From Chiloscyllium plagiosum (Eukaryota): a stretch of 64,000 nucleotides of DNA. A program made the position numbers and the translations under genes. Of the stretch, positions 1-64,000 are shown piece by piece. A model generated the notes under the pieces. That model had not been told where the DNA came from. It was given only the letters and a program-made list of their open reading frames with translations, and ran no database searches. Every line of letters starts with the position of its first letter. Position 1 is the stretch's first letter. The stretch spans positions 10,594,474 to 10,658,473 of the forward strand of contig NC_057718.1 of the NCBI RefSeq assembly GCF_004010195.1, read 5' to 3'.

Positions 1-573
1 AGGTTTTTGTTGCAAACGTTTCGTCCCCTGACTAGGCGACATATCAGTGCTTGGGAGCCTCCTTCGAAGCGCTTCTTTGGTGTTTCCTCCGGTGTTTATA
101 GTGGTCTGTCCCTGCCGCTTCGGTTGTCAGTTTCAGCTGTCCGCTTTAGTGGTTGGTATATTGGGTCCAGGTCTATGTGTTTGTTGATGGAGTTTGTGGA
201 TGAATGCCATGCCTCTCGGAATTCATGAATTCGACTGGGACAACACTACTATCATAGGGCAAGCCAGACAGAGGACAGCCAGGGAATTCCTAGAGGCATG
301 GCATTCATCCACAAACTCCATCAACAAACACATCGACCTGGACCCAATATACCAACCACTACAGTGGACAGCTGAAACTGACAACCGGAAGCGGCAGGGA
401 CAGACCACTATAAACACCGGAGGAAACATCAAAGAAGCGCTTCGCAGGAGGCTCCCAAGCACTGATGATGTCGCCTAGCCAGGGGACGAAACGTTTGCAA
501 CAAAAACTTCCAGCTCGGCGAACAGAACCACAGCATTGAGCACCCGAGCTACAAATCTTCGCACAAACTTTGA
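1..573. mobile_element. Penelope-like element 3' end (GIY-YIG C-terminus plus pLTR) with an inverted upstream copy
   Basis: HEFDWDNTTIIGQARQRTAREFLEAWHSS...INKHIDLDPIY; 1-224 is the reverse complement of about 284-508. Confidence 0.85.
459..498 (+). ncRNA. Minimal hammerhead ribozyme motif (PLE family C)
   Basis: gca-CTGATGA-t-GTCgCCT/agcc/AGGgGAC-GAAA-CG-TT-tgc. Confidence 0.7.
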
Positions 574-895
574 GCCTTCAGTCACGTGAGTTATAGGAAT
601 GTGAATACCAACTAAGATACCACACCCCAATAATGGAAAGGAGAAAACCACAGTTCTTGCTGGTTGAGTGACCAAATCCCTCAAAAAGCATTGTTAATTA
701 AATCATCATTGTGGTGCATGAGTGTGAACCGCCTGCACCTGGAACTAACTTTCCAGAGTTTAGCTGAGTTAAAATGAATTATTAATTCCGTGATATAGGA
801 GTGCATTGACTGTAAATATAAATCATTCTTTAAACTGGATAAGTATATTCACATGTGGAATATAATATGAAAAATATTTCTTTATTTCTATTTAG

Positions 896-936
896 GCTTG
901 GAAGAGATGGTGCACACAAATTTTGTCTGCCTTAAG
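896..936 (+). CDS. NRBP1: NRBP1 internal coding exon (AWKRWCTQILSAL-S), 41 nt, phase 0/2
   Basis: tttag|GCTTGG...TTAAG|gtaagt; the peptide matches the NRBP1 pseudokinase domain as I recall it and splices in frame to 6317. Confidence 0.95.
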
Positions 937-1049
937 GTAAGTATCCAGGGAACTGAAATGGATCTGTTCTGGTGTTGCTTTCATTCTTTCTTCAGCCGGT
1001 CTTGCAATTTCTGAAGGCATTGTTACGTGTATGTGTGTGCACGTGTGTG

Positions 1050-1310
1050 TGTGTGTGGAGTTTGCACATTCTCCCCATGTCTGCATGGGGTTCCTCCCAC
1101 AATTCAAATATGTGCAGGTTAGGTGGATTGGCCATGCTAAATTGCCCATAGAGTCCAGGGATGTGGAGGTTTGTTGGATTTGCCATCCAAACTGCAGAGT
1201 TGCAAGGATAGAGTTAGGGGAGGTGGGTCTGGGTGGGATGCTTTTTGGAGGGGTGAGGACTTGATGGACTGAATGTCCTGCTTCTGCACTGTCGAGATTC
1301 TATGATTCTA
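1050..1310 (+). mobile_element. V/HE1-type SINE, 5' truncated, preceded by a (TG)n-like tract
   Basis: tgtgtggagtttgcacattctcccc...ggccatgctaaattgccc core shared with the copies at 32.4, 42.9 and 43.6 kb. Confidence 0.8.
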
Positions 1311-1394
1311 CAATTCCATCTTACCACCCCATGTTTGCTTTTGCGCAAATACTGAAGTGGACCAGCTAATGATTATGCAATTGCAAGAATAGGT

Positions 1395-1975
1395 CAGAGG
1401 ATGGGAATTCTGTGGTGAGTGACTCTCAAGCCTCTCCTCCATTTACAAAGCACAAGTTGAAGTGTGATGGAATGCTATCCACTTGACTGAATGAGAGCAA
1501 CTCCCAACAATAATCAAGAAGCCCAATGCCTTCCAAGACAAAGCTGCCCAGGGCACTTGACCAGCACCCATCCACCTCTTAGACTTTCACTCCCTCCGTA
1601 CACACACATAATGGTAGTCATGTGCACTATATGGAAGTACCTTCCCGACATTGCCTCAGCAGCACCTTCCAAGTCCAGCATCTTCCCAACCTGCACCATC
1701 AACCACTGAAGAAGGTCAAATACAGCAGACACATGGAAATATTGCTACTTGTCAGTTCCCCTTCAAGGTATACAACATCCTTACTTGAAACAATATTGCT
1801 ATTCCTTATCTGTTGCTGAACCTGAACTACCAAACAGCACAGTGGATGTATTTGTACCACACAAACTGTGATGGTTTAAGAAGGTTGTACCGTGGAATAT
1901 CTTCAAGGGGAATTGGGGTTGGACACGAAATGTTCTCCTTATCAGTGACACTCTAATCCGGTAAAATAGCTTTAA
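1395..1975 (+). mobile_element. Old CR1/L2-group LINE 3' fragment
   Basis: degenerate IYKAQV...EY...AWM-like RT C-terminus; the 3' tail resembles 24950-25012 and 37005-37070. Confidence 0.55.
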
Positions 1976-2258
1976 AAATGAAAGATTTGTCTATGTTCAA
2001 ATGCTACTGAAAAAGACATGATTGCATTATTATAATAACCTTTTGAAATGAATTTCAGATTTTTAAACATTATTCATGACAGTCTGAAGTTCTGTATTTT
2101 AAGGTTAACTAGGTTAATTTAGCTAGTTTAACCATCTAAAATTATCAATTGTCATACTAAAATTAGTTAATTTAAAGGTCATCTCTAATGAAGATGCAGA
2201 ACCTTTTTAGCAATTGGAGTTGAAGACTGTGTCTACTCAGACTTGACTAATATAAAGC

Positions 2259-3363
2259 AGAGTCAAGATTAGAGTGGTGCTGGAAAAGCACAGCAGCATC
2301 CAAGGAGGAGGAAAATCAATGTTTCGGGCAAAAGCCCTTCATCAGGAATGAGGCAGGGAGCCACTTGGGTGGAGAGATAATTGGGAGGGAGGTGGGGCTG
2401 CAGGGAAGGTAGTTAAGAGTGCAGTAGGTGGATGGAGGTGGGGATGAAGGTGGTAAGTTGGAGAGGAGGGGGGAGCAGATAGCTGGAAGGAAGATGGGCA
2501 GGTCATGAGGATTGTGCTGAGCTGGCAGGTTGGAACTGGAGTAAGGTGGGTGGGAGAGGAAATGAGGAAACTTGTGAAGTCCACATTGATGCCCTGGGGT
2601 TGAAGTGTTCCGAGGCGGAAGATGAGGCATTCTTCCTCCAGGCATCAGGTAGTGAGAGAGTGGCGGTGGAGGAGGCCCAGGACCTGCATGTCCTTGATAG
2701 TGGGAGAGGGAGTTGAAATATTTGGCCACGGGGCGGCGGGGTTGATTGGTACGGGTGTCCCGGAGATGTTCCCTAAAGCGCTCTGCGAGAAGGCGTCCAG
2801 TTTCCCAATGTAAAGGTGACCACCTTGGGAGCATTGGATACAATAAATGACACTTGAGCAAGTGCAGGTGAAACTTTGGATGTGAAAGGCTCCTTTGGGT
2901 CCTTGGAGGAGTTGAGGGGGAGGTGTGGGTGCAGGTTTTGCAATTCCTGTGGTAGCAGGGGAAGGTGCCATTGTATCCGTTGCTCCCGATGCCATCTCCT
3001 TTACACTGGGGAGACTGGACACCTTCTCACAGCGCCTTAGGGAACATCTCTGGGACGCCCTCACCAATCAACCCCACCACCCCTTGGCTGTACATTTCAA
3101 CACCCCCTACCACAAGTCCTGAGCCACCTTCACTGTCACTCCCTCACCACCCAGTGCCTGGAGGAAGAATGCCTTATCTTCTGCCATGGAATACTTCAAC
3201 CCCAAGGCATCAATGTGGACTTCACCACTTTACTCATTCCTTCCCCGCCCCGCCCCAACCTTACCCCAGTTCCAACCTTCCCCCAGTTCCAACCTTCCAG
3301 CTCAGCACCATCCTTATGACCTGTCCCACCTGCCAATCTTCCTTCCCAGCTATCCGCTCCACC
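2259..3363. mobile_element. Penelope-like GIY-YIG/pLTR fragments in inverted arrangement (minus 2259-2960, plus 2965-3363)
   Basis: FTCTCSSVIYCIQCSQGGHLYIG and RLLAERFREHLRD GIY-YIG motifs; HHR-like motif on the minus strand at about 2314-2350. Confidence 0.8.
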
Positions 3364-3853
3364 NNNNNNNNNNNNNNNNNNNNNNNNNNNNNNNNNNNNN
3401 NNNNNNNNNNNNNNNNNNNNNNNNNNNNNNNNNNNNNNNNNNNNNNNNNNNNNNNNNNNNNNNNNNNNNNNNNNNNNNNNNNNNNNNNNNNNNNNNNNNN
3501 NNNNNNNNNNNNNNNNNNNNNNNNNNNNNNNNNNNNNNNNNNNNNNNNNNNNNNNNNNNNNNNNNNNNNNNNNNNNNNNNNNNNNNNNNNNNNNNNNNNN
3601 NNNNNNNNNNNNNNNNNNNNNNNNNNNNNNNNNNNNNNNNNNNNNNNNNNNNNNNNNNNNNNNNNNNNNNNNNNNNNNNNNNNNNNNNNNNNNNNNNNNN
3701 NNNNNNNNNNNNNNNNNNNNNNNNNNNNNNNNNNNNNNNNNNNNNNNNNNNNNNNNNNNNNNNNNNNNNNNNNNNNNNNNNNNNNNNNNNNNNNNNNNNN
3801 NNNNNNNNNNNNNNNNNNNNNNNNNNNNNNNNNNNNNNNNNNNNNNNNNNNNN
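3364..3853. other. Assembly gap (N run)
   Basis: run of N. Confidence 1.
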
Positions 3854-4069
3854 ACCCCTCTCCGGCCTATCACCCTCACCTTAACCTCCTTCCACCTATA
3901 GCATTCCCAACGCCCCCACCCCAAGTCCCTCCTCCCTACCTTTTATCTTAGCCCGCTTGGCACACCCTCCTCATTCGTGAAGAAAGGCTTATGCCCGAAA
4001 CGTCGATTCTCCTGCTCCTTTGATGCTGCCTGACCTGCTGTGCTTTTCCAGCAACACATTTTTCAGTTC
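3854..4069 (+). mobile_element. PLE family A pLTR fragment with a mutated HHR
   Basis: ttcgTGAAGAaaggcttatgcccGAAACGTCga; closely similar to 4523-4738. Confidence 0.8.
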
Positions 4070-4452
4070 AGATTTTTTATGCATTTTAAAATGTTTTATT
4101 ATCTTTGCATTACTATTCAAATTTATTTAGAAGGTCACATCCAGGATTAAATTAGTTAATGAAAATTTATTTTCATTACCTATAAAGTAGGAGTTTACTG
4201 GAATGATACCTGAACTTCAGGTATTAACTTATGAAAAGAGATTATATAAATTAGGCCTGTTTTCTCTTGGATTTAGAAGGGTAAGAGGTGATCTTGTGGA
4301 ATTTCTCAAAATACTAAGGCACATAGATAAAGACAAACTATTTCCATAGTTAGAATTAGGGGACACTGTCTGAGAATTAGGGTCAGACCATTCAGAAGAG
4401 ATGCTAGGAAACACTTCTGCAAACAGAAGTTTCAAAATCTATTTCACAAATG

Positions 4453-4770
4453 GGAGTCCCAACCCTCGGACTCAGCACTGCATTCTTGACCCGACTTCTT
4501 CTTCCCGACCTCTCTGCCCCCAACCCCTCTCCGGCCTATTACCCTCATCTTGACCTCCTTCCACCTATCGCATTCCCAACGCTCCACTCCCAAGTCCCTC
4601 CTCCCTACCTTTTATCTTAGCCTGCTTGGTACAACCTCCTTATTTCTGAAGAAGGGCTTATGCCCAAAACGTCGATTCTCCTACTCCTTGGATGCTGCCT
4701 GACCTGCTGCGCTTTTTCAGCAACACATTTTTCAGCTCTGATCTCCAGCATCTGCAGTCCTCACTTTCTC
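4453..4770 (+). mobile_element. PLE family A pLTR plus tail
   Basis: CTGAAGAagggcttatgcccaAAACGTC...gatctccagcatctgcagtcctcactttctc. Confidence 0.8.
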
Positions 4771-6316
4771 ATAACTGAATTAGTGGAAAACAATTAACTG
4801 TTTAAATGATATTGCGAAACTGGACAGCTTAATGCTCCCTAAAAACTAGTCCCATATGGAACTCATCCATGAAGAGTAAAAAGAAATTTAGCGAATTGAA
4901 AACCTAAGCTTCGTAGATCCAGAGGTTGCAGAGGACCAGATGGTGGCTAATGTGTTTCTTGTCCTTTTGAAAATGCTAATAGAAACGAAGAGTCTTTTCT
5001 GTGACATGCAATCTGGTTATGTGGGGGTAATTAGTTCCTTTTATAAAGAAATCTGTCCCAAAATATTGATTGTCATTTTACTTTAGTATAGAGAACACAT
5101 GCAATAGTTATATTAACGATTAAATAGTTAAATTAAACTAGTGGAAATGCACAAGTTCTGAAGGAATATTAATCAAATACTTCATTGGTGTTCTTGACAT
5201 GTTTTGCCCATCTAAATAAAGCTTCAAAAAATTTATCCATTTTTTTTTCCATTTATATATGCTATGTATTCATAGATCAAAACAAGAATGGAAGCAATGC
5301 CTAATCTCTACTTAATTTATTCAAATAATTTATCTTTCTGTCGAACAGTGAGCCATTTGCTGTCAGCATTCTGCTTCATTATATATTTCCCCCTTTCATG
5401 ATTTCCCTTCTGTCCAAGTAGAATGAGCTTAAGATTCCAGAAGGTATCTTTTTAATGACCTTGGATGATATTTTCAAGCTGTCTGTCATTTTTTTTGATA
5501 TCTGCTTTGACTTTGTGATTTGTGCTACAGTACAATGTAATCAGCCCAATAGATAATTCTTTGAAATGCTTCCAGAAACAATTTCAGAGCATTAATTTAA
5601 TCTAAACAATGTGCAATTTTGAATCATGTAACATTTTTGATTGTCCAGCACACTTAAGTTGGAAAGATCATCCATCTGTTAGGACAAAAATTGTTTGCCT
5701 TCTCCAAAAGTAATTGGGGTCTGCAAAATCCATTTCTAATTGTTCACTTTGAATATTTTGTTTGATTTAGTTTCTTTCCAATGTACCTATTCAGAATTAG
5801 GTTTTTTTTTGTATCTGATAGGTGCAATGTAATTTGGGGTTCTTTGGTAACACCATTGTACTGAATATTAGCACAATATAGAAATGCAAGTTGTTTTGTT
5901 CAGTTCCTGATGCGTATGGAGTGAATTGCTGTCTGGAGACCGCTTGTGGTACCTCCAAGAAGGTGTGAAAATTAACCAGTTGTAGTTGGGTAGTCCTCAA
6001 CTTTTCCTTAAGAAGCAATTGTGAGTATTGGTTGGAGCCTGGAAGTGGCCAGCTGCTTGGTTGGTGAACTTGTTAAACCACCTGATGGCAGAGCAGCATC
6101 AAATTTGTGAAAATTGAAATATTTTGAAACATATTTAAATGGTTTAGAAATTATGAATACTGTACATCTTTCCCCCATTGAACTAAATGTATATTTTTTG
6201 TCTTTAATTGTACAAATGTTATTCTGTTGAGTAAAACTTTAATTTAGTAAAATGCTATACATGTCTAAAGAAACTGCCAGTTTGCTCAGTTTACTGAATA
6301 CTGTTTTATTTATCAG

Positions 6317-6411
6317 CTACCTCCACTCTTGTGATCCTCCAATAATCCATGGAAACCTGACTTGTGACACCATATTCATCCAGCATAATGGTCTCATAAA
6401 AATTGGATCTG
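6317..6411 (+). CDS. NRBP1: NRBP1 exon (YLHSCDPPIIHGNLTCDTIFIQHNGLIKIGS), 95 nt
   Basis: tatcag|CTAC...TCTG|gtaagt; degenerate catalytic loop (HGN instead of HRD) and no DFG, typical of the NRBP pseudokinase. Confidence 0.97.
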
Positions 6412-8109
6412 GTAAGTATAAGAAAACCATTTATTGATATGTGTTGAACATGTATAGCAAAATAAAAGTTTATTTAAAAACCTGAAATTGATTTGGCCCA
6501 TCAGGCTATTTTTTAAACTCAAATTTACAGGTCACTATATTGAAGTTAACGGATTAACAACATTATAATGAAAAATTATCAAAGCAATTTTTCACAAGTG
6601 CACTTAACAGTTGTCGCAATTGTGCAACAACAGCATGAGTGTGTCATAGACACACTAACAGCACTTAGCCCCTTCATATTTTGAGCATACGTTGATGGAT
6701 GGATGGACAGTTCAATGGCTGCTTTTGCTGTTTCTACCTTCAGTGTTGTATACTTGAAATTTACACAGGTGCATTCAATATTTGAGAAGATCGTCAGAGG
6801 CCGTTTTGTGTGAGCCAAATCAATGTCAGCAGACAATTTTATGAAGAGAGGACATTATGAAGTGTTCACTCCTGCTTCAACTTGGTCATGACACTTTGTG
6901 CTGTTGTCTTTACTCAATTAACCTAGCACAAACCTGGAGTTGAACTGAACATCTTTGTTGTCCATGTGGGGCTGTATGTATTACAGCTGCTCAGAGAAGA
7001 TGCTAATTTGGATCTACTTGCAAGTCTGCATTTTAAGGATCTGCATTTCTTTCTTGAGCTTTATTTTGGTTACTTAAAACTTGATGTGAGAGGTTTTCTT
7101 TTTCCCCTCCTGCCTGTACTGAATGTCTATTCAAATATCTGTTTCTTAACTTCTCCACAGCAGTTGTTTTAAATGGAGATCGCAAGTCGTCTGAAATGCA
7201 TTTTTTTTGCATAATTTAAGTCACTTTGCATATTGGTGGTAAGCCATGTGCTTAGAGCAGAAGAGAAGGAAAAAATGAATTAGCTATGATGGAGAGTGGG
7301 CATTTGCAGCAAAAGTCATGATATGACTAATTTTAGGTTAATGTCAAAGTGACCTTTTGTGAGGATAATTACTGATTCTTTGCTATATTTTATATGTACA
7401 GTTCAATCAGGACATCATTATAATGGGAGTGAGTGAAAATGGTGCATTGCATTTTATGCATGGCTCAATTATGCATTTGTGCATGTTCCTTCAGATTGCC
7501 CAAGACCTTGAGGGAAAATCATAATATTGTCCATTTTAAACATCAAAGTTAGTAATGCAAACAGTTCACTTTTCATGGCCCAGCTTATGTTTTAAACATT
7601 GCTCAAAGTTTTCTACATGGTAACTGCAGTGTGTACTTTTCAACTGTCTGGCTTGTTGACTGAAGTGCATTGCCATGTGCCTCTTTACCTAATACATGGT
7701 TTTGCAAACTTTGTTTTTCATTGGGAATTTCACTTTCTTGTGCAGAATTATAGCCTAAATCTTAACCATTTAAATATTTAAGAAAGGTCAGATGGCACCT
7801 TGTTGCATAGGCATCTCTTGTTTTTCCTCCAATAAATTTCATTTGTTCAGGTTCAAAAATAAAATCAAATGCTTAAACAAGTGTGTGCCATTTTTTGAAC
7901 AGAAAACAACGGATTGACCATCTCTAGGATCTGATACTGTTACAGTCAGCATGTATTAGATAGGTGTAGCTTTTGCATAGCCCCCTGCATTAGCAAGTAC
8001 TTTTGCTCTTAAGATCATATATTGTGAGCCTTCAAGTCTTGACTCCTGAACACGGCTGATATGCAAGTTGCTGTAGTTCATGTGTCCAGAGGCTTGGGCG
8101 TGACACAGG

Positions 8110-9290
8110 AACTAGGAATAGGAATAGACTGTTCAACCGTCAGGTCCACTCTGCCATTCACAGAGTTCATTGCTGTTCTTCTGTTTCTATGTCATTTTAT
8201 CATAACATCCTTTCATCTCATGATTTTTATAAGAGGAAATTTATCAAGCTGTCCCTTGAAGATATGCTGATTTGAATTTCCACAAACCTCTTGGTGACAG
8301 GGGTTTGAAGGTCACCCCTTTCTGAGAGGAAAGTCCACTTCACCTCAGTACGAATTGGTCCACTCTTTCATTTGACACCATGTCCTCTGATACTAGGCAT
8401 TCCAATCATGGGAAACATCCTTCTTGTATCTGCCCTTTTGAGGCCTGGAAGAACTTGGTATGCTTTTGTGAGGTCATGCCTAATTTTTATATACTCTCAA
8501 ATGTAGACCTCGTCTCCTACGCCTCTCCTCAAGGATAATCCTGTCATCTCTGGCGTAAGTCTGATGAACCATTGTAACACTGTGTGGCAGGAATATTCTT
8601 TCTTGAGTAAAGAGGAAAACTATACACCATACTTCAAGTGCAGTCTCTCGAAAGCTTTTTACGTTTGCAGCAAAACTTCTTTGTTTTTACGCTCAAATCC
8701 AGTCACGGTAATGGCCAGCATAAAATCTGCCTCCCTAATTGCTTGCTGCACATAAACTTTATCAGTTCCCAATCTTTCACCACTTAATAAATTGCCAACT
8801 CAGCCAGTTTAAATTCCCCTGAAGCTGCTTTGCATCCTCCTCCAACTTTCCTTCCAATCTCGTCTTGTGGCATCAGCAAACTCAGATCTTTATATTTGGT
8901 ACTTGCATCAAATCATTGATATAGAGTATGAACAGATGGGACCAAAACATTGATCCTTAAGGTATCCCCTACTTGAAGCCTGTTTTTTGTCCATTAGCCA
9001 ATTTTTAATTTACCTAAATATTTTACCCTATCTTGTGTGCTCACATTTGCTTTTAATCTCTTGTGTGGCATGTTATTGAAATCCTTCAGAAAATAGAAAC
9101 AAATTGTATCCATTCATTTCCCTTGTGTGTTCTGCTCGTTACACTCAAAAAGAAATCTCAGCAGGTTTTGTCGGACATGGTTTCTCTTTTTATAAATCCA
9201 TGTTGGTTTTGTTAATCAGATCTTTATTTTCTAAATATCTAGTTATTATATGGTTTAATATACACATCCCCAGTATTTTGCCTGTGGGAT
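8110..9290 (-). mobile_element. Degraded CR1 LINE 3' portion
   Basis: aggaataggaatag tail and RT-like remnants on the minus strand. Confidence 0.6.
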
Positions 9291-10655
9291 TTGACTCTGC
9301 TTGCACCTGGCAGTTCAACCCAAGGAGAATAATTTCTTACACCGCTTTCACCCTAAAGCAAGTCTGCTTGATCAAATTCAAAAACACTGTCGTGGCTTTG
9401 AGGGGGCATGGTTGGTGTTGGAAAGAAACTGAAATTTGTGTCAGCTGTTCCTTTTGAATCCCATCATTGTGCTTTAAAGAAGATAAAACTAATACAAACT
9501 ATGACTAAACATCTTTTTCTAAGTTATAACCTTGAATGTTTGGAAGTATTATTTAAATATAGCTTTTGTTGTATCTTTGCACCATCTTCATGCTCCAAAT
9601 ATAGGCATGGTCATTATTGTGCATTATTCTTTGAATTACTAGATCACTTGCCTTTCAAAGGAGCAGTAGAATCATAACTGTTTATTTGACTTTTTTTTTT
9701 ATTTTTGCGTGGTGCATGCATATACACATTGACATAAGAACGTGTTTTAAAGAATCTTCATTTGTTTAATGCATGTCGTCGTCAGACTTCAGTCTAATCA
9801 GTATGTTTGCCTCAGTATGTGAGGTGGTTTTCTCTCATCTTTTTCATTTGTGCATCATTACCGAGATTGTAACATTTATAACTATATCACTTAAATTGAG
9901 ACATGATGGTTTGATAAGTAGAAGATTCAATAAGTCATAGGAAATAAGGGCAGTGAAGGAGTAAGGAATTCTACAGTAGTGATAGCAAATACAGTGTCAA
10001 TGTGGATAGCAGTTATGAAGCTGTTTTTAAGTAAAAATGAACAGACTCAGTTTTGTATAGCAAAAGAGGCTGGAGGTGAGAATTTCATGTTCAGACAAGT
10101 TCATTGTTCAAGGATGCGTAACCTTGCTCTGCTTTTTTTTTCTTGACAAGTCTTCATAGCAAATGCTACTGCCAGAATTTACATCCTCATTTCTGTATTA
10201 TATTTAATTTGTGCCTACCAGCTTCAGATTGCTATCATAAGGAGACTTAATCTTGGTATCTCCCCGTCAAGACACGTTAAATCTTTTGTTTCAATAATCT
10301 AACCTCCTATTCTTCTATACTCCAATGATTGAGCACACTGAGCTTACAATCTTTCCTCCTAAGTCAACCCCTTCCACCCAGGAATCAAATTACTGAGCCT
10401 TCTGAACTTCCTCAAAAGCAAGTAGATTCTTCTTTTAGATTAGAAAGTCAGTCTTATATTGCACTATTGATGACAGTTTCACCAATGGCTTGGACATTTG
10501 CAGCAAGATTTCCTTACTTTTATACTCCATGCCTTTTGCAATAAAACCTGACCTTTTATTTGCCTTCCTAATTGCAACTAGTACCTCCATGTTGAAGTTG
10601 AAACTTTATTGCTGGAACAGCACAGCAGGTCAGGCAGCATCCAGGGAACTGGAGA

Positions 10656-10689
10656 TTCGACGTTTCGGGCACAGGCCCTTCTTCAGGAA
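10656..10689 (-). ncRNA. Minimal hammerhead motif, antisense arm
   Basis: minus strand reads TTC-CTGAAGA-A-GGGC/CTGT/GCCC-GAAA-CG-TC-GAA. Confidence 0.8.
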
Positions 10690-10700
10690 GGGCCTGAAGA

Positions 10701-10740
10701 AGATTCCTGAAGAAGGGCCTATGCCCGAAACGTCGAATCT
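10701..10740 (+). ncRNA. Intact minimal type I hammerhead motif
   Basis: AGATTC-CTGAAGA-A-GGGC/CTAT/GCCC-GAAA-CG-TC-GAATCT; 6-bp stem I; predicted cleavage after C10734. Confidence 0.85.
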
Positions 10741-10992
10741 CCTGTTCCCTGGATGCTGCCTGACCTGCTGTGCTGTTCCAGCAATAAAGTTTCAACTTTG
10801 ATCTCCAGCATCTGCAGACCTCACTTTCTCCTCCATGTTGAACTTCATGATTCATCTACAAAATCTGACATTGTTGTGCAACATTTTACAGTCTGTCTTC
10901 ATTTTAAATAGTATGTTGTTCTTTCATTATTTCTACCATAGTGATCAAGATCGCATTTTCCCATGTTGTTCTCATCTGCCAAATTTTTACAA

Positions 10993-11119
10993 CTTCACCT
11001 GATGAAGGAGCAGCGTTCCGAAAGCTTGTGATTTCAAGTAAACCTGTTGGACTATAACCTGGTGTCATGTGACTTCTAACTTTGTCCACCCTGGTCCAAC
11101 ACCAGCACCTCTGCATCAT
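10993..11119 (+). mobile_element. PLE family B pLTR end with an intact HHR at 10995-11031
   Basis: TCAC-CTGATGA-A-GGAGC/AGC/GTTCC-GAAA-GC-TT-GTGA; related copies at 17241 and 41477. Confidence 0.8.
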
Positions 11120-13181
11120 TTCATTCAGATCATTAATGTAGTCAACAATGAGGCTTCAGCACTGTAACACTCCTCTTGTTATAGTTTGTGAACCTCAAGA
11201 TGACCCATTTATCTGCTGTTGCGTGTGCAGCTGCAAAATTTGGACATTCCACATGCCAGTACTTTGACTTCCAGTTCCAGGAACTGGTACTGCACACAGA
11301 CCTCAGGTCTGTGCACTAGCAGGAATAGATAGGAAAGATAGGTTTCCTGTTGTTTAGTCCATCCTCTTTCCATGCTAAACTAATACCCCAGCAACATGAC
11401 CTCTTATCTTAGAAACCTTTTGTATGATAACTTTTTAATATACCACATCCCCTGGTATCCTTTTTATCTATCCTGCTTGTTAAGAACATGAATCAAACTG
11501 TTAAACGTGGTTTATCTTTTGTACAGTGTTAACAGGATGATTAGAAATTCATAAAATCATATCATAACTATAATGAAACATTTCAGCATTTGCAAATAAC
11601 AGGCTAACTGACCTATAGGTTCTACATTTACAATTTTATATTCTGCTGTGACACTTCCAGAAGCTTTGAAACTTTAGAACTTTACAACCAGTCTACCCCC
11701 TATCACTGCAGACATATATTTGAAGAATGTAGACTATCAAGTGTAGGAGACTTTTGGTCTTTATTCCATTTTAGTTTTCTTGGTGCATTTTTCTCTGATG
11801 TGTTTTAAGTTCTTCTTTATCTTTTGATTTTCCTACTATTCTTGGGGAAAGACAGAAGACATTCTGTGTAGACAGATGCAAAATTCTTGTTTGAAGTCTG
11901 GAGTATTTACTTAGTCATAGTCATGCAACATAAAAGAGGCCCTTTGGCCCATCATTGATCAATCTACACTAACAACTTTGCAGCACGTGGCCCATAGCCT
12001 TCAATGTTATGACCTTCCAAGTGCTTTTCCATATATTTATTTACGTTTTTGAGATTTCCTGCCTGTATTGCCCTCCCAGGCAGTGTGTTCCACATCTCCC
12101 CCCCCCCCCTCAGTCAAAAAGATTTCCTCCAATTTCCTCTAAGCCGCCTTCCCTTTACCCTAAAATTATGCTCCTTAATCACCACATTAATGTATCATGT
12201 TGCCTCCAGGGATCTGAGGGTAAGCATTCCAAAATCTGAGTATTCCTTTAAGCTTCCTAATGTACTGCCATTCATCAAGTAATCCATTGCCTTGTTACTT
12301 CTTCCAAAGTTCACCACCTCATGCTTATCAGGGTTGAATTGCTTGCTCCTGATCTGCCCATCTCACAAACGTCTATTTTTATTGACGTAGCTCCAACAAC
12401 GCAAGCATGGACTCTCTCCAGGACAAAGCAGCTTGCTTAATTGACGCCACGTCCACAGACAGCTACTCCCTCCACCACAAGATGCACTGCAGAAATTTAC
12501 CAAAGCTTCATAGACAACACCTTCCAAACCCATGAACATTTCCAACTAGAAAGATAAATGCAGCCAATACATGGGAACACCACCTTTTGCAAGATCCCCT
12601 CCAAGCCACTCACCACCCTGATTTGGAAATATAATGTCAGTACTTAACTGTTTGAGGTCACAGGGCCATAGAGTCATACAGCACAGAAACATGCCTTTCA
12701 ACCCAACTTGTCCATGCAGACCAGGTTTCCTACACTGAACTACTCCTATTTGCCTGCATTTGGCCCATATTCCCCTCAACTCTTCTTATCATATGCCTGT
12801 CCAAATGTCTTTCAAACGTTGCAATTGTGTAAGCCTCCACCACTTCCACTAGAATCTTGTTTCATAAACACTATCTCATGTGAAAAAGTTGCCCCTCAGG
12901 TCCCTTTTTTAAAATCTTTTCCCCTCTCACCTTAAACCTATGCCCTCTAGTTTTGGACTTTTCTACTTTTGCGGAAAAGACCATCTCAGTTTACCTTATC
13001 TATGCACCTCCATGATTTTTTAAGTTCACCCCTCAGCCTCCTATGCTCCAGGGAAAAAAAAGTCTTAGCCTATCCAGCCTTTTTAACTGAAACCTTCCAG
13101 TCTCACTAATATCCCTGTAAATCTTCACTCCCTTTCCAGTTTAATAACATCATTCCTCTAGCAGGGCAACAAGCATAGTAC

Positions 13182-13909
13182 AGTCACAAAGCTGGTCCCT
13201 TTGTTTTCTAAAAATTGTTCCTTTTCTTAAGGATACTTTGTTCTTGTCCTTTTTTCAAAGGGGTCATAAACAGCTCCGGTTTAGATTAGACTGGTTTGGT
13301 ACAGAGATTAAGGGGTTTTGAGAGGCCTTTTTGATTATATGTAAATAGATGAGACGTCAGGCCAAAGTGGTCATGTTTTAGAAGTGACCTGTATAAAGAA
13401 GGGCTCGTGCCCGAAACGTCGATTTTCCTGCTCCTTGGATGCTGCCTGACCTGCTGCGCTTTTCCAGCAACACATTTTCACCTCTGATCTCCAACATCTG
13501 CAGTCCTCACTTTCTCAGCGGAGTAGTTCAGTCCAGAACTAGTTAGAAATTCAACTATGTGGAAACAGGTTCTCTCTCTCTCTCCTTCTGCCCTTCTAAC
13601 TTCAACCTGTTGCATTGTTACTGTTTTTTTTAAGGGGGTTTGCTTATTGGGACTGTTGTGTATATATTCAGAACTGCATAATTAAGTCTAAGTTGGATAG
13701 ACTGAGTTCTGTGGGGATTCTTTATTCTGTCCTTTGTGTTTCATTGTATATGTGTGAATAAATTTTTGTCTGTTCTAAAACCTGGTAGTTTACCTGGAGT
13801 AAGTTGGCTACGTTTATGTTCACTATATACTTAGCGAAACAAATTGCCAACTTATGGTTTGGGCTGCCTGCTTAAGAATGTTTTGAGAGGTCTGGCTTAG
13901 TCAGTAACA
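13182..13909 (+). mobile_element. Probable solo LTR (Gypsy-like) inside CR1
   Basis: ends aGTCAC...GTAACA; flanks gtac/gtat; TATA-like gtataaag at 13391; AATAAA at about 13757; CR1 resumes after 13909. Confidence 0.55.
13398..13516 (+). mobile_element. PLE family A pLTR end plus tail inserted in the LTR
   Basis: gaagggctcgtgcccGAAACGTCga...ctcactttctc. Confidence 0.85.
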
Positions 13910-16900
13910 GTATGCAATATTCCAAATGTGGCCTTACCAACTTCTTGTATAGCTGTAACGTGACATTCTAACTGCTTTGATTAATGAAGGCAAGCGTGCC
14001 AAATACTACTTCAGTCTGTCTACCTGTGACACCACTTTCAAGGAACTATATAGCTGCATCCCTAGGTGTCCCCAGAGCCCTAACATTAACTGTGTAGGTC
14101 CTGTTTTGGCTTGTCTTACCAGAAGACAATATCCTGCATTTATCCAAATTAAACGCCATCTGCCATTTCTCAGCTCACTGGCCCAGTTGTTCAAGATCCC
14201 GCTATACTCTTAGAAAACCTTCTGTACTGTCTGCTATGGTACCAATTTTGGTGTCATTTACCAACTTATTAACTATGCAGCCTATATTCTTGTCCTTGGA
14301 GATGCATTGACTCCCTCCTTCAGGATTTTCTCCAATAGTTTGTCAATCACTTGTCAGACTCACTTGTCTATAGCTCCTTGGTTTACCCCTGTCACACTGT
14401 TAAAGTGGAACCACAGTAGCTATCCTCCAGCCCTCTGGCAGCTCCCCTTGGCCAGCCAGGAATGTAAAATTTTGGGTTAGAGCCTCTAATTTCCTCCCTT
14501 GTCTTCCAAAGCGAGCTGGGGTTTTGTCCACTTTGAAATCTGCCAAAGCCTCCAATGTCTTCCCATTCTCTCATTCCGTTGAAGAACATCTTAGTCCATC
14601 TTCCTACTTCTATACCTACATCCTGCATCTAAGTGAAGACCAGTAAAGTACTGAAGTCTTATTATTGTCCTCTGATTTCACACGTAGACACCTCAGTGGT
14701 CCCAAATGGGCACTACTTATTCCCTAATTATTCTCTTCTCCTTTACAGGATATCATGGGATTCTCCTTAATTTTACCCACCAGTGTTTCTTCATGTCCCT
14801 CTTTGTCTCCTAATTGCTTTCTTAAGATTCCCCTTGCACCTTCTGTACTCTTTTAGATCCTCTGTTCACTTGCTCCCTTTGTACCTATTAAAAGCCTCTC
14901 TCTTCCTTCTTACCCAATCCTAAATGTTCATAGACAGCCAGAGTTCTCTGGGCTTGTTGCTCCAACATTTCACCCTAAAGGGAGCATGTTGGACCTGTAC
15001 ATTCCCCATTTCCTTTTTGATCACCCCGGCTATTCTATTGTAGATTTACTCCGAAGCAGGAAGTCCGCCCCCACCACTTAACCCACCCACGTAAGTCCAA
15101 AACCTTTTCTGTAGGCTATCTCTTTCCTTGAACATAATGGGGCTGTTAACATGGTCACAAAAATGCTTACCGATTTTGTCACATTGTCTTAAATGCCACC
15201 TTAACCACCTGCTAAATTAGAACCAGAATTGTCTCCCTTGTTGGACCTTCTGGGTGTAACATAACATAAAACCCTGCAGAATACAGTTCAAGAAATCTAT
15301 CCTCTCTCAACCCTTACGCTATGACTACCCCAATTAATGTGTGGAAAGTGGAAGTCCCCTAATATAATGTCCCTAATGTTATTGTCACACATCAGTGAAT
15401 TATCTGCATATATGTCCCCTGCTGACTGTTTGACAATATCACTGTCCCCTTTTTATTCCTAAGCTCTACCCACAAAGCTTCATTTGAGGACCCTCCCAAG
15501 GTATCATCTCTCGCTACTGCAATAACTGACTCATTAATTAATAATGCAATATCACCAACACTGTCTTGTCTGAAGACCCTAATATAATTTTGAGTTGTCA
15601 GTCCTGCCCATCTGTCAACCACGTCTGTGTTGGCAGCAATGTCTCCATTCCACATATTAATCTGCGTCCTTAACTCATCTGTCTTCTCTATAATACTCCT
15701 AATATTAAGGTAGAGGCTGTCCAATCTCTCCTTATTCCCTTGAATCACAGCAAGGCTGAATTCCCTGCATTCTTGTTACTTTATTATGCTGCATCCCTAT
15801 TAGAGTCCCTTGCCCTTAATAAACTAATTTAAACTCCTCCCAACAGCATTGATAAATCTACCCACAAGGATGATGGTTCCATTCTGGTTCAAATGCAGAC
15901 CATCGCACTTGCACAAGTCCCAACATTCCCAGAAACAATCCCAGTGAGCCAGAAATCTAAAATACTCTTGAGTCACACATTCAATTGCATTATTCTCCAT
16001 TCTCCATTTGTTTTTCATTGTTAATTCATCAGTCTCGTTTTCTATGTGACCGTTGCTTACTTTGGCTACTTACTTTCTTTATCATATTTGTAGAAGCACA
16101 AACTGTGTGTTTGTTACTTTTTGCCAGATTTCTCTTACTCATTTGGGTGGACACATTAGAATATTTTTCCCAGTCTTCTGGTTATCTAATAATCTTCACC
16201 GTATTGTGGTTTCTTAGTTAATTTGATGTCATTCTTCATTAGCTGTACATGTTTTGTCTTTCTCATATAGTCTTAAATTATGAAACATCTCTCCTTAAAT
16301 TTCTAATCCTGTTTACATAACACATTTCCTTACCAATTTTTCTTTTTTTTTTCCCAGTCTGCTTTAGCTATCTCATTTTGGATTTCTTTTGTTAAAATTG
16401 AAGGTGCTCAATTCAGGCCCATGTTTCTTGCACTCAGACCCCATGTGAAATTTTTCCTGTTATGATCACTATTACCTAGAGGATTGTTCGCTATGAGATT
16501 TTAGATTTTAATCCTGAATCAATGAATATGACAGATCTCAAAAAGCAGTTCTCATGTCATACTTAACATGACATGATATGATTACAGCTGTATCACAAAA
16601 ATTAACCTCAGCAGCCTGCACACCAAAGACCAGTACAAAAGATAATCAGATAAATTTTACTTTCCCCTATTTTCACTTTACTAAATGGTTGTTTATTCTG
16701 GTAAAAATGGATAGGAATTTAGGGATAGATGTTGCAGTTCTAGATTTGGAACTAGATTTATTAATATGGGCAGGATATAAATACACTCAACCTCCTTTAA
16801 CATGAGCAATAATGTAGTTGCTGCTTTGAATACCATGACAATGTTTTGAAGGAATTAAGTAAAGGGATTGTTGTGTTTACAGGGAAATTAGGATACAAAT

Positions 16901-17240
16901 ATACACATGTTGAATAGCATTATGAACAAATGAGTACTGACCAGTTTTGATCATGACACTTCAGAAAGAATATATGTGCTTTTTAGAGGGGACAGACCAC
17001 CATGCCTTTTGCTTCAGGGCCTATGGATAACAGTAGTGTTTGAGTGTAGTTTGTTGACTACTTTTCTGGGCTGTTGCAGTCTTGGTGAAGACACTCCAAA
17101 CCAGTACCAGATGAGAAATTTTGAGCCATCTGACTTTTGGTCCATCGATTTATATCAAATTTATAGAATGTTTCCAAATGCAATTTGTAACTTTGAATTG
17201 GAAAATGACAGTTGTTTAACATTTTGTTCTTTCTCTGTTT

Positions 17241-17443
17241 ATGATGTGGAGGTGCTGGTGTTGGACTAGAGTGTTCAAAGTCAGAATCCACAGGACACCA
17301 GGTTATAGTCCAACAGATTTATTTGAAATTGCAAGCTTTCCCTCGTCAAGTGGACTTCACCTGATGAAGGAGCAATGCTCCAAAAGCTTGTGATTTCAAA
17401 TAAATCTGTTGAACTATAACCTGGTGTCCTGTGAATTTGACTT
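17241..17443. mobile_element. Fold-back PLE family B mini-element
   Basis: long minus arm with tail at 17241-17353; short plus arm at 17355-17443 with an HHR whose GAAA is mutated to AAAA. Confidence 0.8.
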
Positions 17444-18019
17444 GCTTTTTTTTTAATGCTAGCAGTTGCAATGGTGAGCCTCATAACTGAGTTACTGTTA
17501 CTGTGTACTGCAGCAGTTTGGTTATACTGGTTACATTGTCGTCATTAAGCTAGATATTTTAAAATTCCAGGTTATTATTGAATCCATAGTTCTTCGTGTG
17601 TAAACAAGAGAATTTGTTAAGAATGAGACTTAACCAGTGGTAGTCATCCTCTTGCTGCATTGACATGGAACTGTTAAGCTTTCACAGCATCTAGTTTTTG
17701 TTTTCTTGTTTGCTTGGTAGCTTTTAAAGTTTTCTCACTTGTGTAAAACTAGTTCTAGCATTTATTTAACTTGTATTTTTATCCTCTGTCTCACTATCTG
17801 GTATACTTAGTCTGTGCCTTGTATTCATCAGTGCGCTTGGGACAGAATAAATTAAACTGGATTGTAACAATGAGTTACACAAATGATTTGAGAATATTTG
17901 TTGTGTTTCTGGAATTAGGATACAGATGGTGAAGTTAACATCAATTGTGCAGGGAGCAACAGGCTTGTTTGATCATAGTTTTTCACCATTGAAATAATGC
18001 CCGTAACACACAGAGACTT

Positions 18020-18712
18020 GGAGGTATTTGCACACAAAATGCAAAGCTGGCACACGTGCAGCAGGTAATCAGGAAGGCATTGGAATGTTGGTTCTTCTTT
18101 CAAGGAGCGCAAGAATAGGAAAGTCTTACTGCACCTGCACTAGGTGCTGCTGAGATATCGTGGTGCACTTAGAGCAGTTTTGATCCCCTTATTTTAGTAA
18201 ATATCTCATTTCATTGGAAGCACATCTGAGAAACCTCACCAGGATGATCCCTGGTCTGGATGGATTGTCTTATGAACTAAGGTTGAACATGTTGGGACTC
18301 CACTCATTGGAATTTAGAAGAATGAGAGTTGATTTCATTGAAACATATGGGATTTTTAAGAGGTTTGACAGGGTAAGTGCTAAGAGACTGTTTCCCCTGT
18401 TGGGAAGGTCTAGGATCAGAGATCATAGGCTCAAATTGGCACCTTAAACTTATTTGAAGGCTGAAATGAGGAATTTCTTCTGAGGGTTGAGAGTCTTTGG
18501 AACTCCTTACTGCAGAGAACTGTGGGGTCTGAACCCTTGTATATATTTAAGACTGAGATTCTTGATCAGTCGACAAATCATGGATTGTGGGGTAGACGCA
18601 GGAAGGTGAATGTGAGGGCTATCGGATCAGCCATGATTCTGTTGAATGGGGGTGCAGGCGCAAGAGGCTGAATGGCCAGCTCCTTTTCCTGTTTCTAATG
18701 GTCTTATATGGC
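18020..18712 (+). mobile_element. CR1 LINE 3' fragment
   Basis: TRMIPGLDGLSYELRLNMLGLHSLEFRRMRVDFIETY. Confidence 0.85.
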
Positions 18713-18849
18713 TTTTCTTGTCTTCGAGCTGAATTCCAGAGGTGAGGTGTGAAGTGACTTTGCTTGACTGAGCCTGGCATATGGGCATCAAGCAAAATTG
18801 AAGCTATTGGCAATTGGGTCAAGATGTCTATTGGCTGAAGACCTATATC

Positions 18850-21800
18850 ATGGAGTCACGCAGCATGAAACAGACCCATTGGTCCAAATCGTCCGTACCA
18901 ACCAAGTTTCCCAAACTAAACTGGTCCCACTTGGCTGCAATTGATCCATATCCCTGTAAACCTTTCCTATTCATGTATCTATCCAAATGTCTTTTAAATG
19001 TTGTAACAAAGAACAAAGAAAATTACAGCACAGGAACAGACCTTTCAGTCCTCAAAGCCTGTGCCAATCCAGACCATTTATCTAAACCTGTAGCTTATTT
19101 TCCAAGAATCTGTATCCTTTGGCTCCCTGCCCATTCATGTATCATGTACTCAATACCTTGTCCGATGACTGAAAGCATGCCGTATGCCTTGTTGACCACT
19201 CTGTCGATCTGCCTTGCCACCTTCAGGGTACAATGGACCTAAACACTCAAATCCCTCTGTACATCAAATTTCCCCAGGGCTTTTCTATTTACCATATAAT
19301 TTGCTATTGAATTGGATCTTCTAAAATGCGTCTACTCTGTCTCCTATTGCTCAGCTAGTTCTTTATCCATCTAGCTAATACACCCTAGACCCCATGCAAC
19401 TTCACTTTCTCCATCAGCCTACCATGGGGAACCTTATCAAAAGCCTTTGTGAACTCCATGTATATGACATCTACAGCCCTTCCCTCATCAATCAATTTTT
19501 TCACTTCCTCAAAGAATTCTATTAAGGTGGTAAGACGTGACCTTCCTGGCACAAAACCATGTTTCCTATCACTGATAAGCCCATTTTCTCCCAAATGTAA
19601 ATAGATTTTATCCTTCAGTATCTTCTCCAGCAGCTTCCCTACCACAGATGTCAGGCCCACCAGTCTATATTATCTGGATTATCCCTGCTGCCCTTCTGAA
19701 CGAAGAGGACAATATTAGCAATTCTGCAGCCCTCTGGGATCTCTTTCATGTTCAAGTATGCTGCAAAGATATCTGTTAAGGCCCCAGCTCTTTCCTGTCT
19801 CGCTTCCCTTAGTAACCTGGGATAGGCCCCATCTGGACCTGGAGATTTGTCCACCTTGATGCCTTTTGGAATACCCAATGCTTCCTCCCTTCTTAAGCCG
19901 ACTTGATCTAGAGTAATCAAACATCTATTCCTAACTTCAGCATCCATCGTGTCCCACTCCTTGGTGAATACTGAACCAAAGTACTTATGTAAGAATCTCA
20001 TCCGTTATCTCTGACTCTACGTATAACTTCCCTCCTTTATCCTTGAGTGGGCCTGTCCTTTCTCTGGTTACTTTCTATTACTCTCTCGCTCCTTATATAT
20101 GAATAAAAAGCTTTGGGATTTTCCTTAACCCTGTTTGCTAAAGATATTTCATGACCCCTTTAAGCACTCTTAATTCCTCATTTAAGATTGGTCCTACTTT
20201 CCCGATATTCTTCCAAAGCTTTGTCTGTTTTCAGTTACCTGGACCTTTTTATGTATGCTTCTTTTTTCTTCTTAGTCTCACAATTTGCATCTACCACTTT
20301 CTCTGGCAGTTCATTTTTACATACGAACCACCGTCTGGAGGAGGTTGCCCCTTGAGTCCCTTTTAAATCTTTTTCCTCTCACCTTAAAATATGCCCTCTA
20401 GTTTGAACTCCCCTACACTAGGGAAAAGACATTTGCTATTCTCTTTATCTAGGCCCTTCATGATCTTATAAATCTCTATAAGATCTTCGCTCAACCTCCA
20501 ATGCTTTAGTTAAATTAGTCTCATCTTATCTCTTATAATTCTAACCCTCTCCAATTTAATAATATCCTTCCTTAGCCCAGTGACCAGAACTGTAGACTGT
20601 ATTCCAATAATGGCTTCACCAATGTCCTGTACAACCTCAACATGATGTCCCAACTGCAATGGTCTGAGCAATGAAGGCAAGCATGTTTTGCGAGTTTTAA
20701 GATTTGTAGCTCAGGTTGAGGTTCTGGATGTACGTTTGCTCGCTGAGCGGGAATGTTCATTTCCAGTCGTTTCGTCACCTAACTAGGTAATATCTTCAGT
20801 GAGCCTCCGGGCGAAGCACTGTTGATAATTCCTGCTTTCTATTTATATGTTTGGGTTTCTTTAGGTTGGTGACACCATTTCCTGTGGCGATGCCATTTCC
20901 TGTTCTTTCTTGGGGGGTGGTAGATGGGGTCTAACTCTGTGTTTGACGATAGAGTTCCAGTTGGAATGCCTTGCTTCTAGGAATTCTCATGCATGTCTCT
21001 GTTTCGCTCATCCTAGGATGGATGTGTTGTCCCAGTCAAAGTGGTGTCCTTCCTTATCTGCATGTAAGGATACTAGTGAGAGAGGGTCATGTCATTTTGT
21101 GGCTAGTTGATGTTCATGTATCCTGGTGGCTAGTTTTCTGCTTGTTTGTCCAATGTAGTGTTTGTCACAGTCCTTGCATGGTATTTTGTAAATGACATTA
21201 GTTATGCTAGTTGTCTGTATAGAATCTTTCAAGTTCATTAGCTGCTGTTTTAGTGTGTTTGTGGGCAACCGTGATGCCAAAGAGTCTGAGTAGTCTGGCA
21301 GTCATTTTAGCATGCTAAATACCTTAATTACCCTGTCTACATGTGACACAATTTTCAAAGAGCTATGTACCTGAACCCCTTAGATCTCTCTGTTAAACAA
21401 CACTTCCCAGGGGCCTACTATTAACTGTATAAGTCTTGCCCTTGTTCGTTTTACCAAGATGTTAAACTCCATCTGGCACATCTCAGCCCATTGGCCCAAT
21501 TGATCAAGATCTCTTTGTAATATTAGATAACCACCTTCACGTCCACTGTAGCACCAAGTTTGGTATTATCCGCACACTTACTAACTATGCTTTCTATATT
21601 CTCATCTGAATTGTTTATATAAATGACGGTGCACCTAGTACCGATCCCGGTGGAACACAGCTGTTACAGGCCTATGATCCAAAAAGCAACCTTCCACCTC
21701 CACCCTTTGTCTCTTACTATTAAACAGTTTTTTGCATCTAATTGGCAAGCTCTGAGTCTCTTGTGATCTAACTTTCCTGATCAGTGTATGATTTGGAATC

Positions 21801-21990
21801 TTGTCAAAAGCTTTCCTAAAATCCATGTAGATAACAGTTACTGCTTTGCCTTCATCAATCCTTCTGGTTATATCCTCAAAAAAACTAGATCAAGCTTGTA
21901 GACACAATTTCCCATGCTGGTTATCCTTAATCTGTCCTTGCCCCCTCCAAATGCATGGAAACCCTCTCTCTAAGAATCTCCTCCAGAAAC
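18850..21990 (-). mobile_element. Nested CR1 LINE fragments
   Basis: LTSVVGKLLEKILKD...HGFVPGRSRLTTLIEFFEEV...DVIYMEFTKAFDKVPH; KSPGPDG; DFRKAFDKIPN. Confidence 0.9.
20686..21308 (-). mobile_element. PLE family C 3' fragment (GIY-YIG plus pLTR) inside CR1
   Basis: NVIYKIPCKDCDKHYIGQTSRKLATRIHEHQLA; short duplication agcatg at 20680-20685 and 21309-21314. Confidence 0.88.
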
Positions 21991-22289
21991 TTCAGCTGCA
22001 GGAATTAGACCCAACTATCAGCTGTTTGGTCAATAACCTTGTGTACAACGCAAGGTCAGAATTGGAAACATTCACTGATGATTACAATCCTTGGCATCAT
22101 TCACACGCATTGGATACTGAAACTCAGTGTTTATGTTGCAAGACAAATGCAAGTTTGTGCTCATAAAATGATAGGTAATATGTATTTCAACCATCACTTG
22201 CATTCACTAATATTACCATTACTGAAAAGTTGTCCTGGCGATTGCCATTAACCAGAGACTTGACCCGGTCAACTAGATAATAAATTCTG

Positions 22290-22810
22290 GAGTAAAAGCA
22301 AATGGCTGGAGAACAGCTTTGGCTGGAGAATAGCTTTGGCAACATCTCTGGAGAGCGAAACAAAGTTAATGCTTCAAGTCTGATATGATTTCTTTGAACT
22401 CAAGGGGCTGGGAAATGATGGTTTTTATAAATTGTTGACAAAGGGGGAGAAGGAGCAAGTAGAACAATGGTAAGCATCCAGAGCAAAAGTGGTAGGGGGG
22501 GTTTGGTCGGATCAAAAGAGAGGTAATCTAATGGAAGACAGTGTTCATGCAATGTTCATTCAGCATGAATGCATCAAAATTTTCTTTAGTGCCATGAGAG
22601 CTCGGTTTGCCTTTTGCTCTGGGCATCTTTTACCATTTATCCCCTTCCCCTTTTGTCAACAGCATGAAAAGAATGAAGTTCCAGATTCCTTCAGTCCCAA
22701 AGAAGTTGAATTGGACTCTATATCATGTTCATTTCTCTCCACAGATGCTGCCAGATGAGTTTGTACAGCACTTTTGATTTTATTTTTGGTCTCCAGCATC
22801 CCCAGTACTA
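22290..22810. mobile_element. Old fold-back PLE (family D-like)
   Basis: ggcaacatctctggagag at the left versus ctctccacagatgctgcc at the right; tail tctccagcatc. Confidence 0.55.
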
Positions 22811-23365
22811 TACTTGGCTTTTAAACAAATACTGTAGCTCAGAGGCTGGGGAACACTGCCAAGGGTGGCTCACTTTCCACTTTCCCTTTCCCTAAGCCTA
22901 TCCACCACCTGAGATATGATTAATGGACTATTATTCACCTATTATCCAACAGTAATCGAACTTTATTCAGCTGACTACTCTGGAAGTCTGTGCCTCAGAG
23001 GGGTGGTGATTGGAGTTGTTGAATATTTTCGAAGATGGAGGTAACCTCTTATTATCCAAGGGAATCCATGTTTATCATGAGTAGGGGGAATGTTAAACTT
23101 GAAACATAGCAAATCAGCTATGACCTTTATTGAATGATGGAGCAGACTTGGTCCAATTTGCATTGTTGTGCTTATTCGCATTCTATTTTTCTCGTTTTTT
23201 AAGTAATGACTTTGCAAGAATTAAGTAATTGTTGAATTTGTTTCCTTGTCCTTTTCACGTAGACAAATCCATATTAAAACAATTCGCTGTTTAAAGCAAT
23301 TCCTCATACCAACAAAGTATCTGCAAATTGATGGAAAAATGCGTATGCTTCTGTTGTAGCAATAG

Positions 23366-23559
23366 GAGAAAGTGAGGTCTGCAGATGCTGGAGATCAAAG
23401 TTGAAACTTTATTGCTGGAACAGCACAGCAGGTCAGGCAGCATCCAGGGAACAGGAGATTCGACGTTTCGGGCACAGGCCGAAGAAGGGCCCGAAACGTC
23501 GAATCTCCTGTTCCCTGGATGCTGCCTGACCTGTGCTGTTCCAGCAATAAAGTTTCAAC
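23366..23559. mobile_element. Fold-back PLE family A mini-element, 16-bp TSD
   Basis: TSD tctgttgtagcaatag at 23350-23365 and 23560-23575; nearly identical to 10597-10829 but in the opposite orientation. Confidence 0.9.
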
Positions 23560-26071
23560 TCTGTTGTAGCAATAGCCTTACTTAAAATCTGACTTATTTA
23601 GACAGAATTCTTTGTGTTCCAAAATTGTTGAATAAATATTAATTGAATCATCCCCTTTTGTGATGCTGCCTAACGTCAATAGATGACCTCCTGTCAATAT
23701 AACAGATTACTATTTATAAATGTTTTTTTTTAAAAACGTTGTTGTGCTATTCCATGAATATTAACAAAAAAACACCATGTTACCCTTTTGGTAACAGAAC
23801 TTCCAACTCTTTCCCAGAAATTCTTGCTAGTTTATAAAGTACAGATCTACGTAATAACAGGTTAGGGTTTCATGTATTGCCGAAATGTAATTTGGAATCC
23901 ATTCAGAACATTGTTTACATTTGACTTTTTTTTGGTAAAGTTCATTTAAAATTAAAACACATTGATTCAGTTTCCTTTGTTTTGGCATCATTTGATCATC
24001 TGCTAGTACCGGGTGACACACACTATGGCTTCTGTTAACTAGATGATAGCTCTTTGGCTGAAAGCTACCAAGGATTTGATCATTTTTCTGAATCAATTCT
24101 CTGGTTGTTTTTAACAGCCTCTCACTCAGTACAGGAAAGATCAGAAGTTTAAAGGAGTAACAAATCCTCTGTTGCTCGAGTTCTGATTCAGTGAGTTGGT
24201 AATCCTGTCTACAGAAACAATGAATGACTTTGGTTTCTGATAGTCTTGTTGCAAAATACCACTTTGAAGATCTCTGTTAAAAGTTGAAGTCCTTTTATTC
24301 AAGAGCTGTTAAAAGCCTATTTGTTGAATTTTTGTGTGGTATGCAGAATTTCATAATTGACTGGCTTCCATGGAAAGAACTATTCCAACTTTCATAGAGA
24401 TTATAGCCAAATATTCCTCTTGTTCCTAGGGTGAGGCAATTTTTCAATGCTGTAAGCCAGCATATTTTTATACGGTGATGCAACTTAGGTCTGTAGTTAA
24501 TTATAGTTGGCAGTTTGACAGGGTATTATTATTCGGTTGCAAGTAATCTACGGTTTTATTGTGTGAAAGATACTACTCTAGAATTCCATCTTGGTGTAGC
24601 TTTTAAATGATATGCCCAGTTTTGAGTCCACGTTTGAGAGTTTGGACCTCTGACCTGGAGAATAAATTTTGATTAAATTGATCATGTAAAGTTGTCCATT
24701 GCAAGTTGTTGAGGTTCAGGAGTAGCAACCTTAGTGTTTAAAGGCTTCTTTAATATCTTGGACCAAAGATAGACTAACATTCAATTTTTAAGGGAAGTTA
24801 TCACAGATTAACAGTTCTCAGTAAAGAACATCAATAAGTATTAAGTTCCAGTGTTTCTACATTGCATTTCAAGGTAGCACATTCCTATTCCTCCTGTTGA
24901 AAAATACTGCTCAGCAAAATCCCCATGGGTTCTTCAGTTAGCATTTCATGGGCAATTAGGGACGGGCTATAAACGCTGACCTAGCTAGCGACATCCACAT
25001 CCCATTATCAAATTTGAAAAAATTATTTTGCATTTTTGGAAAGACTAGCAAATTGGACTTAATTGGTGGCTTTCTCGATTGTTCTTCATTCCTGATGCTA
25101 ACTCGTAAGTGTTTGTTTCATTACTTGTGGTCAATCTATATTAAGAGCAATGTAGGGTTTCCATTCATGAGTGAGGACAATCTGAAGGGTGTATCATGCA
25201 GCAATTCCAAATAGTCAGAGGGAGGGGATTCTTGTGTGCAAGATTTGCCTGTCTTGAAAATGTTGGTATCCGTATATTTCTCTCTCAAATGTCCTTGCAG
25301 TCTCAAAAGAGACATTCAAAGCATAGGTGAGAAGGGAGATGTAGCAGGGACTTGTTCTCGTGTGTAAAGTGCCTATTTGATTTTTAGCATGCGAGAGTTC
25401 AGTGAAATTTTTGAACTGTACGTTCACTTCCAATCTGAAAAATGACCATTTTGAAGTCGGGAGATTTTTCTATTCTTAGAAAACTATCAATCTCTAATGA
25501 ATTTGCATAACTCAAAAAATTATCCATTATTGTCCACCACCCTGTCTTGTCTTCATTCTGTTTAAAATTAACAAATGAAGGCCATCTTCATGGTAGACTA
25601 AAAGAAACTGTAGAAAATCTCCATTTGACCAGATTATTATGGTAAGTGATTTCCTCTTAAGATGAGGGCTGAATTGCTATACAGTATGTAAACTTTTGTT
25701 CAGCTCACATTAGTGAAATTATAAGTTAACCAAAAGTGAGTTAAACAAGAGTATTGCACCAATATATTTCATGTATTCACAAAACTCCTTTATCCCCCAT
25801 CCTTCTTTTGGTTTATTTTCCTTTTACTCGCCTCCTTCATGTCTTCTACCCTCTTCTGTCTTCCATAGCCCATCCCAACCCCCCACCCCATGACCTTCTC
25901 ATCACACCCCACTGCCACCATTTTTTCCATCTAGCTACAGTATAGGCAGTGTCTTGTTTTGAAGCTTTTGGTGGTTCTAACCCAGCTGTTGTATTTGCGA
26001 ATGCTCGCTGTTCCATCACTCATCAATTTCTTGTTTTATTTCCCCGCTTACGGCCGCTCTGTTGCGAACAG

Positions 26072-26095
26072 TCTTTCATAGGATATTTGCTAATG
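26072..26095 (+). CDS. NRBP1: NRBP1 24-nt microexon (V-FHRIFAN), probably alternative
   Basis: gttgcgaacag|TCTTTCATAGGATATTTGCTAATG|gtgaga; symmetric phase 1 gives IKIGS-VFHRIFAN-VAPDT, resembling NRBP2 VWHRIFSN at the same position. Confidence 0.88.
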
Positions 26096-26211
26096 GTGAG
26101 ATACTTCTCGGCTCCTGTGATGTGACTGTGTATTGTTATGTTTGTCTTTTAGCTTTTAAAATGTGTTAGTGTAAGCAATTTATGTTGGGAATGCTTAGCA
26201 GTCTTAGCTCT

Positions 26212-26225
26212 TGCATGAGTGCATG
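26212..26225 (+). promoter_or_regulatory. Tandem RBFOX-type motifs (TGCATG x2) downstream of the microexon
   Basis: tTGCATGagTGCATG, about 117 nt after the donor at 26096. Confidence 0.6.
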
Positions 26226-27127
26226 TGTTCACTTTACGAAAGCAATGTTGGCTTTATATGGAGTTTGTAACCCTTGTATTGTAAAATGACATGAGTTCCA
26301 TAAAATGACACCTGACTAAGCTTTGTCCTCTTCATGTGGATGTGCCAGCAGAGTCTGGCAAGTGACTGTTCTTTGTTAAGAGTTAACGTTCTCGAGCAAA
26401 ATGTGTTCTGAATGAAAATTGTCTTTTGCCCACTTGTTCATGCACAGAACAGAAAATCACCATGGACTTGTAGTTTTTCGATTTGGAGCAAACACTGTGT
26501 GTGTATGTGTATGTGCGTGTGTGGTGGGACAGCGGCGCAGCATCCAATTAGCTTTGTGAACTCTGAAGCAGTAATACCCAATGTAGAGTTCTGACGATAT
26601 TAAAACAACCTTACTCCCAAATCTGAAAAGATTCTTTGCCCTTTTCATCCTCATTGAGGGCTTGTGGTTTTCAAATCTCAAAATTGGAATCCCAGTTGAA
26701 AATAGTTTGCAAACCACTGACCATTTCAGGTTCCAGAAAGACCAAATCTTTGCAATTACTAAAATATAAAGTTTCAAAATATGTTTGTATTGATTTTAGT
26801 CAGTACATCATTTGTACCACAGCTTCCAGCAGGCAGAGCGGAAGGCTCTTCCGAGAGGTAAACATTTACCATGATCCAAATATTCAGAGGATCTTTTTCA
26901 GTTGCCATTCTTCAAGACAACGTGACCATTTATTCTTTTTGGAAAAAATACTTGCTGAGAAGTACATTAATTGAAGCAGACAAATTGCTGTGATTGGCAA
27001 GCTCTGAGATTGCAATCCTGTTGGTACAGAGAGAGAGAGAGTACTTTTATTTTTGTCCAGCAATTGCCCAACCAGCTCATTGAGACTTTTTTTTAGTTAA
27101 CTTACACTTTGATACACTCTCTTGGCT

Positions 27128-27550
27128 TGGCTTAGTGATAGCTCACAAACCTCTTGAATTCTGAAGGTTGTGGGTTCAACCCTAATTCTAAGGCTGTGGT
27201 CACATAGCCTAGGTTGGTGTTTCACTGTAGAGAAATTGCACAATTAATATTGTACCTGGCTGTTGGTGTAGCAGGATGTGTAATCTCATGATAACCTCTT
27301 TAAGGACAAAACACCACTTCACCAGTGAAGTGACCAATATCTATCCCTCAGTCATCTGGTTATTGATGTAATTTCTATCTGTGGGACCTTGTTTTGTATA
27401 ATGTTTGCATAAACACAAAGCAGTTGATTTCAAAACTAGCTCATAGAACAGTACAATATAGGAACAGAGCTTTCAGCCTTCATGAACTGTGAATCACACT
27501 GTAATGTCCCAAGAATGTGAACAGTGGTATATAAATGCAAGTTCACTTCT
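27128..27550 (+). mobile_element. Degraded tRNA-derived (Deu-like) SINE
   Basis: B-box-like gggttcaaccc; tail gtggtatataaatgcaagttc; similar to the minus copy at 43.9-44.7 kb. Confidence 0.5.
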
Positions 27551-30500
27551 TTAAAGAATTAGTGTTTCAAAAGTAAACTTTTGATTGCTAATTCAAGACA
27601 TTCCAGTCTTGTTAAGGGCAAGTGTTAGTTTAAACCAACAGTTCTTGGATATATTTGCTGTTCTCTTTTTTTTTTGGTGCCAGTTACTGGTCTTGAATTG
27701 GATGATAGTTTGACAAGAAAAGTGTTTGCAAGTTTCTGTGAAAATTAATTATCATCCACTCCACACACTGGCTCATTCTGCTAATACAGTGCTAATTCCT
27801 TCGGGTTGAAATCAAGAAGTCATCCCTTCTCTGGTTCAAAGTTCATGGGGAAAATCATTCTACTGACTTCCTTCAACAGAAGCATCGCATGAGATTACCA
27901 TATTCGTGCTTCCATGTCACTTTAAAGTGTCTTTTGCAGTTAGTTAACGTGGCAGAGCCTAACATGTTGGATGCTTTTCACAGATGGCAGATATATTTCT
28001 GTACACAATAGAGATACCTTTTTTCTTAATTCTGAACAATATTGCCAGCTTCTGCAATATCATGCAATGGCTTTGTCATAAACTTGTGCTTTATGACCCT
28101 TATGGAAACAAAATGTTGGCTGGGTTCGAAACTGTTCGAGAAGTTCAAGAATAACGTACAAGTCAGTAATAGTATTTAATCCCTTTGACAGTCCACTTTT
28201 GTATAAATTGCTGCTAAAGGTTTTGTAAAATGGGTGAAATTATGGATTTTAATGAATCCAGTGTATCAGTGAAATAGTTTGCCTGCTATTAAAATTGTAC
28301 AAAACAGAACTACAAACCTCCTAATTACTGTTAAAGTTTATACAGTGGAAAAATACATTTAATTGTGCAAGCAGTTAGTCAGTAGCTCTTTACTTCTGTT
28401 GGTTCTTACTCCAAAACAATCATTTCCACCTGTTCAGATTTTGGATTTACTCTGTTTATTTGATAACTTTGAATTCTCTTGAATCTCATTTTGATTTTGA
28501 GCAAATTGATCTTTAAATAAACTAGTTCTCAATTCCAAATTTCATCAATGCAGGCTTTAAACAGGCATTTGTGGAGAGAGCAAGAGGTCATGTTTCAGAT
28601 TAATAACCTTGCATCAGAAGTTACAAGTAAACTGCCTGCACACATGCTTCTTGATCTGAATATGCACCACATTTATTTACTATTTATTTTCTAATTTCTA
28701 GCAAAAAGAATGTTTCTTAAAATCTGCTTTCAGCCATTGCACTATGCATATTTTTGACGATAATTCTATAGTTGCTACTGATTAGAATTGTACATCTGAT
28801 TTCTGACCCTTACCATTCCAGATCCAGCTTTAAACAAAAATAAAATCCCAAAACTGCTTTACAGCAGATAGTGTTCTTGAAGTGCTTCCAAAGTCAGTTG
28901 AGATGAGAGTGAGAAATATGACAGTTTATAAATTATCTAAAACCATTGTGAGACAATGACAAGGCAGACTTAGTAAGCAGCTCTGCTTTCTGTGGTGATC
29001 AACATTAACCTTGCCATCTCAATCTATGAAATATTAATTTTATCACCATGTTTCTCTCCCCGCCCTCCCCCCATCAAACCCCAAATACATGATCAAGCCA
29101 TATATTTGGTTACGTTTCATCTTGTCTGCTGTCCTGTCAATATGCTGATCCTAAGGATATCCATTTTTCATGTTTCTATTCAAGAACAACATGGAAAAAC
29201 TTTTTCTTTAAGCTTCGGATTGCATATATTACGAATGATGGTGTTTAAAATGAGGAATGATGGGACAGTGTAGATGCAAATAAATTGTCGCTAGTAATTG
29301 AGGGATCTACAGCAGCAGCCATAAAGTAAAATTAAATACAAGAGCAGGAGAACCGAGCCAGAAGAACTTGAGATCAATGCATTGTTGTTTGAGACCGAAA
29401 TTGTTAATAAAAAAAGATTAGATGGGACAATGAAAGCAGTATCAGCATAGAGCAGGTAAATATATGACTAGGACTGTTTGTCTACAGTGAAGGTGAATAC
29501 TGACATAGAATAGTTGGGCTGAATGATTTGGTTTCCATGTTGTAGGTTCTGTATTTAAATGTCCTTTAGCTGTGAAGTGTCTACATCAGTATTTCCCTCC
29601 ACATATATTTTGTCACTGTAGATTTGTCGGTCTCTTGGTTATGCGTTATTGTAGTGCCCTTTCTTGAATTTATAAACAGGTATCAAAATGTGCTAAATTT
29701 TTATTGAAGCTTCTTCAGCTATGGGTCTCTAACTTTATAACGTACCTTACTACAGAACGTAGATCTTGTGATCATGAATGAGACTATACATTTGATAACA
29801 AGTATATATTGTGAGTTATAATATATTCTTGAAATTCTGAAATAGCAAATCTACTAATTTTGAGCCATCTTGGAACATTAGCAATATTAAAACATTCAGT
29901 AAGTAAAACGATTAGTAAAGCATCAGTGCTTTAGACCATTTTTAAGATTTTTTTTATCAGAATGAGAATTATTTTAGTTGTCGTCCCTTGAATGTCAGTA
30001 TTGAGCAAGTGCTTAATACAAGAAAACATTTTATCACGTTTGTGAGGAGATGCAAATCATTAATGTGCAATGTGATGTTCTCCAGATTTGAAGGATTCAT
30101 CCTTTTATCTATCACTCTGCTTTTCATCTCTTGTGTTGCTGACTTAAGCTTTTCCCCACACAATACATTTTGCTGTTCTGTCTGCTTCTGAACAAACAGT
30201 GTCTTTGTTGCTGGTGTTTGTAAAATTAGTATTTGAGCAAGAATTATCAGGTTCCTGAAACTAAATACGTTGTGTGTCGTTAATTCTTGGAATTTGTACA
30301 GCAGAAGAACATATACTCAGTCAGCTTCTGGTTTAAATTGTAAGCCGTGATATGATTTGATGACCGTTATCTCGGAAGTTGCACATAACAGTGCTGTAGT
30401 TTGCCTTGAGTTTCACTGATGTTTGGATTCTTGTTTTCCTTATTCACTCTTGGATGGGACATAGCATTTAATGAATTACTGACATGCCAAAACTGGGCCA

Positions 30501-30684
30501 ATGTCCATATTGACTAGTAGAGCTCCACAAGGCATTTTTAGATAAGTTGCAGTATTGATGTAAGAAAGGCTAGTAACAAATATGAACAGAAAACTTTTAA
30601 CTTGTATTGGTTGGATGTCAAAATCTCTTGCTCCAAAGGTATGCGTCTCCAATCGAATCTTATCGAACCGTCATAATTGGATTA

Positions 30685-31150
30685 AAATGAAATACTTCAG
30701 ATATTGGAGATCTGAAATAAAACCAAAATGCAAAAAAAAAACCCATCCAACAAGAACCTGAAGAGGAGTTATAATGGACTCAAACACTAACTCTGTTTCT
30801 TGCTCCACAGATGTTGCCAGATGTGTTGTATTTCTCCAGTATTTTGTTTTTATTTCTTCATAATTAGATTTTGTTTTAAAAAGTCATTCTCTAACTGTGT
30901 GTATATTGTTGGTACGGGTGTACATCACAAAAAGAAAAGCATTACATAAATAAAAACCAAAATTACTGGATAAGCTCAGTAGTTCTGGCAGCATCTATGG
31001 AGAGAAAGCAGAGTTAGCATTTTGGGTCCAGAGACCCTTCCTCAGAATCTGAAATAAAACACAAAAACACAAAATTCTGGAAATCCTCAACACATCTGAC
31101 TGCATGTGTGGAAAGAGAAGCATGGTGAATTTTGGGGTAAAGGCACTCTG
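30685..31150. mobile_element. Cluster of old PLE family D pLTR fragments
   Basis: ctccacagatgttgccaga; ggcagcatctatggagagaaagcagagttagcattttgggtccagagacccttcctcagaa (HHR on the minus strand). Confidence 0.6.
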
Positions 31151-32171
31151 AGCTTGTGTCTTACAGGTGTTCGGCTCTGGGCAATTAGAAAATAAGCCAG
31201 TTTTTGTGGACTATTGAGCTTCTGACCTGCTATGGTAGACATGGTCTAACTTATGTGGTGGTCTGGTTAAATTTGTGGTCTACCTCCTTTTGCTTGAGTT
31301 ATAGAAATCAAATAGTGTTTCTCCAAGCATAGGTATCCCAACTTTGGAATAATTTAAAACCAAGTCACCAGATTTAAATTGGTCCGATTCTTTCCTGGGA
31401 TCAACCTATTTAACATGCTAGAGTGTTATAATTAAATTCTTGAGTTTTGAAGTGATAACTTATAAAATAGTGTAAACATTTGTGCAGGTTGGTGTTCAAT
31501 TTAAGTTCTATTCATCTTTTGTCCTCAGATTCTTGTAGAACCAAGTACCAGTCTGAACTTTCTGATCTGTGTATTTAACCAAACTAACAATTGTATAAAT
31601 AAAAGCACAATTTTTAAAATTGTTCATGAAGATAAAAACCACATACATTCGTATCTCACCACTTTAAATTTCTAACTTATGAGTTTGCTGACTTATCAGA
31701 TGTGACTTCTTCATAACACGTAAATTTATGTGAAATTTTCATTTTTGTTCCCATTTAAAATTGACTAACTGAACTTGTATAAAAGTTTATTGTCACCAAA
31801 ATGGAGTTTTGAAACTAGTTGCAGATATCAGCGACTTGCCCAGTGTTGGCAATTGAACTTTTCCATTTGCTGAAATATTAGGTTTGAAGCACAAAGTTGG
31901 TAATAAATCATTAATTTCTAACTAGTTAAGTGAAAACTTTGCTTAGATAAGATATTAAGTAGCCTCTAAAAATAGGAATGGCAGTTTCATGGAAATGATG
32001 AAGACAGCTGCCTCTACTTGATATTAGAATAAGTCATGATTTTATTTGGTAGGGATGGTTCTCCACAGTAACAATACTGCATTGTGGAAACAAATCTCCT
32101 TTTCAGACCTGCCAAGAAAAACATTGCTATCTGGCACAGAAGTGAAAAACACAGAATTGTCCAATATAATA

Positions 32172-32365
32172 AAACGAAGAACTGCAGATCCGAGAGATCT
32201 CTCTGGCATCTGTGGGGGTGGTGGGAAGCAGATTTGATGTTTTGAGTCCAGTGACTTCTTCAGAAAGTCACCAGACTCAAAACGTTAACTCTGCTTTGTT
32301 CCCACAGATGCTGCCAGACTTGCTGAGTTTCTACAGCCTTTTGTTGTGTGTTTTTGTTACAGAAT
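32172..32365. mobile_element. Fold-back PLE family D element
   Basis: gttttgagtccagtgactt versus aagtcaccagactcaaaac; ctggcatctgtggg versus cccacagatgctgccag. Confidence 0.7.
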
Positions 32366-32396
32366 AGTTCTAGTTCAAGTTCAAGTCCAAGTCCAA

Positions 32397-32715
32397 GTGG
32401 CGGCACGGTGGTTAGCACTGCTGCCTCACAGCGCCAGAGACCCAGATTCAATTCCCGGCTCAGACAACTGTCTGTGTGGAGTTTGCACATTCTCCCTGTG
32501 TCTGCGTGGGTTTCCTCTGGGTGCTCCGGTTTCCTCCCACAGTCCAAAAATGTGCAGGTTAGGTGAATTGGCCATGCTAAATTGCCCAAAGTGTTAGGTG
32601 AAGGGGTAATTGTAGGGGAATGGGTCTGGGTGGGTTACACTTCGGAGGGTTGGTGTGGACTTGTTGGACCGAAGGGCCTGTTTCCACACTGTTAGTAATC
32701 TAATCTAATCTAATC
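32397..32715 (+). mobile_element. V/HE1-type tRNA-derived SINE, near full length
   Basis: ggcggcacggtggttagcactgctgcctcacagcgcc head, V core and (taatc)n tail. Confidence 0.9.
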
Positions 32716-33369
32716 ATTGCAGTCAACAGCCTGTTTTAGGTAAAGTACACATTCTGTTTTTCCTGAGTATACTTTCTTCCAAAGTTAGTGATCTTAAATT
32801 GCCAACTTAATTTGTTTGACAGCTGATAAAGAAGGATTGCTTTTTAAAAGCAAAAGATATGACTGACCAAATAGTTGCGGATCTAAATAGTTAACATGAA
32901 GAACTTTACGTCAGGAGGCCGTCATTCTATTGCTGCTTCACTACATTGAGTTCCAAGCAAAAGTATCGGCCAAATTTTTAGATTCACTGCAAATGATATT
33001 TTACAAATTTGAATGGTTTGCTTAACCCTTCATCAGGTTTTCAGTGATTTACTGACTTGATGGTGGAATATTTGGTGGTGTTATTCCAGAAACTGAGTGT
33101 GTCCCAGGTTGATCTCTGCTCTTTGCCAAATATGCTGAAGATAGCTTGGATCTTGATTTAGGCACTAAATTGACTTAGGCTGAAATGAGTCATGGCTTTG
33201 ATTCTAGATTGGTGTTCATACACATGACTGGACCTTGTTTAAGGACAGGGCCTAGTTTACCTCTGGTGTGCTCCCTTTCATCAAATAAAATGCAACATGC
33301 TTTCACAGTTCACCTAACCGTATAATGCTTATTCCTTCAAAAGATTTGAGCATCACAGCCAAAACCAAA

Positions 33370-35090
33370 ATTTATTGCTTACCCCTCACTTTTCCAGAGA
33401 TGGTGGTGATGTACCACCTTCTTGAAAGTGCTAATATCTGTGTGATTAAAAGAGGAATTCCTGTATTTTGATCAAGTTGCAAAGAATGGGTGGAGATTAT
33501 AATTCCAAATCAGGAGTTTGTTTAACTTTTTGTTAAACATTCCTTTCTGCTGCTACCCTCCCTTTTTAATAGGGTAGAGTCAGGGGTTTAAAAATTACTA
33601 TGTAAGAGACTTTGTGAATTTCTGCACAAATGATGTGCTGATGGTGGATGAGATAGCAATCAAGCTTGGTGATTTGAGTTGCATGTGCAGTTGGAGCTGT
33701 TTATATCTCGGGAAGTGGAGAGCATTCTACCTTGCTCCCGTCTGGTATCTGTACATGATGAGAAAGAACTTGAAAAATTTGTGTCCTGCTCTTCATGCTG
33801 TTATTCTATGTTGCTGGTCCTGTTAAGTATCTGGTAAATGGCATCCTCCAGGATGCTGAAGATGGTGGATTTGACCATAAGACATGGGAGCAGAAGTAGT
33901 CCATTCAGCCCATTGAGTCTGCTTTGTTATTCAGTTAGATGATGGCTGATCTGATCATCTTAAGTCTACTTTCCTGCTGCTAGTAATACCATTGCATATG
34001 AAGTAGAGGCAATGTTCTATTCAATGGTGATTGCCTGGAACTTATATGGCACGAGTTAGTGCTCTCTTTCAACCCAGTCTGATTGATGTACAGCCCATGT
34101 GCATTTGGGCATAAACGTTCATTTCCTGGAGCACTAGGAATGGAATTGAACATTGTACTGCATTACTCCAATTTCTTCATTTGTGGAGCAGCTGCAAATG
34201 GTTAGGCTTAACTATAATCCAAAGGAACTCCTACAGCAATACCCTCATGCCATTAGATTAGATTAGATTACTTAGTGTGGAAACAGGCCCTTCGGCCCAA
34301 CAAGCCCACGCCGAAGCGCACCCACCCAGACCCATTCCCCTACATTTACCCCTGCACCTAACACTACAGGCAATTTTATAATTGCTTTCGAGCAACTAGT
34401 GTCTTTTTTTACTAGGCATAACTGCAGCCAATAGAGAGCTTTCCCTCATTGCTATTGCCTTCAAACTTACTAATGTTCCTTTGTGCTGTGTATGGTCAAA
34501 TATTGCCCAGTTGTTACCCTGGAGGGTGGTCATTTGCCCCTTACCTTTGGAATTGAGTGCTCTGTTTCCTGTTTGGACCACGGGTCTAATGAGGTTTGGA
34601 GAGAACTGACCTGTTAGGGCTGAAACATATTTTTGAGGGACAAGTCATTTGAGAAAAAGAGCTGTTTGATAATGTCAATCATCTCTTCTGTCAATTTGGG
34701 GTGCTAATTAGCTGGATAATACTTATCCTGATTTCCTGGTCGCAGCATACCTTTTGAGCATTTTCAGTGCAGATGCCAGTGCAGCAGCTGTATTGAACAG
34801 CTTGGTTAGAATTTCAGAGAATAGTCTTCAGTATTGCAGCAGGATGTTGAGGTCCAAAACCTGAGTTACGTGCAACATGCTGAGCCATTTCTATATCACA
34901 TAAAGTAAATTTAACTGTCTGAAAATTTGGAATCTATGTAGATTGCTGAGCTGGATCATCGACTTGGCTGTTTAGGCTGAAGGTAGTTGCAAATACTGAA
35001 GTCTTGTCTTTTGCAGTTCTTCTGTACATTCATTGAGGAAGATGATGTTTATGAAGCTTTCCTCATCTGTTAAGAGGTGATTGGCAGGAA
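33370..35090 (-). mobile_element. Highly degraded LINE with an inserted SINE 3' fragment (34253-34375, minus)
   Basis: tttattgcttacccct tail; (gatta)n SINE tail followed by ggaaacaggcccttcggcccaac. Confidence 0.5.
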
Positions 35091-35369
35091 ATTCATGATT
35101 AAAATAACAGGGCAGTTCCTTCTGATTAAAATCAATATATATTTTTGTTCTTTTCAAAAATATTTCATTGCGATACTGGTGTGACCAACATTAATTCAGG
35201 TAAGAAATCAATGCATTCAGTGGGGATAAGAGGAACAAATTGCTTTACATAGTTTGAATCCAGTGATCTCTTTCCCCTGTGCTTCCATTCCTTTGTTAGA
35301 AGAATTATATAGCAACAATATTATATATAATCTACCTACTGTAATTTCCAAACATTTTATCTTTCACAG

Positions 35370-35453
35370 TTGCACCTGATACAATTAACAACCATGTGAA
35401 AACCTGTAGAGAGGAACAAAAGAACCTGCACTTTTTTGCCCCAGAATATGGAG
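35370..35453 (+). CDS. NRBP1: NRBP1 exon (VAPDTINNHVKTCREEQKNLHFFAPEYG), 84 nt
   Basis: ctttcacag|TTGCA...GGAG|gtaaac; contains the APE motif; the VAPDTINNHVKT sequence distinguishes it from NRBP2. Confidence 0.97.
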
Positions 35454-36731
35454 GTAAACACCAATTTCATTCTAAGTGAGCTCAGTCGTAATAATGTGGA
35501 TGAAATAGTAACGTTGAACATTTGTTAAATGATACAAGTTATTTCATTGTCCAATACCAGCTCCTGATCACCATTTGATTGACTTTGTTTCCATTGGAAG
35601 AAAATTTCTGCAAAAGATGGATTGAGCAAATGTTGCGTGTGGCTGAACATGGGTTATTGCTTTTTTTTGTATGTCATAGGAATGTAAGCTCATTTAATAC
35701 CTAAATGATAAGTGCTAGTATCGAGATGAGCTGTGAGCTTCTATATATGTCCCATTTATGGCTTTTACTTGTGATCCACTTGAAGTGCTTATACTGGAGT
35801 TACGTCAATTTACTTGTGGGATATAAATAGAATGAATGCCAAGTCTCCTCATTGCGGATCTGTTTCCCTTTTCCTCCCCCTTTTCTTTAAACACACAAAC
35901 CTGTTGTCAGCAGTTATATTTGGGAGCATTTACTGACAAATAATTAATTGATTTGATTTGGTTTTGTGCAGTTCCATTAAGTAATGACATGGGACTGTTA
36001 TTGGTGAAATATTTTTTCCAATAAGTTAATTTTATGCTCTTATTTTAAAATGACATATGATGCATTTGTCTACTTTTCCTGTTCTACTAACTGGGATTTT
36101 TGTTTTTTTTTTTGCAACACATCTGACCCAAGTTGGAAATTAGATCTGTTTTAAGTGTATTGCATGGAAAAAACTTACGTGGGTTGAATGTTGTTCCAAG
36201 TTCATTCTGAGAAAGACATCTGTTCCTCCTGAACTCAGACAGCCAGCTCTACATGAGTCAGTCTTGTTCAGAGTTGTATAATTACTTGAGTACTGATGAA
36301 TGTAAGAATTGATGGGGTGAAAGTACTGTAAAGGCTTTGTCCCATACATAAGATTTTAATGACATGCTTATGGTCGTTTAGCAGCCGATACTGCTGTTTC
36401 CAACTGGGTGTTGGACAAAAGCACCCCTAATGTGAAACACTGGAACTGCTGCTGTGCAGGTGGCACAGTTTCCAGTTAAAAGAGCTCATACACTAGATAT
36501 AAAAATGAACATTTGTTGGGACCATGTCGAGATATTTGTAAGAGTGTGTGCAATTATTATTTTGTATTGCATATCATTGCTTTGTACAGATGGTTATAAC
36601 AGGACCTCATTTTTGACTCCAGTTGTAATTCAGTAGCCTTCAGTTGCCTGTTTGGTAAACTTCCTAAAGCTATCAACAGCATTTAAGAGTCTGAATTACA
36701 CTTGGTTTAGCTGGACTGTATGAATTTTTGG

Positions 36732-37072
36732 GGAGGAGATGGCCTAATGGTATTATTGCTAGACTACTAATTCAGACACCTTCGTAATGTTATGGGGACC
36801 CAGATTTAAATCCTGCCATGGCAGATGGTGAAGTTGACTTCAGTAAATATCTGGAATTCAGAGTCTAATTGACCATAAACTATTGCTGATTTGCTGGAAA
36901 AACCCATCTAGTACCCTTCAGGGTAGGAAACTACCATCTTTACCTGGTCTCACCTACATATGATACCTGACCCACAACAATATAATTGACATCTTAACTA
37001 CCCTCTGGGTAATTAGGGATGGGCAATGAATGCTGGCTTAGCCAATGACACACACATCCCCTGAATTAATTT
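36732..37072 (+). mobile_element. tRNA-derived SINE with a LINE-shared 3' tail
   Basis: A-box-like tggcctaatgg; B-box-like gatttaaatcc; tail aattagggatgggcaatgaatgctggc; a second copy lies on the minus strand at 48615-49160. Confidence 0.7.
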
Positions 37073-37678
37073 TTTAAAAATGGAAATTAGAGAAAAAACT
37101 CTTCTTGATGAGGAAATTGGGAGACTAATAAGCATTATTGCACAAACTGAAAATGGTTCCTCATTCCTCAGAGTTCCTTTACCCAAAGATTTCATTATCG
37201 CCTTCAAAATCATAAATTCAATTTTACTGAACTAAAATTTGTATTCCAAAGCATCATTTATGAATTGCATTTTAACTTGTTTGCAAATTCCCTAAGCCAA
37301 ATTTACTAAAGCTAGGAGACTGAGGTAATTTGCCTCTGAGGGTGTGTAAACCTGGAATGAGTCTAGTACATAAACTTGCCAGTATGTTATCAAACTTGTT
37401 ACCTGTTAGCTGGAACTCGAGTACAGTGAAACTGACTGACTGAATTTGAACTTGGGTCTTTTGGGGCTGTGGTCTGTCGTCTAGTGCATGTACTCACCAA
37501 TTCTTCCAACTCTAGTGCATTTCGTTCTTTGTTCTTACAAAAACAATTGAAATGGAAGTTCTATGCTGAGGATGATTCTATTTTATTTGTTGATTAGGGC
37601 CTTACTATTCTAGTAGGGGATCATAAAATAAAAGTGCAATTTGCTTCTCGTAATACTGGTCTGTTCTGTCTTTTACAG

Positions 37679-37737
37679 CTGTAACAAATGTGACTACGGC
37701 TGTTGATATTTATTCATTTGGAATGTGTGCGTTAGAG
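37679..37737 (+). CDS. NRBP1: NRBP1 exon (AVTNVTTAVDIYSFGMCALE), 59 nt
   Basis: ttttacag|CTGTA...TTAGAG|gtatgt; kinase subdomain IX (DIYSFG). Confidence 0.97.
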
Positions 37738-38329
37738 GTATGTAGCAATCCATGTTGAGTATCTTTTGAGAGAAAGAAGAACTAAACTAATTCATTTTTA
37801 AAAATGAGCTTGGCTGCAATGCAGTAAAATCCCCTGACTTTCCTCCCCATGGAGTTCCATGGAATTTCCATGATTAGTCTTCTACCTGCTGTTAGTCATA
37901 TTGGTACTGTATGATAAGGGAGACTGCTTAAAATTATGTACAGGTGATATAAAAAACTCCTTTCTATTCTAGCCACTGATTCATTCTGAATAGCAATCCA
38001 AGGCTGGGAAAGATTGCCTGTTGCAAACTTTGTGACTAAATTGTCAGAACTTTTCTAGTAATTGATGCTAATTATTAGTACGAGGAATGGTAATCTATAC
38101 TCTGGATAAGATTGCTTGAATTTTATTTCCCTCGTGAGGTTTTGAGAGTGGTAATTACTTAGTCCATCTCTTCTCCCCCAGTAAAATCAGTGATAAGAAT
38201 AAATTGACTTCCGATTGTAAATGTGCACTTTGTATTTTCAAAAACCATCTCCGTCAAGAAATTCTAGGTTTATATGAACAGGAGGAAATGATTCCTTTTA
38301 AAATTTAGTGGTATGCGTGGTTCCTCTTA

Positions 38330-40600
38330 CACTTCTGTAAGATGCTGCTTTTGGCTCCTACCCAATTAAAGCAAGACTTTGCAATCCTGTACTCAAATCC
38401 TCTCAGTGAAGACTAACATTCCATGAGCCAGCCTTATAGCTTGCTGCACCTGCATGTTAGCTTTCAGTGATTTCTTGACAAAGATACCCAAGTGTCCTCT
38501 TGTCTACACTTTCTAACCTCTTTCCATTTGACAAATACTCTGGTAGGAAATAAAAAATGTGCAATTTAGGATAGCCCATGTTTTCCACATCACATCTACA
38601 TGCAGTGTTCTTACCCATTCACTGAGCCTGTTTAAATCCTCCTGAATACATTGTAATGTTCTTCACAACTCTTATTCCTGCTTGCTTTGTAATATTCACA
38701 CACTTCCAAATGGTACATTTTAGTGCTTGCGTCCAAATCATTGTACATTGTGAACAGCTGGAACTCAAGTACTGATCCTGATAGTATCTCACTAATCACA
38801 GCCCCATTGATTCCTGCTCTCTATTTTCTGTCTGTTAGCCATGCTTTAATCTGTACCAATGTACCATCTACTTTAACTTTACTGTGGGGGACCTTTGTCA
38901 AATGCCTTCTGAAAATTGAAGTCTACTACATTTATTGACTCACCTGTATCAATTTCTTCAGTAACATCTTCAAAACATTACAACACAGTGTTCCATTTTG
39001 CCAGTTTTATACAAGTGTCCCATTTATCACCACCTGTATGACAGATTTTTGCATCTTCCCTATTATTGATGTAAGGCTGACAAGTCTGTAGTCCTGTGCT
39101 TTTTCCCTTTCTTGAATAGGGTGCCATTTGGAACTTCAATTCTGCAGAGATCATATCAGGATCTATTGAATTTTAGGAAATAAATACCAATGAGTTGACT
39201 AGCTCTATAGCCATTTTCAATACTATCAGATGGAGACTATCAGGTGCTGGGGGACTTGTCAATTTTCAGCACTGTGAATTTCTTTTGTACAACCTAATTC
39301 CATTATACTAAAACATTAAACTATTCCAGCCTGTCACTCCTTTAGGCGCAATCTTAAAATAGGAGTTGAAGGAAATTAATTTTTCCTCGATATGCTATGA
39401 TAAGCTAGTTTAACACAAAACCAATAGCACTAGCGAATCTTCCATGCAAGGATCAGTCCTGGTCTTGTTGCGATTTAACCCATCCAACTTGTGCAGGTCC
39501 CACCACCCCAGAATTGGGTCCAATGCCTCAGAAATCCGATGCCTTCCCATCTACACCAGATCCTGTACCATGTGTTCAATGGATGGACCTTCCTGTACCC
39601 ATACTCACTGGTATGTGGCACTGGGAGTAATCCTGAGATTACTGCTCTTGAGGTCATGATTTTTAATTTTCCTACCTAACTCACTGAATTTGGTTTTCAG
39701 GGCTTCAACTTCATCCAGTCAATATTGGTACCAGTGTGGGCCACAACTTTTCACTGATCCCCCTTTCCTAGAAGTTTGTCTTGCACTGCAGCTCTGTGAA
39801 CTTGAGCGTTGCTCTAGGAAAGTGGAAGCATCATCTTGGGTCATGTTTCAGGCTACAGAAATGCCTGAGTCTGGTCCCTCGATTGTAGAAATCCCTATCA
39901 CAATTGCCCCTTTCTTCATAGCATCATAGAACATCTAGAATGTGGATTGGTGGATTGAGTCTGTGCCAACTCTCCAAACAGGATCGCACTTAGACTCAGG
40001 TCTCTGCAATGGTTAATGTACCTAGCCTTCACCTCCCTTGATACTACGGGGCAATTTAGCATGACTAATCAATGCAACCTGCATATTCCGGACTGTGGGA
40101 GGAAACCGGAGCACCTGGCGGGAACTTAACGCAGACACTGGGAGAGCGTACAGACAGTTGCCCAAGGCTGGAATCAAAGCCAGGTCCCTGAAGCCCATTT
40201 ATTCTCCTTTTTCAACCCACCCCAAAGCCCACCAAAAATCAAAACAGGTGATGTGCCCTAAGATTGTTTCCCTTAGTTTCCAAAACGTGATACTGAAACA
40301 GACTCAAAATGGAATACTGAGATTCGATGGGTTCCTGTGCTACCTGCCTGGTCACCCATTCCCACTCGACCTGAATGCTTCTAATCTATGGTGTAACCAC
40401 CACCCTATACATACTATCCATGTAATTCTCGAACTTTCACATCCACAATAGTGACTTCAGTCCCTGCTCAATTTCCAAAACCTGGAGCTTAAGCTTCTGC
40501 AACTGGTGGTGCTCTCTGCAGATCAATTTGTGTGGTACATTTCGTATTGACCGTGACTTCACACATTCTGCATGATGTATACTTCACTTGACCATGTTTC
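38330..40600 (-). mobile_element. Degraded CR1 (RT and ORF1 remnants) with a V-SINE fragment at about 39940-40190
   Basis: EGIGFLRHWTQFWG ORF1-like motif; gggcaatttagcatg...ggaggaaaccggagcacc. Confidence 0.6.
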
Positions 40601-41344
40601 CTTGCCATCCCGTACTTTGTAATCCTAAATATCAATATAATGTTAATTTAAAAACTTAGACATGAACTTTGCTTCATTTATGATAATGCAGTTATCCTTC
40701 CTTATTATTTTATTTTATTTAACTTTGAAATGAATTGATTTTTTTCTCTCTTTTGCTAGTGCTCTTTCCTGAAATCCTAATAGTTCTGCTGTTTCCGAAT
40801 AGTAGTTTTAAGCTAATTAGAACCATTCCCTATTAGCAGCTTCTTAACCAATGAACTTAAATTTCCCGTGATGTAACTCTTGGATTTTTTTTTTTGAAGT
40901 GCAGCCTGCCTTGGTGCAGTATTCAGAATGAATCCAATGCCTGTTTTTTTTCCAACTTGCTGCTTCCTGTCTTGGCGCCCCCCTACTTTGCAAAAAATCA
41001 GCACCACTGCTATTTTTGAACTTGCCTCTTGGCTTTCTCTTGAGAATGAAGGACAGTCCTTAAAATAATATTGGGTTGCTGAAAGGAATTGCGAATTGTC
41101 TTAAATGTAAGTTTTGCACATTAAGATGAGAAGTTGTAAACTCTTGCATTGAAATCTATTGAGTGTATTTTGTTATTTGTCCTTGTAAGGGTGTAACTTG
41201 TGGTATAACTAAGTATGGGAAGTGTGTGGAAAATAGTGTGACAATAAGCAGTGAGTTTTGATAATTGATATTGTTTCACATTCTATGTACAATTTGTTCA
41301 TCTTGCATGAATTCATCAGTCATTGCTTTTTTTTTGTTTTTTAG

Positions 41345-41443
41345 ATGGCAGTATTGGAGATCCAGGGTAATGGAGAATCATCATACGTTTCGCAAGAAGC
41401 AATCAATAATGCAATTCAGTCACTAGAAGATGCTCTGCAGCGT
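41345..41443 (+). CDS. NRBP1: NRBP1 exon (MAVLEIQGNGESSYVSQEAINNAIQSLEDALQR), 99 nt
   Basis: ttttag|ATGGCA...CAGCGT|gtaagt; in frame with neighbours. Confidence 0.97.
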
Positions 41444-41476
41444 GTAAGTATGATACTATTGTGCCGGTTCAATGAC

Positions 41477-41596
41477 GTAGTGGTGCTAATGCTGGACTAG
41501 GGTAGACAAAGTTTAAAAATCACAACAGGTTATAGTCCAACAGGTTTATTTGGAAGTACTAGCTTTCAGAGCACTAGCCCTTCGTCAGGTACCTCA
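41477..41596 (-). mobile_element. PLE family B pLTR end, 10-bp TSD
   Basis: gttcaatgac at 41467-41476 and 41597-41606; minus strand reads tacCTGACGAa...GAAAGCTAgta. Confidence 0.75.
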
Positions 41597-41853
41597 GTTC
41601 AATGACAAAAGTCAAAATGCTTTTTGAACGCATTCAGACAAAGTCAATGAATCAACTTGCACTGGCTTCTTGTCTTGCTCCTGCACCACTTCTTTTGGTG
41701 CTCCCTGAAGATCTATCCTTAGCTGTCTTCTGATTTTATTTACGTTATCTACATGTCACAATCATCTGAAAACACAGCCTCAAGCCAAGTTATACCTTAC
41801 TACTGCCTCTGTACACTCTCAAATGTCTTTAAATTGCGTAACCTCTTGTCTGA

Positions 41854-41944
41854 GCTGAAAATGTGTTGCTGGAAAAGCGCAGCAGGTCAGGCAGCATCCA
41901 AGGAACAGGAGAATCAACGTTTTGGGCATAAGCCCTTCTTCAGG
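41854..41944 (-). mobile_element. 91-bp PLE family A single arm, 13-bp TSD
   Basis: acctcttgtctga at 41841-41853 and 41945-41957. Confidence 0.88.
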
Positions 41945-42099
41945 ACCTCTTGTCTGATACCTGGTGCAGGATAAACAGAAATGTCTTCCAAATTAATACT
42001 GGGAAGATGAAAGTTATTATCTTCTCTCCGTGCCATAAATCCTGTTTCAAGGTGCACTACCTTCATTCCTTTCCATTGGCATCTTTGAGGCTGGGCCAG

Positions 42100-42420
42100 A
42101 CTATTTGAAAACTTGGTGTTGTATTTGATCCAGAAATGAGTTTCCAGCCATACGTCTCTGCCATTACGAAGACCTTTTTTGTTATTGCACCTCCTTTAAT
42201 ATTGTTTTACTGCCTTGGGCCCTCCTTTTTTTTTTCCATCTCGGCTGTTGCCAAAAAAAAGTGTTATTATCTTAAGAATGTGTACCTAGAGCGTCTACCA
42301 GAGGTCATCCAAAATTCTACTTGTGTCCTAACATGTATCGAGTCCCATTCATTCTTATATTCATTGACCTACATTGGTTCCTGGAAATTAATTGCTGGTT
42401 GGTCCCTGATCAAAAGACTT
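42100..42420 (+). mobile_element. L2-like LINE RT fragment
   Basis: NLGVVFDPEMSFQPYVSAITKT resembles the L2 RT C-terminal motif. Confidence 0.55.
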
Positions 42421-42863
42421 TGCAGATGTTTCATTGTTAGGGAACAGCATTATGTTTAAACAGATAGCAGAAGTTGACTGTTAACAAGGTCAGTACTTGG
42501 GAACTTGTTCGAGCAAGTCGGGAAAAGATCTTGTGCTCTAGCAGATGGCAGATGTTGAATGGTGACTGGGACGTCACATCGAACAGAATCATTTTGTCAG
42601 GGATGTTCAGAGTTTGAACTGCTATTGGTGAAAAGGAATCTCACTGTTGCTACGTCATGAAGATTTGAAAGCTCCCTGCCTAACCTCCCTTTATCAGCTC
42701 TCAGAGAATTGAAAAACAAGTTATAAGTATTACTCTCTTTATCTGAGGGAATTGAAAAGGTGACCCTGATCAGTATCTTCAGAAAATCAACAAAGAAACC
42801 ATTATCTATACCTATGGATCAACGCATAATGCAAACCACTTAAATAATCTGGCTAGTTGTGTT

Positions 42864-43175
42864 TTAGATTAGATTCCCTACAGTGTCGAAACAGGCCCTT
42901 CGGCCCAACAAGTCCACACCGACCCTCCGGATAGTAACCCACCCAGACCCATTTCCCTCTGACTAATGCACCTAACACTACGGGCAATTTAGAATGACCA
43001 ATTCACCTGACCTGCACATTTTTTGGATTGTGGGAGGAAACTAGAGTACCCAGAGGAAACCCACGCAGACACTAGGAGAATGTGCAAACTTCACACAGTC
43101 TCCCAAGGCTGGAATTGAACCTGGGTCCCTGGTGCTATGAGGCAGTAGTGCTAACCACTGAGCCACCGTGCCCCC
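42864..43175 (-). mobile_element. V/HE1-type SINE, full length
   Basis: reverse complement of the 32397 copy; head gcacggtggctcagtggttagcac. Confidence 0.9.
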
Positions 43176-43573
43176 CCTTTTATTTTTCCATCAGCTATGT
43201 TGTTTGTCTTTTGTGTGAATGGGGCTGAAAACAAAAGATTTTTTGGGTTTATAGCATAGACCAGTTAGATCCCTGATGTCCTGATCAATATTATCCTCCA
43301 CCAGCATGAAGAAGAGAGAATACCCGTCATTATCACATTGCTGTTTGTGGGAGCAACTTAACTGTTGTGTTTCTTAATTACAACCAAATCAACATGATCT
43401 GAATGTACTCCTTTCTGTATTCTCCAAATATATGGATGAAATGGATTGTGTATTCTTTAAGTCAAAAGAAACTACTACTGCATCTCCCAAATGCCCTTTG
43501 TGATCCTCAAGGCTCTGCTTTTAAGACATGCTCTTGAAATTAGCAATGTGGAAAAAAAGCTAAAATCCAATTA

Positions 43574-43871
43574 GGGGGCGGCACTGCTGCCTCACAGCGC
43601 CAGAGACCTGGGTTCAATTCCCGTCTCAGGCCACTGTCTGTGTGGAGTTTGCACATTCTCCCCGTGTCTGCATGGGTTTTCTCCGGGTGCTCCGGTTTCC
43701 TCCCACAGTCCAAAGATATGCAGATTAGGTGAATTGGCCATGCTAAATTGCCCGTAGTGTTAGGTGAAGCGGTAAATGTAGGGGAATGGGTCTGGGTGAT
43801 TTGCTTTTCAGAGGGTTGGTGTAGACTTGTTGGGCCAAAGGTCCTGTTTCCACACTAAGTAATCTAATCTA
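43574..43871 (+). mobile_element. V/HE1-type SINE with the A-box region deleted
   Basis: gggttcaattcc B box, V core and taatct tail. Confidence 0.9.
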
Positions 43872-43929
43872 GTCAAATTTAAGTTAAACTGTTTCTGACG
43901 TGGGGCTTGGAGTGTAGAAGAGATTATTC

Positions 43930-44708
43930 CTATTGCATTTACATAGCAAAATGTCTCAAAGTGCTACACAGGAGCACTATCAACCGAAATACCAAACCAC
44001 AACTTAAGACTGAGACTTGATGGAAGAAATTGCAGAATGGCTTTGCACTTAATAAAGTACTTTGTGATCTTAGAATGCCCCAAAGTGCTATACTGCCAAC
44101 TAAATATTTTTAAAGTGCAGTCAGAATTGCAATGTAGGAAGCAGACAATTTGCTCCCACAAACAGCATGGTGGAATTGTCAAAAGTCCAACCAGACAACA
44201 GGACTGCTGTCAGGATAGAGAGCTAGCTGGTGGTTTAATCTGAAGGTCACCACTCCTGAGGTGAAGAGAGAGGTTAAGAAGGAGGGTACTTCATGGTAAT
44301 ATCAACTGGTGTGGGAATTCAGTGTTGGCATCACACTACATCACAAACCAGGCTGTCCAGACAACTGAGCTAACTGACCCCCTCCCACAAACAGCAATGG
44401 TGTAGCATTGTGGAACATTTTGATAATGTAAGGTATTCTCTTCTCCCAGTGTTGATTGAGGATGAATATTGGCCAGGACACCAGGGATAACCCCAGCCCT
44501 TCTTGAAAAGAGCACAACAGAACTTTTACCTCTGGAGGGAGCAGACAGGACATGTATTTAACATTTCAAATGAAAGATAACAGCTCAAAGAGTAGTGCAC
44601 TCTTTGAAGCATACAGGAGTGTTCAATATTTTTGTGCTCAAATCCAGAAGTGGAGCATGAACCCATAACTTGTAATTCAGAAGTGAGACTGGTACTAACA
44701 GAGCCAGG
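43930..44708 (-). mobile_element. Deu-like SINE with a nested tRNA-SINE (44168-44381)
   Basis: gaatattggccaggacaccaggga Deu-like core; TSD ctcccacaaacagca at 44153-44167 and 44382-44396. Confidence 0.7.
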
Positions 44709-44984
44709 CCTTACAACAATTTAAGGTTTAAAAGGAACATTTTAACGGAGAAGAGATAGGTAGTGGGAGTGGTTTAAGGAAAGATTTCCACAGCTGAATG
44801 TCTTGGCACCTCAAGGCTTGACCATTATTGATGGAATGATTAAAAAGTCTGGAATGATTAAAAAGATCTAGAGCAGTATAGAAATTTAAAAGTTGTAGAG
44901 CTGGAGGAAATTAGAGATAAGGAGGGCAAATTTATAAAGGGTTTTGAAAATGAATAAAAGTTTTAAAATCAGTTCAAATTGTCT

Positions 44985-45756
44985 GCACCGACTTTAGCAA
45001 GACCTTCAACAAGGTTCCACATGGTAGATTGTTACTAAGGTTAGATCACATGGGATTCAGGGAGAGCTAGCTAATTTGGCTTCAAAAATTGGCTTGATGG
45101 TAAGAGATGGTCGCAGTAGAGGATGGTTGTTCAGACTGGAGCCTTGTGATCAGTATGCTGCAAGGATTAGTTCCGAGTCCACTGATTTGTCATTTGTATA
45201 AACAATTTGGATGAGATTATGAGGCATCGTTCATCAATTTGCAGATGACCCCAAAATTGGTGTCATGGCCAAAGGTTATTTAAGAGTACAACTGGATCTT
45301 GATCAACAGGGCCAATGGGCTGAGGAATGGTAGATGGATTAATTTAGGTAAGTATGAGGTATTGCACTTTGGTAAGACACACCAGGGCAAGGCATACATT
45401 TAATGGTCGGGGATTGGGGAGTGTTGTTGAATAAGGTGAATAACCAAGGTTGTTTCGTCAGGGTGGAGAAGTCCAAAACTAAGGGCATAGGTTTAGATGA
45501 GAAGGGAATGATTTAAAAGGGACCTGAGGGGCAACTTTTTCACGCAGATGGTGGTACATAAATGAAATGAGCTGTCAGAGGAAGTGGTAAAGACAAGTAC
45601 AACTACAACGTTTTAAAAGATATTTGGATAGGAATGTGGTTAGGAAAAGTTTAAAGGAATATGGGCCAAATGCAGGCGAATGGGAGTAGTTCAGTTTAAG
45701 ATACCTGGTCAGATGGGTGGAAGGGTGTGCTTCTTTGTTGTATGACTGTGACTCTA
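44985..45756 (+). mobile_element. CR1 LINE 3' fragment
   Basis: FNKVPHGRL and FADD remnants; tatgactgtgactcta tail. Confidence 0.85.
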
Positions 45757-45793
45757 AATGAACTACAGTACAATTTTAAATATGGACAAGGAC

Positions 45794-45870
45794 TACAGAG
45801 GAACCTCTATTATCCGAACAAGATGGGCGGGCACTATTTCGTTCGGATAATTGATTATTCGGTTAATTGT
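45794..45870 (+). mobile_element. Tigger/pogo-like DNA transposon terminus
   Basis: TA-CAGAGGAACCTCTATTATCCGAAC; internal inverted repeat attatccgaac/gttcggataat. Confidence 0.5.
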
Positions 45871-45931
45871 TTCAATGCCTTTCTGTATTTTTTGTTTTAA
45901 ATGTATTTTTCATTTTCCCTTTTCATTACAG

Positions 45932-46064
45932 GAATTTATTCAGAAATGTCTGGAGGTTGATCCTGTCAAGCGACCCACCGCACGAGAGCTTCTGTTTCAC
46001 CCAGCTCTATTTGAAGTACCTTCACTAAAGTTATTAGCAGCGCATTGTATTGTCAGTCATCCTC
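45932..46064 (+). CDS. NRBP1: NRBP1 exon (EFIQKCLEVDPVKRPTARELLFHPALFEVPSLKLLAAHCIVSHP), 133 nt
   Basis: cattacag|GAATTT...CCTC|gtaagt; subdomain XI plus the Elongin BC-box-like motif VPSLKLLAAHCI. Confidence 0.97.
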
Positions 46065-46769
46065 GTAAGTAATTTATATGAAAGATTGTCATTAGCTTTT
46101 CAGCATTTGACGCTTGACACTTGTATGATCTGAACATTAATAGCTGGGGATTTGACTTGTAATGATGTACAGTGGAGAAATGCCATGAAATATTAATTTG
46201 GTTTCCTAAATAAATAGCATGTAACTTGTTAAACGTCTGCATTTACAAGTGATTTGCTGACAATTTTCCCCTTGTGGTCAGATTTCTGTGTTGCCTCCTG
46301 AAGGGAAGAATGTGACTTTAATTATGTGCTCATAAATCAGTCAGTATCTATAAGCAAAAATGATTTCTGGCCATCTCTTATCATGGCAGTTGGAATTTTA
46401 ACGGTTGGATGAGTTCTACAGGATTAACATTTTAATATCTGTGATAGGATTTGATTGTCTGGATTGTTTTAATTGACTACTTTAAAAGGCAGAACTGATG
46501 ATGTTTGGTGTTTTGATGTAGTGCTTAATGCAAGTGGAAGATTGACGTGTGATGTACACGTAGTTGCAATTATTGGCAGCAGTGTATGAATGATGGGATT
46601 GACAGCACTAACACTTGAAAATAACAGCGAAGTTACTCTGGTGGGGGGGATAAGATTGGTAAGAGGGAGCAGGATGGGATGTGGGAGGATTATGGCGATG
46701 GTCTGAATGAGATATTGTGTAGTGGATGAGCTACTGAAGTTGTTAAAATGTGGAAAATGACAGGGAGAA

Positions 46770-46972
46770 TGCTTTTGAGACAATTTGTGCAAAAGTAACT
46801 TTTAAGCTAAAAATGAAGACTTCTAGATCTAGCTGAAAAGGCTTTTGAAAAGCTGTCAAGTGAAGTAGGAAGATACAGCATTGATTCTATGAGTGAAGAG
46901 GATAAAAATCTATATCCTCCAGAGTTTCTGCACAGTTCAAGTGCAATTGATATTCCACCACATAAACACTGA
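46770..46972 (+). mobile_element. Helitron RepHel (Pif1-type helicase) pseudogenic fragment
   Basis: AKNED/LDLAEKAFEKLSSEVGRYSIDSMSEEDKNLYPPEFLHSSSAIDIPPHK resembles PKNED...YxSIDS...YPxEFLNSL...G.PPH. Confidence 0.7.
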
Positions 46973-46984
46973 CATGAGGAACAA

Positions 46985-48610
46985 ATAGAACATGTAACTG
47001 TACTGCTGGAGAACAGGCTCTTCAGTCCACTATGTCTGTGCTAACCATTCTAAACTAATCCCATCTGCTTGCAGTCTATTCTCTACTCGTTCATGTGTTC
47101 ATCTAAATGCCTTTTATTTTATCTGCTTCTACCACCTCCCCAGCACCTTATTCCAGACACTTAAGAGTGTCTGTTTTTTTATAAAAATTCTTTTGAGGTG
47201 ACCTTTTATAGAGGGTTATAAAGACATGAGGGGCATGGATAAGACCAACAGACAAAGTCTTTTCTCTGGGGTGGGGAAAGTCCAGAACTAGAAGGCATAG
47301 GTTTAGTGTGAGAGGGGAAAGATATAAAAGTGACCTAAGGGGCAACATTTTCATGCAGAGGTTGGTGCATGTATGGAATGAACAGCCAGAGGAAGTGGTG
47401 GAGGCTGGTACAATTGCAGCATTTGAAAGGCATCTGGATGGGTATATGAATAGGAAGCGTTTAAAGGGATATGGGCCAAGTGCTGGCAAATGAGATGAGA
47501 TTAGGTTAGGCTATCTGGTCGGCATGGATGAGTTGGACCAAAGGGTTTGTTTCTGTGCTGTACATGTCTATGACTCTATCTCCTTTCAACTTTCTCCTCA
47601 CCTTAAACGTATGCCCCCAATGTTTTGACATTTTCACTCTATCCATGCCCCTTTATAATTTTGTGTACTTTCTATCTATCGGGTTGCCCCTCAGCCTCTG
47701 ACGCTGTCGCAAAAACAATCTAGAATTGTTAAATGTCTCCTCATAATAATGCATTCCATCCAGGCACCATCCTGGTAAACCTCTTCTGTGCCCTGTTTGA
47801 AGCCTCCACATTGATTCTACAGTGTGATGACCAGAACTGTGCACAGTACTCCAAATGTGGCCTGACCAAAATCTTGCATAGTTGCAGTATAACTTAGTAA
47901 CTTCTCTAGTCAATCCCTGACTGATGCAGGCAAGCATGTCTTTTCCGCCTTATCCACTTGTGTTGCCACTTTCGAGGAAATATGAACTTGGTTCCCAAGA
48001 TCCCTCTGTGTATTAATGCTCCTAAGAGTCTGGCCATTTATAGTATATTTTGTTCAAAATGCATCACATTTTCACCCTGATAAAACTCCATTTGTCATTT
48101 CTCCACAAAACTTTCCAGCTGATGTGTAATTCTGCTGCATCCTTTGATATCCTTCCTAACTATTCACAACTTTACTAACTTTCGTGTCATCTGCAAACTT
48201 GCCAATCAGACCACTGACATTTTAATCCAAATAATGTATATAAATTACAAACAGAGGTCACTGCACCAGTCTTGCAGACCCCACTGGTTACAGACCTCTA
48301 GCCAGAAAAATATCCCTCCGTCTTCTAATGCCAAGCCAATTTAGTGTCTAACTCGCCAGTCATCATGGATTAAATGTGATTTGATCTTCTGGACGACCTT
48401 ACCATGAGGAATCTTGCCGTCCATGTGGACAACATCCAATACCTTCACCAAATAAATGATGTTTGTCACTGTGTCGGAAAAACTCAAATCAAATGTGTGA
48501 AACAAGAACTCTCCTGCATAAAGCCATGCTGACTATTCCTAATAAGTCTAGCTTTCTCTAAATGCAAATAAATCCTGTCCCTTAGAATCTTCTCTAATAA
48601 TTTCCCTACC
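46985..48610. mobile_element. CR1 (minus) interrupted by a CR1 3' end (plus, about 47200-47580)
   Basis: RGERYKSDLRGNIFMQRLVHVWNEQPEEVVEAGTIAAFERHLD on plus; RT C-terminal remnants on minus. Confidence 0.85.
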
Positions 48611-48707
48611 ACTTTTTTATTCATTTACGGGATAAGGTGTTGCTGGCTCGACCAGCACTCCTTGCCCCATCTTAATTGCCCAAAGGGTATTTAAGAGCCA
48701 ACCACAT

Positions 48708-48893
48708 TAGAACATAGAAGAATACAGCGCAGTACAGGCCCTTCGGCCCTCGATGTTGCGCCGATCCAAGCCCACCTAACCTACACTAGCCCACTATCCT
48801 CCATATGCCTATCCAATGCCCGCTTAAATGCCCATATTGAGGGAGAGTCCACCACTGCTACTGGCAGGGCATTCCATGAACTCACGACTCGCT
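48708..48893 (-). mobile_element. Young CR1 3' end inserted in a SINE
   Basis: nearly identical to 56914-57088. Confidence 0.85.
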
Positions 48894-49159
48894 GTTGTGG
48901 GTCTGGAGTTACATGCAGGCCAGACCAAGTGAGGGTGGTAGTTTCTTTCCCTAAAAGACATTAATAAACCAAATGGGTTTTCTGACAAGCAACACTGCGT
49001 TCGTGGTCATCATTAGTCTTTTATTCCAGGTTTTTTTTTATTGAATTCAAATATCACATCTGCCTTGGCAGGATGCAAACAGTGGATTCAAAAATATTAT
49101 TTGAGTCTCAGGTTTAACAGTCTGGTGATAATACCATGAGGCTGTTGCTTCCCCTTGGG

Positions 49160-52100
49160 AGACTCACTGGCATATAATTTCTTGGATGTTCCCTGTTGTC
49201 GACCTCAAATAAAGAAACAACATTGGCTCTTCTCTAAAGGATACTAAGATCTCTGTCAAGGCTTCAGCAATCTCCTCCCTTGCCTCCATGGGTTCTTTAC
49301 TACCTTTAATGATTTTCAAGACTCCCAACACCACCTTTTTTTTTATATCAACAGGCATTAGAATATCAAACCCTCCCTCTCTCTCTTTTCTCTTCTCCTC
49401 CCCTCCCCACCCCCCCACCCCCCCAACTTGGCATCATCCAAGTCCTACTCCTCAGTAAATGCCAATGAGAAGTACTCATTTAAGGACTGTACCCACTTTG
49501 TCTGGCTTCACACAAATTCCCTCCTTTGTCCTTGAGTAGACCTACACTTTTTCTAGTTACCCTCTTGTTCCTAATGTACATATAAAATATCTTAGGATTC
49601 TCCTTAATCCTACGTGCCAAGGTCATTTCATGTAGCCCTCCTAATTTTTTTTTTTAAAGTTCTTTTCTGCTTCCTTTATATTCAGTCATACTGCACAGAA
49701 ACAGACCCTTCATTCCAAACAATCCACACTGACCATGATCCAAACTTAATTAGTCCCACCTGCCTGCGCTTGGCCAGTATCCCTGGAAACCTTTTTCTAT
49801 TTGTGAAATAATCTAAACACCTTTTAAACATTGTAACTGTATCCATAAGCTGTAGAAGTAGAAATTAGGCCATTCAGCCCATTGAGTCTGCTCTGCCATT
49901 CAATCATGGCTGATGCCCATACCCACCACTTCCTGTGGAAATTCATTCCACAAACGAACCAATCTGTTTTTTTTTTAAATTGCCCCCATGTCTTTTTTTA
50001 ATCCTTATCCTCTCACCTTCTCTCGTTCCCCCTAAGTCCTGAAATCGCTGATCCTGGTGAAAAGATACCTGCCATACCTTGATGATTTTATAGACCTCTA
50101 CAAGATCACTCCTCAATCTCCTATGCTTCAGTGAAAAAGGTCCCCGCCTATCCGGTTTCTTCTTACAACTCAAACCTTCCATTCCTGGCAACATCCTGGT
50201 AAATCTCTTTTGAACCTCACTGACTTAATAATATCCTTCCTTTTACTAGGCGACCATAACTGGACGCAGTACTCCAGAAGATGCCTCGCCTGTGTCTTGT
50301 ACAACCTCAATGTTCCAACTCCTATTCTTGAACCTCTGAGCAGTGAAGGCAAGCATGCTAAATGCCTTCTTAACCATCTTATTTGTATGTGGTGCAAACT
50401 TCAAAGAATTATGTACCTGAACCCGATAGGTGTCTCTGTTATGTAATACTACCCAAGGTCCTACTTTTAATTGTACAAGTCCTGTCATTATTTGTTTTTA
50501 CCAAAATGCAGTACCTGACATTTATCCAAATTAAACTTTTTGTTACTCTTCAGCCCATTGATCCAATTGATAAAGATGTCTTTTGTAATCTTCGATAACC
50601 ATCTTCACTGACCACTTTACCACCAACTTTGGTGTCATCTGCATACTTGGTAACCATGCCTTCTATATTCTCGTCTAAATTATTTCTATAAAAGTGGACC
50701 TAGCACCTGTACAGTGATCCCTGTAGAACACTGGTTACAGGCCTCTAGTCTTAAAAAAAACTTCCACAATCACTCGGTCTCCTGCCTTTCAGCTAATTTT
50801 GTCTCCAATTGACAAGCTCACCCTGAATCCCAGGTGATCTAACTTCCTAATTAGGTCACCATGCGGAACCTTGTCAAAGACTTTACTAAAATCCAAGTAG
50901 ACTATATCTACTGCTCTGTGCACATCAATCTTTCTTATTTCCTCAAAAAAACTCAATCAAGTTTGAGACACTGTTTTCCTCTCTCAAAAGCAGGCTTGCT
51001 ATCCCAAATCATTCCTTGCCCCTCCCAATGCTTATAAATCCTATCTTTTTGAATCACTTCCGTCAACTTAGCCACCATCAAAGTCTCACACAGTCTATAG
51101 TTCCCAGGCTTCTCCTCACATCCCTATTAAACAAAGGCACAGCATTAGCCACTGTCTAGTCATTTGGCACCTCATCTGTAATTAAAGATGATACAAATAT
51201 TTCTGCAAGAGGCCCCTCAGTTTCCTCCATAATTTCCCACAACGTCCTGGGATACTAGATCAGGTCCTGGAGATTTATCCACCTTTTACATTTTATAAGA
51301 CTTCCAGCACTTCCTTTTCTGTAATGTTAACTGTTTTCAAAACATCAATATTTATATCCCTGAGTTCTCTAGCTTCCACTTTCTCCATGTAAAAACTGAC
51401 ATCAAATATACATTTAATATCCCTCCCATCTCCTGAGGTTCAACGCAAAGATGACTGCTTTGGTCTCTAGTTCTCTCTTGCTTTTAATGTTTTTTAGAAT
51501 TTATTTGAAAGCTTCCCATTTATCAGACATCCCTTTACCTGCAAACAGTCTAATCCAATCAATTTTTGAAAGTTCTTGTCTCATACCATTAAAATTTGCA
51601 TTACTTCAATTTTTATGGAAGGCTACTATCACGAAAGTCACTTGCCCTGTCTTATTCGCCAAGGGAAGGTCGAGTTTTGCACCTTCTATAGCAGAAACAT
51701 TTACATATCGATAAAGAAAATTTTCTTTATCGCATTTAACAAATTCTTCATCATGCAAACCTTTAACACTCTGGTCGTCCCAGTCAATGTTTGGAAAATT
51801 AAACTCAGCTCCATTAAAACCTTATTGCCCCTGCCTAATATGAGATCTCTCTACATATTTGTTCCTCAATTTTCCTCTGACTATTGGGTGGTCTACACTA
51901 TAATTCCATCAAGGTGACCATTCCTTTTTTATTGTTAATTTCAACCCATATATTTTTATTGGATGATTTTTTGTTTAGAAATATCTTCTCTGGTTCCAGT
52001 AATGTTTTTTCCTTAATCAGTAATGCCACTCCCCCTCGTCTTTTTGCTCCTCTATCTTTCTTATAACATTTGAAACCACAACATTGAGCTGCCAATCCTG

Positions 52101-55100
52101 TCCATCCTTTAGCCAAGTTTCTTTAATAGCTATGATATCCTAATCCTGTGTTCCAAACATGCCCTGAGTTTATCAGCCTTACCTGTGAGCCCCTTGCATT
52201 GAAATAAGTGCAATTTAATTCTTAAGAGTTATTTGTTCTCTTCCCCTCATGAGTCTTGTTTGATTTGTCTCCTGAACCTTACACATGCTTCCCTTTTCTT
52301 TTCAAATTAACTTTTAACGTGTCTCATCGGTTCCTGAATCTTGCCATTCTTGCCTTTCAAACTCTCATATATCTGATAGTGGTCTTGAATGACAGTCTTA
52401 ACCTTACCCCTATCCATAAGTAACTTGAAATTTATGAAATTATGATTACTGTTCCCAAAATGCTTCCTCAGTGAAACTTTGATCACCTGGTCAGGCTCAT
52501 TCCCCAATGCAAGGTTTAATACAGCCTATTCCCTAGTTGGACTACCTACATTTTGTTTCAAGAATACCTCCTGGATGCACCAAACAAATTCTGCCCTATC
52601 TAAGCCTTTGGCACTAAGGGAGTTCCAGTGAATTTGGAGAAATTAAAATCACACACTAACACAACCCTGTTGTTTTCACACCTTTCCACGAGCTGCTTCT
52701 ACATCTGTTCCTGCAATTCCTGTTGGCTATTGGGTGGCCAAAATATAACCCAATTATCGTCATTATACTTTTTTATTCCTAAATTCTATCTAAATTTCCT
52801 TGCTGGATGTGTCCTCCAAGATGTCCTCTTTTAGTACAGCTGTGACATTCTCCTTAATCAGTAATACAACTCCTTCACCCCTTTTCTGTCAAGCCTGAAA
52901 TATCTAAATCCTGGAACATTTAATTGCCCCTCCAGGCTTTCTCTCCACAAAGTTTCTGTAATAGCTACCACATTGTACACGCATACAATGATGCAAGCTA
53001 TAAGCTCACCTGCCTTGTCTGTTAGTCATTGCATTAAAATAAATACACTTCAGACTGCTAGTCCTGCTGTGTTAATTAGCCTTGTCATGGTTGTTCTTCC
53101 TACAAAACTGACTTAATTTTGCCCCTCTTTTTTTCTTTAAATACTCCACATGCTGAGCTGCTCTGGTTCCCACCGTCCTCACCCCACCATGCTGGTTTAA
53201 ACTGTCCTGAGTGGTTCAGGTTGTAAGCTTGCTTACTGAGCTGCAGGGTTTGTTTTCCGACATTTCGTCACCATGCTAGGTAACGACATCAGTGAGCCTC
53301 CGGTGAAGCGCTGGTGTTCTGTCCTGCTTTCTATTTGTGTCTTGATCGGTTAAGGTGGGTGATATCATTTCCGGTTCTTTTTCTCAGAGGTTGGTAAATG
53401 GGATCCAAATCAATGTGTTTATTGATGGAGTTCCGGTTTGAATGCCAGGCCTATAGGAATTCCCATGCGTGTCTCTGTTTAGCCTGCCCTAGGATGGATG
53501 TGTTGTCCCAGTCAAAGTGGTGTCCTCCTTCATCTGTGTGTGAGGATACTCTTGATAGCAAGTCATATCTTTTGGTGACTAGTTGGTGTTGGTGTATCCT
53601 GGTGGCTAGTTTTCTGCCCGATGTAGTGTTTATTACAGTCCTTGCAGGGTATTTTGTAAATGACATTGATTTTGCTGGTTGTTGGTATAAGGTCCTTTAG
53701 GTTCATCAGTTGCTCTTTCAGTGTATTGGTAGGTTTGTGGTTTATCATGATGCCGAGAGGTCGGAATAGTCTGGTAGTCATCTCCAAGATGTATTTTGAT
53801 GTTCCTGAAAGACAACAGACTCCCAGAAGAAACCCAGCAGGCCATCAGACAGACAGTTGCATCAACACTAAGCAGGAAAAAGGAAGGGAGCACCCTCAAC
53901 ACACAGGAAAGTCAAGTCCTGCAAGGGCCGAAAACATTGCAGACAAAGGGCGCATGACTGTCATCCTGAACAGAACACAGTACATTGAAAAGGCAAACTC
54001 ACTGCTCGCAGATGCCAACACTTACCAAGAGATGGCGATAAACCTGACTCCACAGCCAGAAAACCGTGCCACAGCTTTATTGAAGAAGTTTCATAAATCA
54101 GGCAAAATTAACAAGAAAGATCTCCAAAAAACGAAACCTGATGGATCCAACACACTTCGATTCTACACATTACCTAAGATACATAAACCAGAGGCACCCC
54201 TTAGACCTATAGTCTCACTCCCAGCCACAGTGATCTACAGACTAGCAAAGGAACGCCACCGAAAACTAAAATACCTAGTAGAAGACTCATGCTACTCCAT
54301 CCACACCACTCAAGAATTCCTGAACATCATCAAAGACATCGAGATAGAGAATGAAGTAATGGTCTCCTTTGATGTAACAGCCCTATTCACATCAATTAAC
54401 ACCAGCCTGGCCAAAGAAACACTGGCTGCACTACTAGACGAACCAAGGACACTAACACGAGACAGCACCAACATCATCGGCAAGGACAACATCCTCAATC
54501 TGTGACTCACTACCCAATTCACCTTCAATAACAAAACCTACAAAGAAATCAACGGAACACCTTTGGGATCACCAATATCAGACTTCTTATGGGCAGTAAT
54601 GCAGAGACTAGAGAGAAAAACAGCCCTCCCCACGATCTACCCCCAACCTTTGGGTCCACCAATTTGTCATTACAAAATGGAACAAATTAGAGGAAACCTA
54701 CAACATCATTAATAACGTCCTTACTGGTATAATGTTCACGAAAGAGGAAGAGAACAACAACAGACTCCCCTTCCTAGATGTCACAGTAGAACGAAAAGCC
54801 AATGGAGAGCTGCAGACCAGCGTCTACAGGAAACAACATGCACAGACCAGATACTCAACTACAAAAGAAATCATCCCAACACGCACAAATGGAGCTGTAT
54901 CAGAACATTATTTAAAAGTGCCACAACACACTGCAGCACCAGGAATTAACAAATGGCAGAAGAAAAATATTAATACAGCAAATTCAAGAACAATGGGTAT
55001 CTAATAAATACAATCCTCTGATTCTTAAACTACAAACCCAAACAAGCAGTCACAACATGCCCAGAAACTCTAGCCACACTATCAGACACATCTTGGAGTT

Positions 55101-56030
55101 GACTACCAGACTACCCTAACCCGTTGGCATCATGGTAGCCCACAAACCTACCAACATACTGAAACAGCAACTGATGAACCGAAAGGACCCCATACCAACA
55201 ACCAGCAAAATGAATGCCATTTACAAAATATCCTGCAAGGACTGTAACAAACACTACCTCGGACAGTCAGGCAGAAATCTAGCCACCAGGATACACTAAT
55301 ACCAACTAGCCACCAAAAGATATGACTCGCTATCACTAGTATCCTCAGACGAAGAGAGATACCACTTCGACTGGGACAACACATCCACCCTAGGACAGGC
55401 TAAACAGAGACACATGCGAATTCCTAGAGACCTGGCTTTCAAACCGGAACTCCATCAATAAACACATCGATTTGGACCCTATTTACCAATCTCTGAGAAA
55501 AAGAACCAGAAATCATGTCACCCACCTTAAAAGACCAAGACCCACAAATCGAAAGCGGGACAGAACACCAGCACTTCACCGCAGGCTCACTGCTGATGCT
55601 ACCTAGCATGGTGACGAAATGTTTGAAAACAAACCTTGCAGCTCAGCGAGCAAACTTACAACCTGCACCTCAACCTGAGCTACAAATCTTCTCAAAAAAT
55701 CGCAATCTCCTGACTGGCATTAACAAATCTCTTTGCAAGGATATTGGTAACCCTCTAGTTTAAATGCAACCCATTCTTCTTGTACTGACCCCATCTGCCC
55801 TGAAAGTGTTCCCAATGATTCATATATCTGAATCCCTCCCTTGTGCACCAGCTCTTTAGCCATGCATTCAGCAATATCTTCCTATTTCTGGTCTCGCTGG
55901 TATGTGGCACAGGGAATAACCCCAGATTACAACCCTACAAGTCCTGCTTTTCAGCTTCCGATCGAACTCCTCATTTATTTTTGCAGGACCTCATGTCTCT
56001 TGCTGCCTATGTCATTAGTACTATTAGACA
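49160..56030 (-). mobile_element. Long nested CR1 array (RT, APE, ORF1) interrupted by a Penelope element
   Basis: KKDRGAKRRGGVALLIKE (APE); HLLEYCVQLWSP and RRLRSDLVEVYKI (RT C-terminus). Confidence 0.85.
53215..55705 (+). mobile_element. Penelope-like retroelement (family C): decayed RT plus GIY-YIG plus pLTR, with an inverted 5' arm
   Basis: DKGRMTVILN, FYTLPKIHKPEAPLRPIVS, VSFDVTALFTSI, GTPLGSPIS, FTKEEENNNRLPFLDVTV...VYRK, IYKISCKDCNKHYLGQ; 53215-53792 mirrors about 55088-55668. Confidence 0.93.
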
Positions 56031-56732
56031 GAATGTTGCTATGAAACAAGGACACCCGATGGAATTCTTGCCAAAATTTGTATTTACAATCTTGGATCTA
56101 CCTTTGCACGTGGACAACGTTGGATGTTTTGACAGTGAAAATATTTGACTTTATCTTAGAGTAACTACAAATCCACTGTTGATGTGCTGTTGTAATGAAT
56201 ATACTAACTTGACTGCAACATTTTGCATGTCACTGTTGGTATGGACAATAATAAGTCAGCCAGGTACGCATTTTAATTAAGTCTGTTTTATACACTTAGC
56301 AGCCAGTTGAAGAAAAAAGTATCCTCAATTCACAATCTCTTTGGTTTCAATTTCTGAATTAATCTCATTGTGAAGCAAGGTTCTCTCGTATACATGGACC
56401 TTTAAAATGTTTAGGAAATCTTACTGAAAATGTTTTTTATATTTGCAACGGCTGCCTCATTTTTAAGGTCCACAATGGAAACTTTTTCAATTGATAATGT
56501 AGGTTCAGTAGCTGAAAAATCAGTTGCAAATGTGTATTTTTTTCTTGAAGCTATGTATCATGTATTTTTTTTTAAATTGAGGTTTCCACATGCCTGACTT
56601 TATTTTCTTGTCAGAGTCCAATGTGAATGATTGCAGGGTGTAGTCTTAAATTTAAGAATTGGAATGGTTTCTTTCTTGTGGAAGGCTTCTCTAACAGGCC
56701 GAGAACGATTTTCATTCAGTCTTTTGTTACAG

Positions 56733-56835
56733 ACGTGATTCCTGAAAATGCTTTGGAAGAAATAACAAAAAGCATGGATATGAATGCAGTTCTAGCAGAG
56801 ATTTTCCATCATGATGCAGAGGGAGTACAAATCAG
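56733..56835 (+). CDS. NRBP1: NRBP1 exon (HVIPENALEEITKSMDMNAVLAEIFHHDAEGVQI-R), 103 nt
   Basis: ttgttacag|ACGTG...ATCAG|gtattg; phase 1/2 is consistent. Confidence 0.95.
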
Positions 56836-56911
56836 GTATTGTAAGCATTAATTTGAACCTCTTAGATCTCACCAGAAAGCATTGGCTAATAACATGTTTT
56901 CAAAATGCAGT

Positions 56912-58345
56912 CATAGAACATAGAAGAATACAGCGCAGTACAGGCCCTTCGGCCCTCGATGTTGCGCCGATCCAAGCCCACCTAACCTACACTAGCCCAC
57001 TATCCTCCATATGCCTATCCAATGCCCATAATGAGGGAGAGTCCACCACTGCTACTGGCAGGGCATTCCATGAACTCACGACTCACTGAGTAAAGAACCT
57101 ACCCCTAACATTTGTCCGAAACCTACCTCCCCTTAATTTAAAGCTATGCCCCCTCGTAATAGCTGACTCCATACGTGGAAAAAGATTCTCACTGTCGACC
57201 CTATCTAAACCCCTAACCATCTTNNNNNNNNNNNNNNNNNNNNNNNNNNNNNNNNNNNNNNNNNNNNNNNNNNNNNNNNNNNNNNNNNNNNNNNNNNNNN
57301 NNNNNNNNNNNNNNNNNNNNNNNNNNNNNNNNNNNNNNNNNNNNNNNNNNNNNNNNNNNNNNNNNNNNNNNNNNNNNNNNNNNNNNNNNNNNNNNNNNNN
57401 NNNNNNNNNNNNNNNNNNNNNNNNNNNNNNNNNNNNNNNNNNNNNNNNNNNNNNNNNNNNNNNNNNNNNNNNNNNNNNNNNNNNNNNNNNNNNNNNNNNN
57501 NNNNNNNNNNNNNNNNNNNNNNNNNNNNNNNNNNNNNNNNNNNNNNNNNNNNNNNNNNNNNNNNNNNNNNNNNNNNNNNNNNNNNNNNNNNNNNNNNNNN
57601 NNNNNNNNNNNNNNNNNNNNNNNNNNNNNNNNNNNNNNNNNNNNNNNNNNNNNCCTAAACTGCACACAATATTCCAGATGCGGTCGTACCAGAGTCTTAT
57701 ACAACTGCATCATGACCTCAGGACTCCGGAACTCAATTCCTCTACCGATAAAAGCCAGTACGCCATATGCCTTCCTCACCGCACTATTTACCTGGGTGGC
57801 AACTTTCAGAGATCTGTGTACATGGACACCAAGATCCCTCTGCTCATCCACACTACCAAGTATCCGACCATTAGCCCAGTACCCCATCTTTTTGTTATTC
57901 TTCCCAAAGTGAATCACCTCGCACTTAGCTACATTGGATTCCATCTGCCACCTTTCTGCCCAGCTCTGCAGCTTCTCTATATCCTGCTGTAACCTGCCAC
58001 ATCCTTCCTCACTGTCTACAACTCCTCCTACTTTCGTATCATCCGCAAACTTGCTCACCTAACCTTCTAACCCCTCTTCCAGGTCATTTATAAAAATGAC
58101 AAACAGCAATGGTCCCAAAACAGATCCTTGCGGAACACCGCTAGTGACGGCACTCCAAGATGAACCTTTGCCATCAACTACTACCCTCTGTCTTCTTCCA
58201 GCCAGCCAACTCCTAATCCAAACCACCAACTCACCCTCAATGCCATACCTCCGTATTTTTTGCAGTAGTCAACCATGGGGAACCTTATCAAACGCCTTAC
58301 TAAAATCCATATACACCACATCTACCGCTTTCCCCTCGTCCACCT
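56912..58345 (-). mobile_element. Young CR1 LINE, 5' truncated, spanning a gap
   Basis: uninterrupted RT frame SKFADDTKVGG...TLVRPHLEYCVQF; clean 3' tail. Confidence 0.93.
57224..57652. other. Assembly gap (N run)
   Basis: run of N inside the CR1. Confidence 1.
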
Positions 58346-58657
58346 ATGCTGTCCACTTTAATTGCTGGGTCAAAATTCTGGAACTTTTTTTTCATTGCAG
58401 CACTGTGGGTGTCTTTACACCACCAAATGGACTTCAGTTCATGAGGTGGCTTACAATCACTCCCTCAAGCCAGTTAGGGTTTGGCGGGCAATGCAACTGA
58501 ATGAACTTGAGGCTATTTACAGATGTGAACCATTTTTTGTCTGATATCTAACATGGTTAATTTACAGTGTTATTTCTGATACAGTTTGAGTTATGGTCAA
58601 TCATATGTCAAGCTGTCTATTTACTACTTAAAATAAAGCATCCTTGTTTCCTTACAG

Positions 58658-58708
58658 ATTCTCCCAGTTTCCTGCACTGGAGTTAGATAAGTTTTTAGAG
58701 GATGTGAG
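58658..58708 (+). CDS. NRBP1: NRBP1 exon (FSQFPALELDKFLEDV-R), 51 nt
   Basis: ccttacag|ATTC...GTGAG|gtaaga. Confidence 0.96.
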
Positions 58709-58769
58709 GTAAGAATTCCACACTGGGGCTGGTAAATATCATTCCTCCTTGATTCTTGTGTCTATTAGA

Positions 58770-59210
58770 TTAAGGAGCAGAAGTAAGCCATTTTAATCTA
58801 TTGAGTCTACTTTGGCATTCAATGAGATCATGGATAATCTTTTAATCCCCAAATTCAATTTCCTGCCTTTTCCCCATAACTCTTAAAAGCAGATCTATCT
58901 CAGCCTTGAATATACTTAATGACCCAGTCGTAACAGCTTTGTGCGGTGAAGAATTCTCCAGATTTGTAACCCTATGAAAGAAGAAATTCCTCCATGTATC
59001 TGAAATTTGTGACCTTTTACTCTGGCCCTATGCTTTTCCACTAGGGGGGAGAAAAAAGTTCCATATCTACACTGTCAAGTCCTCTAACAATCTTGTATGT
59101 TTAAATAAGATCACCCCTCGTCGTCCTCCTCTTCCAACAAGTATAGGCCCAATCTACTCAATCTTTCCTCATAAGACAGTCCCTCCATACTTGGTATCAG
59201 CTTAGTAATT
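58770..59210 (-). mobile_element. CR1 3' fragment in the short intron between exons 58708 and 59332
   Basis: aggagcagaagtaagcca tail; ctcataagacagtccctccatacttggtatcag (IPSMEGLSYE on minus). Confidence 0.75.
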
Positions 59211-59331
59211 CTGGTTTTATCTCTCTTTTGAGATAATGTGTAGATCAGCACCAGTTATTTTTCTAAACGTTTAGGGTTTGTTTTCTATATATGCTATTCT
59301 ATACTCGTGATTGTCCATCTTTAATTTGAAG

Positions 59332-59467
59332 GAATGGTATTTATCCTTTGACTGCATTTGGAATGCCCATGCCTCAGCAGCCACAGCAAGAGACTGTGAC
59401 ATCACCCATTATCCCACCATCTGTGAAAACCCCAACACCAGAACCTGCAGAGCTGGAGACAAGAAAG
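59332..59467 (+). CDS. NRBP1: NRBP1 exon ([45 protein letters not shown]), 136 nt
   Basis: tttgaag|GAATGG...AGAAAG|gtaaag; AAG acceptor; the coding frame differs from the ORF-track frame at 59311. Confidence 0.96.
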
Positions 59468-59739
59468 GTAAAGTTTTACAGTCAATGTTATTTCTCTGCT
59501 CATCCACTTATCTTATAACTTGTAATTGTTTATCCAGTGATTAAAATGTTCACACAGAATCTGGTTTTCTGAGAAGCGGCAGTAGGCTGTTTTGAGTCAC
59601 TGTATAGCCCCTGTAATGAAGGTTTTCTTATGGAAGTACTAGACTAGGAATTCAAGGCTATTAAACCATTAATAATGAATAACACAGTGAATACAGTTAG
59701 TAGCTTTGTCAAAATAAATTGGGCTAATGTAATCTCCAC

Positions 59740-59766
59740 TATACATAGTATACATAGTATACATAG
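59740..59766. repeat. (TATACATAG)x3 tandem repeat
   Basis: three exact 9-mers. Confidence 0.9.
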
Positions 59767-60109
59767 AATCCTGTCACCTGCTCCATTGTATTGTATGGTT
59801 ACAAGTATTACAATCTCAGTGCACTGGTGAAGGAGAGCTGTGATAGCCCAATTTGTTTTTACCTGAGTTTTTCAAAGGCTGTAGGGATTTGGTGTCCTAC
59901 AAGCAGTGCTTTCTTTGTATTTGGTATGTTGCCCAGCCACAGAAGTAGAATGGGTTAGAACCTTGCAGCCCCAGTGAGCCAGCATGACTGATTTATTTAT
60001 GCACTTATAGTTTAAGTTACAAGTTATTTTAAATGAAGGATCCACCTGCTGTGCTGAAAGTAATGCAAGGATTGACTGACTTTTTTTTTCTTATTGTGTG
60101 TCTTGACAG

Positions 60110-60163
60110 GTTGTTCAGATGCACTGCAATATTGAGCCAGTTGATGAAGGAGCCAAGCATCAT
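60110..60163 (+). CDS. NRBP1: NRBP1 exon (VVQMHCNIEPVDEGAKHH), 54 nt; the gene continues beyond the window
   Basis: branch-like ctgac at about 60076, a polyT tract, gacag|GTTGTT...CATCAT|gtaagt. Confidence 0.96.
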
Positions 60164-60955
60164 GTAAGTTCTTTGCTTTCCATTAAAGCAATGCCGATTA
60201 GTTTCTTGTGCATGTTTGTTCTCCACTGTTTGAGCTGTTTTCCCCATATTCAAACTGTGAATGCTAATGTTTGTGTTGAATGAATGTATGCTTGTGAGAG
60301 AGTTCAGCATGTAAAAAATAGTTCAGTTATTTGAAAACATTCACAGTAAATACTTTTTTAAAAACTTTATTGTGTTTGTATATGTTATCTGCTACAGATC
60401 AATTAAGTAATATTTTATTCACATTTTTCTATATGACAACATAAATAAAACTTGCAGTATTTCTGTTCCTCATTAACCCATTACACAGAAGAAATGAAGT
60501 TGGAGGAATGAATTTGTGGCTCAAAGACCAGTGGGAGAAGTGGGTACACTGGCACTATTACTGGGAAAGTGGGATTTACTCTATGCAGGGCAGGTATTTT
60601 GGTCATAACTAGTGAATTAAAGAGGGTTTTAAACTAATTGGTGGGAACAAGGGATCAAATTTGGCAAGATGTGGTAGATGAAGAGTTTCTACGTGGCACA
60701 AAAAGTTAGTAAGATGTTAAATGAAAAACCATTCATGCCCGGAAGGGATGGAGAATACAATACCAAGAGTGAATTGATAGATGGATGAGAAATTACAAAA
60801 ACAATAAAAAGCAAAACTAAAAGTTCTATATATTAATGCATGCAACAATTGGAACAAAACACATGATTTGATAAAACAATTTGTAACATATAATTCAAAT
60901 TGGTAGCCATTACAGAGACAGGGCTAAAAGGTGAAGTAGGTTGGAACCTGAATAG

Positions 60956-61085
60956 GAGAAAGTGAGGACTGCAGATGCTGGAGATCAGAGTTGAGTGTGT
61001 GGTGCTGGAAAAGCACAGCTGGCCAGGCAGCTCCTTGGATGCTGTCTAACCTGCTGTGCTTTTCCAGCACCACAATCTTGACACT
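60956..61085. mobile_element. Fold-back PLE family A mini-element lacking the HHR, 12-bp TSD
   Basis: gaacctgaatag at 60944-60955 and 61086-61097; gtggtgctggaaaagcacagc versus gctgtgcttttccagcaccac. Confidence 0.88.
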
Positions 61086-61639
61086 GAACCTGAATAGTCA
61101 AGGATCTCAAAATCCAAGAGAATGTGAAGGCCAGCTCCCTTAATTAATGAAGAAATGAGCACTATGGAGAGGGGTGATTTTAAGTTCAGGAAACCAGGAG
61201 CTAGAAGGCAAGAAGTTACTTTACTAATAATCACACAATGTAATAAAGTATAAACAAACAAATAATGAGAGCTTATCCTGCTGTTTTATCAATTTATATA
61301 TATGATGTATATGCAGAAGTACCCGATAAGTTCATTGTATGTTTTCAGGTGTATTCCTTAACATAGTACATTTTGGAATTAACCAAAGAGCAGGATATTT
61401 TGGTTTGTAAAATGAGATAAGATTGGTCAATGACCTCATAGTGAAGGCACTCTTTTTGTTAGCATCGATGATAATATGGAACTTTACATCGTTTGAGGGA
61501 GAGATTAATGGTTCCAAAACTAGTATTTTGACTGCCCTCATTCTGCACTGGCACCTTAATGATTCTCTGGCTTGGATGAAGGGATCAAAGGTACGGTTGC
61601 AATTTTTGCTGATGGTACAACGATAGATCATAAGTACAA

Positions 61640-61860
61640 CTGAAAGAATTGAGGATGCTGTAAATTAGAAACAAAAAGAGAAGTTGATGGGAAAGCTCAG
61701 CAGGTCTGGCAGCATCTGTGCAGAGAAATCAAAGTTAACAATTTTGGTCCTGTGACCCTTCCTCAGAACATGTTTCATAGTTCTGAGGAAGGGTCACTGG
61801 ACCCAAAAACTTTGATTTCTTTTCACAGATGCTGCCAGACCTGCTGAATTTTTTCAGTTC
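61640..61860. mobile_element. Fold-back PLE family D element with paired HHR remnants
   Basis: perfect 18-bp (61752-61769/61780-61797) and 23-bp (61698-61720/61824-61846) inverted matches; gttCTGAGGAaGGGTCactgGACCCaAAA. Confidence 0.8.
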
Positions 61861-64000
61861 ATAATGTAAGTTGTGCAGAAAACATTAGTAGGTTACGAAA
61901 GGACACAGGTTAAGTGAATGGGAAGAGACCTGGCATGTAGTGTATTGTGGGAAAAGTGAAATTGTCCATTTTGGCAGGAAGAATAAGAAAAATTATGGAA
62001 ATGGTAAAGGTTGCAGACCTCAGTTGCTAAGGAATTAATTCACAAATGACAGTGAGCAGACAAAGTCTGTCATTCGGAAAGCTAATAGCATACTTTGTAG
62101 TCAATTTACCTGATAAGACATAACAAGGGATATTACATTTCAGTGATATAGGGCATTGGTGAGACCTTTCCAAGAATACTGCAGAGAATTGGTCGCCTTA
62201 AGTAAAGCATTGGAGTCAGTTCAGAGAAGCTTGACTCGACTCCTATGAGAATGGTCAGGCTACCTATATCCAACATGCCCTGTTGGGTTTGCAGCTGCTG
62301 GAAGATTTTTTTGCATGTCTAACAATGGCTTCTACATGCGGAAACTGCTGCTGCACATGGAGCTCTGAGATTTGCATTGTAGAAAACAAAATTAGGGCAC
62401 ATGTTGTTTGTTTTTGCTGGAGCTTAGGGTAAGAAGTAACTATTGATTGAAAATTCAAGATTCTCTGAAGGGTTTTAATTGGGTGATGTCATAGAGATGT
62501 ACAGCATGGAAACAGACCCTTCAGTCCAACCTGTCCATGCCGACCAGATATCACAACCCAATCTAGTCCCACCTGCCAGCACCCGGTCCATATCCCTCCA
62601 AATCCTTCCTATTCATCTACCCATCCAAATGCCTCTTAAATGTTGCAATTGTACCAGCCTCCACCACATCCTCTGGCAGCTCATTCCATACCCGTACCAC
62701 CCTCTGCGTGAAAATATTGCTCCTTAGGTCTCTTTTATATCTTTCCCCTCTCCCCTCTCACCCTAAACCTATGCCTTCTAGTTCTGGACCCCCCCCCCCT
62801 AGGGAAAAGACTTTGCCTATTTACCCTATCCATGCCCCTCATAATTTTGTCAGCCTCTAACGCTCCAGGGAAAACAGCCTCAGCCTGTTCAGCCTCTCCC
62901 TGTAGCTCAAATCTTCCAACCCTGGCAACATTCTTGTAAATCTTTTCTAAACCCTTTCAAGTTTCACAACATCTTTCCAATAGGAAGGAGACCAGAATGG
63001 CACACAATGTTCCAACAGTGGCCTAATCAATGTCCTGTACAGCCGCAACATGACCACCCAACTCCTGTACTCAATACTCTGCCCAATAAAGGAAAGCATA
63101 CCAAACGCTGCCTTCACTATCCTATCTACCTGCGACTCCACTTTTAAGGAGCTATGAACCTACACTCCAAGTCTCTTTGTTCAGCAACACTCCCTAGGAC
63201 CTTACCATGAAGTGTATAAGTCCTGCTAAGATTTGCTTTCCCAAATGCAGCACCTCTCATTTATCTGAATTAAACTCCATCTGCCTCTTCTCAGCCCATT
63301 TGCCCATCTGCTCCAGATCCTGTTGTAATCTGAGGTAACCCTCTTCACTGTCCACTACACCTCCAATTTTGTGTGGAGGATATTTTCTCTTTGATGGAAT
63401 CTGGTCACTGTTATAAAAATAAAGGGTTACTCACTCAAAGTAGGTATGAGAAGGAACATTTTCTGAGGGGAACGAGTGTTTGGAATGCGCTTCCTTGGAA
63501 GGTAGTGAAAGCAAAGTGTTTGTTTTTAAAGCAGAAGGATGGCCTATTAGCAATGCAGTGAAAGGTTGCTGGGGTGGGTGGAAATGTGGAGTAATCGAAT
63601 CAGAAAGATCTTATTGAAAGCTAGAACAGGCTTGAGGGTCTGAATGGCATACTTCTGATTCACATGTTCATATGTATATTTTTGCCAAGACTATTTTGTT
63701 AAAAGTGAAGATATCCCTACAAGTTCATATTCAACTTGCAACTTTTCTTTCTAAATTTCAACCATTTAAGAAGCAGGAAGATTTGAGGCTTGTTCCCAAT
63801 TTTGCTCTTGGTCTAGAATTTATCATTAAATTTATTTTCTTCAAACATTTTTTCCTAAATGTTGTTTCTGTATGATGATATAATTAAACCGAACGTCAAG
63901 TAATGTTGACAGGCTATCTGCTGGGAAAAACTGCAAATATTCCAAATATTCATTATAGAATCAGACAGGATCATTTAAATGATGATCATTACCCTCCCCA

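Follow-up and report, generated by a model that had tools for sequence, protein, structure and literature searches.

The closest described relatives of the motif analyzed here are the minimal hammerhead ribozymes (min-HHRs) of metazoan Penelope-like elements (PLEs). The shared features are the type-I topology, the conserved core with one base left unpaired from position 9 to 10.1, the G10.1-C11.1 pair, a long helix II, a short helix I and a palindromic helix III, as well as the presence of many consensus families per genome linked by compensatory changes, occurring mainly as single or opposite-strand copies of truncated elements (PMC4209133). The second system is Poseidon PAc of Anolis, likewise a vertebrate endonuclease PLE with a hammerhead shortly upstream of the copy end point, for which PMC11167929 reports protein-assisted hammerhead activity and, in vitro, cleavage and extension of both DNA strands; such a reaction would yield head-to-head pairs like those found here. 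Third, animal non-LTR retrozymes resemble our copies in having type-I hammerheads, in occurring together with PLEs and in their proposed origin from PLE terminal repeats; they are described as units of 150-450 bp in head-to-tail arrays, with canonical contacts between loops and with circular RNAs as products (PMC7229834; 10.64898/2026.07.22.740005), whereas the copies described below are dispersed or inverted rather than tandem, and do not have canonical loop-loop contacts.

The analyzed stretch (hereafter, the window) comprises 64 kb of the Chiloscyllium plagiosum genome (NC_057718.1:10594474-10658473). The hammerhead modules found in it are, very probably, min-HHR motifs of endonuclease-bearing PLEs. 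The best overall explanation, which we hold with considerable confidence, is that they lie near the 3' ends of at least four related PLE lineages and that the copies seen are decaying by-products. Their stem sequences constitute new families compared with the min-HHRs of PMC4209133.

Hammerhead modules in the window

Site-by-site analysis revealed 25 recognizable CUGANGA–stem II–GAAA–palindrome modules, and every position named by the sequence-only reading holds either the motif or a decayed copy. Both core boxes (CUGANGA and GAAA) are preserved in seven modules; five of these are fully intact, that is, have CUGANGA, GAAA, ACGU or AGCU, and H, two are changed in helix III alone, and the remainder of the 25 are mutated or 5'-truncated. 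The frequent inactivation by CpG-type GAAA-to-AAAA changes, also suspected from the sequence, is borne out: G12>A is found in seven modules, with an eighth case in 32255(+), where the 5' half is missing as well.

In family A, two fully intact modules form a head-to-head pair, the left arm (10595-10694, minus strand; module 10651-10694) and the right arm (10699-10830, plus strand; module 10699-10742) scoring 52.2 and 52.3 bits, respectively, with the covariance model described below; in the right arm the predicted cut follows C10734, and the tail contains AATAAA at 10783-10788. A copy of the CUGAUGA/UUUU-loop subfamily (2278-2353, minus; module 2310-2353) retains the core, with helix III decayed at the CpG to ACAU. 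The copy at 3854-4073 (plus), with 115 nt upstream of the motif, carries C3>G in its module (3969-4012); together with 4523-4742 it makes a 220-nt direct repeat of 90% identity, 669 bp apart, these two being the sole same-strand neighbors. The second of them (4523-4770, plus; module 4638-4681) has G12>A, as does the copy at 41853-41951 (minus; module 41908-41951). The copy at 13381-13516 (plus) is 5'-truncated inside CUGANGA, the head-to-head pair at 23366-23563 is truncated in stem II in both arms (23454, minus, and 23472, plus), and the pair at 60956-61069 consists of tails alone, the hammerhead being gone, with weak matches to Rfam miRNA models.

Family B comprises an intact plus-strand copy at 10991-11130 (module 10991-11035; helix III AGCU, helix I UCAC/GUGA), a fully intact minus-strand module at 41552-41596 (copy 41471-41596), whose helix I, GUAC/GUAC, is compensatory relative to the former, and a head-to-head pair at 17241-17443, with G12>A in the plus arm (module 17353-17397) and truncation through stem II in the minus arm (17296). 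In family C, the head-to-head pair at 3-620 includes a palindrome (3-507, 89.8%) with an intact module at 454-503 (plus) and a module with a 1-nt core deletion at 7-55 (minus). The copy at 20699-21301 (minus) consists of a GIY-YIG remnant (21092-21301; 19.6 bits, under the cut-off), the module (20758-20807), which keeps the core but has ACGA as helix III, and the tail. Two more family C arms are longer: 53213-53844 (minus), on the left of a long head-to-head pair, has an endonuclease remnant and a module with A9>U (53251-53300), and 53660-55705 (plus) has RT-like and GIY-YIG-like frame remnants followed by a module with A6>C (55582-55631) and the tail. In the frame remnants of the latter the motifs LPKIHK..RPIVS and IYKISCKDCNKHY can be read; a Pfam search with its frame fragments did not reach the threshold. 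Family D is represented by copies at 30758-31054 (module 31008-31053, minus, with G12>A, and a second, decayed plus-strand copy at 30758-30840), by a head-to-head pair decayed in both arms (32228-32337; G12>A in 32228, minus), and by another pair (61692-61880), both modules of which, 61729-61774 (minus) and 61775-61815 (plus), have G12>A. Module 30750 (plus) is strongly decayed, and 22690 (plus) is doubtful. In total, the window contains eight head-to-head pairs.

A covariance model built on families A, C and D and run over the window with filters off recovered 18 matches at E<0.01 and 22 at E<=1, and the four family B sites were located by BLAST and alignment. The bare CTGANGA..GAAA pattern is only weakly enriched, with 16 occurrences where 7.2 would be expected, a number attained in one of 100 shuffles; the real support for the motif comes from the repeat families and the pairing.

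Structure and covariation

In the module, the hammerhead core is accompanied by a single unpaired base following A9, a 4-7-bp helix II with G10.1-C11.1 as its closing pair, a palindromic tetranucleotide (ACGU or AGCU) replacing helix III, and a helix I of 3-4 bp. The columns C, U, G, A, G, A and GAAA do not vary across the 28 aligned sequences of families A, C and D. Of 84 distinct modules with an intact core, 75 have A following A9, eight have U and one has C; at position 10.1-11.1, 70 pair G-C and ten G-U. Helix III is ACGU in 53 and AGCU in 31 of them; ACCU/AGGU was found in none of the 84, though the parse permitted both.

Stems I and II vary by family with complementarity kept. In the register with the unpaired base, positions 1-5 of helix II are 92-99% paired, and shifting the partner lowers positions 3-4 to 10-58%. 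In alignment A2, 88.4% of 242 cells pair, compared with 62.0% after shuffling (none of 500 shuffles reached the observed value), the covariation score is 0.631 against 0.214 for shuffled and 0.02-0.16 for slid partners, and six of ten pairs show changes on both sides; the A, B and D genomic loci were chosen by patterns fixing stem II, so that the within-family part of the stem II pairing is partly built in. This selection does not affect the differences between families, nor helix I, which is absent from every search pattern and nevertheless shows 85, 87 and 76% pairing at its first three positions (3-5 pair types), compared with 20-48% for shifted partners. The initial proposal of minimal hammerheads with covarying stems is supported. 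The proposed stem I AGATTC/GAATCT holds in copy 10699(+) alone, where it forms 6 bp; family-wide, the helix of A is ATTC/GAAT, and it is weaker in the commonest subfamily (GAUUCU), which has a U-U mismatch at position 3. Monomer folds are unremarkable in stability (z-scores from -0.3 to -1.9), helices I and II appearing in some minimum-energy structures only. By its core, register, palindromic helix III and compensatory helices, the motif belongs to the PLE minimal hammerhead class.

Association with Penelope-like elements

The module is situated approximately 95-140 nt before the 3' end of the element. Copy L092 contains an 893-codon frame with matches to RVT_1 (33 bits; cut-off 29.6) and GIY-YIG (21.2 bits; cut-off 22.6; E 3.5e-4), and its family A module lies about 160 nt beyond the stop codon; generally, the distance from the stop codon of the RT and GIY-YIG frame to the family A module is about 155-160 nt. 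In fragment L007, the GIY-YIG match is over the cut-off (22.9 bits). A single frame with RT followed by a C-terminal GIY-YIG domain is the arrangement of a canonical endonuclease-bearing PLE. In family C, three window copies run unbroken from RT/GIY-YIG remnants to the hammerhead. Sense-strand endonuclease remnants, 50-55% identical to those of A, were also found upstream of some copies of B (L020, plus; L016, minus) and D (L043, plus; L050, minus), with whose hammerheads they are probably continuous. Family A matches family D in DNA sequence along 85-90 nt at about 70% identity (E down to 2e-8), and the two have a common tail motif, GATGCTGCCWGACCTGCTG.

The initial proposal that unrelated repeat families had converged independently on one minimal hammerhead agrees with two observations: BLAST detected no DNA similarity of B or C to other families outside the module, and the A/C/D covariance model gives B only about 11-13 bits. 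It is contradicted, however, by the A-D alignment, which reaches beyond the module, by the homologous GIY-YIG frames preceding all four families, and by their common near-3'-end position, truncation pattern and head-to-head pairing; moreover, hammerheads are reported to be universal in canonical PLEs (PMC4209133; PMC8557442). Convergence is therefore very improbable. All four families are the 3' ends of endonuclease-bearing PLEs, and, given the tail shared by A and D and the homologous upstream frames, the modules are homologous parts of one class of retroelements, diverging under constraint, and not independently acquired.

The min-HHRs of PMC4209133 also occur in the 5' repeat; here, a search of two long copies found no such hammerhead (pLTR) upstream in sense orientation, an assembly gap directly preceding one of the two. 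Full-length elements in tandem were not seen, two candidate tandems not being full elements. In Anolis PAc, according to PMC11167929, the reading frame begins within the hammerhead, whereas the present motif has an ATG in loop II from which a frame extends through the tail; this frame showed no similarity to the N-terminus of the one long ORF compared.

Truncation and head-to-head pairing

Most copies are 5'-truncated, the upstream extents ranging continuously from 2 to 676 nt. Among 65 sampled copies, 27 have a head-to-head partner, seven a tail-to-tail one, seven a direct upstream and five a direct downstream one. The first 100 family A places include nine close pairs, all in the (-,+) order, and in eight of the nine both members have the same loop variant. 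Heavy 5' truncation with head-to-head joining is the known insertion pattern of PLEs: opposite-strand pairs 100-700 bp apart (PMC4209133) and inverted 5'-truncated partners (PMC8557442) have been described.

The palindromes, together with the sub-threshold matches of the inverted pairs to Rfam miRNA-hairpin models, could also suggest foldback or MITE-type DNA transposons resembling hammerheads by chance. This is extremely improbable and is contradicted by the arms, which vary from under 100 to over 770 nt and enter the RT and endonuclease frames, by the predominance of unpaired single copies (38 of 65), and by the core conservation and covarying stems, which far exceed chance.

There is a cluster of 5' ends at the 5' border of helix I: 24 of 70 copies retain at most 22 nt upstream of the core (by BLAST extent), and the head-to-head junction is within 26 nt of CUGANGA in 20 of 27 pairs. 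In a comparison with the majority sequence, which is crude where subfamilies differ, above all in D, homology ends within 12 nt in 14 of 20 A copies (mode 4 nt).

Transcripts and possible cleavage

Judging from published work on the class, a lone copy would be unable to form helix III, so that cutting after H17, which would serve to process the transcript of the element, would require a dimer paired through the palindrome or the assistance of the protein that the element encodes. Selection would be limited to a few source copies, the approximately 10^5 inserted copies being by-products that would decay most quickly at the CpG containing G12, and head-to-head pairs could be the outcome of reverse-transcription priming on both cleaved DNA strands, as in the Anolis PLE in vitro. 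Whether the source copies might self-cleave in vivo we regard as evenly balanced.

In a poly-A single-cell RNA run (X10; 805 reads from about 2% of the run), no site qualified as a start or end point of molecules, and read ends were absent from the predicted cut. The depth climbs smoothly over it (L007, 2406/2407) and the strands are similar, a profile consistent with passive transcription of dead copies or with DNA carry-over. Approximately 60 reads enter poly(A) just past the AATAAA of the A tail.

The absence of read ends at the predicted cut in this run would also agree with the module being an RNA structure that does not cut in vivo and is conserved for a different role, for instance to bind protein or to position the initiation of reverse transcription, the core being kept as a binding surface or a passenger. 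Similarly, PMC11167929 states that no RNA-seq reads of the Anolis PLE end at the cut site and that catalytic mutants leave in vitro insertion unaffected, and PMC8557442 that hammerhead-less PLE clades proliferate well. On the other hand, the 11 unpaired bases of the catalytic core are the best-conserved positions among lineages with endonucleases 30-55% identical, which helices alone explain poorly, and the Anolis hammerhead was seen to cut in the presence of protein (PMC11167929). We consider a purely non-cutting role unlikely.

Possible short unit

The unit of about 100-130 nt comprising the hammerhead and tail could itself be a non-autonomous element of SINE-like or retrozyme-like type, with a short RNA of its own that PLE enzymes copy, and not a long element truncated at random from its 5' side; we consider this possible but less likely than not. 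The clustering of 5' ends at the helix I edge and the AATAAA followed by poly(A) reads point in this direction, as does a 2026 preprint that derives animal retrozymes from PLE pLTRs (10.64898/2026.07.22.740005). Against it, no promoter was identified, many copies run continuously into the reading frame, and the majority comparison behind part of the 5'-end clustering is crude between subfamilies. Head-to-tail arrays, the hallmark of retrozymes, are absent: direct partners within 800 nt (seven and five of 65) are at the level of the tail-to-tail background (seven of 65), and TRF found no hammerhead array in the window. Such a short unit is compatible with the explanation by PLE-derived min-HHRs.

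It is rather doubtful that the main PLE product in this genome is, instead of a truncated element, a defined unit of about 100-130 nt, beginning precisely with helix I and finishing with the tail, usually inserted as a head-to-head palindrome in one event. If so, there would be a short RNA with its 5' end at the hammerhead edge, produced by an undescribed start site or processing step and copied from both cleaved DNA strands. The hammerhead complement would then be among the densest in the literature examined, the genome would carry tens of thousands of near-perfect hairpins, possibly feeding small-RNA pathways, and host transcripts could be cut where one RNA holds two sense copies.

Genome-wide abundance

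Rfam includes the hammerhead families Hammerhead_1, Hammerhead_3, HH9, HH10 and Hammerhead_II. They have the same catalytic core as the present motifs, which are without the stable helix III and tertiary contacts that those models expect. An Rfam search yielded no hammerhead family at the gathering score or at E<=10, including in a 411-nt stretch with three intact copies. The expectation of a very large and unannotated hammerhead complement is supported: simple descriptors applied to the 3.56-Gb genome found 168,415 ACGU-type and 52,077 AGCU-type core-intact motifs, compared with 1,637 and 277 for reversed controls (220,492 and 1,914 in total). This kind of motif has already been described, but its copy number here is unusually large, and standard RNA annotation misses the copies. 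The density is about 62 core-intact motifs per Mb; the total of approximately 220,000 far exceeds the numbers counted with a different descriptor for Xenopus (about 9,000) and coelacanth (about 4,000) (PMC4209133).

Hammerhead Modules in the Window

Although the bare pattern CTGANGA..GAAA is weakly enriched in the window (16 matches vs. 7.2 expected, only about twice the frequency in shuffled sequence; 1 of 100 shuffles gave as many), the motif sits in real repeats. Seeded self-BLAST around each site followed by alignment yielded four families (A, B, C, and D). Each consists of a hammerhead-like module (CUGANGA, stem II, GAAA, and a palindrome) and a conserved tail of ~70-110 nt. Rfam detected no hammerhead family in the window, either at gathering scores or at E≤10, and none at E≤10 on 10640-11050; its yield was limited to sub-threshold miRNA and hairpin models, all lying on palindromes. 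The sequence-only reading had proposed a covariance model of these copies; such a model (R1), built on intact copies of families A, C, and D and run with filters off, gave 18 window matches at E<0.01. As a general model for all families R1 was rejected: it does not generalise to family B, which scores poorly (10.9 bits in the window; among 24 B loci, a single site at 12.7 bits) and whose sites were placed by BLAST.

In total 25 modules were tabulated site by site, and all positions at which the motif had been noticed from sequence alone hold it or a decayed copy. Five modules are fully intact (10651-, 10699+, 10991+, 41552-, and 454+; signs denote strands), and two have changes in helix III alone (2310-, 20758-). 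The GAAA>AAAA change (G12>A) at a CpG was found in seven modules, or eight with 32255+ (4638+, 41908-, 17353+, 31008-, 32228-, 61775+, and 61729-), and other core lesions in four (3969+, 7-55-, 53251-, and 55582+). Four modules, or five with 32255+, are truncated inside the motif (13381+, 23454-, 23472+, and 17296-), and two are heavily decayed or doubtful (30750+, 22690+). Two same-strand family-A copies (3854-4073 and 4523-4742), which lie 669 bp apart, make up a direct repeat of 220 nt (90%), each with 115 nt upstream of the motif.

Covariation and Folding

The structure of the module is supported by covariation. Pairs were counted in 84 distinct core-intact modules of all four families, taken from both the window and genomic loci, by a script that sets positions on the invariant core and involves no alignment choice. 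Helix II pairing was 92-99% at positions 1-5, and G-C, A-U, C-G, and U-A pairs were all found at positions 3 and 4; as stem II was fixed in the patterns that picked genomic loci for A, B, and D, this pairing is partly built in within those families. Helix I, absent from every search pattern, was paired in 85, 87, and 76% of modules (positions 1, 2, and 3, respectively; 3-5 pair types), and pairing dropped to 20-48% when the partner was moved by one or two bases.

Joint MAFFT alignment of the four families set B one column out of register; therefore, B was counted in the anchored analysis only, and the tool-based count used 28 sequences (families A, C, and D) aligned with MAFFT. Here 88.4% of cells were paired vs. 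62.0% in shuffled alignments (0 of 500 reached the observed value) and 24-44% with slid partners, and changes on both sides were seen in 6 of 10 pairs. The covariation score was 0.631 vs. 0.214 (shuffled) and 0.02-0.16 (slid partners). Folding z-scores of monomers (-0.3 to -1.9) were unremarkable and uninformative. With the core present and helices I and II paired and covarying, the recurring motif was rightly read from sequence as a hammerhead with covarying stems.

Genome-Wide Abundance and Age of the Families

In the 3.56-Gb genome, intact cores of families A, B, and D gave 65,074, 18,234, and 244 matches, respectively, each vs. 0 in the reversed control. Family-agnostic descriptors gave 168,415 matches for the ACGU type (1,637 in the reversed control) and 52,077 for the AGCU type (277), which combine to ~220,000 core-intact motifs, ~62 per Mb or roughly one per 16 kb. 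A large unannotated hammerhead complement, suspected from the window alone, is thus borne out by these counts and by the lack of any Rfam hammerhead there; Rfam-based pipelines will miss the hammerheads of this genome despite their abundance. The motif density is high; no record is claimed. The published figures for comparison are ~9,000 min-HHRs (minimal hammerheads) in Xenopus and ~4,000 in coelacanth (PMC4209133) and, according to PMC7229834, as many as 120,000 copies of retrozymes in axolotl, whose genome is much larger; they rest on other descriptors.

Family-A cores carrying G12>A number 4,301 genome-wide, so that the intact form dominates among otherwise perfect A cores; family A is young, and family D is old and mostly decayed. 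Searching with the family-A endonuclease produced 186,614 candidates at first look; of these, 150 were scored, all with 90-100% identity to the query, and internal stops were absent from 146.

Relationship to Penelope-Like Elements

In three window copies of family C, the upstream sequence continues uninterrupted into remnants of reverse transcriptase (RT)-like and GIY-YIG-like reading frames (Pfam GIY-YIG match of 19.6 bits on one fragment, below the cut-off). Elsewhere in the genome, locus L007 is an inverted pair of family A with 771-bp arms (96.9% identity), in which a frame scoring above the cut-off for GIY-YIG (22.9 bits) stops ~155 nt upstream of the module, and in locus L092 a family-A module is found ~160 nt beyond the stop of an 893-codon frame with RVT_1 (33 bits) and GIY-YIG. 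Sense-strand endonuclease remnants, 34-55% identical to that of A, lie upstream of some copies of B (L020+, L016-) and D (L043+, L050-). Families A and D align at the DNA level and have a tail motif in common.

Upstream of the core, copies retain between 2 and 676 nt, a pattern of 5' truncation. Head-to-head inverted pairs were found at eight places in the window, and 27 of 65 sampled genomic copies have an inverted partner just upstream; other arrangements among the 65 were tail-to-tail (7), direct upstream (7), and direct downstream (5). Both truncation and inverted partners are described as hallmarks of Penelope-like elements (PLEs) in PMC8557442. Since the RT and GIY-YIG frames, truncation, and pairing are all PLE features, families A-D are related lineages of this one retroelement class. 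The sequence-only reading had at least four unrelated families converging on the same hammerhead, which is not supported in view of the upstream PLE remnants, the A/D alignment, and the common pattern of pairing and truncation. Nine close pairs occur among the first 100 family-A places. Every one of them is in (-,+) order, and eight share the same loop variant, which argues for the formation of each head-to-head pair in a single event.

The N-terminal part of the long family-A frame contains at least four tandem 120-bp (40-residue) repeats with 97-99% identity (L092:3101-3616). Further stem II variants (GAGUC/GACUC and GAGC/GCUC) occur at L019:861-907, L044:1236-1282, L047:1685-1728, and L066:1456-1501, indicating more hammerhead families or subfamilies in the genome than the four of the window.

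No second module, as expected in a 5' repeat, was found upstream of the long frames in two long copies (L092 and L093). Two candidate full-length tandem elements were rejected: L079 has no direct-repeat structure, and in L080 a 334-bp direct repeat flanks unrelated sequence. The long "open frames" of L091 are a product of N runs. A reading frame starting at the loop II ATG, the arrangement of the Anolis element, was considered and rejected: it stays open across the tail but has no similarity to the N-terminus of the L092 frame.

5' Ends of Copies

In genomic loci L001-L068 and in the window copies of families A, B, and D, the 5' ends of copies are unevenly distributed: they concentrate a few bases ahead of CUGANGA, at the 5' strand of helix I. 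The upstream BLAST extent is ≤22 nt in 24 of 70 copies, the junction lies ≤26 nt from the core in 20 of 27 head-to-head pairs, and, in a cruder comparison, homology is lost within 12 nt in 14 of 20 A copies (mode 4 nt). As the hammerhead cuts at the 3' side of its motif, self-cleavage is ruled out as the cause; the clustering would be explained if transcripts started, or were processed in some other way, at the 5' strand of helix I.

Comparison with Known Minimal Hammerheads

Metazoan PLE min-HHRs, described in 2014, are type-I hammerheads in which helix II is long and helix I short, one base stays unpaired between positions 9 and 10.1, the G10.1-C11.1 pair is conserved, and palindromic positions 15.2-16.2 take the place of helix III; many consensus families "full of covariations" occur per genome, copies being mostly single or on opposite strands and derived from truncated elements (PMC4209133). 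All sequence features of the min-HHR of Cervera and De la Peña (2014) are found in the C. plagiosum modules; the sole defining feature of published min-HHR/PLE elements unconfirmed here, in two long copies and two candidate tandems, is the copy in the 5' repeat. A literature search on hammerhead ribozymes, Penelope, and shark gave a single match, a review using "shark" for the shape of the motif. The class has been known since 2014, and new are these families and their very high number in the genome, which widen the class in scale and leave the class itself unchanged.

In vitro activity of min-HHRs is low and was seen with dimeric constructs only (PMC4209133); the dimer model is summarised in a 2019 review citing Lünse et al. 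(PMC6765202), and the four lineages provide a natural mutational series for it. For the Anolis PLE, PMC11167929 describes cleavage and extension of both DNA strands, hammerhead cutting only in the presence of the element's protein, and, in its account of RNA-seq, no reads ending at the cut site. As young copies are abundant, judging by the endonuclease matches without stops, the C. plagiosum genome is a good testing ground for candidate in vivo cutting by PLE ribozymes.

RNA Evidence

Raw reads of two poly-A single-cell runs under the same species label (X10 and X11) were mapped to one family-A arm; a third set (X1) consists of contigs, in which ends are not visible. X11 gave 0 reads on the arm, and ~2% of X10 gave 805, on both strands. 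X10 depth is ~8-20 along the reading frame and climbs to 100-290 across module and tail, matching the genomic excess of truncated copies. In X10 no place on the arm qualified as the start or end of many molecules, and nothing marked the predicted cut. A poly-A single-cell library is ill suited to ribozyme ends, and the majority of copies are dead monomers; X10 therefore speaks weakly against bulk cleavage and says nothing about source copies.

The family-A tail carries AATAAA (L007:2454-2466; 10783-10788 in the window), and ~60 X10 reads pass into poly(A) a few bases beyond it; therefore, whatever transcribes inserted A copies may obtain polyadenylation sites from them.

miRNA-Like Hairpins and Other Features

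Head-to-head PLE pairs form long near-perfect hairpins (10656-10737, 60995-61079, 61736-61814, and 32208-32309) with sub-threshold matches to Rfam miRNA precursors: MIR6136 (51.7 bits vs. a gathering score of 99), MIR6146, mir-284, mir-6715, and mir-3202. Owing to this resemblance the pairs can contaminate miRNA predictions; they probably give rise to false miRNA calls, and real small RNAs may also come from them.

A weak Rfam match to ZEB2_AS1_3 in a C-rich stretch (49396-49496, +; 30.4 bits vs. a gathering score of 55) is probably compositional. Fragments of a different, LINE-type reverse transcriptase were found at 19385-20004 (-) and 57213-58058 (-), the latter with an RVT_1 match of 19.1 bits, below the cut-off, and a run of N at ~57205-57660 inside the LINE-like frame (920 N in the whole window). 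Similar LINE-type fragments recur in the genomic loci.

What the first reader, a model, noticed from the sequence alone, without database searches (positions are those of the whole stretch)
10584..10842. 233-bp palindromic double-hammerhead mini-retroelement with a perfect 13-bp TSD
Seen: a non-coding insert flanked by cctccatgttgaa. It has two near-perfectly complementary arms of about 93 bp, each with an intact hammerhead core (plus 10701-10740 with a 6-bp stem I, minus 10656-10689). Only one arm carries the roughly 30-nt tail gatctccagcatctgcagacctcactttctc. Known: PLE pseudo-LTRs carry minimal HHRs whose palindromic stem III (here A-C-G-U, no loop) requires dimerisation, and inverted 5' pLTRs occur in Penelope. 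Inference: this is a MITE-sized, ribozyme-bearing fold-back product of PLE retrotransposition, possibly a non-autonomous family. In the NRBP1 pre-mRNA the antisense arm would sequester the sense ribozyme in a long hairpin.
Basis: partly seen in the sequence, partly recalled or inferred. Interest (0 to 1): 0.85.

Follow-up and report, generated by a model that had tools for sequence, protein, structure and literature searches.

The report
One-off fold-back Penelope-element mini-insertion
This 233-bp palindrome with two hammerhead ribozyme motifs is a real but ordinary by-product of a Penelope-like retrotransposon that copied its short end piece into both strands of one cut site; it is not a small mobile element in its own right.

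Summary
There is a perfect 13-bp target-site duplication, two 95-nt arms that are 98% complementary, a minimal-hammerhead core in each arm, and a ~33-nt tail on one arm only.

The arm is the 3' end of a very young, very abundant Penelope-like element (PLE) family in this 3.56-Gb genome:
- 23,701 arm ends, 13,084 of them with a tail.
- A GIY-YIG endonuclease ORF lies upstream in longer copies.

The palindrome is not a self-propagating family:
- The window's central junction occurs once in the genome.
- 41 fold-backs carry 37 different centres.
- Each has its own 9-17-bp duplication.
- Single arms, longer copies and partial tandems share the same 3' end.

This is the published PLE insertion signature: an inverted 5'-truncated copy with a tail at one end.

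Regularities seen in passing:
- Only 2.3% of tailed fold-backs carry a tail on both arms.
- 5' ends pile up at the hammerhead's 5' edge.
- One 198-copy lineage carries host-like upstream sequence along.

Ribozyme activity and the NRBP1 context remain untested.

The parts
10584..10596 (.). Left copy of the 13-bp target-site duplication CCTCCATGTTGAA
   Evidence: 37 of 42 other fold-backs have their own exact 9-17-bp duplication.
10597..10689 (-). Antisense arm. It is the PLE 3'-terminal arm read backwards. It starts exactly at the pre-tail boundary (GTTGAAAC) and ends near the 5' edge of the hammerhead. The min-hammerhead core lies at 10659-10686 on the minus strand.
   Evidence: The outer end falls at the same boundary in 13 of 20 sampled fold-backs and within 7 nt of it in 5 more.
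10690..10703 (.). Central junction filler between the arms. It is made of short re-copied bits of the hammerhead region.
   Evidence: The 44-mer spanning it is unique in the genome, and 37 of 41 centres elsewhere differ.
10704..10796 (+). Sense arm, running from the hammerhead 5' edge to the proximal reverse-transcription start boundary (GTTTCAAC).
10701..10740 (+). Plus-strand minimal hammerhead motif: helix I AGAUUC/GAAUCU, CUGAAGA box, extra A, 4-bp helix II, GAAA box, palindromic ACGU in place of helix III, predicted cut after C10734.
   Evidence: The features match the min-HHR description of Cervera & de la Pena 2014. No Rfam hit. Activity not tested.
10797..10829 (+). PLE 'tail', present on this arm only. 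In read-through copies it continues into the start of the next unit.
   Evidence: 13,084 arm-end-plus-tail sites in the genome. The tail is on both arms in only 35 of 1,520 tailed fold-backs.
10830..10842 (.). Right copy of the target-site duplication. Its first 4 nt (CCTC) also match what follows the tail in read-through copies, so they are priming microhomology.

Best explanation
The element is a single dead-on-arrival integration product of an autonomous Penelope-like element (RT plus GIY-YIG endonuclease), not a mobile unit.

Shown:
- It consists of two copies of the PLE's 3'-terminal ~95-nt arm (minimal hammerhead plus about 60 nt downstream) joined head to head.
- One 13-bp target-site duplication brackets the whole structure.
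- The tail is on one arm only.
- The centre occurs nowhere else in the genome.

Inferred mechanism, following Frangieh et al. 2024:
1. The endonuclease makes nicks staggered by about 13 bp.
2. Both 3' ends prime reverse transcription on PLE RNA at the two adjacent internal start sites. One strand starts at the proximal site (no tail) and the other at the distal site (tail).
3. Both cDNAs run about 95-125 nt to a common end at the 5' edge of the hammerhead.
4. They are joined through short template switches, which leaves a junction that is different in every event.

Why both cDNAs stop at that edge is open. [quoted passage not shown]

At this locus the hammerheads are passengers. If the locus is transcribed, the 95-bp hairpin sequesters them.
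For: Family context:
- 3,178 first-look candidates were found. All 40 scored are full length at 92-100% identity.
- 23,701 arm ends, 13,084 with a tail and 793 reading through the tail. Reversed-pattern controls gave 0.

De novo formation:
- The window's centre is unique.
- 37 distinct centres in 41 fold-backs.
- An exact private duplication of 9-17 bp, mode 14, in 37 of 42 fold-backs.
- In 40 position-ordered sites, 20 are fold-backs and 20 are single arms, deeper truncations, longer copies or partial tandems sharing the same 3' end.

Orientation: among the first 100 arm ends there are 24 head-to-head neighbour pairs, 0 tail-to-tail and 1 same-strand. This rules out chance nesting.

PLE identity:
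- GIY-YIG PF01541 scores 25.7 and 25.3 bits (cut-off 22.6). One hit is in a copy that continues upstream of the same hammerhead end; the other is in the sequence flanking another copy.
- Partial tandems (pseudo-LTR logic) occur in 12 read-through loci.
- The min-HHR features are met.

Literature:
- The purified PLE protein nicks and extends both strands, and the tail is the stretch between the two RT start sites (Frangieh 2024, main text).
- 'Dual min-HHRs ... ~100-700 bp ... in opposite strands' (Cervera & de la Pena 2014).

Asymmetry and end point:
- 1,555 matches for a fold-back with a tail on one side, against 35 loci with tails on both. That is 2.3%, where 38% would be expected if each arm took a tail independently at p=0.55.
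- Sense arms begin within a 13-nt window at the hammerhead's 5' edge in 24 of 40 sites.
Against: - The RT domain of the parent was never seen. The upstream parts of long copies read N in 4 of the 12 read-through loci, so PLE identity rests on the GIY-YIG hit, the architecture and the ribozyme.
- The GIY-YIG-bearing copy (L062) departs from my ruler copy upstream of ruler position 164. It may carry an internal deletion or belong to a close sister lineage.
- Frangieh et al. saw no difference in start-site use between top and bottom strands in vitro. That does not predict the one-tail rule, so the step 'one strand proximal, the other distal' is my inference.
- A snap-back of one cDNA on itself, rather than two primed cDNAs, is not excluded.
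- One fold-back junction does recur 198 times, so inherited junctions exist. There they are part of a longer retro-copied RNA.
- Counts come from exact or near-exact word searches, which the tool calls lower bounds.
- The 40-site sample lies on one contig and holds only perfect 42-mers.
Confidence: 0.85

Rival explanations
1. One reading: a MITE-sized palindromic, ribozyme-bearing non-autonomous family that is itself transcribed and retro-copied as a unit.
For: - All 40 scored genome hits cover the whole 233-nt query at 92-100% identity.
- A different fold-back junction is present 198 times, so RNAs that contain a fold-back can be templates.
Against: - The high scores come from the shared arms. 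The centres differ (37 kinds in 41) and the window's centre is unique.
- Arm depth varies, and some right arms are far shorter than the left (L046, L055, L070).
- The 198-copy lineage is not a fold-back unit. 8 of 10 loci share at least 577 to at least 1,716 nt up to the tail end, including AT-rich non-coding sequence left of the palindrome, with graded 5' truncation and unrelated right flanks.
Confidence: 0.04
2. Snap-back origin. A single cDNA primed at the distal site reached the template's end, folded back on itself and copied itself. The second arm would then be self-templated rather than primed from the other DNA strand.
For: - Junction fillers are re-copied bits of the adjacent arm in the opposite sense (for example L003, L006, L020).
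- This would explain why only one arm has a tail, if self-copying stops before the tail.
Against: - Nothing obvious would stop self-copying exactly at the pre-tail boundary, as seen in 13 of 20 fold-backs and within 7 nt in 5 more. That boundary is a known RT start site (Frangieh 2024).
- The protein extends both strands in vitro.
- Fold-backs whose inverted arm is longer than the tailed arm (L046, L055, L070) fit two independent cDNAs better.
Confidence: 0.09
3. Two independent insertions, one landing by chance head to head beside the other, or a DNA-level Foldback/MITE transposon.
For: - PLE copies do land in PLE copies (L040, L044).
- The structure is a terminal inverted repeat with a duplication.
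Against: - 24 head-to-head pairs against 0 tail-to-tail.
- One duplication brackets the whole structure and there is none inside.
- Duplication length varies from 9 to 17 bp.
- The ends are asymmetric, with a tail on one side.
- There is a graded series of 5' truncations.
Confidence: 0.02

Closest known systems
Canonical PLE insertion architecture (Penelope/Poseidon/Neptune, Naiad): 5'-truncated copy, adjacent inverted 5'-truncated copy, 30-40-bp tail at one end. Craig et al. 2021 MBE, PMC8557442 (passages read).
   Same: - Inverted 5'-truncated copy abutting a direct copy.
- Tail on one side only.
- Variable duplication length.
- Hammerhead in the repeated terminal part.
- Partial tandems elsewhere in the genome.
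   Different: Here both copies are cut down to about 95 nt, so the whole insert is only 233 bp. The paper describes the arrangement around full or long copies and gives no frequencies.
PAc (Poseidon of the green anole) reconstituted in vitro. Frangieh et al. 2024 Mob DNA, PMC11167929 (abstract and main text read).
   Same: - The hammerhead sits just upstream of two adjacent internal RT start sites, and the tail is the stretch between them.
- Both DNA strands are nicked and extended.
- Here the predicted cut site lies 62 nt before the proximal boundary and 95 nt before the distal one. In PAc the cut is at +26 and the start at +111-118.
   Different: - In vitro, start-site use did not differ between strands. 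In this genome the fold-backs almost always pair one proximal with one distal start.
- The species and family differ, and the protein was not seen here.
Minimal hammerheads of metazoan PLEs. Cervera & de la Pena 2014 MBE, PMC4209133 (parts 1-2 of 4 read).
   Same: - Catalytic boxes.
[quoted passage not shown]
- G10.1-C11.1 pair.
- Palindromic 15.2-16.2 with no loop III.
- Short helix I.
- 'Dual min-HHRs ... in opposite strands' 100-700 bp apart were already noted there and put down to truncated PLEs.
   Different: - Helix II is 4 bp here; the paper reports it as often longer.
- The copies are nearly identical, like the D. virilis case in that paper, rather than highly variable.
LINE-1 twin priming (5' inversions).
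   Same: Both strands of a staggered break prime reverse transcription, giving an inverted 5' part inside one duplication.
   Different: In twin priming the two parts are different segments of one RNA. Here both arms copy the same segment, and both start at defined internal sites rather than at a poly(A) or at random microhomology.
Retrozymes: non-autonomous hammerhead elements that propagate via circRNA. PMC4918200 (search listing and start of abstract only).
   Same: A small non-coding retro-copied unit carrying hammerheads.
   Different: - Retrozymes have direct repeats, and their RNA ends lie at the ribozyme cut sites.
- Here the repeats are inverted and the ends lie at RT start sites and at the hammerhead's 5' edge.
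- Only 2 of 40 sampled copies begin near the cut site (L035, L057).

Membership tests
Penelope-like element (insertion product) | GIY-YIG endonuclease encoded upstream of the terminal repeat | tested here: met
   PF01541 scores 25.7 bits (cut-off 22.6) in L062, about 140 nt upstream of the hammerhead edge of the same copy, and 25.3 bits in L040. L062 differs from the ruler copy upstream of ruler position 164, so it may be a deleted copy or a close sister.
Penelope-like element (insertion product) | Telomerase-like reverse transcriptase in the same ORF | not testable with these tools
   The upstream parts of long copies read N in 4 of the 12 read-through loci. I fetched no further sequence upstream of the others and saw no RT of this family.
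Penelope-like element (insertion product) | 30-40-bp tail at only one end of the insertion | tested here: met
   A 33-nt tail at 10797-10829 only. Genome-wide, 35 of 1,520 tailed fold-backs have it on both ends.
Penelope-like element (insertion product) | Inverted 5'-truncated copy adjacent to a direct copy; partial tandems (pseudo-LTRs) | tested here: met
   Inverted copy: window and 20 of 40 sampled sites. Partial tandems: 12 read-through loci.
Penelope-like element (insertion product) | Target-site duplication of variable length | tested here: met
   13 bp here. 9-17 bp in 37 of 42 fold-backs. One copy has about 90 bp (L093).
Minimal hammerhead ribozyme of PLEs | CUGANGA and GAAA boxes, GUC cleavage triplet, extra nucleotide between 9 and 10.1, G10.1-C11.1, palindromic 15.2-16.2, short helix I | tested here: met
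   All were read directly in both arms. The isolated plus arm folds into helix I plus helix II.
Minimal hammerhead ribozyme of PLEs | Self-cleavage (as a dimer or protein-assisted) | not testable with these tools
   RNA reads show no pile-up of ends at the cut site, but the library is fragmented poly(A) single-cell RNA and so not informative.
Rfam hammerhead families | Match to a curated covariance model | tested here: not met
   0 matches at gathering score in the window. None of the 14 matches at E<=10 in 10500-10900 is a hammerhead. This is expected for motifs without helix III.
Self-propagating fold-back / MITE-like non-autonomous family | Copies share the whole unit, including its centre and both ends | tested here: not met
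   The window's centre is unique. 37 centres in 41 copies. Arm depths vary.
Retrozyme | Direct repeats with hammerheads; unit ends at the cleavage sites; circRNA | tested here: not met
   The repeats are inverted and the ends are not at the cut site. circRNA was not testable.

The most novel reading that the evidence does not exclude
The thousands of near-identical mini-insertions of this family may be an in vivo record of how PLEs integrate.

1. Integration would be a concerted two-strand reaction by one (dimeric) RNP. The two DNA ends would use the two adjacent RT start sites asymmetrically, one proximal and one distal. That would explain why a fold-back almost never has two tails (2.3% against 38% expected).
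2. Reverse transcription would often begin at the start site nearest the RNA's 5' end and run off after about 95-125 nt, like a 'strong-stop' product. That would explain why 60% of copies begin at the hammerhead's 5' edge.
3. The same site in a read-through host transcript would drive 5' transduction, as in the 198-copy lineage that carries over 1.2 kb of host-like sequence.
Probability: 0.35. Interest if true: 0.55.

Novelty: new member of a known kind. Interest (0 to 1): 0.3.

Why it matters
For the window it matters little. This is one of thousands of inert PLE by-products, and any effect on the host transcript is that of a generic 95-bp intronic hairpin.

For PLE biology the family is a useful natural data set. 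PLE integration is still poorly understood. Craig et al. 2021 call the tandem/inverted structures the result of 'still undefined features' of the cycle, and the first in vitro system dates from 2024.

A burst this young leaves unblurred junctions, tails and duplications, with almost all 42-mers perfect. Rules such as 'one tail per fold-back' and 'ends at the hammerhead edge' can therefore be counted and then tested at the bench.

In the held library I found no paper stating these rules. Subscription journals and supplements were not seen.

Tried and rejected
- Rfam, at gathering score over the whole window and at E<=10 over 10500-10900: no hammerhead family. The best hit was a plant miRNA hairpin model at 51.7 bits against a gathering score of 99, so spurious as a miRNA.
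- RNA evidence: no RNA holder was listed by the run finder.
  - I laid 4 runs on a parent-like stretch. One raw RNA run gave 0 reads.
  - The other gave 382 reads in both orientations, 92% running on into unrelated flanks. Depth was about 200 over the arm against 1-3 over the start of the next unit, and there was no place where molecules begin or end.
  - This looks like passive transcription of dispersed copies. It says nothing for or against cleavage or a transcription start.
  - The two contig runs are only guessed to be RNA.
- NRBP1: a Pfam scan of 150 of the 470 ORFs of 48 aa or more (window 1-19,776) found no kinase domain. I did not scan the other 320.
- Earlier findings of this scan: none on record for this genome.
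Shorter ones worked.
- Pfam on the EN-like ORF remnants of the older family in the window (2316-3363) gave no hit. Their EN-like nature is my reading of the translation only.
- A retrozyme/circRNA origin and a chance double insertion were considered and rejected; see the rival explanations.

Full report
**The object.**
- A perfect 13-bp direct repeat (CCTCCATGTTGAA) brackets a 233-bp insert.
- Two arms of 95 nt are 98% complementary, with 14 nt between them.
- A ~33-nt extension (10797-10829) follows the right arm only.
- Each arm carries the word CUGAAGA-A-GGGC(loop)GCCC-GAAA-C-GUC, exact on the plus strand at 10707-10734 and with one loop mismatch on the minus strand at 10659-10686.
- The window holds 5 matches to this word at up to 3 mismatches, where shuffles give 0.
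- As RNA the insert is one long hairpin of -190.7 kcal/mol (z = -23 against 200 shuffles).
- The plus arm on its own folds into helix I (6 bp) plus helix II (4 bp).

No Rfam hammerhead model matches, even at E<=10. The motif does meet every sequence criterion that Cervera & de la Pena (2014; parts 1-2 read) give for the helix-III-less 'min-HHR' of PLEs. [quoted passage not shown]

**It is one of thousands.** The window lies in a 3.56-Gb assembly.
- The 233-nt insert found 3,178 first-look candidates. All 40 that were scored cover the full length at 92-100% identity.
- Exact-word counts, each with a reversed-pattern control of 0:
  - 23,701 arm ends (30-mer, up to 1 mismatch).
  - 13,084 arm ends followed by the tail (42-mer, up to 2 mismatches).
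  - 793 sites where the tail reads on into further shared sequence.
- The first 100 listed sites of each search are perfect matches in position order. The density of perfect 42-mers on contig 1 implies that nearly all 13,084 are perfect, so the burst is very recent.

**What the copies look like.** I aligned the 30 best-scoring loci (29 distinct; L028 repeats L005). I also read an unselected set, the first 40 tail-bearing sites on contig 1. I measured those against one natural long copy, L033, used as a ruler. On the ruler the hammerhead 5' edge is at 203, the cut comes after 234, the arm ends at 296 and the tail ends at 330.

Of the 40 sites:
- 20 are head-to-head fold-backs. Two of these have long arms, and one (L040) is atypical.
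- 20 are not fold-backs. They are single arms, deeper truncations, four copies that continue upstream into shared sequence, and one partial tandem.

Every class ends in the same arm and tail. Sense arms begin within ruler positions 199-211 in 24 of 40 sites, further upstream in 6 and deeper in 10.

The inverted arm's outer end sits at the pre-tail boundary (296-297) in 13 of 20 fold-backs and within 7 nt of it in 5 more. None carries a full tail.

That is the result.
- The 44-nt word across the window's centre occurs once in the genome.
- Among the 41 sampled fold-backs that retain both flanking anchors there are 37 different centres. The four that recur are the shortest and simplest.
- The fillers are short re-copied pieces of the neighbouring hammerhead region, as expected from template switching.
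- 37 of 42 fold-backs have their own exact duplication of 9-17 bp, mode 14. The five without one include a locus cut by N, and the strict search missed imperfect repeats.
- Among the first 100 arm ends, 24 neighbour pairs are head to head, none is tail to tail and one is on the same strand. The pairs therefore arise in one event, not by chance nesting.

**The parent is a Penelope-like element.**
- Longer copies extend upstream of the hammerhead into shared sequence.
- In one of them (L062) an ORF piece about 140 nt upstream of the hammerhead edge matches the GIY-YIG catalytic domain above Pfam's threshold (25.7 bits, cut-off 22.6).
- A second, near-identical piece lies beside another copy (L040).
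- Read-through copies show that the tail continues into the start of the next unit. They form partial tandems with variable internal junctions, which is the pseudo-LTR logic of PLEs.
- I could not see the RT. The upstream parts of long copies read N in 4 of the 12 read-through loci, and I did not fetch further upstream at the others.

Craig et al. [quoted passage not shown] Cervera & de la Pena already noted dual min-HHRs on opposite strands 100-700 bp apart.

**Mechanism.** Frangieh et al. 2024 (main text) showed for an anole PLE that:
- the protein nicks and extends both DNA strands;
- reverse transcription starts at two adjacent internal sites of the RNA;
- the tail is the stretch between those sites;
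- the hammerhead lies just upstream of them;
- ribozyme mutants still insert in vitro.

The window element fits this directly. Two cDNAs are primed from the two ends of a 13-bp staggered cut, one from the proximal site and one from the distal site, and they are joined where they meet. Those steps are inferred, not shown here.

The right duplication copy begins with CCTC, which is also what follows the tail in read-through copies. That suggests 4 nt of priming microhomology.

**Regularities that go beyond the published description.**

1. *One tail per fold-back.* A gapped pattern for near-full-length fold-backs with at least 7 nt of tail on one side matches 1,555 times. The pattern with tail on both sides matches 35 loci. 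So 1,485 fold-backs have one tail and 35 (2.3%) have two. If arms took tails independently at the overall rate of 0.55 (13,084 of 23,701), 38% would have two. In the position-ordered list, 21 of 24 pairs have exactly one perfect tail, 3 have none and 0 have two. One of the three 'none' pairs does appear, so it has an imperfect tail. Of the 50 unpaired arm ends, 29 have a tail.

2. *5' ends at the hammerhead's 5' edge.* 60% of copies begin there, and only 2 of 40 begin near the predicted cut site. Ribozyme cleavage therefore does not define the template's end.

3. *A recurring junction.* One long-armed fold-back junction recurs 198 times.
   - In 8 of 10 loci the identity continues leftwards through AT-rich sequence with no ORF over 76 aa.
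   - The shared stretch runs 577, 805, 807, 855, 1,425 and at least 1,716 nt (the last in two loci).
   - The right flanks are unrelated.
   - In one copy the tail runs 10 nt further into the next unit.
   - This looks like repeated retro-copying of a read-through RNA from one source locus, started at the tail site and carrying upstream host-like sequence along.
   - It shows that the arm-plus-tail region works as an initiation site inside a foreign RNA, and that reverse transcription can pass the hammerhead edge when RNA continues upstream.

Together these suggest, without proving, the reading given under the most novel case.

**RNA and host context.**
- The run finder listed no RNA holder.
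- Laying two raw single-cell poly(A) RNA runs and two contig sets on a parent-like stretch gave reads in both orientations. Of these, 92% ran on into unrelated flanks.
- Depth tracked genomic copy number (about 200 over the arm against 1-3 over the next unit's start), and there were no discrete ends. That fits passive transcription of scattered copies and is uninformative about cleavage.
- I could not confirm that the locus is an NRBP1 intron. No kinase domain was found in the 150 of 470 ORFs scanned.

**Verdict.** It is a one-off, dead-on-arrival insertion product of a known kind, not a MITE-like family. The family-wide counts may interest people who work on PLE integration.

Noticed in passing
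window about 2260-4073 (an N run lies inside): An older, larger example of the same architecture. Inverted repeats at 81-87% lie between 2496-2788 and 3025-3326, with EN-like ORF remnants on both strands (by eye; no Pfam hit). A decayed hammerhead sits at about 2316-2350 (-), and a hammerhead-bearing end at 3854-4073 (+).
   Followed up: partly
window 41853-41944 (-), duplications at 41945-41956 and 41841-41852: A 92-nt single-arm mini-insertion of a sister family. It begins at the hammerhead's 5' edge and ends at the pre-tail boundary without a tail, and it is flanked by a 12-bp duplication, CAGACAAGAGGT. Its GAAA box has mutated to AAAA.
   Followed up: partly
window 3854-4073 and 4523-4742: Two direct copies (90%) of a sister-family pseudo-LTR end, only the second with a tail. 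They flank about 370 nt that by eye encode the C-terminal part of a CR1-like LINE ORF2.
   Followed up: no
L084-L091 (G000 C1, eight loci): A 198-copy lineage in which a fixed long-armed fold-back plus over 1.2 kb of AT-rich, ORF-poor upstream sequence was retro-copied with graded 5' truncation. This looks like 5' transduction from one read-through source locus.
   Followed up: partly
L071-L073, L082; also G000 C8:24157645-24158518 and C2:96929343-96929793 (coordinates): Head-to-tail arrays of 151-224-bp units, each with a hammerhead, made by template jumps between the start of the next unit and the pseudo-LTR end. Two hammerheads about 200 nt apart on one RNA are the arrangement in which dimeric min-HHRs could cut out a small RNA, as in retrozymes. 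circRNA was not checked.
   Followed up: no
L080:1555 (laid reads); window 10783-10788: 30 RNA reads replace the tail with a poly-T-rich loose end right at the arm end (agreement 0.62). The arm carries AATAAA 8 nt before that boundary. The arm may therefore act as a polyadenylation site in some transcripts, or the reads may come from one expressed locus.
   Followed up: no
window 10656-10737, Rfam RF03987: The consensus of the plant MIR6136 hairpin model aligns arm for arm with the paired hammerhead halves (GUUUCGG...CCGAAAC; 51.7 bits, below the gathering score of 99). That miRNA family may itself derive from an inverted pair of hammerhead repeats.
   Followed up: no
L093 (G000 C1:144012054-144015093): A 5'-truncated copy of the 198-copy lineage is flanked by an unusually long duplication of roughly 90 bp, with 2 mismatches.
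   Followed up: no
window 19388-19669 (-): An ORF fragment matches RVT_1 (33.3 bits, cut-off 29.6). It is an unrelated retroelement remnant.
   Followed up: no
L044, L046, L048, L055 (ruler positions 259-264): A second, minor cluster of sense-arm 5' ends (4 of 40) lies about 35 nt before the arm end. It is unexplained.
   Followed up: no
Near-identical sequence is held by runs under four different coded organism labels (A-D), so the family is shared by close relatives or the labels overlap.
   Followed up: no

What the first reader, a model, noticed from the sequence alone, without database searches (positions are those of the whole stretch)
23350..23575. Sister fold-back copy: opposite orientation, same outer endpoints, different centre
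Seen: 16-bp TSD tctgttgtagcaatag. The arms are almost identical to the 10.6-kb copy. The short arm stops at the same point (...aataaagtttcaac) and the long arm ends at the same tail (ctttctc). The centre differs (gggcacaggccgaagaagggcccgaaa) and breaks both HHR cores within stem II. The shared short-arm endpoint lies in a small self-complementary motif, aaagtt-tc-aacttt. Inference: both outer ends are mechanistically fixed, while the turn-around point is variable and falls in or near the HHR. This suggests reverse transcriptase stalling or template switching at the ribozyme.
Basis: partly seen in the sequence, partly recalled or inferred. Interest (0 to 1): 0.75.

Follow-up and report, generated by a model that had tools for sequence, protein, structure and literature searches.

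The report
Fold-back stub of Penelope-like retroelement
This is a real, recent insertion of two back-to-back end pieces of a Penelope-like jumping gene in a shark-type genome; its fixed outer ends are a published feature of these elements, and its centre appears to differ between animals, so it is weak evidence that copying stalls at the ribozyme.

Summary
In detail: a 194-bp head-to-head insertion with an exact 16-bp TSD, confirmed by an empty orthologous site in a related species. It is a 5'-truncated pLTR fold-back of a Neptune/Nematis-type Penelope-like element (PLE). The long arm exceeds the short arm by 34 nt, the published PLE 'tail' between two RT start sites, and 11 of 11 family arms in the window end at one of those two registers. 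So 'fixed outer ends' is right but known. The ribozyme claim is weaker. Six of 11 arms begin at -4..+9 of the hammerhead core (post hoc p 0.0006-0.14), but that is the motif's 5' edge, past the cleavage site and past both 3' stem strands, where a structural stall is not expected. Other junctions lie well outside. The locus also looks unstable: one same-species run carries this junction without the window's stem II deletion, and another has lost 185 bp of the hairpin at a 7-bp microhomology. Best model: two target-primed cDNAs joined at their ends, then eroded. Open lead: the cDNAs may run off the transcript's 5' end at about -4.

The parts
23350..23365 (+). Left target-site duplication, 16 bp; its last 2 nt also match the element's native continuation
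   Evidence: single copy at the empty site in run X5 (record 16)
23366..23480 (-). Long arm: pLTR end from +9 (inside hammerhead stem II) to +123 (tail end)
23366..23399 (-). 34-nt tail, present on the long arm only
   Evidence: matches the 30-40-bp PLE tail (PMC8557442)
23453..23480 (-). Hammerhead remnant on the long arm: stem II minus its first G, GAAA, GUC site (between 23462 and 23461) and stem I 3' strand; CUGAAGA core missing
   Evidence: register
23481..23559 (+). Short arm: pLTR end from +2 to +89; 6-nt deletion between 23491 and 23492 (removes loop II), 3-nt deletion near 23532
   Evidence: a contig of X1 lacks the 6-nt deletion (table 7)
23480..23481 (.). Head-to-head junction, blunt (no shared letters, no filler)
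   Evidence: sequence
23560..23575 (+). Right target-site duplication
23358..23542 (.). 185 bp missing in a same-species allele, bounded by the 7-bp repeat AGCAATA (TSD and short arm)
   Evidence: X15 record 10
10584..10842 (+). Sister fold-back: 13-bp TSD, short arm 10597-10689 (minus, starts -3), 13-nt filler 10690-10702 made of core sequence, long arm from 10703 (starts -4, complete minimal hammerhead)
2270..2969 (-). Older, longer copy of the same pLTR family, continuous with a frameshifted GIY-YIG endonuclease piece and CX4CxxC linker; ties the family to a PLE
60944..61097 (.). Older fold-back of the same family, 12-bp TSD, same tail end, junction at +48/+38, outside the hammerhead
41841..41957 (-). 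Solo tail-less copy, 13-bp TSD, starts at -2, ends at the short register

Best explanation
A dead-on-arrival insertion made by an endonuclease-bearing Penelope-like element of the Neptune/Nematis type. Inferred steps: the GIY-YIG nuclease nicks both target strands 16 nt apart; each 3' end pairs with 1-3 nt of the pLTR RNA and primes a cDNA, one at the outer start site (tail end, +123) and one at the inner site (+89); both cDNAs stop after 80-130 nt, are joined to each other, and repair fills in the TSD. The outer ends are fixed because they are where RT starts; the centre varies because it is two stop points plus end joining. Afterwards the near-perfect hairpin collects small and large microhomology deletions. 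Shown: the anatomy, the TSD, the family link to a PLE, the two end registers, the alleles. Inferred: the two-primer route, the order of events and the cause of the stop points.
For: Exact TSD with an empty site in organism B. 34-nt arm difference equals the published tail. 5 of 5 tail-bearing arms and 6 of 6 tail-less arms of the family in the window end within about 3 and 6 nt of two registers. Loose ends at 23363-23365 are among the largest listed in all four runs (X19: 11995 at 23364, 5186 at 23365). Young-type reads fall from about 9,580 at 23407 to at most 6,470 at 23398, across the short end (hand arithmetic, table 3). A longer copy runs into a GIY-YIG piece (tblastn E 8e-23 to P0001; relative P0002 has RVT_1 and GIY-YIG). 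An Anolis PLE nicks and extends both strands, starts at two internal sites and uses uncleaved RNA (PMC11167929). The 10.6-kb centre is a patchwork of restarts in the core, as end joining would leave. Hairpin of -93.7 kcal/mol as DNA; deleted allele in X15 and fuller centre in X1.
Against: The biochemistry is from a Poseidon element, not this clade. A snap-back route gives the same geometry and cannot be excluded with arms this alike. The X1 and X15 alleles rest on one contig each; the X1 contig could come from another locus. Only 15 of 158 joints and 24 of 734 loose-end rows were shown, and no genome assembly was available, so the genome-wide junction map was not made.
Confidence: 0.78

Rival explanations
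1. One reading: RT stalls or switches template at the folded hammerhead.
For: 6 of 11 arms start within -4..+9 (scan p 0.0006-0.045 over four nulls; 4 of 7 insertions, p 0.009-0.14). Short copies of two other hammerhead-bearing families also start near the core. In 7 of 8 listed skip joints one arm starts between about -4 and +33. One arm starts at +38, near the 3' edge of stem I.
Against: RT meets stems from their 3' side (about +32..+36 for stem I, +19 for stem II); the main cluster is beyond these, where the partners are already displaced (inference). All four arms of the two sister copies run through the GUC site, so cleavage did not set the ends. The other arm of those 8 joints lies at +40..+102. 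The reference used can only show joints near the motif. The test was post hoc.
Confidence: 0.2
2. Run-off model: the template RNA begins at about -4, just 5' of the core, so initiation at its 5'-proximal start sites gives 'strong-stop'-like cDNAs of 93 and 127 nt; trimming and joining give the -4..+9 spread.
For: No short arm in the window starts between -5 and -190; starts at -4, -3, -2, +2, +3, +9 look like a wall with nibbling. An initiator-like YYANWYY (consensus recalled) has its A at -4 in 2 of 3 long copies, with only 2 other matches in 554 nt. One X15 joint also starts at about -4 (table 5c). pLTR promoters with Inr-like motifs are reported for Adineta and Drosophila PLEs.
Against: No RNA data. 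The same letters form the 5' strand of stem I, which could explain their conservation. Consensus loose ends at 23474 and 23480 continue upstream of the core, so many copies pass -4. Small n.
Confidence: 0.27
3. The centre is largely secondary: post-insertion deletion at the hairpin tip or assembly error, with the apparent clustering due to small numbers and ascertainment.
For: Three forms at or like this locus: window, X1 (no 6-nt deletion), X15 (185 bp lost). Both small deletions sit in micro-repeats (GCC, CTG). Spacers of inverted repeats are hypermutable in human somatic data (PMC5737083, abstract only).
Against: Solo copies with no hairpin also start at -2 and +3. The 10.6-kb centre has gained templated letters, which simple deletion does not give.
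Confidence: 0.25
4. Self-priming: one cDNA (or an antisense template) folds back and copies itself; the nuclease resolves it at the inner site, leaving the tail on one side.
For: Proposed for Adineta PLEs from palindromes at inverted junctions (PMC3846280); nuclease resolution is suggested for the tail (PMC8557442). Arms are nearly identical.
Against: This junction is blunt, with no fold-back seed. The inner end also occurs on solo copies without a hairpin (41.9 kb), which a second RT start site explains directly.
Confidence: 0.2
5. A fold-back master element is copied as a unit, so the shared ends are inherited, not remade.
For: Arms 99% alike; one joint (23443 to 23489) stands at depth 160-177 in X1 against 7-9 for unique flanks.
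Against: Different junctions and different TSD lengths in the three fold-backs of the window; the same ends occur on solo and long copies of older subfamilies. Contig depth is not a copy number.
Confidence: 0.07

Closest known systems
Inverted-pLTR plus tail insertions of canonical EN+ Penelope-like elements (Arkhipova et al. 2013, PMC3846280; Craig et al. 2021, PMC8557442)
   Same: Head-to-head 5'-truncated copies, optional 30-40-bp tail on one arm, TSD of variable length, hammerhead in the pLTR.
   Different: Both arms are cut to under 130 nt and no ORF is left; the 16-bp TSD is longer than the 8-10 bp in the Adineta passages read; about 10^4 young arms per genome.
Poseidon_Ac (PAc) internal initiation at two adjacent sites (Frangieh et al. 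2024, PMC11167929)
   Same: Two fixed 3' ends bracketing the tail; both strands extended; uncleaved RNA as template; an ATT/AAT word lies 2 nt from the tail junction here and at 61 kb.
   Different: This family has the CX2-5CxxC linker that Penelope/Poseidon lack; no stable stem-loop around the start sites was found; the parts read do not map inversion junctions.
Minimal type I hammerheads of metazoan PLEs (Cervera and De la Pena 2014, PMC4209133)
   Same: Core, extra base before stem II, 4-bp stem II, 5-bp stem I, palindromic helix III region; pairs of motifs on opposite strands 100-700 bp apart were already noted.
   Different: Both motifs are destroyed in this copy.
Non-LTR retrozymes (Li, Clavereau and Pollet, bioRxiv 10.64898/2026.07.22.740005)
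   Same: Non-coding, hammerhead-bearing, PLE-derived.
   Different: Retrozymes are head-to-tail tandems with a complete hammerhead in each unit; this is a head-to-head pair with none intact.

Membership tests
EN+ Penelope-like element insertion | pLTR belongs to an element with RT and C-terminal GIY-YIG | tested here: met
   At family level: the 2270-2969 copy joins this pLTR to a GIY-YIG piece; P0002 has RVT_1 8.5e-11 and GIY-YIG 1.2e-7. Direct Pfam scans of 5 single-frame window pieces found nothing significant. This copy has no ORF.
EN+ Penelope-like element insertion | Minimal type I hammerhead in the pLTR | tested here: met
   Complete in the 10.6-kb long arm, stems I and II fold; broken in this copy; not detected by Rfam.
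EN+ Penelope-like element insertion | Adjacent inverted 5'-truncated copy, head to head | tested here: met
EN+ Penelope-like element insertion | 30-40-bp tail on one end | tested here: met
   34 nt
EN+ Penelope-like element insertion | TSD of variable length | tested here: met
   16, 13, 12 and 13 bp in 4 of 6 copies searched, none in 2; empty site
Neptune/Nematis-type PLE | CX2-5CxxC linker before the GIY-YIG motif | tested here: met
   CX4CxxC in the 2316-3026 frame and in P0001 and P0002; criterion from PMC8557442
Neptune/Nematis-type PLE | Placement by RT phylogeny | not tested
   No RT of this family in the window; no reference set at hand
EN+ Penelope-like element insertion | RT initiation at the two end registers; hammerhead self-cleavage | not testable with these tools
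   needs biochemistry
Non-LTR retrozyme | Two or more tandem units, each with a complete hammerhead | tested here: not met
   inverted arrangement, no intact motif (definition)
MITE or fold-back DNA transposon | Terminal inverted repeats reaching both ends and a fixed TSD length (criteria recalled) | tested here: not met
   arms differ by 34 nt at the outer end; TSD 12-16 bp; arms are retroelement pLTR
Fold-back master copied as a unit | Same junction in many copies | tested here: inconclusive
   3 of 3 short fold-backs of the family in the window differ; one high-depth joint

The most novel reading that the evidence does not exclude
Short PLE cDNAs end at a hard boundary at about -4 of the hammerhead core because that is the transcript's 5' end. 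The fold-back stubs would then be two 'strong-stop'-like cDNAs primed on opposite target strands and ligated to each other, and the roughly 10^4 young arms in this shark would be a natural library for mapping the unexplained inversion step of PLE transposition at base resolution, together with the rate at which new palindromes are deleted in a vertebrate germ line.
Probability: 0.25. Interest if true: 0.65.

Novelty: new member of a known kind. Interest (0 to 1): 0.3.

Why it matters
How PLEs make their inverted ends is called undefined in the 2021 paper read here. This copy does not settle it, but a young, very abundant family with two fixed start sites makes the question testable by counting junctions in one assembly. 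The allele data add a caution: centres of such hairpins seem to change after insertion, or in assembly, so single-copy junctions should not be read as RT events. As a single locus it is an ordinary dead insertion.

Tried and rejected
No whole genome was held, so the genome-wide plot could not be made. Pattern scans for more copies: metagenomes gave 3 loci that share only the 24-25-nt word inside unrelated sequence (dropped as chance); viral contigs 0; prokaryote genomes 0. Rfam: no hammerhead hit. Pfam on 5 window frames: nothing significant. RNAalifold on 5 arms: 24 pairs, none with a compensatory change; the 3' region folds no better than shuffles (z -0.51 to 1.37), so no conserved stem-loop at the start sites is shown. 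The 14-nt motif slice folded was offset by two bases and was redone. My first guess of the Poseidon clade was dropped because of the linker. The idea that the two 61-kb arms came from different subfamilies was dropped: both are 2-3 changes from one loose-end consensus. Hammerhead cleavage as the turn-around was rejected because the arms run through the GUC site. X19 covers the locus at under 1x and says nothing on presence or absence. Earlier-finding look-ups by sequence and by nearby place returned nothing.

Full report
Observation. The insert spans 23366-23559 (194 bp) between two exact 16-bp repeats. Coordinates below count C3 of the hammerhead core CUGAAGA as 0; the GUC site is +27/+28. 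The long arm lies on the minus strand from +9 to +123, the short arm on the plus strand from +2 to +89. The long arm differs from the 10.6-kb copy's long arm at 1 of 112 aligned letters. The junction is blunt.

The TSD is real. Four public runs were laid on 22900-24050. In X5 (organism B, about 3% divergent in the flanks: 31 other letters in 941) one contig joins 23349 directly to 23560: an empty site with one TSD copy. Letters diagnostic of the young subfamily are almost absent from X5 (depth 2533, of which 2444 another letter, at 23407) but dominate in X1 (1.09 million, of which 4879 another letter); contig depth is not copy number, but the contrast suggests that the subfamily expanded after the two lineages split. 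In raw reads (X19) about 9,580 reads carry the young letter at 23407 against about 0.8 in unique flanks (22 bins, two repeat bins left out; hand arithmetic), so of the order of 10^4 arms.

What family. An older copy at 2270-2969 continues from the same pLTR into a frameshifted GIY-YIG piece. Its best relatives were 2 of 31 candidates: P0001, named by its source as from Chiloscyllium punctatum, and P0002, with RVT_1 and GIY-YIG domains; tblastn gives E 8e-23 and 3e-12 on this stretch. The CX4CxxC linker points to the Neptune/Nematis type, not Penelope/Poseidon; no RT tree was built. The 10.6-kb long arm folds as a minimal type I hammerhead, as described for metazoan PLEs (PMC4209133, parts 1-2 of 4 read). 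The host species was not determined.

Outer ends. The arms differ by 34 nt. Craig et al. describe an inverted 5'-truncated copy and a 30-40-bp tail on one end as typical of PLE insertions (PMC8557442, passages); Arkhipova et al. show the same with a 31-bp tail and 8-10-bp TSDs (PMC3846280, passages). Frangieh et al. show in vitro that an Anolis PLE nicks and extends both strands, starts RT at two internal sites that bracket the tail, and does not need hammerhead cleavage (PMC11167929, parts 1-2 of 4 read; supplements not read, and its Figs S1-S2 may bear on 5' ends). In the window, 5 of 5 tail-bearing arms end within about 3 nt and 6 of 6 tail-less arms within about 6 nt, across subfamilies and including solo copies. 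Genome-wide, loose ends at 23363-23365 are among the largest listed in all four runs, and young-type reads drop by about a third between 23407 and 23398 (9,580 to at most 6,470), which fits a common short end although no loose-end row at 23400 was among the 24 of 734 shown.

The centre: for clustering. Family arms start at about -615, -499, -192, -4, -3, -2, +2, +3, +9, +38, +48 (the two longest are approximate). Six of 11 fall in 14 nt. A scan statistic gives p 0.0006-0.045 for arms and 0.009-0.14 for 4 of 7 insertions under four nulls; the test is post hoc and the arms of one insertion are not independent. Short copies of two other hammerhead-bearing families also start near the core (61.7, 32.2, 31.0, 17.3, 41.6, 11.0 kb), but without an upstream reference that could be their natural 5' end. 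A fourth family (43-466, 53-55 kb) turns far upstream.

The centre: against a ribozyme stall. The 61-kb fold-back turns at +38/+48. In the 8 fold-back-type skip joints among the 15 of 158 joints shown, the tail-side arm starts at +40..+102 and the other at about -4..+33 in 7 and +67 in 1; the reference hides joints further upstream, so this is biased, and short contigs at 90% likeness can mis-align. Consensus loose ends at 23474 and 23480 continue upstream of the core, so many copies pass it. RT reads RNA 3' to 5' and meets stems at their 3' strands (about +32..+36 and +19); stops at -4..+9 come after both are copied, and after the cleavage site (inference). A wall at -4 with nibbling fits a template 5' end better; an initiator-like word (consensus recalled) has its A at -4 in 2 of 3 long copies, with 2 other matches in 554 nt, and pLTR promoters are reported in other PLEs (PMC3846280; PMC2377424, abstract and passages). 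These letters are also stem I, and there is no RNA evidence, so this stays a lead.

The locus looks unstable. X1 (same species) has both outer junctions, and one contig that follows the window to 23491 and then continues with the six letters the window lacks; to be laid there it must hold the junction (inference; it might come from another locus). In X15 (same species, another sample) a single contig at flank depth joins 23357 to 23543: 185 bp are gone between two copies of AGCAATA, leaving both TSDs and 10 nt of short arm between them. That the contig is unbroken suggests this is that animal's main allele, but it is one contig and a library or assembly artefact is not excluded. The hairpin is -93.7 kcal/mol as DNA. 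Hypermutable spacers of inverted repeats are reported in human tumours (PMC5737083, abstract only). The 10.6-kb centre, by contrast, holds 13 extra letters made of overlapping core pieces joined at 3-nt microhomologies, which looks like a primary end-joining scar between ends at -3 and -4.

Mechanism. Most likely two target-primed cDNAs, one from each start site, joined at their 3' ends and flanked by a 16-bp TSD (0.78 for the overall reading). The cause of the stop points is open: run-off at the RNA 5' end 0.27, mainly secondary change or ascertainment 0.25, ribozyme stall 0.2; snap-back 0.2 as an alternative route; a fold-back master 0.07. These are not all exclusive.

Novelty. The structure is a known PLE by-product. 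Searches found no paper that maps PLE inversion junctions relative to the hammerhead or treats shark PLE stubs; the library lacks most subscription journals, and listed papers other than those named were seen as listings only. The retrozyme preprint was read in part 1 of 5. Earlier notes of this scan on the same genome reach the same general reading; they are unchecked AI notes and are not counted as support. Verdict: real, young, ordinary in kind; interest 0.3.

Noticed in passing
window 23358-23542 (run X15, record 10): Same-species allele in which nearly the whole hairpin is deleted at a 7-bp microhomology, leaving TSD + 10 nt + TSD.
   Followed up: partly
joint 23443 to 23489: One junction at depth 160-177 in X1 and 59 in X15 (flanks 7-9 and 13): possibly a multi-copy fold-back or internal deletion form.
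   Followed up: no
joint 23396 to 23364: Tandem duplication of the tail seen in all four runs (37 reads in X19).
   Followed up: no
joints 23394-23420 to 23474, opposite strands: 275 X19 reads in four rows suggest fold-backs whose tail arm is little more than the tail while the other arm reaches the hammerhead.
   Followed up: no
window 23363-23399 (-): The tail ends in a pyrimidine run, and loose-end consensus letters hint at a following YAG, like a 3' splice site; an ATG in loop II of most copies meets a stop inside the tail. Agreement of the consensus is only about 0.34.
   Followed up: no
window 61680-61860, 32200-32360, 17241-17443, 30760-31150: Fold-backs or paired stubs of two other hammerhead-bearing PLE-like families, several turning within a few bases of the core; no TSD of 8 bp or more found for the first three.
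   Followed up: partly
window 41467-41606: Solo stub of another family with a 10-bp TSD and a short palindrome at its 5' end at -2.
   Followed up: no
window 53213-55669: A different PLE with RT remnants (53660-55004; tblastn to P0002 E 7e-11) flanked by about 580-bp inverted repeats; the related fold-back at 43-466 turns about 180 nt or more upstream of its hammerhead.
   Followed up: partly
window 2270-4775: Cluster of older family copies: two endonuclease-bearing arms head to head near 2960, a gap of N at 3364-3853, and a further copy from 4455.
   Followed up: partly
window 57213-58058, 15392-15775 and others: Decayed LINE-like ORF pieces and repeated SINE-like segments (1088, 32415-32690, 43581-43856); the labels CR1 and HE1 are recalled, not tested.
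   Followed up: no

Follow-up and report, generated by a model that had tools for sequence, protein, structure and literature searches.

Neural microexons of the SRRM4 type are characterized, in the accessible text of PMC12871342, by a UGC motif, a polypyrimidine tract displaced upstream and branch points approximately 45 nt away. The pseudokinase NRBP1 was recently described as an activator of the WNK-SPAK/OSR1 osmotic pathway, in a form of 535 residues that lacks the exon considered here. The accessible sections of PMC12266122, in which this 535-residue (skipped-length) protein was studied with WNK, report that WNK1 phosphorylates NRBP1 at Thr232, that this phosphorylation is dispensable for rescue of the WNK pathway, that modelling and co-precipitation place the pseudokinase domain in dimers with itself, with NRBP2 or with WNK1, and that activation of WNK4 by NRBP2 is comparable.

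In the present study, we analyzed a 24-nt exon at 26072..26095 on the + strand of a 64,000-nt stretch of Chiloscyllium plagiosum DNA, hereafter the window. The best explanation as a whole, and one that we regard as likely, is an alternatively spliced cassette microexon of NRBP1 that arose before the duplication of the gene, is regulated neurally and tunes the shape of the protein. Its annotation in many genomes, a chondrichthyan one among them, means that the exon was known beforehand as a feature of the sequence, and the preliminary description of this locus went too far in calling it hidden and easily missed: it is present in RefSeq isoform X1 of many tetrapods and in Callorhinchus (UniRef A0A4W3IQ47). 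A published study of this NRBP1 exon was not found among the full-text papers listed in literature searches, although VastDB-type tables and bioRxiv supplements may well include it, and the accessible part of PMC12266109 contains nothing on it. The present analysis adds an argument on its age, the opposite defaults of the two paralogues, a probable loss in teleosts and invertebrate inserts at the same junction.

The host gene and the exon at 26072..26095

The other exons were located by tblastn with NRBP proteins, all on the + strand. An NRBP1 exon (AWKRWCTQILSAL) lies at 896..936, the exon upstream of the microexon (ending in YLHSCDPPIIHGNLTCDTIFIQHNGLIKIGS, in phase 1) at 6317..6411, and the downstream exon (VAPDTINNHVKTCREEQKNLHFFAPEYG), which contains the equivalent of Thr232, at 35370..35453; seven more follow at 37679-37737, 41345-41443, 45932-46064, 56733-56835, 58658-58708, 59332-59467 and 60110-60163. 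The predicted product is 87-90% identical to four NRBP1 proteins and 59-66% identical to five NRBP2 proteins, and in a tree of 29 proteins it is the sister of Callorhinchus NRBP1 (99/99) within an NRBP1 group (93/97), the NRBP2 group being recovered at 100/100. The identity values and the tree position therefore identify the gene as NRBP1 of a cartilaginous fish.

The microexon was recognized from its splice sites, its frame and the identical peptide of its orthologues. It is preceded by the 3' splice site AG (CAG) at 26070..26071 and followed by the 5' splice site GTGAGA at 26096..26101, is in phase 1-1 and encodes (V)FHRIFAN. Joined between the exons ending at 6411 and starting at 35370, it yields IKIGS-VFHRIFAN-VAPDT...FAPE, and its skipping yields IKIGS-VAPDT; the 11 exons from 896 to 60163 remain open both ways, with 293 aa including the microexon, 285 aa excluding it and no stops. 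The size (the limit for microexons being 27-30 nt), the canonical splice sites and the frame kept with and without the exon are those of a cassette microexon, and both isoforms occur in orthologues, as database pairs from Callorhinchus, turtles and mammals that are gene models, not reads. The preliminary description of an AG/GT-bounded, frame-preserving exon in a 29-kb interval, with VFHRIFAN between IKIGS and VAPDT...APE, was thus accurate, except that the exon does not follow the DFG position, but falls inside the DFG-equivalent triplet; the term "alternative" holds on the basis of these isoform pairs, which are gene models rather than reads of this species.

A chance AG..GT segment in a 29-kb intron is the first alternative to be considered. 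The intron at 6412-35369 contains 1060 AG..GT segments of 3-51 nt that lack stops and would preserve the frame; 12 of these satisfy a crude filter for splice sites, and hence the AG/GT boundaries of the microexon prove nothing by themselves. The peptide, however, is beyond chance. When the 67 candidate 24-nt segments of the intron were compared using BLOSUM62, the microexon scored 43 against the mammalian NRBP1 insert (runner-up, 13) and 32-37 against three NRBP2 inserts (runner-up, 5-10). This difference and the exact identity of all eight residues to the annotated exons of distant vertebrates refute a chance origin, to which we assign practically no weight. Based on position, frame, orthology, paralogy and the database isoform pairs with and without it, 26072-26095 is almost certainly a genuine optional exon.

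In a comparison of 25900-26400 with sequencing runs, no RNA run was listed as containing the segment; five rows with a small share and two of raw RNA reads were also returned, and 7 rows of a second organism (3 studies), which shared 0.63 of the words, were left out of the argument. There were no Rfam matches in the whole window, and the predicted RNA folding of 25985-26130 was not significant (z -1.61). The window also includes broken reading frames at 53660-55600 and 188-475, which resemble the reverse transcriptase/endonuclease of a Penelope-like retroelement, a pair of inverted repeat fragments (32579-32690 and 34274-34376, approximately 91% similar) in the intron downstream of the microexon, and runs of N at approximately 3360-3850 and 57220-57650 (920 N in total), both outside 6412-35369.

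Conservation, the NRBP2 counterpart and age

VFHRIFAN occurs without change, and at the corresponding junction, in NRBP1 isoforms annotated from the elephant shark, amphibians, reptiles, birds and mammals, in agreement with the earlier claim that NRBP1 isoforms with the insert exist in other vertebrates. A protein search with an insert-bearing bird fragment, which therefore leans towards inclusion forms, returned 1312 matches; among the best 120 examined, the peptide was unchanged in 18, all tetrapod NRBP1, while 98 carried NRBP2-type V-W-H-R/K variants and 4 were unparsed. Cluster look-ups added Callorhinchus P0238 and the caecilian P0249. The Callorhinchus pair P0238/P0023 and the turtle pair P0129/P0250 differ at the site by exactly these 8 residues. 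Among the 15 members listed for each large cluster (of 122-384), 4 of the mammalian NRBP1 proteins include the microexon and 11 skip it, and in the bird-centred cluster 1 includes it, 12 skip it and 2 are otherwise; these are counts of gene models, not of expression.

NRBP2 possesses its own 8-residue version: VWHRLFVN in fish, VWHRVFAN in sauropsids and VWHRIFSN in apes (P0465, P0639), the last as stated in the preliminary description. Three fish read-through models (P0007, P0087 and P0092) retain an intron before and after VWHRLFVN, and in NRBP2 the segment is therefore an exon in its own right, equal in size and phase. In three NRBP2 clusters, 34 of the 36 members listed, again gene models, include their version; models that skip it are P0473, P0503, P0540 (vs P0609), P0644, P0645 (vs P0654) and P0119. 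The microexon is thus usually skipped in NRBP1 models and usually included in NRBP2 models, which makes this a clean case of splice choice that has diverged between paralogues. In the accessible text of PMC7352854, NRBP2 in the adult brain is mainly confined to certain neurons, which fits, without proving, the fixation of a neural isoform. Three fish models (P0166, P0174 and P0189) join NRBP2 to an RRM protein, named PUF60 in one case, and are probably merged neighboring genes.

Conservation of the element for a role at the RNA level, with the peptide incidental, would be consistent with the typically conserved flanks of microexons. However, substitutions among the NRBP2 versions are conservative (F>W, I>L/V and A>V/S), and the pattern hydrophobic-H-R-hydrophobic-F is kept in 98 of the 102 non-NRBP1 matches among the best 120 (the remaining 4 being those unparsed), which points to selection on the peptide and leaves an RNA-level role very improbable.

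The presence of a paralogous exon in NRBP2, together with the position of the window gene in the NRBP1 clade, places the exon before the NRBP1/NRBP2 duplication, as was originally proposed, and since this duplication is assigned to early vertebrates in the part of PMC12254500 available, the exon is also older than the split between cartilaginous and bony fish. In the scenario that we favor, the microexon was already in place before the duplication and its peptide has stayed the same in cartilaginous fish and mammals; NRBP2 would afterwards have adopted the included form as its default, and several teleost NRBP1 genes would have lost the exon.

Regarding teleosts, NRBP1 with the insert was absent from the best 120 of the 1312 matches. 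Read-through of 81-135 nt between IKIGS and VAPDT was found in NRBP1 models P0003, P0010, P0017, P0038, P0044, P0075, P0082 and P0107 and in three named teleost NRBP1 (P0081, P0085 and P0093, from Puntigrus, Onychostoma and Syngnathus), the latter with 81-87 nt. A segment of 81-87 nt cannot hold the exon plus two introns, and protein models therefore suggest that the microexon was apparently lost from several teleost NRBP1 genes. Oreochromis NRBP1 models P0094, P0096 and P0100 have GGFHRSFKAV at the junction, either an annotation artefact or a degenerate relic of the exon beside the donor.

That teleost NRBP1 appears to manage without the exon might suggest that in C. plagiosum it has become a silent relic, now left out of the transcript, or else a constitutive exon, close to the situation in NRBP2. 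Against this, both forms are annotated in Callorhinchus, all eight residues and both splice sites are intact, and the skipped form has the ancestral length, inserts of any kind being absent from 113 of 119 invertebrate-dominated representatives. Accordingly, we consider a constitutive or relic exon improbable and retain the reading of an optional exon.

Flanking sequence and possible regulation

The 11 acceptors of the gene were compared. A distal polypyrimidine tract upstream of the microexon (26027..26047, -45..-25) has the highest pyrimidine fraction among them, 0.86 versus 0.33-0.67 in the others, and the proximal content at -15..-5 is 0.64, the joint lowest. The candidate branch point CTCAT (26019..26023), whose A is at -50, is among four matches to YUNAY (-92, -50, -34 and -22) and lies within an AG-free zone of 84 nt, the second longest after one of 107 nt at another exon. 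A UGC of the SRRM3/4 type is located at -9 (26063..26065), and no other of the 11 acceptors has UGC in its last 20 nt; among random YAG sites in the intron, the background is 148 of 876 (17%). TGCATG, which we take to be an RBFOX-type motif, is found at +117 and again at +125 (26212..26225), giving 2 occurrences within 300 nt downstream where 0.12 are expected (Poisson p 0.007); one downstream TGCATG occurs at 2 of the 10 other exons.

These features suggest that the exon may be skipped by default because of its weak proximal pyrimidine tract, and switched on in neurons by SRRM3/4 acting at the UGC with the assistance of the downstream RBFOX sites, a mechanism that we regard as somewhat probable. 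Alternatively, a real cassette exon may be regulated outside neurons, in muscle or heart through RBFOX, or show weak inclusion in all tissues. RBFOX is active in muscle, the excess of TGCATG would serve such regulation equally, and UGC alone is common. Moreover, the exon does not appear under the name NRBP1 in the neural-microexon supplements searched. AGAP1, which we take to be a known microexon target, served as a control in one of them. In the supplement of PMC7935315 (18 of 19 files), NRBP1 appeared only in an expression table and AGAP1 was likewise absent from the exon tables, so that the search by name is blind there; in the supplements of PMC7821500 (8 files), PMC12626424 (12), PMC12868881 (1), PMC13759335 (12 of 21) and PMC12626420 (12 of 13), the NRBP1 exon was not found by name. 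Non-neural regulation is nevertheless rather unlikely because only this acceptor of the 11 combines the distal tract with a weak proximal one, a long stretch free of AG and the UGC at -9; together with the candidate distant branch point, these features reproduce the neural pattern reported in the available text of PMC12871342.

The pseudokinase loop and described counterparts

K-I-G-S-V of NRBP1 corresponds to K-I-G-D-L-G of WNK3 in the alignment, and since the junction splits the V codon between its first and second bases, inclusion turns S-V-A into S-V-F (S-V-W in NRBP2). The segment as far as APE has 27 residues when the exon is skipped and 35 when it is included, versus 26 in WNK3. The Thr of HVKT, downstream of the microexon, is residue 232 in mammalian NRBP1 of 535 aa and becomes residue 240 when the protein has 543 aa. 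In the AlphaFold models of a turtle pair, a helix at 225-231 (HRIFANV) is present in the included form only, and the loop is of low confidence in both (block pLDDT 53 and 41 with the exon; 222-239 below 50 without it). A solved structure of NRBP was not found, the nearest being those of WNK1/WNK3. The insert did not fit RFxV/RxFxV, a docking motif, on inspection by eye.

Since NRBP1 cannot catalyse, the exon would act on shape. By changing the DFG-equivalent S-V-A to S-V-F and adding a short amphipathic helix, one face of which is formed by V/F/I/F, where the activation segment begins and 11 residues ahead of Thr232, the target of WNK, it may tune the contacts of the pseudokinase domain with itself, NRBP2 or WNK rather than switch WNK activation on or off; this proposal is tentative and falls a little short of being probable. 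The likeliest role of the exon would be the fine-tuning of a binding surface. An invariant, optional insert of 8 residues in a loop phosphorylated by WNK offers a ready comparison of isoforms, 535 versus 543 aa.

Optional inserts at the KIGS|VAPD junction also occur in RefSeq NRBP isoforms of Octopus, squid, Ruditapes, Mytilus, Babylonia and Dermacentor (P0253-P0266, P0391-P0399, P0407, P0419 and P0437-P0441), with four different inserts used in combinations in Octopus and two in Mytilus. In isoforms of the mussel and tick (P0390-P0401 and P0404-P0417), variation was also noted directly past APEY, at the next exon junction. Ten protostome inserts, chosen after inspection, were subjected to shuffle tests, and one of the ten reached p<0.01: octopus GSFFERM(F), with a best 5-mer score of 18 against the vertebrate peptide (p=0.0034). 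The clam insert gave p 0.054 and the mussel insert p 0.074, and seven others showed no resemblance. An Oreochromis model resembling donor read-through gave p 0.0064, which warns that such a resemblance may arise from annotation. A non-vertebrate version of the insert was not found in the 80 anchor-bearing proteins among 146 new ones from a search of 50% representatives (66 lacking the anchor motif), and the insert was absent from the one hagfish model, which says little by itself, and the one starfish model, the records identified including none from amphioxus or lamprey.

A broader reading would regard the phase-1 intron in the degenerate DFG of NRBP as a site at which splicing has tuned the protein ever since the ancestor of bilaterians, with VFHRIFAN homologous to octopus GSFFERM and clam ESNLERLFG, each supplying the loop of the pseudokinase with a helix of the form hydrophobic-x-R-hydrophobic-F, the included form being fixed in the neuron-enriched NRBP2 and dropped in teleost NRBP1. 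If so, a choice of splicing between tissues would have been converted into a difference between paralogues. We consider this reading doubtful, and reuse of an intron position has more support than an ancient homology of the inserts.

Taken together, the NRBP1 microexon is real, ancient and an ordinary kind of element with a putative function. Protostome inserts, known from protein models, resemble it in the KIGS|VAPD junction, the preserved frame and the restriction to some isoforms, and the pattern hydrophobic-E/H-R-hydrophobic-F is common to it, octopus GSFFERM(F) and clam ESNLERLFG; however, the protostome inserts have 7-23 residues and mostly unrelated sequences. The activation-segment exon of NRBP2 has the junction, phase, length and residue pattern in common with it, but is included in 34/36 of the models listed, versus 4/15 for mammalian NRBP1, and its upstream intron is only 75-96 nt in three fish-type read-through models. 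SRRM3/4-dependent neural microexons are likewise frame-preserving, highly conserved and accompanied by a UGC near the 3' site and a distal pyrimidine tract, with 24 nt being a shared size, so that the likeness is one of sequence. The closest counterpart is the long isoform annotated for NRBP1 (RefSeq X1, with 543 aa in mammals, e.g., XP_036922585.1; UniRef100_A0A4W3IQ47 in Callorhinchus), which has the same junction, length and 8/8 residues, and from which the shark exon, located in its 29-kb interval, shows no difference in peptide.
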